Numbered from the stretch's first letter, positions 1 to 41,098 are shown. The stretch: 41,098 nucleotides of DNA from a virus (IMGVR_UViG_3300034102_002845); one strand, 5' to 3'. Translations and numbers: made by a program. Notes: generated by a model from the letters alone, not told the origin.

Positions 1-2
1 TC

Positions 3-755
3 CAGGCGGGCACCCGGCTGCCGGTCAGCGCTATCACCCCCGACCGTTTTCAACACGTCAAGCTCCAGCTTGTCACCCCCATCCTGGCTAGCGATGGCAA
101 AACCAAACTGGATACGGTGTATGCCTATCAGCCCCATGTCGAGCTTGAGGGTCAGCCGCAGGCGATCAAGCTTCCTGTCAAATATCGTGGCCAAACGGAT
201 AACGACTGGCATCCCACCTTTGGCAATGGATACCGCCAGTGCAATCTTACCTCTTGCACGATGTTGGCTGATTTTCTCCTCAATGGCGAGCTCAGCCGCT
301 CCGCTACTAGCCAGGGTCTAAAGGAACCGGAATCGGCTTACCAGAAGCTACTTGCCCCCTATGGTGACACCATAGATCACAATTGCCAGACCAAGGCCCT
401 CAAGGATCTAGGCATCGAATCTTATTACACCCAGCAGAGCATTTCAGCCGATGATCTCCTACTCTCTTTGAGCAAGGATATTCCAGTGGTGATCGGCGTT
501 AAGTATAAGAGTGGTGGCCATATTGTGTTGTTGGTTGGGCACGATCTCGAACGCAAGCTTTGGCTTGTCCACGATCCCTTTGGCACCCGCCATGGTGCTT
601 CCGATAGCTACGACATCGGCATCGGCGGTGCCTACGACGAATACAGCTACGACACCTTTGATCGCATCTTCTGGGATCGGGGTCCTGGTAGCGGTGATGG
701 TCGAATCGTCACCAGCGTCAAGGGCAAGCCCACCGGACTCAAGAGCGGCCTCTAA
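3..755 (+). CDS. Peptidase C39-like (papain-fold) protein, 5' end outside window
   Basis: Frame is open from position 3. Motifs QCNLTSC, GHIVLLVG and VHDPFG give a Cys/His/Asp arrangement. Lies next to an endolysin. Confidence 0.7.
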   Translation, partial: QAGTRLPVSAITPDRFQHVKLQLVTPILASDGKTKLDTVYAYQPHVELEGQPQAIKLPVKYRGQTDNDWHPTFGNGYRQCNLTSCTMLADFLLNGELSRSATSQGLKEPESAYQKLLAPYGDTIDHNCQTKALKDLGIESYYTQQSISADDLLLSLSKDIPVVIGVKYKSGGHIVLLVGHDLERKLWLVHDPFGTRHGASDSYDIGIGGAYDEYSYDTFDRIFWDRGPGSGDGRIVTSVKGKPTGLKSGL

Positions 756-953
756 CCACTTGCCAACTGGGGCTCCGGCATCGAAAGGCTCGCCGCAAAC
801 CAAGCTTCAAGTTTCTTGAGTTCTAGCAGGCGGAGGTTTGAACCATCCCGGGTCCAGCCGTTGGCGTGAAGAAACCTTCTCAATGGCTTGTCATCAGCTT
901 GATTCCGGTTTTGAATTCTGATTGAAGTCTTTTTGTCATTAATTTCCCCGATC

Positions 954-1670
954 ATGGCCAGAATTACACCAGAAAAATTCCTCGACTTCATCACCTACTT
1001 TCGTAAGGATAATCGCAATCATGTGGAAGCGATGAAGGCCTTTGCCGCCAAGGTAGATCCAGCCCTCATGGATGACACTGCCCCCTGGGTCATCCAATTC
1101 CGCACCTCTCCAGATTCCCCTGGTCTCGACCGGGCCTCTGGTGCGGCTTTGATCACCAAACAGCAACTGGCAAGCATTTGGATCTGCGGACCAGGGATGA
1201 TCAAGGACGAGGAAGTGACCGAGCTCAACGAATGCCTTCAACGTTTTGGCGTAACCACAAAGCCCAGGCTCCGCCATTTCCTCAGCCAGACCGCCCATGA
1301 ATCAGGGGGCGGACGTTACAAAAAGGAGCTCGCCTCCGGCTGGGACTATGAGGACAGGGCTGATCTCGGCAATACCCAGCCAGGAGACGGGCCTCGCTTC
1401 AAGGGAGCCGGCTACATTCAACTGACTGGACGAGCCAACTACCAAGATTTTGCCGACTTCATCAAAGATCCTGCTGTGATGAAGGGTGTTGACTATGTTG
1501 CCGATAATTATCCCTTTAGCTCGGCAGGATTTTGGTGGCAAAACAACAAGATGAATCAGCTTTGTGATAAGAACCCCTCGGTGGAGCAGGTTACCAGGAG
1601 AGTTAACGGCGGCTACAACGGTCTTGAAGACCGCAAAATGTACTACAATCGCACACTCCAAGTTGTTTGA
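954..1670 (+). CDS. GH19 chitinase-like endolysin
   Basis: [31 protein letters not shown] and [15 protein letters not shown] motifs. ATG 954 preferred as start. Confidence 0.9.
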
Positions 1671-1847
1671 TTGTGCTTGCGGTAGAAGAACCCGGCTCTT
1701 TGCGCTCCCACTCCTTATTTGTGTACGAATTCTGGCAAATGACGGACTATTTGTGACTGTTCGGAGCCCGAAACCAAAGGTCGCACCCTTGGAAATTAGC
1801 TGCTTCACGAAGCGGATTCTTAACCTGAGCACGTAGCTCCCGAGACA

Positions 1848-2138
1848 ATGGAAAACTTTGACGAGACAAAAAGAACATACAACACCGAGGTCAGGGAACC
1901 GTGGAACCCTGTTATCAAAACCTGCCTAGATGCAATAGACCGACACATGTCCTTGCATCTTAGAACGGGGTGCCCCCAGAACTTGCAACAAGCTGAGTTG
2001 CTAAGGGCGTACGTTGCTGGGTTGAAGGAGTGGGTGCGGTCCGAGGAGATTAAGAGTGGTTGCGGAGGGGGGGGGGGGGGGATCAAGGTGAGGGGTAAAC
2101 CACCCCTTTACGCCTGCGAAGCAAACAGGGTAAAATAA
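1848..2138 (+). CDS. Hypothetical phage protein with a G15 tract in its 3' end
   Basis: ORF track; helical protein-like sequence. Confidence 0.6.
   Translation: MENFDETKRTYNTEVREPWNPVIKTCLDAIDRHMSLHLRTGCPQNLQQAELLRAYVAGLKEWVRSEEIKSGCGGGGGGIKVRGKPPLYACEANRVK
2067..2081 (+). repeat. Poly-G homopolymer (15 nt)
   Basis: Read directly from the sequence. Confidence 0.9.
2128..2134 (+). promoter_or_regulatory. GGGTAAA motif (putative late promoter)
   Basis: 30 nt before ATG 2158; recurs 29-35 nt upstream of five other starts. Confidence 0.55.
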
Positions 2139-2157
2139 GGCATACACGGGAAATCGT

Positions 2158-3630
2158 ATGCAAGGCTCCTTCACCCCTGACTCCGCCGAAAAGTTTCTCG
2201 CGATGATGCGGGATGCAGGCTACGAAGCGTCCGCCATCTCAAGTGTAGGGGGACTTCAAGATTTCTCTGAAGGGGCTAGGAGTCGTGGAGAGCAGCAATT
2301 TGTTGCAAAATCCGGTGAGGCTCGCGGAGAATACATTGAGAACTACGACTACACCCGCTGCGTCCGCCCCAATGGCACTGCATACGGCACCGGGGGGACC
2401 TGCCGCAAGGGGGTCCAAGAGGACAAGGGAGAGAACGATGCAATAAGCCAACTTGCGGGAATGCTCCCGAAAGGGTCGAAGATTGTAGAAAGCTCTGGGC
2501 GGACTCAAACGGTGGGTGCAAAGGGCAAAGTCAAAGCGGCTCTAACCGGTGAGCACTGGGCTGTAATTAACGAGAAAATGAAAGAGGTGGGAGAGAAGCT
2601 AAGCCGCCAGGAGGGGTTGCTGAAGCGCATGTCAGACTCACCGAAGTTTGATGACCTAAGGAAAACCACACAGGATAAGATTGAAAAGTTGAGTAGTGCC
2701 TATAAAAAGCTCAATCAGACGAAGATGCAAATTCGGGACTCCCTGGACAAAGGGAGAATTGAGACCGGTGTGATGGTTCCCCTTGTACCAGAGAACCTGA
2801 CTCCGAGCGGGGTCACAAAGTTTCCGAGCAAGGCCCGAATTTCTCAGGCTGCGGACCCCACTCCAAGCAAGGAGATGGTGTCGGACAAGAAGAAGAGGGG
2901 GGCGAAGCCGGGTGGAATGCGGGTTACTGAGAAGATTAAGGCTTTGGGGGCTGAGGACCTTAAGAAAGTTCTGAGTGACCCGAGACTGAATGATAGGCAA
3001 AGGGGGCAGCTGAATAAGTTGTTGAAGGAGAAGCAGGGGGAGGGGTTAAAGGGACCTCAAGCGGCAACTTCCAAGGGGGGTACATTACCACACTCAGTTG
3101 CAATGGCAAGAAGAACTGAAGCTATGTTCAAAAGGGGCGAACAGATAGGCGCTAAAGCACAAGACTACCTTAGAGACCGTGGTGCGCTTCAGGCACCTTT
3201 GGGGAGCAGGTTATCCAACGCAGAAGGGCGAGCAGGGCGAGTTGTGTACGCTAACAGAAATCGACTGGCCCAAATACGGATGCGACGTGTTAACGATGCA
3301 ATGGACGATCGGAACCCTGGAGGGGCGAAGAAAGACACGATGGTCGGGGACTCCTCTCCCGCCAGGGGAGCGGCGAAAGAAGGTCAAAGGCGCCAGGAAC
3401 TTGCACCGAAGAGAGAACTGAGAGGGCAGGAATTGGGTAACGCAATGGTTCTTAACGCGAACATTACCGAGCGTGTGCGGGCGAATTACGGGGGCACCCT
3501 GGCGACGAAAAAAGCCAGGGCTGAACTGCAAACGGCACTCGACAAGGAGGGTGCGCTCAACCGCGAGGAAATTACAAGGATGTTAGAGGCTCAAAGACGG
3601 TATAATCAGCTCATGAAGGACCACTCATGA
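2158..3630 (+). CDS. YDxTRC-module family protein 1 (basic, coiled-coil C-terminus)
   Basis: MQGSF leader and YDYTRCVRPNGTAYGTGGTCRKG shared with paralogs. Confidence 0.8.
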   Translation: MQGSFTPDSAEKFLAMMRDAGYEASAISSVGGLQDFSEGARSRGEQQFVAKSGEARGEYIENYDYTRCVRPNGTAYGTGGTCRKGVQEDKGENDAISQLAGMLPKGSKIVESSGRTQTVGAKGKVKAALTGEHWAVINEKMKEVGEKLSRQEGLLKRMSDSPKFDDLRKTTQDKIEKLSSAYKKLNQTKMQIRDSLDKGRIETGVMVPLVPENLTPSGVTKFPSKARISQAADPTPSKEMVSDKKKRGAKPGGMRVTEKIKALGAEDLKKVLSDPRLNDRQRGQLNKLLKEKQGEGLKGPQAATSKGGTLPHSVAMARRTEAMFKRGEQIGAKAQDYLRDRGALQAPLGSRLSNAEGRAGRVVYANRNRLAQIRMRRVNDAMDDRNPGGAKKDTMVGDSSPARGAAKEGQRRQELAPKRELRGQELGNAMVLNANITERVRANYGGTLATKKARAELQTALDKEGALNREEITRMLEAQRRYNQLMKDHS

Positions 3631-3696
3631 GAACCACCCCCTAAGAGCAAAACGACCTCAAAAGACCCTGTTGCCCCAGCCCTCGCCAAGAGCAAA

Positions 3697-4434
3697 ATGA
3701 ACGGAACATTCTCCGAAAGTTCACTAGTTGCCTACTCACAGCTCACCTCTGAGCTAAACGATGAGTGCTTCTCCGAAGAGGAACGCTATGACTTTACACG
3801 TTGTGTGAGGCCCGATGGCACTGCGTACGGCACGAAAGGAAAGTGTCGCAAAGGGGTAGAGCAGGCGGCAGACAAGAAAAAACCTCGACCCAAAACAAGT
3901 AAAGCACCGAAAAGGTTGTTTGAAGGGGGGAACAACTTGGACTTCGTCGCTGTGGAAGCCGCTGCGGAGGAATGGAGGAAAAAAGCTGGCCTAACTGCGT
4001 ATCCGGGCTCAGTCGACTGGGAGCACGACCGAGTCCACGTTTTACTACACAGTTTTCTCGGTGGCCCGGAAAAAATTGGAGAGTGGTTTGGTATTGGCTC
4101 GTTTAGTCCCTCACCTGCGGAAGAAGTTTTAGTCAACCTGCTCCACCGTTCAGCTTCCCTTAAGGGTCGTGGGGATAGCCCCGAGTTAACTGACAGAGAT
4201 CTAAAAAGATACGTTTCACGGGACATTCAGGTCTTAGACAGGAGGAACAATATCAAAGTAAAGTACCGTACAAAATACTTCTTTACAGAAGAAGATGGAT
4301 ACGAGCGAGCCAACTGGGACAAATTTATAAGAAAGTACAGGGAAATGGAGAAAACACCCGGATTCAACAAGCTGCTGGATGCAGCGTGCAAGTCTTTCCC
4401 TAATCTTGATGTCGCCGGAGAACTATTCCTATGA
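3697..4434 (+). CDS. YDxTRC-module family protein 2
   Basis: MNGTFSE leader, YDFTRCVRPDGTAYGTKGKCRKG, unique C-terminal domain. Confidence 0.8.
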   Translation: MNGTFSESSLVAYSQLTSELNDECFSEEERYDFTRCVRPDGTAYGTKGKCRKGVEQAADKKKPRPKTSKAPKRLFEGGNNLDFVAVEAAAEEWRKKAGLTAYPGSVDWEHDRVHVLLHSFLGGPEKIGEWFGIGSFSPSPAEEVLVNLLHRSASLKGRGDSPELTDRDLKRYVSRDIQVLDRRNNIKVKYRTKYFFTEEDGYERANWDKFIRKYREMEKTPGFNKLLDAACKSFPNLDVAGELFL

Positions 4435-4598
4435 ACAAAGACTCAATCAAAAAATTCATGGCCGACCCCCTGGTCCAGGACGCTCTAAAAACGGATGGGA
4501 GTGCTGAAGTGGGGAGAATGGCGATGATGATTGGCAATTTGGAAAGAAATCAAGACCTACGAGAGTTCGGACAGAGATTGCTCAACCAAGCTCGCTGA
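4431..4598 (+). CDS. 55-aa hypothetical protein coupled to the upstream gene (MNKDSIKKFMADP...)
   Basis: ATGA overlap with stop at 4434; below the ORF-track size cutoff. Confidence 0.6.
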   Translation: MNKDSIKKFMADPLVQDALKTDGSAEVGRMAMMIGNLERNQDLREFGQRLLNQAR

Positions 4599-4654
4599 AG
4601 ACAGCTCTTACACAACTAAGTATGCAAATACTTTTGTGCTGTTCGCGGGGGGAA

Positions 4655-4719
4655 GGCGGTTTACCGCCCAGCCTTGGCCGGTTTCCCGGCTTGTTTCTGC
4701 TCGTCAGAAACGGTATAAT
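4655..4719 (+). promoter_or_regulatory. Repeated composite promoter (double box)
   Basis: CGGTTTACCG and CGGTTTCCCG boxes; TTGTTT-17bp-TATAAT. Confidence 0.85.
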
Positions 4720-4739
4720 TAGATCATGAAAGCCCATTC

Positions 4740-6224
4740 ATGAAAACCACTCTCTCCCTGTCCCCTCAGCAGCAAGCCGCCAAGGGTTGGGTTCGAACCG
4801 GATCCGGTAACCTCATCGTAAGGTCAGTAGCGGGGTCTGGAAAGACCACCCTGCTGGTGGAAATGCTCCCCGAGACAGAAGGGGAAGTGGCGTTCTGTGC
4901 GTACAACAAGGCAATTTCTGAGGAGATTGCTCAGCGTGTAGCACCTTTGGGGCTGCAGAGCCGAGTGCGGACCGGGACGTGTCACTCGTTCGGCTTCGCT
5001 GCGCTGCGTGCTGCTCATAAAAACATTAAGGTTGACGGGAAGAAACTGGGAAACATTGCGGAGGACACGATAGAAAACTGGGGAATTCGCCGGTTTTGCG
5101 TCGCCACAGCGGCAATGGCAAAGCAACTCGGCTACCAAATTGACCCTGCGTTCAGTTGGGACGCGATGGTAAGCCATTTTTCTCTCGGAGACTTGCTCCC
5201 TGAAGACGTCTCTTACGACGATGCCATTCGTGAAACGGTGAAACTGGTGCGCAAAAGCAACTCCATGCTGGGCAAAGTCGTGGACTTTGACGACATGATT
5301 TATGGACCGCTGGTGAAGAACCTTCCATTTCGTCAGTACGACTGGTGCTTTCTAGACGAGGCGCAAGACGCGAACTTCGTCCGTCGAGCAATGATGAAGA
5401 AAATGCTGAAGCCGACTGGGCGTTTTGTCGCCGTGGGTGACGAACACCAGGCGATCTACGGATTCACCGGGGCTGACCATGCCTCCCTAGAGAACATTGC
5501 AACGGAGTTTCAAGCCACAGAGCTTCCACTCACTGTCACCTACCGGTGCCCCAAGAAGATTGTTTCAAAAGCCCAGGAGTGGGTCAGCCACATTGAGGCA
5601 CACGAAAGTGCTCCAGAGGGAGTTGTGGATAGCACGACCGTCAAAAAAGCCATAGGCAAAGGGGAATTTGGGGCGTCGGACGCCATCCTGTGCCGCACCA
5701 CGAAGCCCCTTATCGAACTTGCCTACAAATTGCTGCGTGAGGGCACAGCGTGCAGAGTTGAAGGGCGGGCCATCGGGGAGGGCCTAATCAAGCTGGCAAA
5801 GCGATGGAAAAAAGTTACCACGGTTGCTCAGCTTGAAGAGAGGCTGGAGCAGTGGGAAGGTGCCGAAATGACCAAAGCCCAGGCGAAGGGCAACAACGAC
5901 CGGTGCTCCACGGTAGAAGACCAGGTGGGGACGCTTCGTGTTCTGATTGAAAACTGCGATCCTGGCGACTCGATTGAGGTTCTTGTGAACAACATTCGAG
6001 AGCTTTTCTCGGACAGCGAAGGAAACCAGAGAAAGGTCCTCACACTGTCTACCATTCACCGGGCCAAGGGGCGAGAGTGGGACCGCGTGTTTGCACTGGA
6101 TATGGACCGCCTGAGCCCGAGCCGCTGGGCGAAGAAGCCGTGGGAGCTTGCTCAGGAAAGCAATCTGTGCTATGTACAGGTTACTCGGGCGAAGAAACAC
6201 CTTACACTGCTTTCATCCGTCTGA
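4740..6224 (+). CDS. UvrD/Rep-like superfamily 1 helicase
   Basis: VAGSGKTT, LDEAQD, VGDEHQAIYGF, TYRCP, TIHRAKGREW and YVQVTRAK motifs. Confidence 0.92.
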   Translation: MKTTLSLSPQQQAAKGWVRTGSGNLIVRSVAGSGKTTLLVEMLPETEGEVAFCAYNKAISEEIAQRVAPLGLQSRVRTGTCHSFGFAALRAAHKNIKVDGKKLGNIAEDTIENWGIRRFCVATAAMAKQLGYQIDPAFSWDAMVSHFSLGDLLPEDVSYDDAIRETVKLVRKSNSMLGKVVDFDDMIYGPLVKNLPFRQYDWCFLDEAQDANFVRRAMMKKMLKPTGRFVAVGDEHQAIYGFTGADHASLENIATEFQATELPLTVTYRCPKKIVSKAQEWVSHIEAHESAPEGVVDSTTVKKAIGKGEFGASDAILCRTTKPLIELAYKLLREGTACRVEGRAIGEGLIKLAKRWKKVTTVAQLEERLEQWEGAEMTKAQAKGNNDRCSTVEDQVGTLRVLIENCDPGDSIEVLVNNIRELFSDSEGNQRKVLTLSTIHRAKGREWDRVFALDMDRLSPSRWAKKPWELAQESNLCYVQVTRAKKHLTLLSSV

Positions 6225-6231
6225 GGTCGTA

Positions 6232-6238
6232 GGGTAAA
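6232..6238 (+). promoter_or_regulatory. GGGTAAA motif (putative late promoter)
   Basis: 30 nt before ATG 6262. Confidence 0.55.
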
Positions 6239-6261
6239 AGTTGGTACTTGACTCTGTACAG

Positions 6262-7419
6262 ATGGGTGGTTACTTCTCAGAAATTGCGCTAGATTCCTAC
6301 AGGAATCTTGTGATTAAACTGCAAGGTGCGGATTTTGCTGAGGGGGAAACCTATGACTTTACACGCTGTGTGAAACCGGACGGTACTGTGTATGGGACGG
6401 CGGGGCAGTGTAGGAAGGGTACGGAAGAGGCCAAGGGTGAAGTCCCACCGAGGGTTCGAGAAATGCGCGTTGGGAAGACGGTTAAGAGCCCTTCCGTCGG
6501 GGACCTGGAAAAGCTTCTAGGTGATCCGAGAGTAAAGCCTCACCAGGCCGCCAAGATTCAGAAGCTAATTGACGAGAAGAAAGGTTCAGAGATACCTCCC
6601 AAGCCAAAGGAACCAACTAAGCCCAAAATCGGAGGTGAGTTGGTAGGTGATACCACTAAGCTAACAGGGGGTTTGCCCAGGAAGAGTATAGAGGAGAAGA
6701 TAAAAGAACTAAATGAGTATAAGAAGAAGCACCCCAAACCTGACGAATACCTAGACTTTGAGCTGGAAAGGCTCAACAAGGAACTAAACAAATTTAAGAC
6801 TAACGAAAAAATCCTAAGCGGTATGGTGGACAACGTTCCGGCGGGAACCAAAGTCTTCGTTTCTTCCCCCTTTGCGAGCATCGTCACTGAAGTCACAACA
6901 AAGTCAGGACATCGTGTGAAGACGGAGTTTGGGCGAAAACACTTCGACTTTAAGGTTAACGGAAAGTATGACGCGGGTACAGTAACGCAGAGAGGGGAGC
7001 AAATTGAAGTGGCAAACACCGTCCGTCGTACGTACGAAGCTCTTGTTAAGTCTCTTCCAGAGGGCGCCGTAGTGACGACGAAAGCTTGGACGGAAGACGG
7101 TAGGGGTCAGAGTAGAATGGACGCTTATGTTAAGATGGGATTTTCCAGACCAAAAACGACGAAGGACGGGGAAGAAATTGATGGACCGCCAGGGATGAAC
7201 CAGTATGCCAAGAAAAGTAACGGGAAAATGGTCCCCTCCACCTCTTCCGAGGCGAGTCTGGATCAAACTTACATGTTTAAAGAAAGCTCTAGAGAGATAT
7301 CCCTTTGGCATACGGTTATTTTTGGGGCAGGGCTTAAGACAAACAAACCCGGATTCTTCGAAGAGTCTCTGAAAGCTACCCCTTATACGACTCATAGGAC
7401 CTTTAACTCCACTACCTGA
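6262..7419 (+). CDS. YDxTRC-module family protein 3, possible GNAT-like C-terminal domain
   Basis: MGGYFSE leader (ATG 6262) and YDFTRCVKPDGTVYGTAGQCRKG. 'RMDAYVKMGF' resembles the C-terminal GNAT motif (tentative). Confidence 0.75.
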   Translation: MGGYFSEIALDSYRNLVIKLQGADFAEGETYDFTRCVKPDGTVYGTAGQCRKGTEEAKGEVPPRVREMRVGKTVKSPSVGDLEKLLGDPRVKPHQAAKIQKLIDEKKGSEIPPKPKEPTKPKIGGELVGDTTKLTGGLPRKSIEEKIKELNEYKKKHPKPDEYLDFELERLNKELNKFKTNEKILSGMVDNVPAGTKVFVSSPFASIVTEVTTKSGHRVKTEFGRKHFDFKVNGKYDAGTVTQRGEQIEVANTVRRTYEALVKSLPEGAVVTTKAWTEDGRGQSRMDAYVKMGFSRPKTTKDGEEIDGPPGMNQYAKKSNGKMVPSTSSEASLDQTYMFKESSREISLWHTVIFGAGLKTNKPGFFEESLKATPYTTHRTFNSTT

Positions 7420-7512
7420 ATGAGCCTTGGCACTTAACCTGGGAGGAGATTCTGAGGGGTGCGTACCAGACTTAGAGAAGGTGGTATAAGCGGGTATAGA
7501 AACAAATTACCC

Positions 7513-7692
7513 CTGCAAGGGTCTTTTTCCGAAACCGTACTTGAGCAGTTTGCTCAGCTTGCAACTCATACTTAGTCTGTAAACTTTACTGAAGGTGGTG
7601 AGTATGTCTTTACACGGCGTGTGAGACCGGACGGTACAGCAGTAAAGTTTTCCTCCAGCAAAGTTTTGGAACCAACGTTTACCGATCGCTAA
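7513..7692 (+). pseudogene. Degenerate fifth copy of the YDxTRC family N-terminus
   Basis: Translates as LQGSFSETVLEQFAQLATHT*SVNFTEGGEYVFTRRVRPDGTAVK. CTG replaces ATG, in-frame TAG at 7573-7575, first Cys lost, truncated. Confidence 0.8.
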
Positions 7693-7847
7693 GCACCCTA
7701 TACTACCTGTGTCGCGGTTGATTCTTTCAACCGCCTTGCCGCTACCGGGACTAGGCAAGTCAATCTGTCTCTCATCCTGCCTCACCTTAGGGTAGTGAGG
7801 GTTTTGTAACAGATCTTTCCCTAAGATCACTTACTTAATCATGCTAA

Positions 7848-9868
7848 ATGGCTAGTTCAGTTTTACAACGTCCTCAGAGTAATCTTTGGGAGCGTTACCT
7901 TAGTTGGGTCACGAGTACCGACAACCGGTTATATATCGGAAATTTCGGTACAATCATGATCCCCACGTTGCTAGCTGCAACTATTTGCTTCATCGTTGCG
8001 TTCGTCGCAGCACCTCCTGTCGATATCGACGGAATTCGTGAGCCAGTTGCTGGTTCGCTTATGTACGGCAACAACATCTAGATGGTGTCACTGCGAAGTG
8101 ATTCGCAGAAGTAAACTGGGTGAATTGCTGGGATACCTTGAGTATTCAAATCCAAAGTTGGGATACTAAGACAATCAGCAGCGAAGCCTTCGGTACACCG
8201 GAGGAACGTTCAGAGACTACCTGAGAAACTACAGTGTTTCTTAATAACAGGCTTTACATCGAAAAGAAGTAAACAGAGCGCCCAGCTCTTTGCAAAAACA
8301 AAGATGAAGATATAGTCCACTTTCTCACAGAGAAAGCATCAGTGGTGCCGTAGTACCAAGTTCTAATGCGATTGGATTGCATTCGTAAAGGAGTGCCTTA
8401 CTGCCGTGAGGCCGTAAGCAAATCGGGTGAATTGACTGGGAACCCTAGTTTTGCTTAGCAAAACGGGCAATCAGCAGCGAAGTCCTAGACGATCTTCTAG
8501 GAAACGTTCATCGACTAGGTGGTTTCCCAAGCGTGGGATGTAATACACCGCTAGCGCCCGACGACTTGTTTACAAGTTGATGATATAGTCAGCTCCGTAA
8601 GGAAACTTACGGGTAGGTGTTCTATCCAATCTGGGAAGCTGCTTCCCTTGATGAGTGGCTCAGCCTGTAGGGCCACCCTAAATCGGGTGAATTGACTGGG
8701 AACCCTAGTTTTGCTTCTGCAAAACGGGCAATCAGCAGCGAAGCCTTCGGTACACCGGAGGAACGTTCAGAGACTACCTGAGAAACTACAGTGTTTCTTA
8801 ATGACAGGCTAGAGCTCCCGACGTTTTGTTTTGCGAAGCAAAACGATAATATAGTCCACGCCGTTAGGGAACTAGCGGACGCCACCCTGCTACAATGGTG
8901 GCCCTTACCAACTTATCGTTTTCCACTTCCTTATTGGCATCTTTTGCTACATGGGGCGTGAGTGGGAACTTTCTTATCGCCTCGGCCAAAGACCCTGGAT
9001 TTGCGTGGCTTACTCTGCCCCCGTAGCAGCGGCAACCGCAATTTTCCTGGCTTACCCCATCAGCCAAGGATCATTCTCTGACGGATTCCCTCTGGGAATC
9101 TCCGGCCAGTTCAATTTCATGTTGGTTTTTTCTGCGGAGCATAACATACTAATGTCTCCCTTCCACATGATTGGAGTTGCCGGTGTGTTCGGAGGTGCTT
9201 TAATCAGTGCCACACATGGCTCTCTTGTAACCTCATCTTTGGTAAGAGAAACCACTGAGAATGAAAGTCAGAACTACGGTTACAAATTTGGGCAAAACCA
9301 AGAAACCTACAATCTGGTGTCCGCTCACGGGTATCTGGGACGCCTCTTGTTCCAATACGCTTCTTTCAACAATAGTCGCTCTCTGCACTTTGTTATGGCA
9401 GCACTCCCTGTGATTGGAATCTGGTTTGCTGCTTGCGGTATCTTTGTCGCAGGATTTAACTTAAATGGTTTCAATTTTAACCAGTCCATTCAAGATAGCC
9501 AGGGTCGTGTGGTTAACACTTGGGCAGATTTGCTTAATAAAGCAAATTTAGGCTTAGAAGTTATGCACGAGCGTGAAACTAGGCATTGCGCTCTTTAAAT
9601 CGGGTGAATTGCTGGAAAGCCCAAGGGCCAATCAGCAGCCAAGCCTTAGACGCTTCTAAGGAAGGTTCAGAGACTACTGGGTGTAACAAGCGTGCTACGT
9701 AAAACCAGATTAGCGCCCGACAAATTGCAAAAGCAATTTGATGATATAGTCCGATCCCGTTGGAAACAGCGGTTACCCTACCGGGTAATGAATGCCCATA
9801 ATTTTCCCCTTGATTTGGCCTCTGTCGCTGCAACGCCAGTTGCTTTGACCGCACCAAGTGTAGGCTAA
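7848..9868 (+). CDS. psbA: Photosystem II D1 protein. Exons 7848-8077, 8337-8382, 8620-8660, 8890-9574, 9791-9868; spliced CDS 1080 nt, 359 aa
   Basis: Joined exons restore YGNNIISGAVVP, GLHFYPIWE, DEWLYNGGPY and [16 protein letters not shown] in frame. Confidence 0.97.
8078..8336 (+). ncRNA. Group I intron 1 of psbA (259 nt, no ORF)
   Basis: Exon ends in U and intron ends in G. P1 (acauc/ggugu, U.G wobble) and P10 (gaug/cauc). Core motifs GAATTGCTGGG, AATCAGCAG, GTTCAGAGACTA, GATATAGTCC. Confidence 0.93.
8383..8619 (+). ncRNA. Group I intron 2 of psbA (237 nt, no ORF)
   Basis: P1 gcau/gugc, terminal G, core motifs AATCAGCAG, GTTCATCGACTA, GATATAGTC. Confidence 0.93.
8661..8889 (+). ncRNA. 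Group I intron 3 of psbA (229 nt, no ORF)
   Basis: P1 guggcu/ggccac, P10 guag/cuac, core motifs present, terminal G. Confidence 0.93.
9575..9790 (+). ncRNA. Group I intron 4 of psbA (216 nt) between codons R334 and N335
   Basis: P1 gagcgu/gcgcuc, P10 ggcauu/aaugcc, core motifs present, terminal G. Confidence 0.94.
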
Positions 9869-9891
9869 TTTTAGCAATCTTTACTGCACTG

Positions 9892-9923
9892 TCCTCTGCG
9901 CTATAACAAGCGTGGAGGATTTT
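9892..9923 (+). terminator. Hairpin plus T-run after psbA; the stem contains the next gene's GGAGG RBS
   Basis: tcctctgcgct-ataaca-agcgtggagga followed by tttt. Confidence 0.7.
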
Positions 9924-9925
9924 CT

Positions 9926-10531
9926 ATGGACAAGTACACTTCTTATATACTACATCTCAAAGAAAAAGAGAAAGCACTTCTAGGTCATGGTATATCATCT
10001 CAAACTCATCGCATTTTACCGGGTCACGCTGGAGGCGAATACAAAGAGGACAACATAGTCGAGTGCTTAGTCAAAGACCACATAAAAGCGCATAGGATTC
10101 GTTGGGAAGTTTACGGAGAGACTAAAGATTTAGCCTCAGTGAATATGATGACAGGAAGGGTTAAAGCAGGAGGGGACTCTGTTATTCCTGTGTTGGGCGC
10201 CTATGCAACCCACGAAGTTTGTAAGAGAAATAAAACCGGTTTTTGGAGTTCAGATCGGCAAAGACTAAACGCCTTAAAGGGAAACACTGAAGAGTGCAGG
10301 AGGAAAAAAAGGGTAGGGGGAGCTAAAGGTAATCAAGTCATCAAAGAAAGAGGAGTAGGAATTTATGCTCCAGGGCAAGCAGCGAAAAGTGGGAGATCCA
10401 GTGGAATCAAACGTAGAGGTTTTCGCATAGAGGGCCTTGGTAAAATTAAGTATTCCTCCGAAGACAGACTAAGTCTTAGCGACACTTTCTTTGACTACTA
10501 CGTCTTTTTTGGAAAACCTGGTGTTAAATAG
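9926..10531 (+). CDS. Free-standing HNH-family homing endonuclease (putative)
   Basis: HRILPGHAGG...DNIV...DHIKAH matches the HNH pattern. Basic Gly-rich C-terminus, AT-rich codons, directly after psbA. Confidence 0.7.
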   Translation: MDKYTSYILHLKEKEKALLGHGISSQTHRILPGHAGGEYKEDNIVECLVKDHIKAHRIRWEVYGETKDLASVNMMTGRVKAGGDSVIPVLGAYATHEVCKRNKTGFWSSDRQRLNALKGNTEECRRKKRVGGAKGNQVIKERGVGIYAPGQAAKSGRSSGIKRRGFRIEGLGKIKYSSEDRLSLSDTFFDYYVFFGKPGVK

Positions 10532-10712
10532 TCACCGGGAGACAGTTCAGTGTAGAAATCACCACGCCACCCTCGGAGAATGCTTCGACCTTGAACAGTC
10601 CCTACTCAAATGGGCTCGCTCCCATGGCTATCGCTATTCCTCGCCAACCACAACCGAACTACTCCACCCTGCTAGCATAGACCACATTCTCAGCGAATTG
10701 CGAAGCAATTGC

Positions 10713-10719
10713 GGGTAAA
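10713..10719 (+). promoter_or_regulatory. GGGTAAA motif (putative late promoter)
   Basis: 29 nt before ATG 10742. Confidence 0.55.
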
Positions 10720-10741
10720 TTACTTAGAGGACGGTATGTAC

Positions 10742-12391
10742 ATGCAAGGCAACTTCTCAAACACGGCTCTTGAACACTACCAAGAAGTGGCGAAAGAAAA
10801 ACTTGTAGATTCCCTTTACGGGTCAAGCTATGATTTCACTCGCTGTGTTCGCCCCAACGGCACGGCCTACGGCACAGCGGGAACTTGCCGAAAGGGTGTA
10901 GAAGCTGCTCTCGAAGCCGAGCCCGCACCCGAAATTACCAAGAAGCCGAGATCCAAAGCACCAAGTAAAGCACTCTTGAAGAGTTTGCCTGTGGAGCTAA
11001 GGGCCAGGGCCGAGAAGTTGGTTGCTGCGTACGAAGAACTGGCCGAGCTAAAGGGACAGAATTTGCCTTCGGGTGAGAACTGGCGCATAGACGAAGCAAA
11101 TAAGAAAGTTGGAAACGCACTCAAGGATGCCTTTGAGATGGCCGACACCATGAGACTAAGGCCCAAAATGGAAGCCATCGAGTGGTTGGGATTTGCCAGC
11201 TCACGCACACAAACTGAGCTAAGGGACACAATTAACAGGAACTCCTACGACCTGAGAACACTGAGGGAGTATAACCCTGAGAAGAAAGACGAGCTGAAAG
11301 CACTCGAAAGAAAGACACTTACGCTTATTGAAAACATAAAAGACCCTGTAACCAAGGCCCAACTTCTCTTCGAGACGAGTAAAGCATCCGGAAAGCTAAA
11401 GGTTAGCAAAGCAGGTAGCCTAACGGACACACTCAGGAAAGGAAACGCTTTCCTTAAGGAGTACGACGAAGGGTTACGATCAACTGTAAGCATCCTTCGC
11501 AAAGCAAACGCTCTTGAAAAGCAACTACGTGAGCTGAGTAAGAAACTTGAGGTCGACCGAGAGCCAGGCTGGATAAAGAAAAAGCTGAGAGTGTCCGGAG
11601 CCATCATGAAGGTCGCACGACACAGGGGAAACGCAGAAGCACGTTTACAGGCCAAAATGCAGGGTATCCGTGAGCAGCTCCTGAAGACTTCCTTGTCTGA
11701 GGAGAAGGTTCAACTGCTTGTCAGCAGAGTGGCCTTAATGCCTCCCAAGGGCTCGATCACGCTCGACCAGGAAACTGTGGCGCAAACACGTAAGCACCTT
11801 GAGGAATTTACGCGTATGTTCAACGGCAGGGGGATGCTTGAGGTTCTCGAAAAGAAAGAGGAGAGGAAGCAGCTTTCACAACTTGTGATAGATCCCGCTC
11901 AGCGTGCTTTTGCTATGGTTAATACCGGCTTCGTAACATCGAACGGTGGAAAACAAACTCTGTTTCAAGAGATCGGTCACATTGTGGAGGGGCAAAGAGA
12001 CTGGCTCCTTAACTACTCTAATCGGTGGAGAGACTCTCGGGCCTTTTCCGTACAAAAAGCGTACGACCACCCAGAGACTCAAAAGCTGGTCGGTGACGGA
12101 AAGACTACGAAAGTTCCCTACACTCTGGAGACGCTCAGTACCACAAGGAAAACAGTTCCCGTTGTAAAACTCAACGAGATGCTCCCACACGTAGGAATGA
12201 ACTACAAACCAGAGGAAATCGCTGTTTTAGACACTTTCTTATCCCCTTACTTAGGAAAGCGATACAAGGATAACTTTACGGAAATTGTGTCCTCCACGCT
12301 AGAGCACTTTGCCGAGCCCCATTTAATGGCTCACTTATACAAGAAGCACCCTGACCTGTTTACCTTAGGAGTTGGTCTCGCCACGGACTAA
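10742..12391 (+). CDS. YDxTRC-module family protein 4, C-terminal zincin-like domain (QEIGH variant)
   Basis: MQGNFS leader, YDFTRCVRPNGTAYGTAGTCRKG, then FQEIGHIVE...PYLGKRY...TEIVS. Confidence 0.78.
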   Translation: MQGNFSNTALEHYQEVAKEKLVDSLYGSSYDFTRCVRPNGTAYGTAGTCRKGVEAALEAEPAPEITKKPRSKAPSKALLKSLPVELRARAEKLVAAYEELAELKGQNLPSGENWRIDEANKKVGNALKDAFEMADTMRLRPKMEAIEWLGFASSRTQTELRDTINRNSYDLRTLREYNPEKKDELKALERKTLTLIENIKDPVTKAQLLFETSKASGKLKVSKAGSLTDTLRKGNAFLKEYDEGLRSTVSILRKANALEKQLRELSKKLEVDREPGWIKKKLRVSGAIMKVARHRGNAEARLQAKMQGIREQLLKTSLSEEKVQLLVSRVALMPPKGSITLDQETVAQTRKHLEEFTRMFNGRGMLEVLEKKEERKQLSQLVIDPAQRAFAMVNTGFVTSNGGKQTLFQEIGHIVEGQRDWLLNYSNRWRDSRAFSVQKAYDHPETQKLVGDGKTTKVPYTLETLSTTRKTVPVVKLNEMLPHVGMNYKPEEIAVLDTFLSPYLGKRYKDNFTEIVSSTLEHFAEPHLMAHLYKKHPDLFTLGVGLATD

Positions 12392-12867
12392 GATGCTGCA
12401 CCGTCGGGGATTGGGTTCATGCCTTCGTGAAACTTTTCTCTTTCCCATTGTTGCAACCCATCTGAGTTTATAGTCAGGTTGTCCCTGCCAACTAGCACCG
12501 ATAGCGCAATTACCAAGTCCGTAAACAAGCAGTCTTTTAGGTTAAGGGTGTGGCCGTACTTGCCGTAGAGACCCCTGGAAACCAGGTAGCTCCACTCCAC
12601 TTTCTCCTCCGGAGTTGTCAACGAAGGTGCTACAACCCCTTTGTTCCAATTTACGGTTACACCCTCGTTGACGATTTGGCTAGGAACGGTAATTGATGCC
12701 ACGCAGAACTCTCTGAGTATTTCCCTAGTAAAATAGCTGCCCGAACGGACCGTAAACTCTGAAAAATAAGGGTAAAAGTAGGCAGCGCCCAAGTCAGAGT
12801 AAATGTCGCAGGTCAAAGTCGTTGCCGAAAACGTCGAGCTCTCAGAGATCGACCCGAGACGACTCAC
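12388..12867 (-). CDS. Hypothetical protein convergent with family protein 4 (true start probably the GTG near 12702)
   Basis: ORF track; the 5' part overlaps the next + strand gene and its motif. Confidence 0.55.
   Translation of the reverse strand: MSRLGSISESSTFSATTLTCDIYSDLGAAYFYPYFSEFTVRSGSYFTREILREFCVASITVPSQIVNEGVTVNWNKGVVAPSLTTPEEKVEWSYLVSRGLYGKYGHTLNLKDCLFTDLVIALSVLVGRDNLTINSDGLQQWEREKFHEGMNPIPDGAAS
12770..12776 (+). promoter_or_regulatory. GGGTAAA motif (putative late promoter)
   Basis: 33 nt before ATG 12803, at the head of the fibre operon. Confidence 0.5.
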
Positions 12868-13039
12868 CTCGGATTGTCACACTGTCACACGAGAAGACGG
12901 TGTTGTAGACGTAGTTAAGTCCACGAAAAGGGTAAGTATATTTGACATTTACCACGACCTTGGAATTCGCATTCGAAATATTGAACTGAGTGGTGGGGTC
13001 TTAAACCCTAAGTACCATAAGTTGGGAGATACCCTTTAA
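12803..13039 (+). CDS. Small hypothetical phage protein
   Basis: ORF track; follows a GGGTAAA motif. Confidence 0.65.
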   Translation: MSQVKVVAENVELSEIDPRRLTSDCHTVTREDGVVDVVKSTKRVSIFDIYHDLGIRIRNIELSGGVLNPKYHKLGDTL

Positions 13040-13045
13040 GCGAAA

Positions 13046-15400
13046 ATGATAGAGAATTTCCCCTTAAATCCAACGCCGGGTCAGATTTTCCTTTGGCAAG
13101 GCAATAGTTATCGCTGGACGGGTAGGCAGTGGATTACTCTGAGCGACTCGTGTACGCAAATCACCTACGCGAATGCGTTCGTATCCTCTTCTCCCCCACC
13201 TAGCCCGGTAAGTGGTGCCCTCTGGTACAACCCTACGAGTTTTGCCTTAAAAGTTTGGGTGGTTACTCTTGAGGGGGGTCAATGGGATGCAGTGGCGGGT
13301 GAGCCACCCTGTTCTTCGAATAACTCTCCCGTAACAGTATCCGCTTCACCTCCTCCAGACCCAATTGAGGGTGACTTGTGGTTTGACACCCTTTCATCTT
13401 ACTTGTCGATATGGTACGTTGATTTAGACGGCGGACAGTGGATTTCAAGTTTCCGTGGAGACGCAGGTCCTGCAGGGGCGTCTGGGCCAGTTGGTGCAAC
13501 CGGTCCAAGTGGTCCTGCAGGTTCTCCTGGTGGTGCCACTGGGGCAACCGGCGTTGGAGTATCAGGGGCTGTTGGTGCAACAGGGGCTGTTGGTGCAACT
13601 GGGGCGGGAATAACAGGGGCGACGGGGGCAACCGGCGTTGGAGTAGCTGGGGCCACTGGAGCAACTGGGGCTGGAATAACAGGGGCCACTGGAGCAACCG
13701 GCGTTGGAGTATCAGGGGCTGTTGGGGCAACAGGGGCTGTTGGTGCAACTGGGGCGGGAATAACAGGGGCCACTGGAGCAACCGGCGTTGGAGTAGCTGG
13801 GGCCACTGGAGCAACAGGGGCTGTTGGTGCAACTGGGGCGGGAATAACAGGGGCGACGGGAGCAACCGGCGTTGGAGTAGCTGGGGCCACTGGAGCAACA
13901 GGGGCGGGAACAACTGGGGCCACGGGAGCAACAGGCGTTGGAGTAGCTGGGGCCACTGGGGCAACAGGGGCTGTTGGTGCAACCGGGGCTGGAGTAACAG
14001 GAGCGACGGGAGCAACAGGCGTTGGAGTAGCTGGGGCTGTTGGTGCAACCGGGGCTGTTGGTGCAACCGGGGCTGGAGTAACAGGAGCGACGGGAGCAAC
14101 AGGCGTTGGAGTAGCTGGGGCTACTGGTGCAACCGGGGCGGGAACAACTGGGGCCACAGGAGCAACAGGCGTTGGAGTAGCTGGGGCCACTGGGGCAACA
14201 GGGGCGGGAACAACTGGGGCGACGGGAGCAACAGGCGTTGGAGTAGCTGGGGCTACTGGAGCAACAGGGGCTGTTGGTGCAACCGGGGCTGGAGTAACAG
14301 GAGCGACGGGAGCAACAGGCGTTGGAGTAGCTGGGGCCACTGGGGCAACAGGGGCGGGAACAACTGGGGCGACGGGAGCAACAGGCGTTGGAGTAGCTGG
14401 GGCTACTGGAGCAACAGGGGCGGGAACAACTGGGGCCACGGGAGCAACAGGCGTTGGAGTAGCTGGGGCTACTGGAGCAACAGGGGCGGGAACAACTGGG
14501 GCCACGGGAGCAACAGGCGTTGGAGTAGCTGGGGCCACTGGGGCAACAGGAGTGACAGGATCACCCGGTAGCACAGGTCCCACTGGCCCCCAAGGACTTT
14601 CTTCTAATTTATTCCTCTACAGTGCAAAAACTACGGCCACCATGGGAAACCCTGACTCAGGGTACCTAATCTGGAACAATCTAGCTCAAATCACCTCAAC
14701 GACACTAAGCATTAGTCATTTAACGGATGACAACATAGACATTGATATATTCTTATCTCAGATAGCCCCAACCGAAAAAATTGTCGTACAAGACAAGAAC
14801 GATAGCTTAAACTATCAAACTTGGGTGGTTAACGGCGCACCCACGAATATAAACCCTGGTTCATCAAACAGCTACTGGCAGTATCCTGTAACCCTGCTGA
14901 ACTCGTCCGGGTCAGGAACATCAAACTTCAGTAACAACCACTCATTGTTCCTTGCCTTGGTGAGCGGTGCTCAGGGATCTACGGGAGCCACGGGTGCCAC
15001 GGGTATGGCCGGAGCCACGGGTGCTGTTGGAGTGTCCGGCATAACCGGTCCTACGGGGGCGTCGGGGGCCACGGGCCTCACAGGCGTATCGGGGGCAACA
15101 GGTGCCGCTGGGGCTACTGGGGCAACAGGTGCCGGAGTAACCGGGGCGACTGGAGTAGCCGGTCCCGCTGGACCTACCGGGCCTGCTGGAGGCGGTGGCT
15201 CAGCAGCCGGCCTTGTCCGCATCGACCCCACCAGCACCTCCAACACGATCTACGTCGGGAAGGCGGCGGCAGGGACCGCCGAATCTGCTACTGGATGGAC
15301 GATTGAACGGACTACCTTCACGGCGCTAGGCGTTACACTAACCGGACCACTGACCGCTACCGGCGCCTGGTCCATTCGCACTTCTCTCCCCTACTCCTGA
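13046..15400 (+). CDS. Collagen-like tail fibre / virion structural protein
   Basis: N-terminal fibre-like repeats ([20 protein letters not shown]) and long interrupted G-A-T tracts. Confidence 0.8.
13530..14560 (+). repeat. Coding tandem repeat encoding GATGATG(V/A)G(V/I/T)(A/T) units
   Basis: Many near-identical copies of gcaac(a/c)ggcgttggagtagctgggg. Confidence 0.92.
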
Positions 15401-15747
15401 TGGCAATTAACAATCCGGCCGCAGTCGTTGTGAATAACACTATATACCCATTGCTTGGGTTTAGTTTGAACATGAGTACATACATTGGCGAGGATGCGTC
15501 GCAAGTCGGCCTTCAAAGAATGAAACTAGCAATCTCTGCCAAACTGTTTTCGTATCGAGACACGGAAACTGGGCCGGAAATACTGGTTATCCCAGAGCAC
15601 TTATCGGCGCAGCTACAAATACCGCCTATAGTGTATTCTGATGCGGTCCTGGCTGCGCAGAATGGCGATGCTGACGTGGCTGAACTGATAGCAGGAATGA
15701 CCGTTGTGTGCCAAAGGTTTTTAAACAAAAAAGCGGGGCTTGAGTAA
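15400..15747 (+). CDS. Hypothetical protein in the fibre operon
   Basis: Start and stop overlap both neighbours. Confidence 0.7.
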   Translation: MAINNPAAVVVNNTIYPLLGFSLNMSTYIGEDASQVGLQRMKLAISAKLFSYRDTETGPEILVIPEHLSAQLQIPPIVYSDAVLAAQNGDADVAELIAGMTVVCQRFLNKKAGLE

Positions 15748-16925
15748 TGGCTGACATTCGTGCGATATTAAACAACAGCGATTTCTCATTGCCGGCTACA
15801 TGGTTTGGAGGCGTTGTGCCAGGCCCTGGCGATGTAGCATTTACTAATGGCAATACGGTTCTAATTAGTGACGCTCGCACAGTACAGGCAATCAGTAATG
15901 CCGCAGGAACCGGAATTGTTGTAGGCGGCACGTTTTCTATACGGGATGGTTGCAACCTTCAAACCACTAACGCGATTGGTATTTCGCAGGGAAATACAAG
16001 CACTCCCTGCGTTACGGTGGCGGACCTAGGCGTAGGCCAAACCGCAACAGTAGTCGGCGTGATGTCAGGCTCGACGGCATCACTGTTAAACGGCGTTGTG
16101 AGCTTTTCTTCGGGAGGCACTTTTAATTTCATTGGCGACATTCCGCCGCTTTCTGGAGGCTCTCAATCCCGTGGCTTGAATGTACCGGGAAATGGCACGC
16201 TAAACTATACAGGCAACTATACAGGGGGTAGTTCAAGTTTTAACCAAGGCGCAATCAACGTGTCTGGAAACGCTACCGTAAATATCACGGGAACTGCAAC
16301 TGGAGGCAGCGGCGCTGCCACGGCCAACGCCATACAAATCACCGCCACTGCCGCCAACGTCACGGCGACGGGCCCAGCTTTTGGGGGAGTCGCTGCTGCT
16401 ACGTTCAACAATAACTCACCCTCTACGTTTACGCACAACGGCTTGGCGAGGTCTTCTCCAACTATGCCGGTGTACGCCGCCGGCAGTGCAAATCAAAACA
16501 CTCGGGCATCGGGTCCGTTTGAGGTGGGGGCATCCGGCAACATCAATCCGATACAGGCGCAGTCTATTAGAAGGGCACCATCGTTAGTCCCAACATACTA
16601 TCAAATACCCCAGGCAAACGGTTCTACGATGACCGAACTTAGTAGCGGCGATAGGCCCGCTGGGGGGAATTATCCTGTAACTAGTGCGGTAGTTTCCCCT
16701 ACTGTATATGGCCGTAATAATGAATTTACCGGTACTGCCGCAATGCCTTCGTCGTCATCCGTGGCACTAAATGTACCGGTCGGGAATACGGTAGGCACTG
16801 CCATCTTGACTGCAGACAGTGTTCGAGTAGCGCTAGGTACTGCCGGCAACCTGGACGCTCAGCTTGCTAACAAAGCAACCGTCGATCAAGTTGCCGCGAT
16901 TGTTCAAGGGGCGACAAGTGCATGA
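15747..16925 (+). CDS. Gly/Ser/Thr/Asn-rich putative structural (fibre-associated) protein
   Basis: Beta-rich composition and operon context. Confidence 0.65.
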   Translation: MADIRAILNNSDFSLPATWFGGVVPGPGDVAFTNGNTVLISDARTVQAISNAAGTGIVVGGTFSIRDGCNLQTTNAIGISQGNTSTPCVTVADLGVGQTATVVGVMSGSTASLLNGVVSFSSGGTFNFIGDIPPLSGGSQSRGLNVPGNGTLNYTGNYTGGSSSFNQGAINVSGNATVNITGTATGGSGAATANAIQITATAANVTATGPAFGGVAAATFNNNSPSTFTHNGLARSSPTMPVYAAGSANQNTRASGPFEVGASGNINPIQAQSIRRAPSLVPTYYQIPQANGSTMTELSSGDRPAGGNYPVTSAVVSPTVYGRNNEFTGTAAMPSSSSVALNVPVGNTVGTAILTADSVRVALGTAGNLDAQLANKATVDQVAAIVQGATSA

Positions 16926-17226
16926 CCACGCCTGCCTAAATTCCTACCCCCCCCATCCCTGTAAAGGTGCCACATTCAAAGCGGCAACATCCTCACTACT
17001 GGAACCAGGATTACTCTCCTTGGCTACACGCTACACCTCACTGTTTTGCACTTTCTATTGTTACCTCTGGCATTGTTAGTGGTATTCTGGGTCGTTACCA
17101 AGATCCCGGTTACCTAGCGATGGATTCGCTAACGACTAAAAGATAAGTGAGTAGGTCCACAAAGCCGGAGTTTACCACTACCCTACGGAAATAAACTAGC
17201 TTTAAAGCTAGCTAATACAACTGAAA

Positions 17227-18303
17227 ATGAAACCAACACTCCATCTCATCGGAATTTTTCACACCCTGCCCACCCAACAATATAGCCACTGCGCTTTTAC
17301 CGGAAAGGCTATGCGCTTTCCGAAGATGATGAAGGCGCAAGGGTACAACGTAATTGAGTACGCCAACGAAGGCTCTGTTGCAAACGCCTCTGAGCATGTC
17401 ACAATGCTAACGGCAGAAGAATTTGACAGACTATACGGCAACCGCGACGATCGGGAATTCCATGGAGACGACGCCACAATTGGAACAGGGGGTCACCAAC
17501 TCTTTGAGTCTCATCTAATTCCTGCGCTTCACGACCGTGTAAAACCCCGCGACATTATCTGCCACCCCTTCGGCCACGCCCATTCGACCCTACTGAGTGA
17601 GTTCCCGTCCAACACACACGTTGAAACCGGTATTGGCTACCCTACAACCCTGGTTGGAACGAAAAAAATCTTTGAATCATACGCCTGGATGCACTATCAC
17701 CAAGGGAAAGAGGGACGAAACGGTGAGAACTACGAGTGGGTTATTCCCAATTATTTTGACACAAGCGAGTGGGAACCCTCATTCGAAAGCGGCGACTATC
17801 TCGCGTTCCTGGGAAGAATAACCCCCTTGAAAGGTCTTGACACAATCAAGGCACTCGCAGACTACAGCCCGTGGAAAATCCGCCTAGCTGGCCAAGGAGA
17901 CCCAACACCCTGGGAACACCCTAATATTGAGTACGTAGGACCACTTAAGGGCAAAGAACGTAGTACTTTCCTGAGAAACGCACGTGCCTGCTTAATGCCG
18001 ACTACCTTTACAGAACCATTTGGTGGGTCCGGCGTCGAAGGAATGCTCTGCGGGACTCCTCTAGTATCCGTGGACTACGGTGCTTTCACAGAGACCGTCA
18101 TCGAGGGTGTTACCGGGTTTCGATGCCACACTCTTCAAGAGTGGGTGAATGCTTTGCATAGCGTGGGGGACCTGGACCGAAAGAGGATACACGAGCTTTC
18201 AGCAGCAAGGTACAGCCTTGACGCGTGCGGAAAGAAGTACGCTCGGATATTCTCCGACTTGGACAATCTGTGGGATAAAGGTTGGTATACTTTGAGCGTC
18301 TAA
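17227..18303 (+). CDS. GT-B glycosyltransferase (GT4-like)
   Basis: FLGRITPLKG and EPFGGSGVEGMLCGTP (E-x7-E) motifs. Confidence 0.88.
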   Translation: MKPTLHLIGIFHTLPTQQYSHCAFTGKAMRFPKMMKAQGYNVIEYANEGSVANASEHVTMLTAEEFDRLYGNRDDREFHGDDATIGTGGHQLFESHLIPALHDRVKPRDIICHPFGHAHSTLLSEFPSNTHVETGIGYPTTLVGTKKIFESYAWMHYHQGKEGRNGENYEWVIPNYFDTSEWEPSFESGDYLAFLGRITPLKGLDTIKALADYSPWKIRLAGQGDPTPWEHPNIEYVGPLKGKERSTFLRNARACLMPTTFTEPFGGSGVEGMLCGTPLVSVDYGAFTETVIEGVTGFRCHTLQEWVNALHSVGDLDRKRIHELSAARYSLDACGKKYARIFSDLDNLWDKGWYTLSV

Positions 18304-18310
18304 CCGGGGA

Positions 18311-18317
18311 GGGTAAA
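18311..18317 (+). promoter_or_regulatory. GGGTAAA motif (putative late promoter)
   Basis: 35 nt before ATG 18346. Confidence 0.5.
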
Positions 18318-18345
18318 GTACCCTGTAAGAAGTGCTCAGCCGACC

Positions 18346-18966
18346 ATGGTTATGGACCGTAACCCTTCGTTCGCAAGGGACGAAAACTTTGAGAATAACG
18401 CAAGAAAAGTAGCAGATATGCTGTGGGAAGCTTCCAAAGGGGACCTTGCATCTATACCAAACAGCTACGTTGAGGGACTCTCTCACGGTTACTCCGACGG
18501 TTCTGTGTCACTCTTGAATCTACTCAACCGTGTCACACTCACTGAGAAAACCTACGAGGAGTTTTCCGAGGTTGTTGAGCGTCTAATTTACACTCAGGAT
18601 TCGGATTGGCCCGACGAAAGAGACATCCTTGAGATACAATCAGAAAAGCTACTCCAAGACCCCTGCGACGGAGAAAGTAGCTTCAGCGAACTTGACTTTG
18701 ACTTAAGCTTTGCCGAAACGGGCAACATGTCAAACAAGATAGAGCTTTTCCTTAAAAAGGTAATTTCCTCTGTCTACCTCGACGGTGTGTCAAATGTTAC
18801 GGACAAAGACGGAAATCCCCCGAACGCAAGTAACAGCTACCTGCAGTCCCCCGACGGAAAGTCCTTTTCTGGTAAATTCTTTGACAACACGGACTCTGAA
18901 AAGCCCAAAAAGTTTGACTTTGAGATAAATAAGGGATCAAAGGGGGACTGGACAATTAAGTATTAA
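18346..18966 (+). CDS. Acidic hypothetical protein
   Basis: ORF track; contains several F-S/A-E tripeptides. Confidence 0.7.
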   Translation: MVMDRNPSFARDENFENNARKVADMLWEASKGDLASIPNSYVEGLSHGYSDGSVSLLNLLNRVTLTEKTYEEFSEVVERLIYTQDSDWPDERDILEIQSEKLLQDPCDGESSFSELDFDLSFAETGNMSNKIELFLKKVISSVYLDGVSNVTDKDGNPPNASNSYLQSPDGKSFSGKFFDNTDSEKPKKFDFEINKGSKGDWTIKY

Positions 18967-19001
18967 GTGTCTGGAGAACGGTTCTCACCCCCACAGAAAA
19001 G

Positions 19002-19008
19002 GGGTAAA
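19002..19008 (+). promoter_or_regulatory. GGGTAAA motif (putative late promoter)
   Basis: 31 nt before ATG 19033. Confidence 0.55.
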
Positions 19009-19032
19009 ACTCAGTCGAGTCACTGGAACACA

Positions 19033-19470
19033 ATGGAAGAAAATTTCACGGTATACGCGAATAAGACCCTTAAGTCTCTCAATGACGCAATAATTGTTAA
19101 TCGTATGTCGCATTGGAACGTGAGAGGGCCAAATTTCTACGAGTGCCACCTTCTTTTCGAGAGAATTTACACCGACCTCTCCGAACAAATTGATGGCCTT
19201 GTTGAGGGCCTAAGAGCGTTTCAGCACAACCCCGACCTCGCACTCTTCAGTGGCCCTGGAATCTCGATGCAGAACTACGACTGTAAGTTTTTGGCCGAAC
19301 TTTCCCTTGACTTTTTAATGTCCCTGAGCGCCACACTCGCCTTATTTTTCGAGTTTGTTGAGGGCATCGAGGGTGACCCTCGCCTAGTCGCACTTTCCAA
19401 TCGCATTCAAGGCATCTCTGACGCGGTTCTCACTGACCAATACCTCCTCCAAGCTTACCTCGGAATGTGA
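19033..19470 (+). CDS. dps: Dps/ferritin-like protein
   Basis: HWNVRGPNFYECHLLFERIY...DGLVE matches the Dps signature; ATG 19033 preferred. Confidence 0.75.
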   Translation: MEENFTVYANKTLKSLNDAIIVNRMSHWNVRGPNFYECHLLFERIYTDLSEQIDGLVEGLRAFQHNPDLALFSGPGISMQNYDCKFLAELSLDFLMSLSATLALFFEFVEGIEGDPRLVALSNRIQGISDAVLTDQYLLQAYLGM

Positions 19471-19524
19471 GCCTTTACCGGCGTGTCGCAACGCTAAGCT
19501 AGTCCCAGCTACTCGAGAACTATT

Positions 19525-19797
19525 ATGTATCTGGTTGTTCGTGTTGATGGCCGAGTGTGGGATGGCTTCGGATGGAACGTGAAAGGCAAGAAGTTCTTCA
19601 CAGTGGCCAGTGCAACCCGCTCTCTGCATGAGAATGGCGAAGGTGTCGAAAAGGCTGAGATTCGGCCTGCAGAGGGAATTCTGCACGAGTGGGCATCGCC
19701 TGCAGTACCATCCAATGAGCGCTGGCTGCACGAACCCTCGGCTGCAGCAGACCTGCTAGCCGCGATGGCCTGGTCCGTCAGCCATGACTTAAAATGA
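19525..19797 (+). CDS. Hypothetical protein
   Basis: ORF track. Confidence 0.6.
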   Translation: MYLVVRVDGRVWDGFGWNVKGKKFFTVASATRSLHENGEGVEKAEIRPAEGILHEWASPAVPSNERWLHEPSAAADLLAAMAWSVSHDLK

Positions 19798-19982
19798 TAC
19801 CACCAAGAAACTTCCCACCAGGTGTCCTAAAGCTGGTTGAAATCGAGGGAAACCAGATAGTGAAGACACATGCAGAGTGGCCGTCAACTTCTCGGTACAG
19901 AAGCAAACTACAAAATATGAGAAATGACCTCCTCATGATTAACCCTAAGTTGGACCTTCAAATTATCGAAAACAATGCTTGA
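19794..19982 (+). CDS. Hypothetical protein
   Basis: ORF track; overlaps neighbours. Confidence 0.55.
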   Translation: MIPPRNFPPGVLKLVEIEGNQIVKTHAEWPSTSRYRSKLQNMRNDLLMINPKLDLQIIENNA

Positions 19983-20160
19983 GCACAATAATGATAACCT
20001 TACCACGAAACTTTCCTCCGATGACAATGGTGACCTCGTTCTTGACTTCCCTGAAGAGATCCTTCAAGCAGTTGGCTGGTCAGAAGGAGACACGCTCGGA
20101 ATCGAGGTGTTCGCCGGACGAATCATTTTCCGAAAGATTGAGCCCGACAGCGATAGCTAA
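19975..20160 (+). CDS. AbrB/MazE/SpoVT-like DNA-binding protein
   Basis: GDLVLDFPEEILQAVGWSEGDTLGIEV pattern. Confidence 0.7.
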   Translation: MLEHNNDNLTTKLSSDDNGDLVLDFPEEILQAVGWSEGDTLGIEVFAGRIIFRKIEPDSDS

Positions 20161-20307
20161 GTTGAACATGGACGTTTTGTTAAGGCTTTGCGAGCGTGAG
20201 ACTGAGATTTCTCTGCGTGAAGCATCGAGAAACCGCTGCGACGATCTCTGATCTCTAGCCCTTGGCTCCTGCGACCTGGGGCAAGGGGTGGATCCCCCCT
20301 CGCTCGG

Positions 20308-20351
20308 GGACGGTTTCCCGGCTTGTTTCTGCGGCGCAGAAACGGTATAGT
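20308..20351 (+). promoter_or_regulatory. Repeated composite promoter
   Basis: CGGTTTCCCG; TTGTTT-17-TATAGT; GTTTCTGC-ggc-GCAGAAAC. Confidence 0.85.
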
Positions 20352-20374
20352 TACTTCAGTCCACGCAAGCACCC

Positions 20375-20557
20375 TTGAAAAAGTCCACCCTCGACCTCTT
20401 CGATGAAAAGGCAAAGACGGAAGACGAGCTTAAATTTGCACTCTGCGAAGAGTTTGCATCTGAGATGGAATTGCCTGTAGACTACGTCTACGCTGAGTTT
20501 GTGGACCCCAACACCACCTCTTTACAAGAGGTTAAGTTCGTTCTTGATCGTTTCTAG
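20375..20557 (+). CDS. Small acidic protein (VDYxxxEF motif, paralog of 27326-27463)
   Basis: Directly behind the promoter element; shared motif. Confidence 0.6.
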   Translation: MKKSTLDLFDEKAKTEDELKFALCEEFASEMELPVDYVYAEFVDPNTTSLQEVKFVLDRF

Positions 20558-20594
20558 GCTGCTTCGCAACGCTACCCCAACCAACTTCCCTGCA

Positions 20595-20720
20595 ATGCCT
20601 GACACTTTAGACTTTAGCGGAAACCTTGTGACCTTTTTAGGTCTCATCGGTGTTACATCCACGCTCGTTATCTACGTGGTGGTATCAAGAGCTTTCTGGT
20701 CTTCACCTTTTCGGCGTTAG
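20595..20720 (+). CDS. Small single-pass membrane protein
   Basis: MPDTLDFSGNLVTFLGLIGV... hydrophobic helix. Confidence 0.6.
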   Translation: MPDTLDFSGNLVTFLGLIGVTSTLVIYVVVSRAFWSSPFRR

Positions 20721-20762
20721 CTCTCCGCAGTAACTTCGCAAAGTACACACAACCACTCGGCC

Positions 20763-20912
20763 ATGAAACTCAACTACTTCAACCTTCTAGCCACTCTCTG
20801 TATTGGGGCACTCGGCAGCTTAATGTTCCCACACGCCATTTTCCTGTTTGCCTTTGTTAATGGGTTTTGCGGTGGCATTTTGTACCCCATTGTTGAGTTT
20901 GAGGAGCACTGA
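20763..20912 (+). CDS. Small hydrophobic protein (MKLNYFNLL...)
   Basis: Manual translation. Confidence 0.5.
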   Translation: MKLNYFNLLATLCIGALGSLMFPHAIFLFAFVNGFCGGILYPIVEFEEH

Positions 20913-20954
20913 CAAGGCCCCTGCCCCACCTAAATAATCCGCACCCTAAACAAG

Positions 20955-21122
20955 ATGGCAAGCTTCACCGACGAACGTTACATGGACCTGGCCACGGAAA
21001 TTTACCTCCACCTTATCCGGGAGAGTGGACCTCATGCACTTCTTGACTTCGAACTGAGGGAACTAGCGAAAAGGGCCGACGATGCCGCAGCTGCTCTGGC
21101 GGATCGATTCCTGGAGGAATGA
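20955..21122 (+). CDS. Small hypothetical protein (MASFTDERYMDL...)
   Basis: Manual translation; ATGA overlap with the next gene. Confidence 0.6.
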   Translation: MASFTDERYMDLATEIYLHLIRESGPHALLDFELRELAKRADDAAAALADRFLEE

Positions 21123-21550
21123 GCCAACCTTGCATGAAAACATACCAATTTTGGTACGGATCCCCGCACGGTGATGGGTCAGAAGTTTACTACCGGTCCA
21201 ATCCTCAACCGGTGTTCGAGTGCTACTGCGAAGGAATCGACAAAGCAGTGAAACTATTTGAAGCACAAACACAAAAGTCCTTCATGAGGGGGTACAGCAT
21301 AAGTGTGGATTCGGACTTAAGCTTCCCGGAAGTGAACTACTACGATCGCCCGAACTTTGCACCTGTAAAGGGTTTCAGGGGTGTGAGTAGACTACGTTGG
21401 AGGTTAAGCTTTAAGCTATGGTGCGCCTACCGTGAAATTGTACATAGTTGGAGAGCTGGGGCCGGTTTCCCGCCCTTGCTTTATTGGGCAGAAAGCGGTA
21501 TAGTAGAGTCAGTTAACCCACCTTTGGCCAACAGCCATGAACACCTCTAA
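21119..21550 (+). CDS. Hypothetical protein whose 3' end reads through a promoter element
   Basis: ORF track. Confidence 0.55.
   Translation: MSQPCMKTYQFWYGSPHGDGSEVYYRSNPQPVFECYCEGIDKAVKLFEAQTQKSFMRGYSISVDSDLSFPEVNYYDRPNFAPVKGFRGVSRLRWRLSFKLWCAYREIVHSWRAGAGFPPLLYWAESGIVESVNPPLANSHEHL
21461..21504 (+). promoter_or_regulatory. Repeated composite promoter
   Basis: CGGTTTCCCG; TTGCTT-17-TATAGT. Confidence 0.8.
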
Positions 21551-21788
21551 ACTGTGTCCCAACGCTCAAGAGCTGTACGACGCCGCAGAATCCAAACTTA
21601 AGCAGTTTGAGATCCCCGAGGATACCCTTCGCACAGCGTTGGCCGCTGCCCTACACCGTCTTTCAGACAAGTGGGAGAGGGAAATTGGAATTTTCAATAA
21701 CAAACCAAAAACCGAGTTTATACGCGGGATCACAAACTGTACGACCTCTTTGACAGAGATTGCTGACGACTTAGAGGGAAAGTCCTGA
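21537..21788 (+). CDS. Hypothetical protein
   Basis: ORF behind promoter element. Confidence 0.65.
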   Translation: MNTSKLCPNAQELYDAAESKLKQFEIPEDTLRTALAAALHRLSDKWEREIGIFNNKPKTEFIRGITNCTTSLTEIADDLEGKS

Positions 21789-21801
21789 CAACTTTTCACT
21801 T

Positions 21802-22002
21802 ATGACCAAATCTACGATAAAGTATGAGATCACCCCCGAAGTCGCACTCAGAGTTGCACAAGCTCTTCGTAACGAAGCGCACCGACTCGAAAATGAGAGT
21901 GAACGTGCCTGTGAAAAGGGCTTCGACGACTACGGCACCTTGCTCTGGGAAGAGTGTTCCCTTCATAATAAGCTGGCTGATTACTTCTACCCCTTAGGTT
22001 AA
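21802..22002 (+). CDS. Hypothetical protein
   Basis: ORF track. Confidence 0.6.
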   Translation: MTKSTIKYEITPEVALRVAQALRNEAHRLENESERACEKGFDDYGTLLWEECSLHNKLADYFYPLG

Positions 22003-22034
22003 ACAACTAAAGCCCCTTAACCCTCGAGATTACT

Positions 22035-22145
22035 ATGGAAGTTCCAATTTTGTTAGTGATTATCGTGTCCGCCATTGCCGTTGCAGGTGTGGTGTCAACT
22101 CTAGTCATGTACAATGTTCTTCAAGGTTTGACAAGGAGAAAATGA
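22035..22145 (+). CDS. 36-aa membrane peptide
   Basis: MEVPILLVIIVSAIAVAGVV...; ATGA overlap. Confidence 0.5.
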   Translation: MEVPILLVIIVSAIAVAGVVSTLVMYNVLQGLTRRK

Positions 22146-22438
22146 CGATTGACCCCTACGGTAACCTTCGTTCTTTGCAAGAGGTTAGAGCCGCAACACA
22201 AAAGGTAGTGAGTGCGTTTAGCCATCGTCACAACCCTGAAGCTGACTCCGGCTTTAGCGCCCTTGCTGAGGCCATCCGTGTTGCAGCCCAGGAGGCTTCA
22301 CCGGTGGAATACGGCTCACTATACGGTTTTCCTATGGAATACAAGTGCCATGTACGTAATGCCCTGAACCTAATCGCGTCTGAGCTAGACGCTCTGGCCA
22401 TGGAACGCGAATCTTTTCTAAGGCAAGGCTCTGACTGA
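22142..22438 (+). CDS. Hypothetical protein
   Basis: ORF track. Confidence 0.6.
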   Translation: MTIDPYGNLRSLQEVRAATQKVVSAFSHRHNPEADSGFSALAEAIRVAAQEASPVEYGSLYGFPMEYKCHVRNALNLIASELDALAMERESFLRQGSD

Positions 22439-22515
22439 TTACTGTCGGGTAGCCCTATGCAGCTCTTAAGCGAAATCAGCACACACTTCTCAGATTAAAC
22501 ACCCCCCGTAGCCAA

Positions 22516-23043
22516 ATGTCTGGAAAGTTTTCGTTCAGCAAACTAGTTTTAGGTTTGACACGCCCCAAGGCGGTAACGTCAGGAGTCGTTGCGTACTACC
22601 TCCAACCACTCATACACGGCAACAACACCGCACTGAATATGCTATTTACAGCATTTTCCGTTCTAGCCTACTTAATTGCCATCCTGATTGTGGTGGTCGG
22701 AGATCCTTTTCTGATCCCTCCGGGAAGCTGGAGGGTCGCCGAGGTGTACAGGGAACGTCTCAATAGACGATGGGCTCGCCACCAGGTACTCTTCCTGTCT
22801 TACCTTGTTACGCTCGGGCTTATTTTTGTATCCGTGCTGGTGTCAAAAGCTGCTCCCACCCTAAGTATCTGGTTGGAACGAATATACCTGTTCCTTGGCA
22901 TTCTCGCATTCTCGCATTCGCTGAGCATTCCAAGTGTTTTAATTGCTACCCAAAGAGAGCGAATTGACTCTGTTATCGAGTCAAGAAGAAGGCAAGAAGG
23001 TATTGCCCCTCGAACCGATCTGGGAGAGGGGGGACTTGGTTAG
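22516..23043 (+). CDS. Multi-pass membrane protein
   Basis: Three to four hydrophobic segments. Confidence 0.6.
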   Translation: MSGKFSFSKLVLGLTRPKAVTSGVVAYYLQPLIHGNNTALNMLFTAFSVLAYLIAILIVVVGDPFLIPPGSWRVAEVYRERLNRRWARHQVLFLSYLVTLGLIFVSVLVSKAAPTLSIWLERIYLFLGILAFSHSLSIPSVLIATQRERIDSVIESRRRQEGIAPRTDLGEGGLG

Positions 23044-23086
23044 GGCGGTTTTCCACCCTTGTTTCTGCTCGGCAGTAACGTATACT
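23043..23086 (+). promoter_or_regulatory. Repeated composite promoter
   Basis: CGGTTTTCC; TTGTTT-16-TATACT. Confidence 0.8.
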
Positions 23087-23111
23087 TAATTCAGTTGAGA
23101 CACTCGAACCA

Positions 23112-23966
23112 ATGACCCTCGCCCAGCCCCAAACCCCTACTACAAAGGAACTTGTAAAGGGCCTAATCTTCCATAACTACGCAGAGCGCAAGCCCGAGGA
23201 AGGGTTGTGCATCTGGAGGATGTCACACAAGAGCAAAAAGTTTACAATAGTGTTCACAGCAGAGATGCGTATGCGTGGTGCCGGGTTTAAGGACGTGCTG
23301 TCGCCTGAGTTTGACTACTGGGATGGCTACAGAGTGATTCTTCCCAAGGGGCTGATTGAGTGGGCGGAAATCCCGGCTGGTATGACCTTGCCCCGAGGAC
23401 TTGGCAACCACGTGCTTGATATTCCCGGCGTAGAGCACGAGAATTGCCCCTTTTGCAGGAGCCAACCTAAATGGCGAAGTGGGGGCTTCGGCGGCTATAC
23501 TCTACTAAACCACACAGACTTTCACCTTGTGTGCTGCAAGTGGTTCAACGGAGAGCGCAACCGTTCCCACGACCCTGTAGCGTTAGCCGCAGCCAGCCAG
23601 AAACGCAGCTATAATCGGATAATGGGTCCGTACAACTTATTTCGGGCAGTTCAAGACCAGTTTCCCCTTCAAAGGGCACTTCGAAACTTTTTCGTCACCG
23701 GGTTCGCCTGGGGTCTTTTCTCTCGAAACTCTCACATTTCGCTCAAGAGTGGGAAGCCCAAAGTCATGTATAATAGCAAAAGCACAGCATTGAGCGCAGC
23801 CGACTCGATGCAAAAGAGACTCGGTGGCACCTTCAGTGCGTACAAATGCGCATTTTGCGACGGATACCACGTTGGCCGTAGTCGCACTCGACAAGAGGCG
23901 CGAGAGCGTTGCTCTCCCTTTCAGTTTACCATACAAACTACAAACAATGATCAACGTAATCCTTGA
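23112..23966 (+). CDS. Hypothetical protein, probable in-frame fusion of two Cys-motif genes (second start ATG 23622)
   Basis: CPFC...CC and YKCAFCDGYH motifs; internal TATAAT at 23610-23615. Confidence 0.6.
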   Translation: MTLAQPQTPTTKELVKGLIFHNYAERKPEEGLCIWRMSHKSKKFTIVFTAEMRMRGAGFKDVLSPEFDYWDGYRVILPKGLIEWAEIPAGMTLPRGLGNHVLDIPGVEHENCPFCRSQPKWRSGGFGGYTLLNHTDFHLVCCKWFNGERNRSHDPVALAAASQKRSYNRIMGPYNLFRAVQDQFPLQRALRNFFVTGFAWGLFSRNSHISLKSGKPKVMYNSKSTALSAADSMQKRLGGTFSAYKCAFCDGYHVGRSRTRQEARERCSPFQFTIQTTNNDQRNP

Positions 23967-24621
23967 CAAAAAGCACTGGTTCATGTGCATGCTGGACACG
24001 AGAAAGCACATTGAGAGCTCGCTCGGGAAGCCAATGTCTCTTCCTCCTTCGATTCAAGATTGCTTGGACGAAAGCGACTTTTCGAACGAGGGTTCCCCTT
24101 GTGCTGACCTTATTTCGCTTTTCAAGTTGATAAAAGGTTGCGAATACGAACAAGTCGCACGAGAAAACACTTGCAACTTCGAAAACGACCTGTCTGACTT
24201 TTTCGTGTACACTGTGTACGCTCCCTTAGGGAGCTCGGACTGGCTCTGGCAGCGCGATTGTTTCGTCACTGTGGAGATTGGTGATTCGGGTGATCCTCGC
24301 TACGTTAGCTACGAGACCGCTCAAGTTTACGACCTGTGCGACAACCAACTTGCTGAGACGGGGTTCCTGAGTGACCGGTTAAGTTGGTACGCTCGCTACT
24401 TCCCGCACAGAGAATTTGAAGAAAACAGCGACGAAGTCAAGCTCCTTGAGAGAACCAACGAAGAACTCGATGCTACTTCTTCAGGCAACCCGACAAGTCA
24501 GCTCGGAGAGCTTTGCTACGCTGATCCGATATGGGTTGAAGAGTACCAGGGATTTGTCGCAAGAGTAAAAGGGTCAAGGTTCCCAATGGTGTTTGTACCT
24601 ACGGAGCCGTACTACGGCTAG
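23947..24621 (+). CDS. Acidic hypothetical protein
   Basis: ORF track; ATG 23947 preferred. Confidence 0.65.
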   Translation: MINVILDKKHWFMCMLDTRKHIESSLGKPMSLPPSIQDCLDESDFSNEGSPCADLISLFKLIKGCEYEQVARENTCNFENDLSDFFVYTVYAPLGSSDWLWQRDCFVTVEIGDSGDPRYVSYETAQVYDLCDNQLAETGFLSDRLSWYARYFPHREFEENSDEVKLLERTNEELDATSSGNPTSQLGELCYADPIWVEEYQGFVARVKGSRFPMVFVPTEPYYG

Positions 24622-24824
24622 TCCCCCACGGGTCTCGGTTTCTTTCGCTTAGGCGGGTCAACGAGTCGAGGAATCGGCCCGTAGTACTCCAATGGGCTGC
24701 CTTGTGTAGAGTGACCGCAGCGGAATGTGCGGTCGAGTAGAACACAAATGTCTTCACGGTCTATGATTTTCCCGTCAAAAGTGGTTTGTTTCCAATCCTT
24801 ATTGTCGTCATCAGCTAGGTTCAT
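24618..24824 (-). CDS. Hypothetical protein
   Basis: ORF track; co-oriented with the upstream minus-strand gene. Confidence 0.55.
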   Translation of the reverse strand: MNLADDDNKDWKQTTFDGKIIDREDICVLLDRTFRCGHSTQGSPLEYYGPIPRLVDPPKRKKPRPVGD

Positions 24825-24859
24825 AATCGCCCCTTACAGGATTAAAGGAAGGTTGTACT

Positions 24860-25942
24860 TTAGTTTACGGTGGACACACTCTTCGTAAACGGGTTCATTT
24901 GGATTTTACCCCCAGTGCGGCTTTGGATGGCTTCTATAGCCGCATCCACAAAGTCTGTGTTCCACTTTGCAGTGTCTTTCACTGAGTCTGTTGCCCTTAA
25001 AGCGGCGGCTAACTGGCCGAGCGTAATTTCCTCCGACCAAACCCCGCTTGAAGACAAGTATCCAAGAGCCTTTGCAGCTTCACAAACACTGGAGTGCATG
25101 GGACAACCCGCGTACTTCTTCACCAACTTGTGTACGATACTGTTGCTGGTCAAGGTCTCCCAGTCTTTTTCAAGCTCCATGCGAGACACACAAACATTCC
25201 CCTCGTTCACCCAGGCCAACAAGTCTCTACGGACTTGAGTGTTGTATGCTCCTGACGTACCAACACTATCGGAAATCAGCTCACTAAGTGGAACAAGGTC
25301 CTGAGGTGTTTGCTCTCGCACACCCGCCGTGCGTTCGAGACACCAATTTTTAACGGTGTCCATGTCTCTTTCGCTGCTAATTTCGCTCCACAATAGGGTT
25401 AGACGTTCAACGTCAGCTGCAGCAGACCCCAGATACTGCTCAAATACAGGGTACACTCCTTCAATTAAAAGTTTTTCGATGTATCGCGAGTCTGAGACCG
25501 AGCTAGCCAGTTGAACACCGAGAGGCAATCTTGTAAGCTCCCTTGGAAGTATATCTTCGTAGTATGCGCGAGTCTTTCTGCCCCTTGTGTCACTCGTGGT
25601 CATTTTGACTGCCTTAACCATGCTTTTAAGGGACGCGTACCCCAGGGCTTCCGCATCTTCCTTAAGGGAAGACAGCTCCCTTGCGCATTTCCCAAGGAAC
25701 AAGGTTGCGTTGTGGAGACTAGAGTCATTGACTGACATTCCAGCTTCGTGGGCGAAACTTACAACTATCTCTTTTGTCTCTTTAAGTTTATCTTCACAAC
25801 AATATAAAGCCTTTTCTGCCTTAGCCAGTTTGCCCTTGGTGTCTTTAACTTCAGCTTCCAGTTCACTAATTCTGGACTCAAATTGTGAAAAAGCGTTCGT
25901 TAGTGCTTGAGACGCCGTGTGTCTAGCCGCTATTAAGTTCAT
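24860..25942 (-). CDS. Hypothetical protein with N-terminal coiled coil
   Basis: 360-aa ORF. Confidence 0.75.
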   Translation of the reverse strand: MNLIAARHTASQALTNAFSQFESRISELEAEVKDTKGKLAKAEKALYCCEDKLKETKEIVVSFAHEAGMSVNDSSLHNATLFLGKCARELSSLKEDAEALGYASLKSMVKAVKMTTSDTRGRKTRAYYEDILPRELTRLPLGVQLASSVSDSRYIEKLLIEGVYPVFEQYLGSAAADVERLTLLWSEISSERDMDTVKNWCLERTAGVREQTPQDLVPLSELISDSVGTSGAYNTQVRRDLLAWVNEGNVCVSRMELEKDWETLTSNSIVHKLVKKYAGCPMHSSVCEAAKALGYLSSSGVWSEEITLGQLAAALRATDSVKDTAKWNTDFVDAAIEAIQSRTGGKIQMNPFTKSVSTVN

Positions 25943-25964
25943 AGTTGAGTGAAAAGTTTTGGGA

Positions 25965-26280
25965 GGAAGAGTGTTGCCCCAAGGTCATTTCACATAACCC
26001 ACAACACTCTCCCTGTACATGACTTTACCCTGCCCTCTCCACGAAATTTTTATGTAAACTAGGGGGACCCACCCCCCTTGAGAACTTGCGGGCACTGAGT
26101 GGGGTGGGGTGGGTCCCCCCACTTTGAAATTTTTCCAGCTAAAACCCCCAGTAGTTTCACGCTTATTCGGCAGCTTCCAAATGGCCGACTAGTTTAGACA
26201 GGTACGCCGGGGTAACCTGTAAAGTCAATGTTAGGGGGGTACCCCCCACCCCTCAACATTGAAAAAATTTTTTCGAAGAA
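25965..26280. other. Non-coding region rich in inverted repeats (candidate origin or other cis site)
   Basis: gggggacccacccc/ggggtgggtccccc; tcaatgtt...ggggggtacccccc...aacattga; flanking A/T tracts. Confidence 0.45.
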
Positions 26281-26309
26281 TGCGAAGCATTATCTTCACC
26301 CTCGCAAAC

Positions 26310-26354
26310 GGACGGTTTCCACCCTTTGTTTCTGCGACGCAGAAACGGTATAAT
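26310..26354 (+). promoter_or_regulatory. Repeated composite promoter
   Basis: TTGTTT-17-TATAAT; GTTTCTGC-gac-GCAGAAAC. Confidence 0.85.
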
Positions 26355-26369
26355 AATAGTGTGTAAACG

Positions 26370-26615
26370 CTGACCCATGAAGAACCCCTCACTCAGTTTA
26401 AATATGCTTTTCAGTTTTGGGCTGCTGCTGTTTTTGGTGTGTATTCACAACACTTTTACGAGTGGAATGAGTGGTTGTTCCGCGATACAAGGTACACGCA
26501 AGAAAACCTTACGGGGCGGTTCTGGCAAGAGATCAATGACGGCTGGGATTGGATGCAACCTTATATGATTGAGCACCTTGCGGAATTTAACTCGTGGGAC
26601 GAACTCACCCCTTAG
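26370..26615 (+). CDS. 81-aa Trp-rich protein with non-canonical (CTG/ACG) start
   Basis: Frame LTHEEPLTQFKYAFQFW...WDELTP* fills the cassette better than the 26377 ORF. Confidence 0.5.
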   Translation: MTHEEPLTQFKYAFQFWAAAVFGVYSQHFYEWNEWLFRDTRYTQENLTGRFWQEINDGWDWMQPYMIEHLAEFNSWDELTP

Positions 26616-26635
26616 TCACCGTCAACCCTGAAAAC

Positions 26636-26679
26636 GGGCGGTTTCCCCCCTTGTCCCTGCTTAGCAGAAACGATATAGT
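26636..26679 (+). promoter_or_regulatory. Repeated composite promoter
   Basis: TTGTCC-17-TATAGT. Confidence 0.82.
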
Positions 26680-26707
26680 AATAGCATACAAACGCCAACC
26701 CCCCTAA

Positions 26708-26971
26708 ATGTCGGACTACAATACAGTCGAAACCAGCCCCGAAGTCTGGGCGGTCATTCGTGCTCGCCACCCTGAGCTTGTCCCGTTCAGCACCGCTTCC
26801 TTTGAGTGCGATATGTTTACCAGCTATGGTTTCCCTGGGTCTGACTTTCCAGTAATGGAAGCTCGAACTACGTGGGAGTTTAGCTCAGAAAGGCCAAGCC
26901 ACCGGGTCAACGAGCAGCATCGCTACTGGCTGTGCTTGCCCATTGAGCAAGACTGGGAGATCGGAACCTAA
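26708..26971 (+). CDS. Hypothetical protein
   Basis: ORF behind promoter element. Confidence 0.65.
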   Translation: MSDYNTVETSPEVWAVIRARHPELVPFSTASFECDMFTSYGFPGSDFPVMEARTTWEFSSERPSHRVNEQHRYWLCLPIEQDWEIGT

Positions 26972-27042
26972 GTTCCACAGCGAATCCCCACTAGTTAAGG
27001 CAACCTGAACATCCTTCCGCAACCCAACAACCCCTAAACCAA

Positions 27043-27333
27043 ATGTCAGACACTTGTCGTATATGGCCCGGAGTCTCCCATTATGATGGGGTCTTTGCCA
27101 CAACCGAAGTAGATAGGTTTGCCGACCGCCTCGAAGATGCTATCAGCTTAAACAACTTTAAAGAAGTTTGCGGTGCGCACTTATCGCGAGAAACCCTTTC
27201 AGTACTGTGCAGAAAAGTATCGCTCTTGCGTGAGGTTGCACGGGTAATGCGACACATTGATCACCTTTACACTAGCGACATAGACGAGCAAGATTTTGTA
27301 AAGGCTGTTGAACAACCTGAGGGCAATGACTGA
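27043..27333 (+). CDS. Hypothetical protein
   Basis: ORF track. Confidence 0.65.
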   Translation: MSDTCRIWPGVSHYDGVFATTEVDRFADRLEDAISLNNFKEVCGAHLSRETLSVLCRKVSLLREVARVMRHIDHLYTSDIDEQDFVKAVEQPEGND

Positions 27334-27463
27334 GGAACAATTTTACCTGCTGTGGGAGAAATTCGCCTATTCGACCCTGGTGGATTCCCTGCCCGACGAT
27401 GTTTCGCAAGAGTGCGAAAGACTCGGCATTTCCGTTGATTACTTCCTCTTCGAGTTTATCTAG
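27326..27463 (+). CDS. 45-aa protein (ISVDYFLFEF motif)
   Basis: Manual translation; motif shared with 20375-20557. Confidence 0.6.
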   Translation: MTEEQFYLLWEKFAYSTLVDSLPDDVSQECERLGISVDYFLFEFI

Positions 27464-27489
27464 TAGAAACTTTGTCAAAAGGTTGGGTG

Positions 27490-27553
27490 GGCGGTTAACC
27501 GCTCGCTCTGGGACGGTTTACCCCTTGTTTCTGCCCCGCAGAAGCGGTATAGT
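27490..27553 (+). promoter_or_regulatory. Repeated composite promoter (double box)
   Basis: Perfect palindrome GCGGTTAACCGC plus CGGTTTACCC; TTGTTT-17-TATAGT. Confidence 0.87.
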
Positions 27554-27576
27554 AGTTACAGCGAACTTCACCAACC

Positions 27577-27852
27577 ATGGCCACCTCAACTGCCCAATCC
27601 ATTTACTCTGTCGAGGAGCAGCAAGCCGTTTGGCTTTTTGCTAACGAAAAAGAAGCCGTGGCTTTTGACAGTGAGAGGGCCGAAGATCACCGCTGGTCAA
27701 AAGTTGCCCTTTTCAAGGGCCGCACATTCAGCTCAGCCGATCCCAACCGCCCCACTGAGTCGGGGCCTGGCCAAGAGGGCTGCGAAGAGATCCAGCAGCA
27801 CTGCCGCGAGTGGTGGCGTTCGCATGACGCATGGTGGAAGGCAGATTCCTAA
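27577..27852 (+). CDS. Hypothetical protein
   Basis: ORF behind promoter element. Confidence 0.65.
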   Translation: MATSTAQSIYSVEEQQAVWLFANEKEAVAFDSERAEDHRWSKVALFKGRTFSSADPNRPTESGPGQEGCEEIQQHCREWWRSHDAWWKADS

Positions 27853-27889
27853 CCCCCCGTTGGGGCTTCCCGGCAGCAATCCACCACCA

Positions 27890-28423
27890 ATGACACCCTC
27901 AGATTTAATCGCCATGCCTGCCACTATTCCCGCCATCACTGGCCAGCCGACCCATGAGTTTAACTTTGATCACTGCGTCTACCGGGAGTTCTGGGCTGGA
28001 GAGTACCCTTACTCTAGTCATTGCCGCGCTCAGTTATTGGGACTAGACGGAACAGTTGTAAGAGAGTTTCATTTCTCAACGACCTTCAATCGGCTCCCGA
28101 CCGATGCCGATCGGTGCAAATGGTGGGCCAGGGATTACATACCAGCCGATGCCACCATTGATACTGTCGTGGACATGTGGACGCGCCGAGGAAAGACCGC
28201 TGAAGAACTGATGGCGACCTTAGGTAAAGCCGTAGAAGCAAAAAGAGCAGCAATATCCAGAGACAAAAGACCGCTGTTTTTGTACAAAGGCAATGCTTTA
28301 CGCAAAGAATGGCGTAAGATTTACGAAGAAAAGAAAGAGTGCAGAAGGTTTTTGGCACATCAGGGCCATTTGCTACAGCAGTTTTTGACAGGTGGCAAGA
28401 ATTATTTGCCTGGGAGCTTTTGA
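27890..28423 (+). CDS. Hypothetical protein
   Basis: 3' part of the 261-aa ORF; ATG 27890 or 27914. Confidence 0.6.
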   Translation: MTPSDLIAMPATIPAITGQPTHEFNFDHCVYREFWAGEYPYSSHCRAQLLGLDGTVVREFHFSTTFNRLPTDADRCKWWARDYIPADATIDTVVDMWTRRGKTAEELMATLGKAVEAKRAAISRDKRPLFLYKGNALRKEWRKIYEEKKECRRFLAHQGHLLQQFLTGGKNYLPGSF

Positions 28424-28495
28424 CCCCAACCCCTGGCTAACCCCCAACCCGCCAGGCGCCGTGAGCTTGGCATCCAATCCCATTGCATCTCAACC

Positions 28496-28684
28496 GTGGC
28501 CCAGCCCAGCCCCACCGTTGCCGACATCCTGGCCAGCACGTGGCTTGGCGGCGATCTCCATGAATGGAACACCGACGCTGCCGTGATCCGCATCACCCGA
28601 TCCGAACTCCGCTCGGCCCTTGAGAATGCCTACGACTCACTGATGCCCAACTGGCCCGCCATGGTGGAGATTGACGATGCCTGA
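28496..28684 (+). CDS. Hypothetical protein, paralogous to the C-terminus of 30627-31061
   Basis: ITRSELRSALENAYD...W...VEIDD versus VTREELRRAFEDAYD...W...VKIDD. Confidence 0.65.
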   Translation: MAQPSPTVADILASTWLGGDLHEWNTDAAVIRITRSELRSALENAYDSLMPNWPAMVEIDDA

Positions 28685-28955
28685 CCCCACCATGACCACA
28701 CCATCCGAACTGTTTACGCACCCACGCCCGCGCTGTATCGTCACAACTGTCTACAGCGATCCCGCTGTCAGCTTGACCGTTCAGGCATGGCGCCGCGAGC
28801 TATGCTCTTACTACCTGCTATTTCGGATAGCAAATCAGTATTCATTGACCCTTAACGAAACTGCGGTTTTTTATTTTTTTCCGCAGATTTCCAGACTGGT
28901 ATATTCAGCCTCCAGGAGGCTGGGCCAAGCACACTTGGAACCCCGCCACCGATAA
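28671..28955 (+). CDS. Hypothetical protein
   Basis: ORF track. Confidence 0.45.
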   Translation: MTMPDPTMTTPSELFTHPRPRCIVTTVYSDPAVSLTVQAWRRELCSYYLLFRIANQYSLTLNETAVFYFFPQISRLVYSASRRLGQAHLEPRHR

Positions 28956-29014
28956 GCGGGTGTCGGCACAAGCGCTCGCCGCCGTAGAGGCTTGGCTGGC
29001 CGAGCAAGAGGCCA

Positions 29015-29233
29015 ATGCCTGACCCTACCTGGCGCGACCACTGCCGCCCAATCATTACCGCCGTGATCCAGCGGGTCGGCACCGAGGACCGCAAAACACT
29101 GCAGCTGGCTCTGGACGCTGCCTACCCCCGCGACCGTGGCCGCGTTTGCTGCGTGACAGGCAGGGACGACGCCTACGATGTCTGGTGCGATGAGGTCAGG
29201 CGCCAGCAGCTCTCGCTTCTGGAGGCCGAATGA
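29015..29233 (+). CDS. Hypothetical protein
   Basis: ORF track; GC-rich. Confidence 0.6.
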   Translation: MPDPTWRDHCRPIITAVIQRVGTEDRKTLQLALDAAYPRDRGRVCCVTGRDDAYDVWCDEVRRQQLSLLEAE

Positions 29234-29301
29234 CACCTGGTCCTACCGGTGCCGATCTCCAGCGTCGGTGCCACGCCAGGGATTAGTGGGTCGTGGTCTA
29301 A

Positions 29302-29366
29302 GGGCGGTTTCCCGTTTGCCCTGGGGCGGTTTACCCCTTGTTTCTGCCCCGCAGAAACGGTATAGT
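29302..29366 (+). promoter_or_regulatory. Repeated composite promoter (double box)
   Basis: TTGTTT-17-TATAGT; GTTTCTGC-ccc-GCAGAAAC. Confidence 0.87.
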
Positions 29367-29431
29367 AGTTACAGCGAGTCAGTTCAGCACTGGCTCAATC
29401 GCGATTTCTAACCCGACCCTTTACTCTGAAA

Positions 29432-29650
29432 ATGGCAACCACCTACATCAACAAAGCTCAACGCCAGACCTTGATTGATCAGTTCATGGAGTGTTGGTTT
29501 GACACTGAGAGTTATTCCACCGAAGACGCCGCAGAGGAAGAGGGTCGAGAAATGCGTGCTGAACTAGAATCCCTGAACAACAGCCAACTTATGGCTGAAA
29601 TTAAGAAAAGTGAATGGTCGATCTTCACGTTAAACGGTTGTTCCATCTAA
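29432..29650 (+). CDS. Hypothetical protein
   Basis: ORF behind promoter element. Confidence 0.65.
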   Translation: MATTYINKAQRQTLIDQFMECWFDTESYSTEDAAEEEGREMRAELESLNNSQLMAEIKKSEWSIFTLNGCSI

Positions 29651-29745
29651 GGCGGCTCCCCCGTCTCACCTTTCCCCGTGAAACACCCTAAAGTAAGTAA
29701 TGTGAACTTGACCATCCACCCCTCCACCCATCCCCATTAAACACC

Positions 29746-30189
29746 ATGCCAGCCAACGAAACTCAGGTAACACCAGTTCCACACCTTTGGGAAGTCAGTC
29801 ACCCTTACTACTGTAACTTAAGTAACTACTACGCCCCTGGTGGCGCTAAAGGTTACCGAGAGTACAAGTCCATAGCTGACTTCCTGGTTCAAGAAGGCGA
29901 TAGCGACATGGACTACAACCTTGTGTTCCGCTGGGATTGGGTAGAGGATCACGACGAGGACTCCGAAGGGGCGCCATTTCCGCACGTGGGCGATGATAAT
30001 TACCGCAACGGTAAGCTGTTCCTCTTCATTATGCAGCAACGCAGAGGCTTATACGAGTGGATTGAGATTGAAGTTTGTAGGGCTGACGAGCCCGCTGTTA
30101 TCGCCTACCTGACTCCCAGGTGGGAACACATGAAAGCACTGTGGGAGCCACTTGGCGCTAATTCTGTTCTAACCGCTTCCAGAAATTGA
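29746..30189 (+). CDS. Hypothetical phage protein
   Basis: ORF track (HPYYC, DMDYNLVFRWDW). Confidence 0.7.
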   Translation: MPANETQVTPVPHLWEVSHPYYCNLSNYYAPGGAKGYREYKSIADFLVQEGDSDMDYNLVFRWDWVEDHDEDSEGAPFPHVGDDNYRNGKLFLFIMQQRRGLYEWIEIEVCRADEPAVIAYLTPRWEHMKALWEPLGANSVLTASRN

Positions 30190-30199
30190 GTCTTGTGTG

Positions 30200-30265
30200 G
30201 GGCGGTTTCCCGTTTGCCCTAGGACGGTTTACCTCCCTGTTTCTGCAGGGCAGAAACGGTATAAT
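30200..30265 (+). promoter_or_regulatory. Repeated composite promoter (double box)
   Basis: CTGTTT-17-TATAAT; GTTTCTGC-agg-GCAGAAAC. Confidence 0.85.
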
Positions 30266-30289
30266 AAATACAGCGAAACGACCCCGGCA

Positions 30290-30586
30290 GTGACCACCCT
30301 CCAAAATCTGAGCCACGACGACACTCACAACCGTCCGACCCAGTACGAAATCGTGGTGATTATCGACGGGGAGAGGGTTCTCGGTGGCTACTCGGCACGG
30401 AAAACAAAGAAGGCTCTGCTCACCGTCGCACTCGACAACGACGATGTCCGCAACCAAATGCTCGCAGCTCTTCCCGCCGACGACGCCTCAACCCCAACCT
30501 ACACCGCTCGCAACGGGTGGGTTCTGGGCAACTCCGTCATTCGCTGGTCCGGTGGCACACTCCGTCACCCTGCCCTTGATTCTTGA
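30290..30586 (+). CDS. Hypothetical protein
   Basis: GTG 30290 lies downstream of the promoter element. Confidence 0.6.
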   Translation: MTTLQNLSHDDTHNRPTQYEIVVIIDGERVLGGYSARKTKKALLTVALDNDDVRNQMLAALPADDASTPTYTARNGWVLGNSVIRWSGGTLRHPALDS

Positions 30587-30626
30587 CACAACCGCTTTAA
30601 CTCGTTAGAGCCCATTTCCAACTACA

Positions 30627-31061
30627 ATGATTGAAGAAGCACTAGCTAGTTTAGACTGGGCACCATCCGGTTCCAAGTACATACTGGTCTCAGACAACTC
30701 TGACGGTAGCCGACTGCCGTACATTGGCCCTTTCTCTTCACTCGCAGCCGCGTCCGATTGGCGCAGCGATGCGGAGAGGCAAGGGGTCATTTACGCAAAT
30801 CGCTACCACTTGAAAGCTCTACAGGAGCCCCAGCCCTTGGCAGCATCGCAGGCACTGTCCAACTCTGCCGTCACTGACCTGCTCGACTACACCGACATCG
30901 GGCACGGTTACCACACCTGGCTCACGGATGATGGTCCCGTCACGGTCACTCGGGAAGAACTGCGGCGAGCTTTCGAAGACGCCTACGACCCGAACGAGCC
31001 GGACTGGGCGATGAGAGTGAAAATTGACGACTCTACTTGTCCATTACGTTTGCTGCCTTGA
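30627..31061 (+). CDS. Hypothetical two-module protein
   Basis: ORF track; C-terminal paralogy with 28496-28684. Confidence 0.65.
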   Translation: MIEEALASLDWAPSGSKYILVSDNSDGSRLPYIGPFSSLAAASDWRSDAERQGVIYANRYHLKALQEPQPLAASQALSNSAVTDLLDYTDIGHGYHTWLTDDGPVTVTREELRRAFEDAYDPNEPDWAMRVKIDDSTCPLRLLP

Positions 31062-31067
31062 ACTAGC

Positions 31068-31271
31068 ATGGAAATCAACCTACCCTACGTTCCCTTCCTA
31101 TCCTCCGTCGTCCCGTTTAAGGGGAGGGTCTATCGCCCCAGGGGGCACTTTATTCAATTGCAAGTTATCGGCCCCATCTGGTGGGCTGGCGGGTACTGCT
31201 CGTCTCCCGAAATTGCTCGTGTAATTAGTGACCGTTTAAACGCCGCTTCCAAATCGACCCATACGTCCTGA
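31068..31271 (+). CDS. Hypothetical protein
   Basis: ORF track. Confidence 0.5.
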   Translation: MEINLPYVPFLSSVVPFKGRVYRPRGHFIQLQVIGPIWWAGGYCSSPEIARVISDRLNAASKSTHTS

Positions 31272-31293
31272 GTCAACCGTACGAAGACCAGTA

Positions 31294-31336
31294 GGGCGGT
31301 TTCCCCCTTGTTTCTGCAGCGCAGAAACGGTATACT
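31294..31336 (+). promoter_or_regulatory. Repeated composite promoter
   Basis: TTGTTT-17-TATACT; GTTTCTGC-agc-GCAGAAAC. Confidence 0.85.
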
Positions 31337-31361
31337 AAGTGAGTTAAAGGGCACCCCCACA

Positions 31362-31718
31362 ATGACAGTCTCTGCTTCCTTGCTACTTTCAATACTATGT
31401 AAAGCCAAGGAGCTTGATGTTCGGGTAGTGTTTGATACCCGTGAGGAGTTCGGACGCTACAACGTAAACTTTTACTTCCCGGATCGCTACACTGTCGATA
31501 AATGCTCCCTGAATCTCTTTAGTGAGAACATAGGGGAGGTAACCTTTGAGCAGGTGGCAGAAAGCCTCCTTTTAAGAGAAGCTTCGCTGAGGCAAATAGA
31601 GCTGGACAGACAAGACAGCGAGAGGAAAGAGCTTCTGGAGCGGTTAAACCTATCCGACAAAGACAAGGAGTTACTTGGGTTGCAATCCTTGCCTGGCCAT
31701 GTGCATCCATGGAACTGA
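31362..31718 (+). CDS. Hypothetical protein
   Basis: ATG 31362 behind the promoter element. Confidence 0.65.
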   Translation: MTVSASLLLSILCKAKELDVRVVFDTREEFGRYNVNFYFPDRYTVDKCSLNLFSENIGEVTFEQVAESLLLREASLRQIELDRQDSERKELLERLNLSDKDKELLGLQSLPGHVHPWN

Positions 31719-31746
31719 CCAGATCGCTCTCTGAATATAGAAAACC

Positions 31747-31926
31747 ATGAGCACCCCCGAGAGCCCCGACACCCTGGCAATTCGTATTGCCATCATTGAC
31801 CGCGACGCCCTGAACGAGGCCGTTGATGGTGCCTTCAGGGCCCTGGCGCTACTCAAATCGCCCGAACCATTGGCGCCGGATCAGCTAGACGGCAGGGGCG
31901 GTTTCCCGCCTTACCCTCGCAGCTAA
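31747..31926 (+). CDS. GC-rich short ORF that terminates inside the next promoter element
   Basis: MSTPESPDTLAIRIAII...GRGGFPPYPRS*. Confidence 0.5.
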   Translation: MSTPESPDTLAIRIAIIDRDALNEAVDGAFRALALLKSPEPLAPDQLDGRGGFPPYPRS

Positions 31927-31939
31927 ACCACGCTATAGT
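31896..31939 (+). promoter_or_regulatory. Repeated composite promoter (variant without spacer palindrome)
   Basis: CGGTTTCCCG; TTACCC-17-TATAGT. Confidence 0.7.
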
Positions 31940-31971
31940 AGTTACGGTGAATCGACCCCATCCTGAATCTT

Positions 31972-32736
31972 GTGAAAAACCTTTTAATCGAAGAAATCAA
32001 GCTCACCATGGTGAAGATCCCGGCGGGCAGCTTTTTGATGGGTTCTCCTGAGAACGAGCCAGAGCGATTCGACGATGAAGGCCCCCAGCACGAGGTGAAG
32101 CTGGGCGCCTTCTTCATGGCCCAGACACCGATCACCCAGGCCCAGTGGCTGGCGGTGGCAGCTTGGCCGAAGCTGGAGCGCGACCTGGAGCCCGATCCTT
32201 CGAATTTCAAGGGTGCAAACCGCCCGGTGGAGCAGGTGAACTGGTTTGATGCGGTTGAGTTCTGCCGCCGGCTGAGCCAGCGCACGGGCCAGCGTTACGG
32301 ACTGCCGAGTGAGGCCCAGTGGGAATATGCCTGTCGCGCAGGCAGCACCACGCCGTTTCATTTCGGGGCCACGCTCACGCCGGATCTGGCCAACTACAAC
32401 GGTAAGTACGTTTATGGAAATGGCCCCAAGGGCACTTATCGCGAGCAGACTGTCGAGGTGGCCAGCTTTCCGGCCAATGGCTGGGGCCTGCACGATATGC
32501 ACGGCAATGTGAGGGAGTGGTGCGAAGACCACTGGCATGACAGTTACAACTTCGCCCCAGGCAATGATCAGCCCTGGTTGATTCCTGCCGCCGCTGATGA
32601 CGAACCAAGGCTGCTGCGCGGCGGGTCGTGGGGCGGCAGCCCCGCGGCCTGCCGCTCGGCCTGCCGCAACCTCAGCCTCCCGGTCGACCGCTTCAGCCGC
32701 ATCGGTTTCCGCGTCTGTTGCCTCCCCCAGGACTAA
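31972..32736 (+). CDS. FGE-sulfatase (SUMF1/CLec-fold) domain protein with DGR-like variable C-terminus
   Basis: IPAGSFLMGS, LPSEAQWEYACRAG, NGWGLHDMHGNVREWC and RGGSW...GFRV motifs. Confidence 0.92.
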   Translation: MKNLLIEEIKLTMVKIPAGSFLMGSPENEPERFDDEGPQHEVKLGAFFMAQTPITQAQWLAVAAWPKLERDLEPDPSNFKGANRPVEQVNWFDAVEFCRRLSQRTGQRYGLPSEAQWEYACRAGSTTPFHFGATLTPDLANYNGKYVYGNGPKGTYREQTVEVASFPANGWGLHDMHGNVREWCEDHWHDSYNFAPGNDQPWLIPAAADDEPRLLRGGSWGGSPAACRSACRNLSLPVDRFSRIGFRVCCLPQD

Positions 32737-32794
32737 TTCTTTAGCCTTTATCTCTTTATTTCTTTACATTTTAGCTGTTGGCTGTGTGACGTTG

Positions 32795-32857
32795 GGCGGC
32801 TTTCCGCCCCCTGTGAACCGGTCCCCCCTTGTTTCTGCTCGGCAGAAACGGTATACT
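32795..32857 (+). promoter_or_regulatory. Repeated composite promoter (double box)
   Basis: TTGTTT-17-TATACT; GTTTCTGC-tcg-GCAGAAAC. Confidence 0.85.
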
Positions 32858-32881
32858 AAATGAGTTGAAAGGCACTCCCCA

Positions 32882-33229
32882 ATGACCTCACCCACAAAGT
32901 CTCTCCGCCCAACCATCGCCAACTTGGCCGCAGGTCAAATTGTACGCGCTGGATACAGTTACCATGGCGACACATCCGGGGTCGTCAAATACCGTTTCAT
33001 AGGCTTCAGGTACAACGACACATGGTTCAGCAACTTAAGGGATCTTAAGAATTTCATGGGTGCCACGACTCTTGCGAGCCTAGAACAAGCAGCCGAACGC
33101 AGGGGCACGGAGTCAATACATGCTGGGTTCAAGAGTGAGCAAGGTGAGTACCAGTGGGAAGCCTACCTCTGGAACGGTGCCTTCCAAGTTGGAACGAGTG
33201 CCGATCGCCTTGTGCTCAGGGCTGCCTAA
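32882..33229 (+). CDS. Hypothetical protein
   Basis: ORF behind promoter element. Confidence 0.7.
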   Translation: MTSPTKSLRPTIANLAAGQIVRAGYSYHGDTSGVVKYRFIGFRYNDTWFSNLRDLKNFMGATTLASLEQAAERRGTESIHAGFKSEQGEYQWEAYLWNGAFQVGTSADRLVLRAA

Positions 33230-33255
33230 CCCCCTTATCTTTGACCTTTGCTATT

Positions 33256-33453
33256 ATGGAACCAACCACTTTCCCCCACCGTGTGTGCAGCAGCTCTGGC
33301 CCCGAGTACGTTGTCCTTGCCCTGTTTCTGAACCGACGACTGGCCTACCGGTTTCGTGACACTCTTTGCTCAGACCATCCCGCTTGGGTAGCTAATCCGC
33401 CCATCTGGGTCGAGACCCTGACTCCGGAAGGGTGGTTGCGTGACCCTGACTGA
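33256..33453 (+). CDS. Hypothetical protein
   Basis: ATG 33256 preferred. Confidence 0.5.
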   Translation: MEPTTFPHRVCSSSGPEYVVLALFLNRRLAYRFRDTLCSDHPAWVANPPIWVETLTPEGWLRDPD

Positions 33454-33459
33454 CAAGTT

Positions 33460-33491
33460 CCCTCAGCAAACCCTCAGCAAACCCTCAGCAA
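33460..33491 (+). repeat. 3x 11-nt tandem repeat CCCTCAGCAAA
   Basis: Read directly; lies just before ATG 33496. Confidence 0.85.
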
Positions 33492-33495
33492 CCTT

Positions 33496-33762
33496 ATGGG
33501 CAATTCAGGCAGGTCCGTCTACGGCGATCCCTTTGTACCAAGCACCTATAACTGGGTCAGGGAAGGGGAAGTAGCTGTTGTAACTTACGGAGACACCGAC
33601 GGCACATGGTTTAGCATTCGCTACACCAAGGGGGCACTCCGACAGGCTCTCGTAGAGATTGAAAACAACTGGCTTCGGGGCAGTTCGTGGTTCTCCTGTG
33701 AACAGTCCTACGAATCCCTCAGAGCTTACTACCTGGCTGGCGGACAACTCTTTTCCTGGTAG
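33496..33762 (+). CDS. Hypothetical protein
   Basis: ORF track. Confidence 0.65.
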   Translation: MGNSGRSVYGDPFVPSTYNWVREGEVAVVTYGDTDGTWFSIRYTKGALRQALVEIENNWLRGSSWFSCEQSYESLRAYYLAGGQLFSW

Positions 33763-33782
33763 CATCTCCGCTTTGGCTAGGA

Positions 33783-33846
33783 CCGGATAACCGTTTGCTT
33801 AAGGGCGGTTTCCCGGCTTGGTTTCTCGAAGGAAAACCGGTATAGT
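33783..33846 (+). promoter_or_regulatory. Repeated composite promoter (double box)
   Basis: CGGATAACCG plus CGGTTTCCCG; TTGGTT-17-TATAGT. Confidence 0.85.
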
Positions 33847-33871
33847 GATTACAGTTCACTTCAACTCTCCT

Positions 33872-34180
33872 ATGCAAAACCCCTTCTCACCTGCAGCGGA
33901 AATCCTCGGACTCGACATTAACCCACTAGACACGATCCACCACGAAGGCCTAGTTTACACAGAGGTACGAGGGTGCGACAAATGGCTCGTACAGGGTTCC
34001 GAACCGAACCAGTTCTACGTTTCTAATGCGTTGGGGGTCCGTCGTTCGCAGATACGAGAGGACCCTACTGACGCGGTTCTCGACTTACTGAAGCTAGACC
34101 CAACGTTGTTAGGCCGCCAAGTAAGGTCTCCCCGGTTGTTCAAAAATGCGCTAGTGCAACACTTTCTTCCCCCGTACTAG
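33872..34180 (+). CDS. Hypothetical protein
   Basis: ATG 33872 behind the promoter element. Confidence 0.65.
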   Translation: MQNPFSPAAEILGLDINPLDTIHHEGLVYTEVRGCDKWLVQGSEPNQFYVSNALGVRRSQIREDPTDAVLDLLKLDPTLLGRQVRSPRLFKNALVQHFLPPY

Positions 34181-34218
34181 TCCTGGCCCTGAAAACCTTC
34201 AACTTATCCCATCCGACT

Positions 34219-34437
34219 ATGACTTTCGACTCAAAGACACCCTTTGATATTACGGTAGAGCTCTCAAAAGAGCAGATTGAGCATATTGTCTAGGAAGCAA
34301 TGCTCGAAAAGTTCCGAGACTACAACGTTGCAAAAGTTTCATTTGTGATCGGAACTGAGGAGGACCAAAGGGGGTATACCACCGGTCACTACCTTCGAAC
34401 TGCAAAAGTTTCTCTGAGTAATAAAGCGGTAAAATGA
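34219..34437 (+). pseudogene. Paralog of 38784-39020 and 39017-39226 interrupted by an in-frame TAG (34291-34293)
   Basis: ITVELSKEQIEHIV*EAMLEKFRDYNVAKVSF aligns with VRVNLTKAQIEALIKQEVGRSFPNFSADEISF. Confidence 0.65.
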
Positions 34438-34450
34438 CAATCCTTGCAAA

Positions 34451-34490
34451 TTTCTCTTCGAGAAAACAAGCCGGGAAACCGCCCCAGAGC
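34451..34490 (-). promoter_or_regulatory. Inverted, -10-less copy of the composite promoter
   Basis: Reverse complement reads gctctggggcggtttcccggcttgttttctcgaagagaaa and then diverges. Confidence 0.75.
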
Positions 34491-34504
34491 AAGGGGTTGA
34501 GCCA

Positions 34505-34705
34505 GTGAAAGACGTAACATACGTGAAGCTAAATGAGATCTGTAACCGCTACGAGATTGCCCCGTCCGCACGGGCAGAACTCCGAGAGCTTTTCCGAGGG
34601 GTGATGAGCAAAGCAAACTCAGACGAAGCCTTCCTTCGAGACTTCCTTGAAGACCGAGCAGAGCGTCAGCGACACCAAGACACTTCTTACCAGGGAAGTT
34701 GGTGA
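34505..34705 (+). CDS. Hypothetical protein (paralog of 40313-40477)
   Basis: ARAELRELFR versus AQKELRKLFR. Confidence 0.6.
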   Translation: MKDVTYVKLNEICNRYEIAPSARAELRELFRGVMSKANSDEAFLRDFLEDRAERQRHQDTSYQGSW

Positions 34706-34738
34706 GTTACTCCGAAATCCCACTCAACAAACAGTAAG

Positions 34739-34990
34739 ATGGAAACCAAACGAGAAGGACCTTACCTTCGTTTTTCCGCAGTTTGCCATGGCTGCCGATA
34801 TGAGCTTAGCGAGCGCTATCACCGCCAAGGCGATAGCGGGGCCGATGTTTATTGCACGCACCCTTCGTTTGATGGCTGCAGCTGCTCTGCACGGCGCAGC
34901 ATAGGCGACACTCGCTGGATTACACCGGACTGGTGCCCCGTTGCATCCCCAATGCTGACCATACGAAAGCAACTTGAGGGACTCAAGTAG
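34739..34990 (+). CDS. Cys-rich hypothetical protein
   Basis: CHGC...YCTHP...TPDWCP. Confidence 0.65.
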   Translation: METKREGPYLRFSAVCHGCRYELSERYHRQGDSGADVYCTHPSFDGCSCSARRSIGDTRWITPDWCPVASPMLTIRKQLEGLK

Positions 34991-35035
34991 CTTGAGTCAC
35001 TCGTTAAATCCCCTACAAGCTCACAACTCAGCAAA

Positions 35036-35434
35036 ATGACAACGCCAGCCGCAGCTGCCCTTTACCTTGCGCAGCACAACCTTCCAATGGAAGGAAGCAA
35101 AGTCGCAATTTTCAATCCAAACTCAAGAGACCTTGACCAGCTACCGGTAATCTTTGGTTTCAACGACGGTGACTCTAACGGATTCCTCGTAGGTTTTCTA
35201 GTGTCTGAAGATGGCACTTTTCTGGGCTCTCACGCTTGCAGCAATGAAGCCTACATGTACCACGACCTTGGGATCTTGGAGGGTACTCGACCCGACCGCC
35301 ACGAAAGGTTCCAAGAGCACTATCCGGACGGGTACAGCATGGAGTTTGTCCCGTATGCGAATCTAAAGGAACATACCGGACTCAACAAAGCCTTAGCTTT
35401 GCTCGAAGCCGCAGAACGCCGCAGAAGACAATAA
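35036..35434 (+). CDS. Hypothetical protein
   Basis: ORF track. Confidence 0.7.
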   Translation: MTTPAAAALYLAQHNLPMEGSKVAIFNPNSRDLDQLPVIFGFNDGDSNGFLVGFLVSEDGTFLGSHACSNEAYMYHDLGILEGTRPDRHERFQEHYPDGYSMEFVPYANLKEHTGLNKALALLEAAERRRRQ

Positions 35435-35459
35435 CAATGAGCCTCCTTCATTGTCTGAT

Positions 35460-35525
35460 GGCGGATAACCGCCCCCGAAGTAGACGGTTTACACCCTTGC
35501 TCTCTCGAAGAGAAAACGCTAAAGT
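35460..35525 (+). promoter_or_regulatory. Repeated composite promoter (double box)
   Basis: TTGCTC-17-TAAAGT; TCTC-gaa-GAGA. Confidence 0.8.
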
Positions 35526-35569
35526 AAGGGTGTGGAAAGAAATCTCCCCAATTCCACTCTCTTGGTTCC

Positions 35570-36043
35570 ATGACTAACCTTTCAAAAGTTTCCGTGGGCG
35601 ACGAACTATTCGTTGTTTGGGGGCATTCTTGGAGTGTAGAAAGTAAGACTATAACTCAAACAGCGAAAGTTATGAAAATTGATAAGAGGTATGTCTACCT
35701 GAAAATAGTTAGTTTCACAGCACCTCCACAAAAGTTTAAATTTGATGGAAGAAGCTTTCACCAAAAGAAGTATCCGTATGAACACGAGACAGGTTTTGGT
35801 TTATATGCTTATCTTAGCAGGGAGGACTGGGAAAAAGAACAGGCCGACAACGAGGCAGCACGCGAGTACCTTAAGTTGACCCTGGGCTGTGATCCTTGCA
35901 GGGTGGTTGAACTTCCGATCAGCGTGGTTAAGGAGATTAACGCAATTGTAACCAAGATACCTAGACCCCTGGCCCCACCCCCTAAGCCTAGTTCAGGGGT
36001 ATGCTTTTGGGACAACCATGAGAAGCGCTACATTACGGGGTAG
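35570..36043 (+). CDS. Hypothetical protein
   Basis: ORF behind promoter element. Confidence 0.7.
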   Translation: MTNLSKVSVGDELFVVWGHSWSVESKTITQTAKVMKIDKRYVYLKIVSFTAPPQKFKFDGRSFHQKKYPYEHETGFGLYAYLSREDWEKEQADNEAAREYLKLTLGCDPCRVVELPISVVKEINAIVTKIPRPLAPPPKPSSGVCFWDNHEKRYITG

Positions 36044-36119
36044 AATCTACCACTAACTGAGGATTTATCGCTTAAGACCCCCTTGTAACCCCTAACAACA
36101 ACTCCTTGAACACATTCCG

Positions 36120-36917
36120 ATGGTAACCCCTAAAGAAACACCCGTCCAGTTCACTCTCGACATGGTCAGAGCCACACAGGCTGGCCTAAAGACACAGATG
36201 CGGATTGCGGTAGACCCGCAACCTGACTGTGGGAGTGGGTGGGAGATTCACGAAACGGACGCCACAGGAATGTGGTTTAAACCCCGGTTCGGGCCAGTCT
36301 ACCCTCTTGTACCCTGTCCACTCGGAAAGCCGGGGGATCGACTCTGGGTGCAAGAAGAATGGATGGAGGCTGAATGCCCGATTAATATGAGTAATGCTCC
36401 CCAAGTGATTCGAGGCCCCGTTACAAGTGAGAGGTGGCGTGAGTGCACGTGGTTCAAAGACAGCCCTGATCCGTACGGCTGGCCAGCTCGAAAGGGTTGG
36501 CGACCCGCATCTTCCATGCCCCGATGGGCCAGCCGTTTAACCCTCGAAGTTTCCTCTGTACGGGTGGCAGTGCTACAGGGCTTCACCGAGGTTGATGCTG
36601 CTGCCGAAGGCGTGATTGAAGACTTTAGACCTGTGGCGGATAAGTGGGATCTGTGTTCCCTGTATCGCAACGCTTATCGTGAGCGTTGGGTGTCCCTCCA
36701 CGGCAAGGAATCGTGGGACGCTAACCCGTTTGTGTGGGTGGTTGAGTTTTCACCAATCGCGACAAGAAACGAACAACCTGATTTTCGGTCCTTATGCGCT
36801 GAGCTTCTTACTGAGCTTCAGTCTATGAGAAAGGTAATAGCGGACGAAGTCGGCTACCCGAGCCCCCCTTCTCCCCTTGAAGAAAGAGTCGGTGAGCTCC
36901 TCCACAACGAGAACTAA
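36120..36917 (+). CDS. ASCH-like conserved phage protein with an appended DFRxLCxEL module
   Basis: GKPGDRLWVQE, MPRWASRLTLEV and WDANPFVWVVEF motifs. Confidence 0.7.
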   Translation: MVTPKETPVQFTLDMVRATQAGLKTQMRIAVDPQPDCGSGWEIHETDATGMWFKPRFGPVYPLVPCPLGKPGDRLWVQEEWMEAECPINMSNAPQVIRGPVTSERWRECTWFKDSPDPYGWPARKGWRPASSMPRWASRLTLEVSSVRVAVLQGFTEVDAAAEGVIEDFRPVADKWDLCSLYRNAYRERWVSLHGKESWDANPFVWVVEFSPIATRNEQPDFRSLCAELLTELQSMRKVIADEVGYPSPPSPLEERVGELLHNEN

Positions 36918-36934
36918 GCGTGTTGGCCCCTGTG

Positions 36935-36999
36935 GGCGGATAACCGCTTGCTCTGGGACGGTTTACCGGCTAGTTTCTGCGTCGAAGAAACGTTATAGT
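36935..36999 (+). promoter_or_regulatory. Repeated composite promoter (double box)
   Basis: CGGATAACCG plus CGGTTTACCG; TAGTTT-17-TATAGT. Confidence 0.83.
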
Positions 37000-37038
37000 A
37001 AGGGGTGGAAAAGTCCCTAAGAAACTCGTCTTAACACA

Positions 37039-37314
37039 ATGAAAAACGTCCAACAACCTAATTTCCGCGATCTGTGCTCCAGACTCGCTGACGAGCTGCA
37101 TAAAGAGACGTGTCTCTACCCCAGTTACGCTAGAGAGTCGGTGAGAGAGGCTGATAAGGCTCTCAAACAACCTGCTCTTCGGGTGAGCCGTGGGGAAGTA
37201 TCTTCCCTATACTATGAACACGGTGGTAATGACCAGTCTGAGGGGTTTTCCTGTGAAGACTTCGAGCGTGCTGTAGGCACTCTTCTGGCTCGTCTCGGTT
37301 ATGTCGTAGTTTAA
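37039..37314 (+). CDS. Hypothetical protein (NFRDLCSRL module)
   Basis: N-terminus matches the C-terminal module of the upstream gene. Confidence 0.65.
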   Translation: MKNVQQPNFRDLCSRLADELHKETCLYPSYARESVREADKALKQPALRVSRGEVSSLYYEHGGNDQSEGFSCEDFERAVGTLLARLGYVVV

Positions 37315-37317
37315 GAA

Positions 37318-37382
37318 GACGGATAACCGCCCCCGAAGTGGACGGTTTGCACCCTTGTTTCACTCAGGCAAAACGGTATAGT
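37318..37382 (+). promoter_or_regulatory. Repeated composite promoter (double box)
   Basis: TTGTTT-16-TATAGT. Confidence 0.82.
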
Positions 37383-37412
37383 AAAGAGGTGGAAAACACC
37401 GCTCCCAACCCG

Positions 37413-37667
37413 ATGCAAACTCCTGAAGCCGTTGCCCTCGCCGCCACCATTCAGCTTCATGGCGAAATGCTCAACGACGAGTGCTTCGCCGGCTACGAAG
37501 GCGATAAGGATGCTTTCGACATTCTCTACCAAGAAGTCTTCGTGATTGCACGCGACGATGTCACTCTTGAAGTTGACCCGGTCAACCAAGTTGTTGACAT
37601 GTTTTACGAGTACCATTCGGAAATCTGCAACGGCACACGCGAGGTCGACTGGTACCTTTATCGCTGA
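37413..37667 (+). CDS. Acidic hypothetical protein
   Basis: ATG 37413 behind the promoter element. Confidence 0.65.
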   Translation: MQTPEAVALAATIQLHGEMLNDECFAGYEGDKDAFDILYQEVFVIARDDVTLEVDPVNQVVDMFYEYHSEICNGTREVDWYLYR

Positions 37668-37715
37668 GCTCTCACCGATTTCGCTCTAGCTAGAAACCAC
37701 CCAACTCTTGAGAAA

Positions 37716-37832
37716 ATGGAAACCCTTTCACCTGCCCCCGACAACACTCTCGACGACTCCTTCACATCTTACCTTGAAAACGAGCTGCTAAGCTCTGAGG
37801 ACGAAGGCGACCGCGACAACGAAGATTGTTGA
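37716..37832 (+). CDS. 38-aa acidic peptide
   Basis: Manual translation METLSPAPDN... Confidence 0.45.
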   Translation: METLSPAPDNTLDDSFTSYLENELLSSEDEGDRDNEDC

Positions 37833-37886
37833 CCCACGCTCTTTAATCCTTAACGATCAATCCCCAACATCACGGAATTTGAAATC

Positions 37887-38393
37887 ATGGAAGACCGTAA
37901 CCAAAGCCAAGTCCACACCCACGTGACTCAATACGGAACAGGTTCAGAGGGAACCACTTATTACATTGGTGACCTTTGCTACGCTATGGCTGACGCATGG
38001 GACGAGGTTTGCGAACTCCTGTTCATCGGTGACGAGGAGCAAACAGGTAGACTCCGCCTGAAGGACGGGCGAGAGTTTTTCATCTTCGGCACAGCACACG
38101 GGGACGGCGAGTACAAAGACCAGTTTGGTAACACATACGGTGTAGACACCGGCACACTCGGGGCAATTCGCGTTGAGGACATTCGGTCCGGCAAGTACAC
38201 AAAAGAAACTCTGATCGAGCTAGGGTGTCTTCACACGTTCGACCAACCACTTTCGGACGCTGAATGCTGCAGCGTAGACGGCGTTGTCACCTTCGGTCAC
38301 ATACGCATTGATACCGATCCTCTGCAAGATGACGAGGAGGATTACTTGGACGAAGACTGGTACGGCGACGAAGACGACGAAGACGAAGACTGA
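37887..38393 (+). CDS. Hypothetical phage protein with acidic tail
   Basis: YYIGDLCY, TAHGDGEY and VDTGTLG motifs. Confidence 0.75.
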   Translation: MEDRNQSQVHTHVTQYGTGSEGTTYYIGDLCYAMADAWDEVCELLFIGDEEQTGRLRLKDGREFFIFGTAHGDGEYKDQFGNTYGVDTGTLGAIRVEDIRSGKYTKETLIELGCLHTFDQPLSDAECCSVDGVVTFGHIRIDTDPLQDDEEDYLDEDWYGDEDDEDED

Positions 38394-38410
38394 GAAATAC
38401 GACGCGGTAA

Positions 38411-38453
38411 GGGCGGTTTCCCGCTTGTCTTTCCCTGAGAAAGGCGCTATACT
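38411..38453 (+). promoter_or_regulatory. Repeated composite promoter
   Basis: CGGTTTCCCG; TTGTCT-17-TATACT. Confidence 0.82.
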
Positions 38454-38475
38454 TAGCTCACTCACCTTTTCAGCC

Positions 38476-38721
38476 ATGTTCTACGAAGAAAAGTACCCCA
38501 ACGGACTGCAAATGACGCAGTTTGAGCATAACTGGATTGGGCAAATTAGTGAGTACAACCACAATTACTATGTAGGGTTTGGAAAGGACCTACTACTGGC
38601 CAATAGCGACGACGACACAACTGAGTGGTTCCTGGCCCACAACGAAACCTTCCGATACTTGGGTGAGAGCAAGTGCTCCCGTGGAGAACTTCTCATCCGC
38701 TATGAACAACCATGCACCTGA
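38476..38721 (+). CDS. Hypothetical protein
   Basis: ATG 38476 behind the promoter element. Confidence 0.65.
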   Translation: MFYEEKYPNGLQMTQFEHNWIGQISEYNHNYYVGFGKDLLLANSDDDTTEWFLAHNETFRYLGESKCSRGELLIRYEQPCT

Positions 38722-38783
38722 ACTGCCAACTTAAGTCATTTCAACCCCCTAAGCAACCCCCCTAAGCAACCCAAATCAACGCA

Positions 38784-39020
38784 ATGAGCTCAATTTTCAG
38801 CAACTCCCCTGTAAGAGTGAATCTTACGAAAGCTCAGATAGAAGCGCTAATCAAGCAAGAGGTTGGGCGATCCTTCCCAAACTTCTCCGCAGATGAAATC
38901 TCATTCAAAGTTTCTACTCAAACTGATATGAGGCATGAGATTTCTGGAACCACTTTTGAAGGTGTTGATATAGTTCTGAAACCTTTAAGCACCTCTTCTA
39001 ATTCCTACTGGGACAAATGA
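38784..39020 (+). CDS. Hypothetical protein (small paralog family)
   Basis: ORF track. Confidence 0.65.
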   Translation: MSSIFSNSPVRVNLTKAQIEALIKQEVGRSFPNFSADEISFKVSTQTDMRHEISGTTFEGVDIVLKPLSTSSNSYWDK

Positions 39021-39226
39021 CAAAAATCAACCACTACTCTAAAGTCGAGCTCGACCTCGACGCTGTGAAAGAAGCCGTGACTTCTTCTCTGGAAGCTCAG
39101 TTTCCGGGGCAGAAAGTTACGAGTATTCTCCCTTTGTACTCAAGACCTGTAGGATACTACGAGGATCGTTTTCCATCAGAGAGGAACTTTTCCGGGTTTG
39201 ATATTACTTTAGAGCCTGGGGGTTGA
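39017..39226 (+). CDS. Hypothetical protein (small paralog family)
   Basis: ATGA overlap; ends FSGFDITL, similar to FEGVDIVL of the upstream gene. Confidence 0.65.
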   Translation: MTKINHYSKVELDLDAVKEAVTSSLEAQFPGQKVTSILPLYSRPVGYYEDRFPSERNFSGFDITLEPGG

Positions 39227-39296
39227 TTTGAAAGATTTCCTCAGGAGCCCAACTAAAGGGCCATGATACAAACCAACAAAGCATCGGAGCAGCCCA

Positions 39297-40214
39297 ATGA
39301 GCCTAGTCGAAGACATTCTCAAGCTGAAAGAGCAACGCAATGCCGTAATCCTGGCCCACTACTACCAGGTTCCTGAAATTCAAGAAATTGCGGACTTTGT
39401 TGGAGACTCGCTTGAGCTCGCTCGCCAAGCTGCGGGAACCAACGCAGACGCGATTGTTTTCTGCGGAGTTCACTTCATGGCCGAGACAGCCAAAATCCTA
39501 AATCCGTTAAAAACCGTTTTACTCCCAGACATTAACGCCGGTTGCAGCCTGGCCGATGCATGTTTGCCAGATGACTTTGCAAAGTTTCGTGTGAAACACC
39601 CGGACCACTACGTAATTAGCTACATAAACTGCTCAGCAGCAATCAAGGCTCAGAGCGACCTGATCTGCACCAGCAGCAATGCCGTGCGCCTTGTTGAACA
39701 GGTCCCGAAAGACCGACCTATTTTGTTCGCACCGGACAAAAACTTGGGTCGATGGGTCGCTGAGCAGACTGGTCGAGAGCTAACGCTCTGGAACGGAAGT
39801 TGCCAAGTCCATGAAGCTTTCAGCGAAGAGGCTCTCATGGAGCTTTGGGTGGAACACCCCGAGAGCGAGGTTATTGCCCACCCTGAGTGCGAAGAGGCTC
39901 TGTTAAATCTGGCGGATTTCGTGGGTTCCACGAGTGCTTTGCTCCGCAGAGTGCAGGAAAGTACGTCTGATTCCTTCATCGTCCTAACGGAACCAGGAAT
40001 CATTCACAAAATGAAGCAGGTTGCGCCGAGCAAGGTGTTTCTGCAGGTTCCTGGACGAGACGGTTGTAGCTGCAACGACTGCCCCTGGATGAAATTAAGT
40101 ACCCTGGAAAAAGTGCGGAATTGTCTGCGGGACTTGACGCCCGAGATTAACCTCGAAGAAGGACTGAGACTGAAAGCTTTGCAACCCCTTGAGAGAATGC
40201 TTTCTCTTTCTTAG
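39297..40214 (+). CDS. nadA: Quinolinate synthase A
   Basis: [37 protein letters not shown] and the three Fe-S cysteines. Confidence 0.96.
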
Positions 40215-40244
40215 TACCTCGGCCTGAAGCCAATGCGGCGAGCG

Positions 40245-40288
40245 GGGCGGTTTCCCGCCTTCCTCCCTCCGCTAAAACAAGCTATAAT
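40245..40288 (+). promoter_or_regulatory. Repeated composite promoter (variant without spacer palindrome)
   Basis: CGGTTTCCCG; TTCCTC-17-TATAAT. Confidence 0.72.
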
Positions 40289-40312
40289 ACATGCAGCGAC
40301 CCAAACAAGCCC

Positions 40313-40477
40313 ATGTCTCACGCCCAGGAGCTTCAGGCAATCTTTCAGATCCACTCAATTCCAGAGCAGGCTCAGAAAGAGCTGCGCAAACTGTTCAGAA
40401 AGAGCAACGAACACGCTCGTTCAGAGGGCTGGAGTGAGGGCCACGAAGACGGTTTTTACGAAGCTACCGACGAGTGA
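40313..40477 (+). CDS. 54-aa hypothetical protein (MSHAQELQAIF...)
   Basis: Manual translation; behind the promoter element; paralog of 34505-34705. Confidence 0.6.
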   Translation: MSHAQELQAIFQIHSIPEQAQKELRKLFRKSNEHARSEGWSEGHEDGFYEATDE

Positions 40478-40538
40478 TTCCCTGAACTTTTCTCTTTAAG
40501 GGGGAGTCTCGCCCGTCTAGCACCTCTGAAAACCAACC

Positions 40539-40793
40539 ATGGGAACAATTGACAAGCTAATCAACCTGGTGCGAAGGACGGAGAATTACGTCCCACGACT
40601 CTCCTCTGCCGACTCCTATGAAAAAGAAGGTGTTTCGGTTCTTGTGGAGGACGCAGGGTATTCCATTACCCTTCGAAGCATGATTGGTGACTTACATGTT
40701 ATTGACGGGTACGGTCCGGGTGGAAGATTCATTGAGTGGCTGGAGGGTGACGAAACTGTTGCTCAAAAGTGGCTGGAGAAGCTAGGAGGTTAA
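40539..40793 (+). CDS. Hypothetical protein
   Basis: ORF track; stop codon lies inside the next element's distal box. Confidence 0.65.
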   Translation: MGTIDKLINLVRRTENYVPRLSSADSYEKEGVSVLVEDAGYSITLRSMIGDLHVIDGYGPGGRFIEWLEGDETVAQKWLEKLGG

Positions 40794-40849
40794 CCGCCCC
40801 GACTAGGACGGTTTCCCGCCTTGTTTTTCCTCTGGAAAAACGGTATAGT
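40785..40849 (+). promoter_or_regulatory. Repeated composite promoter (double box)
   Basis: TTGTTT-17-TATAGT; GTTTTTCC-tct-GGAAAAAC. Confidence 0.85.
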
Positions 40850-40855
40850 AAGTGT

Positions 40856-41041
40856 ATGGAAAACGACCAACGCTTCTTTGAAATAATGGCTCGCGTGGAC
40901 GAGTGGGCCGCAGTCTCGGCAATGTACGATCGTCGTGGTGCTGCAGAGGACCGCGTTTCTTACTTGTTAGAAGACCCGATCGGAATGTCTGACGATGAAC
41001 TCTTTGAGTCAGCCTGCGATGCTTGGATGGAAGCAGAATGA
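40856..41041 (+). CDS. Hypothetical protein, likely leaderless mRNA
   Basis: ATG begins 7 nt after the -10 box. Confidence 0.6.
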   Translation: MENDQRFFEIMARVDEWAAVSAMYDRRGAAEDRVSYLLEDPIGMSDDELFESACDAWMEAE

Positions 41042-41098
41042 AAGGAACTTCGGTGAACGCACCAAAGAGAGACACCCTGAAAGCCGCAAGTTACAACG

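Follow-up and report, generated by a model that had tools for sequence, protein, structure and literature searches.

The closest described counterparts of the repeats analysed here are the PeSL (promoter-early stem-loop) cassettes of the T4-type phages RB49/phi1, T4/PST and KVP40/nt-1 (Arbiol et al. 2010, PMC2839356; Comeau et al. 2014, PMC4122927). In these cassettes a stem-loop is most commonly located in the spacer that separates the -35 from the -10, and it acted as a terminator when assayed with a reporter (PMC2839356; PMC4122927); such stem-loops are frequently built from a poly-G and a following poly-C tract, and may sit upstream of the -35 (PMC2839356). The window, a stretch of 41,098 nucleotides from a virus (IMGVR_UViG_3300034102_002845), carries many copies of an element that resembles the PeSL cassettes, with the addition of two precisely spaced boxes.

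A family of promoter cassettes in the window and in a near-complete relative

An earlier note on this DNA had listed 19 forward copies of a composite promoter by the start of the -35, and the described element was found on the + strand at each of these positions; coordinates and count are accurate. Its account of the geometry was borne out as well, in that the spacer is 17 bp long in 17 of the 19 copies and 16 bp in two (23059 and 37355), the -10 is TATAGT, TATAAT or TATACT with TAAAGT once among the listed 19 (35497), and ten copies possess a second, upstream CGG-N4-CCG box 22 (occasionally 23) bp from the proximal box. In these ten copies (-35 at 4691, 27525, 29338, 30237, 32829, 33818, 35497, 36971, 37355 and 40821) the distal box starts 32–35 nt before the -35. 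The observation that nearly every copy precedes a small gene also holds, with an ORF of at least 40 codons within 65 nt downstream in 18/19 copies. A 52-nt weight matrix built from the 19 sites recovered 19/19 when the window was scanned, together with one degenerate copy on the + strand and one partial copy on the - strand. The elements are as follows:

4657..4719, + strand: cassette with distal and proximal box, palindromic spacer, TATAAT; -35 at 4691
20309..20351, + strand: cassette with proximal box, 8-bp palindrome, TATAGT; -35 at 20323
21463..21504, + strand: cassette with palindrome arms GCTTT/AAAGC, a compensated variant; -35 at 21476 (TTGCTT)
23046..23086, + strand: cassette with 16-bp spacer; -35 at 23059
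26313..26354, + strand: cassette; -35 at 26326
26639..26679, + strand: cassette; -35 at 26651
27492..27553, + strand: cassette with distal box CGGTTAACCG; -35 at 27525
29305..29366, + strand: cassette with distal box; -35 at 29338
29652..29694, + strand: degenerate extra member, TAAAGT, weight matrix score 16 bits; T1 at 29666
30203..30265, + strand: cassette with distal box; -35 at 30237 (CTGTTT)
31297..31336, + strand: cassette; -35 at 31308
31899..31939, + strand: cassette without spacer palindrome; -35 at 31911
32797..32857, + strand: cassette with distal box variant; -35 at 32829
33784..33846, + strand: cassette with distal box CGGATAACCG, arm class TTTCTC/GAAAA; -35 at 33818
34441..34487, - strand: partial inverted copy with box, -35 and palindrome, without -10; T1 at 34469
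35462..35525, + strand: cassette with distal box, TAAAGT; -35 at 35497
36937..36999, + strand: cassette with distal box; -35 at 36971 (TAGTTT)
37320..37382, + strand: cassette with distal box, 16-bp spacer; -35 at 37355
38414..38453, + strand: cassette with arm class CTTTC/GAAAG; -35 at 38425
40248..40288, + strand: cassette without palindrome; -35 at 40260 (TTCCTC)
40787..40849, + strand: cassette with distal box; -35 at 40821

The degenerate copy at 29666 was absent from the earlier list and has an ortholog at 13376 in G002, a 98%-complete 277-kb relative that is collinear with the window. The core of the cassette comprises a -35-like TTGYYT, a 17-bp spacer and a TATAGT-type -10, and is co-oriented with the genes. 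Because TTGTTT is identical to TTGACA at only 3/6 positions, a generic sigma-70 scan detects just two members of the family. The fixed-register pattern CGGTTTMCC-N3-TTGTTT-N17-TATAVT, with up to three mismatches allowed, gave 8 matches in the window versus 0.01 expected from 100 dinucleotide shuffles, and the composite element occurs 91 times in G002 and never in a shuffle of that genome, which argues that the family did not arise by chance. At the level of sequence, the 19 repeats are confirmed as genuine copies of one stereotyped promoter cassette.

In G002 the strand of the cassettes tracks the gene blocks, and their orientation is always that of the genes. The region from 170 to 252 kb, a replication and structural block that makes up about a third of the genome and encodes DNA polymerase, topoisomerase, sheath, portal, protease, baseplate, terminase and tape measure, contains no copy at all. 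The earlier claim of a large regulon is thereby well supported, by 91 co-oriented copies, a tight distance to start codons and exclusion from this block. The note had also proposed a motif search across whole phage and host genomes; this found the family genome-wide in G002 and no regulon with this double box in 401 cyanobacterial genomes. The element is restricted to this phage lineage.

The cassettes carry mostly one to four small ORFan genes. No Pfam match was obtained for 16 of the 20 window proteins scanned, including 15 of the 17 ORFs directly after a family promoter; genes downstream of family promoters include a helicase gene (4740-6224, -35 at 4691), an FGE-sulfatase-like gene (31972-32736, -35 at 31911) and a ProQ-C-like gene (35570-36043), the last of which is missing from both relatives, G001 and G002, together with its element at 35497. 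Between relatives, breaks in synteny often appear to coincide with the elements. The 63-codon cassette at 26370-26625, which follows the promoter at 26326 and is missing in G001, runs exactly from promoter to promoter, and the gene behind the 27525 promoter is replaced in G001 and G002 from T1+57 on. Element-associated borders lie at 27582 and 31886, at the joint of 31305 to 32824 (the cassette at 31308) and at the joint of 29301 to 31896, and the contigs of relatives break at the partial minus-strand copy; such contig joints may include assembly artefacts, part of them possibly mis-assemblies across repeats. There are also indels at a distance from the elements, and of the indel borders between the window and G001/G002 about a quarter at most come within 60 nt of one. 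Two contig joints that go back (31951 to 29739 and 32872 to 26306) could hint at mini-circles excised through recombination at the elements, a feature of PeSL cassettes, and equally at rearranged relatives. The RNA-library data consist of assembled contigs, in which ends are not visible and DNA is possibly included.

The explanation that we consider probable, taken as a whole, is that the repeats form one family of intergenic promoter cassettes of about 75–100 bp each, that the phage is an uncultured jumbo cyanomyovirus from lake water, with a genome of about 277 kb and about 90 copies per complete genome, and that these would be PeSL-like early cassettes combined with boxes as protein contact sites and a hand-over to phage sigma factors.

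The CGG-N4-CCG boxes

Each cassette contains one or two CGG-N4-CCG boxes at about -47..-38 and -69..-60, relative to an inferred transcription start. Of 39 exact proximal boxes, 30 start 12 nt ahead of the -35, and of 34 exact distal boxes, 25 start 34 nt ahead of it; the box-to-box distance is 22 bp in 15 of 17. An exact distal box is present in 34 of 80 sites, which is under half, and is lost where the upstream ORF extends into it. The geometry is kept in G003 and in a third lineage (-35 of TTTACY, different spacer), with just the CGGTT half of the proximal box retained in G003. Where a divergent promoter pair has no co-directional upstream gene, both boxes are still present, and free-standing boxes distant from promoters are essentially absent. 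Box covariation, tested as within-site versus cross-site complementarity, was not detected (z = -2.1, 0.6, 0.4 and -1.0). The boxes are conserved as sequence and not as pairing, and are position-locked in three diverged lineages.

The earlier view of the phased boxes as recognition sites stands in part: it is supported by the lack of compensatory variation, the locked distances of 12 nt, 34 nt and 22 bp and their retention in three lineages. The putative cooperative dimeric factor that would bind them is plausible. The note had further described the box as unlike NtcA, CRP-family or RpaB HLR1 sites, and direct reading of the aligned boxes agrees, the invariant letters being CGG..CCG or CGGTT. 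NtcA recognises GTA-N8-TAC and CRP TGTGA-N6-TCACA, and the RpaB HLR1 site is a direct repeat of (G/T)TTACA.

It is possible, and we would put it no higher, that, as in a strict version of the earlier note's model, the boxes are operators of a dedicated dimeric factor, either phage-encoded or a hijacked host protein, that binds cooperatively two turns apart and switches the regulon on or off. Palindromic boxes (CGGTT/AACCG) with a variable A/T centre and no compensatory variation would suit such a factor, as would the strict 22-bp spacing and fixed distance from the -35 in three lineages, the poor -35, and box centres near -42.5 and -64.5, which we take to be close to classical activator positions. 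A dimer with two operators is, however, difficult to reconcile with the scarcity of exact distal boxes and their loss to intruding ORFs, with a proximal box reduced to one half in G003 and with the cyanobacterial genomes that have no double-box regulon, and there is no separate immediate-early class from which a phage activator could be expressed first. In the preferred explanation the boxes would instead be contacted, along one face of the DNA, by a protein present at infection; candidates are RNA polymerase, a phage protein that arrives with the virion and a protein of the host, and the putative partner would compensate for the poor -35. A narrower form of this, which we advance tentatively, makes the boxes the docking site of a new infection-time protein (virion-delivered or host) that recruits host RNA polymerase to about 90 promoters with a weak -35; if true, it would mean cyanophage-specific promoter activation combined with a gating or insulating spacer structure and widespread leaderless early mRNAs.

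A purely PeSL-type role, in which the boxes are GC-rich stem-loops that terminate transcription from the upstream cassette with the T-rich -35 as U-tract, seems unlikely. It would fit the poly-G/poly-C make-up of known stem-loops and their possible location upstream of the -35 (PMC2839356), a GGCGG/CCGCC pairing with TTGTTT behind it is possible in about half of the proximal boxes of G002, and the whole element folds better than shuffles (mean z about -1.8 to -2.3). The helix of the proximal box nevertheless lacks its two inner pairs in about half of the sites, compensatory cases number only 4, box complementarity is no better within sites than across sites, and the hairpin is impossible for the G003 proximal box. 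Boxes are also retained at divergent promoters with nothing to terminate and are essentially absent away from promoters, and hardly any of them were called in a generic terminator scan (only 21457 and the copy on the minus strand). An intrinsic terminator has a GC-rich stem of five or more pairs, kept by compensatory change and with a U-tract behind it; by that standard the boxes were rejected, given the broken inner pairs and the lack of a within-site pairing excess.

Spacer palindrome, start codons and sigma factors

The spacer between the -35 and -10 holds a palindrome with arms of 5–8 bp and a centre of 3–4 nt. It covaries, with 74.5% of cells paired and pair types such as UA 38 / CG 27 or GC 30 / CG 16 / UA 9; the top mutual-information pairs are Watson-Crick pairs within the spacer in two lineages, and complementarity of the arms is higher within sites than across sites (z = 6.8 and 5.1). 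At least 8 arm classes occur; their centre is at position 12, counted through the -35 and the spacer, with occasional shifts (10.5-13), and the cassette at 40821 has fully compensated 8-bp arms (GTTTTTCC/GGAAAAAC). A perfect stem of at least 5 bp is missing at about half of the sites, no T-run follows the stem-loop, and a generic terminator scan showed no excess (19 found versus 22.9 expected). The spacer stem-loop is the only part of the cassette with structural covariation, and neither it nor the PeSL cassettes had a place in the earlier note's interpretation.

We think it quite unlikely that this palindrome acts at the DNA level, as a repressor operator (possibly for several paralogues corresponding to the arm classes, in early shut-off) or as a supercoil-extruded, N4-like hairpin. 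A 19-bp dyad with a variable 3-bp centre, fixed in a position overlapping the core promoter, and the discrete, recurrent arm classes would be compatible with such a device, and the GAA-type loops closed by C-G presumably resemble known stable DNA mini-hairpins, which we regard as a lead only. The number of arm classes and the centre shifts, on the other hand, suit structure better than a fixed operator, the centre lies near -24 as opposed to near -12 in N4, and a gene for a giant virion RNA polymerase was not seen among the ORFs of G002, the largest of which (1590 and 1207 aa) match tail-fibre families.

In G002, 15 of 80 sites have an ATG at offset 6 from the end of the -10, as do 22 of 28 in G003; offsets 7-21 are nearly empty, and a second peak occurs at 22-26 (about 23). 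Start codons at exactly 6 nt or at 22-26 nt point to the 7th base after the -10 as the probable transcription start, and with a start at that base the codons at offset 6 imply many leaderless mRNAs. In the window, the ATG exactly 6 nt after the -10 of the 40821 cassette suggests a leaderless mRNA, and a GTG lies 6 nt past the -10 of the cassette at 37355.

Two phage sigma-70-family proteins are encoded, both of SigF/FliA/ECF type and one of them behind a family promoter. A GGGTAAA motif is distributed in a manner complementary to the cassettes, within the replication/structural region, with 43 occurrences on the + strand versus 5 on the - strand. A sigma-70 scan of G002 found no promoter with at least 11 of 12 consensus positions and no other consensus promoter class. 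Early timing of the cassette family is inferred from the coverage of the structural block by GGGTAAA, the sigma gene behind a family promoter and this lack of another consensus class. Assignment of the cassettes to a middle class read by a phage sigma factor in place of the host primary sigma, with box plus TTG as an extended upstream recognition element, would agree with the two encoded sigma factors, the atypical -35 and the confinement of the element to this lineage, yet is very unlikely given the TATAAT-like -10 of primary-sigma type (SigF/FliA/ECF-type factors normally use other -10 motifs), a sigma gene that itself lies behind a family promoter, the lack of any other promoter class to start the cascade, and GGGTAAA as the better candidate target of the phage factors.

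According to the preferred explanation, host RNA polymerase with a primary-type sigma factor would read the cassettes from the start of infection, and the family promoter in front of the phage sigma gene would lead to activation of the GGGTAAA class in the replication/structural block. By analogy with PeSL, the spacer stem-loop may attenuate read-through from the upstream cassette and may supply homology for cassette exchange. The result is a sequence-level map of the probable transcription organisation of an uncultured jumbo freshwater cyanophage, in which roughly 90 early cassettes, nearly identical to one another, would serve about two thirds of the genome before phage sigma factors and a second class of promoters take over. 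The exactly phased boxes, the covarying spacer stem-loop and the fixed start site with leaderless genes are testable parts of this picture, and portable promoters for picocyanobacteria and annotation of related metagenomic phages are possible uses.

Comparison with described systems

Mycobacteriophage stoperators and start-associated sequences are likewise dozens of short conserved motifs oriented with transcription. In the temperate phages that carry them, they serve singly as asymmetric sites for a repressor or mark translation starts, whereas the elements described here are complete predicted promoters with phased boxes, and no repressor or lysogeny module was seen. The early promoters of phage N4 are DNA hairpins recognised by a virion RNA polymerase and, like the cassettes, have a small hairpin with a loop of 3 nt within the early promoter, but the hairpin here lies between the hexamers, and an N4-type hairpin promoter was rejected after inspection of the largest ORFs and sigma-domain searches in G002. 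Activator-dependent promoters (CRP/FNR/NtcA class I/II and phage Mu Mor/C, the sites of the latter centred near -43.5) have in common with the cassettes a poor -35 and dyad-like boxes on one helical face; the box sequence, however, fits none of those consensus sites, and nothing here suggests a prior promoter class able to make a phage activator.

The PeSL cassettes differ from the present family in several respects. The cassettes described here belong to a cyanomyovirus of lake water that encodes sigma factors of its own and is at most a putative T4-type phage; the -35 is weak; fixed and phased GC-rich boxes take the place of the AT-rich stretch upstream of the PeSL -35; the stem is mixed AT/GC and strictly spacer-centred; and many genes are apparently leaderless, in contrast to the Shine-Dalgarno sequence that precedes PeSL genes. 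Common to both are a conserved intergenic element of about 100 bp in many copies before small ORFan genes of variable regions; some of the indels and replacements between close relatives also fall at the elements. The many co-oriented -35/N17/-10 promoters (16–17 bp spacers) lie among small ORFans and are absent from the structural core, and the covarying palindrome places a stem-loop between the -35 and -10. The idea of promoters as insulators and recombination linkers that shuffle ORFans would, on this comparison, extend beyond enterobacterial and vibrio T4-type phages.

Promoter family in the window and in related phages

On the evidence of its sequence, the source of the window is a phage of cyanobacteria. 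Its genes encode endolysins, a UvrD/Dda-type helicase, a tail-fibre protein, a glycosyltransferase and photosystem II D1, and its matches to known cyanophages at the DNA level are confined to pieces of psbA. DNA of the window type is present in many lake-water metagenomes. The relative G002, an IMG/VR contig of 277,244 bp with an estimated completeness of 98%, is collinear with the window (window 1–14122 with G002 264796–277244, and window 17193–40875 with G002 1252–23846), and likewise a 26.7-kb fragment, G001. The closest cultured relative, with a helicase identity of 50% and a GC content of 34.8%, is Synechococcus phage B23, a 244-kb myovirus of the Synechococcus-Cyanobium complex (B23 genome paper). 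The B23 genome contained 0 element matches at up to 3 mismatches, no stereotyped TTG-N20-TAnnnT family was found in 50 kb of its small genes, and the B23 genome paper makes no mention of such an element. Two further features of the window were observed. The psbA gene lies in pieces at 7848–9868, with four group I introns by Rfam (8034–8336, 8373–8612, 8635–8878 and 9525–9773), and is followed by an HNH/homing-endonuclease-like ORF at 9926–10531. The tail-fibre gene (13046–15400) contains many internal repeats, and there are many registers in which its stretch at 13.5–14.5 kb aligns with the ends of G001 and G002 (collagen-like repeats).

Members of the promoter family comprise one or two CGG-N4-CCG boxes, a TTGTTT-like −35, a palindromic spacer and a TATAGT-type −10; the proximal box adjoins the −35, the distal box lies further upstream, and sites are named by the start of the −35 (T1). 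An earlier note had described 19 such promoters in the window. All 19 bear the element on the + strand, and the details held as well: the spacer is 17 bp long, except for 16 bp at 23059 and 37355, and 10 copies carry a distal box as well, 22 bp (sometimes 23) upstream of the proximal one. A 52-nt weight matrix recovered 19/19 of these sites and two extra copies:

T1 29666, + strand: degenerate copy
T1 34469, − strand: partial inverted copy without a −10

A fixed-register pattern gave 8 matches in the window versus 0.01 expected. Rfam returned no known RNA family at the elements, and a generic promoter/terminator scan was uninformative for the family, picking up only 2 copies as promoters because the −35 matches TTGACA at half of its positions.

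The large regulon that the note had proposed far exceeds the copies in the window, since the same matrix identified 91 sites in G002 versus 0 in a shuffled genome. Their strand tracks the gene blocks, being + from 268 kb through the contig end to 44 kb, − at 50–143.5 kb and + at 143.9–170.5 kb. Apart from an isolated copy at 252,169, the matrix scan found no copies at 170–265 kb of G002, and this block encodes topoisomerase, DNA polymerase, tail sheath, portal, protease, baseplate, terminase, tape measure and ribonucleotide reductase. The element was found in about 25 further lake viral contigs. Per-position conservation between orthologous promoters of the window and G002 was confounded by 1-nt indels and was left out.

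Spacer palindrome and CGG-N4-CCG boxes

The −35 hexamer and the spacer together form a palindrome, the commonest class of which is GTTTCTGC-N3-GCAGAAAC. Across 79 aligned G002 sites 74.5% of cells are paired, with clear double changes in the spacer, among them UA 38 / CG 27, GC 30 / CG 16 / UA 9, and UA 32 / CG 12. An unbiased mutual-information scan returned Watson-Crick pairs of the spacer as the top pairs in both G002 and a second related contig, G003, and the spacer arms pair clearly better within a site than across sites (z = 6.8 and 5.1). There are at least 8 arm classes, the palindrome centre is nearly always at position 12, and a perfect stem of at least 5 bp occurs in about half of the sites, some sites having no stem at all. 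The spacer helix exhibited no wobble asymmetry that would distinguish RNA from DNA, a 5′ T being paired with G in 30 cases and with C in 29. Judged by the covariation, structural constraint in the element falls on the spacer stem-loop.

The pairing tests gave the opposite result for the boxes, which by alignment are conserved in sequence and position. Their within-site complementarity is no greater than that across sites for either box (z = −2.1, 0.6, 0.4 and −1.0), and the inner two pairs of a putative 5-bp proximal helix fail to form at about half of the sites, with compensation in 4 cases. In 30/39 exact boxes the proximal CGG-N4-CCG (or CGGTTTMCC) begins 12 nt upstream of the −35; for the start of the distal box the distance is 34 nt in 25/34, and the two are spaced by 22 bp in 15/17. 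The box geometry is kept in G003, where the proximal box is TTCGGTTCNCMCCC. In a third, more divergent lineage (e.g. the contig G004) both boxes are nearly unchanged, with a −35 of TTTACY and a different spacer; this lineage was retrieved through a box search and its box conservation is partly a product of retrieval, a bias of which the G003 result is free. Both boxes are also kept in a divergent promoter pair that has no co-directional upstream gene, and there are practically no free-standing boxes away from promoters.

Predicted transcription start, proposed expression programme and candidate binders

Of 80 strong G002 sites, 77 have an ORF of at least 40 codons downstream. The offset of the ATG after the −10 is bimodal, being exactly 6 at 15/80 G002 sites and at 22/28 sites of G003 (47% GC), with ATG almost missing at offsets 7–21 and a second peak at 22–26. 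The usual start position is the seventh base after the −10, which is where an ATG at offset 6 lies, and the earlier prediction of a +1 some 6–7 nt after the −10 is supported by these ATGs. Since such an ATG falls exactly at the predicted +1, the offsets imply that many family mRNAs are leaderless and that the remainder carry leaders of about 17 nt. In the window, ATG/GTG-type starts at offset 6 are found at 40856 and 37389. Most cassettes of G003 (L191–L201) and G004 (L270–L275) have their start codon at an offset of exactly 6, which suggests leaderless early mRNAs as the rule in these lineages. Where the distal box is absent, the upstream ORF often extends into that space; elsewhere the upstream genes stop just before the distal box, or within it via the TAA of CGGTTAACCG, so that the element occupies the entire intergenic gap. 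The metatranscriptome relatives (4 runs) are assembled contigs, possibly including DNA, in which transcript 5′ and 3′ ends, strand and expression level are not visible; of these only the joints were used, with caution, and the few contig ends near predicted starts (35537, 23107) were given no weight.

G002 encodes two sigma-70-family proteins that are SigF/FliA/ECF-like:

L068:1435–2037, G002 ~252.2 kb: sigma-70-family protein, 200 aa
L069:1318–2046, G002 ~258.7 kb: sigma-70-family protein, 242 aa

The gene for the 200-aa protein comes directly after the isolated family promoter at 252,169, an arrangement also present in G003. A second motif, GGGTAAA(A/G), occurs at 170–277 kb of G002 (loci L062–L067) 43 times on the + strand versus 5 on the −, often with the start codon of a replication or structural gene about 25–35 nt downstream. 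The motif and the promoter family have complementary distributions, and positions 1–19000 of the window correspond to the end of this G002 region. GGGTAAA may be the target of the phage SigF/FliA-like sigma factors. In the simplest programme, host polymerase would read the family promoters first, and a phage sigma factor expressed from one family member would then read the GGGTAAA class. No large polymerase-like ORF was seen in G002, nor a separate sigma-70 promoter class at 11/12 or more consensus matches.

The cooperative dimeric factor proposed for the boxes is a reasonable if hypothetical partner. An early phage activator would itself have to be expressed from a prior promoter class, of which none was seen. 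Scans of the phage genome and of host genomes, both envisaged earlier, differed in outcome: the former extended the family to the 91 sites of G002, and the latter yielded no regulon with the double box among 401 cyanobacterial genomes, in 14 of which it occurs once or twice, similar to a backward control. The host result speaks against a hijacked host factor whose own genome carries the same architecture. In 596 Gb of prokaryote genomes the double-box pattern gave scattered single matches in unrelated taxa, as chance predicts. A 136-bp-period tandem array with CGGTTTACCG...TTACGGGTTCCC in an Oscillatoria MAG (G007:C476:7275–7713) was rejected as a family member, being a tandem repeat unrelated to the phage element and matched by the box pattern alone. 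The remaining candidates would be RNA polymerase itself, a protein delivered in the virion or a host protein using single sites; a later-acting repressor at the boxes is possible.

Possible cassette shuffling and comparison with PeSL elements

Shuffling at the elements is partly supported by the relatives. The cassette at 26370–26625, flanked by an element on either side, is lacking in G001, downstream of promoter 27525 the relatives have a different gene from T1+57 onward, the stretch 31700–31886 ends 25 nt before a −35, and element 35497 with its gene is missing from G001 and G002. All large joints in the relatives' contigs lie at elements (29301→31896, 31305→32824, 31951→29739 and 32872→26306), as do many loose contig ends. 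Other indels lie elsewhere, and a contig joint that spans repeats can be an artefact. Among the proteins encoded in the cassettes are a complete quinolinate synthetase (NadA, E = 1e-118) at 39297–40214 and a phage ProQ C-terminal-like protein at 35570–36043. Between two cassettes lies an FGE-sulfatase-like gene (C-type-lectin fold, 31972–32736), for which relatives' contigs contain several short replaced stretches at 32336–32700, a pattern to be expected of a hypervariable C-terminal region.

In T4-type phages, promoter-early stem-loop (PeSL) cassettes are conserved stretches of about 100 bp that lie between genes, ahead of ORFans in hyperplastic regions; a lacZ assay showed termination of transcription by their stem-loop, and indels and mini-circles are explained by recombination from one PeSL to another (PMC2839356, PMC4122927). 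Common to both families are a repeated promoter, a stem-loop in the spacer, ORFan cargo and exclusion from the structural core. Unlike PeSLs, the present family has a weak −35 (3/6 positions of TTGACA), no T-run after the stem and many apparently leaderless genes, and it carries GC-rich phased boxes where PeSLs have an AT-rich region. By these features the element fits best among the PeSLs, as a variant, and its phased boxes as a new sequence-specific module whose partner is only hypothetical.
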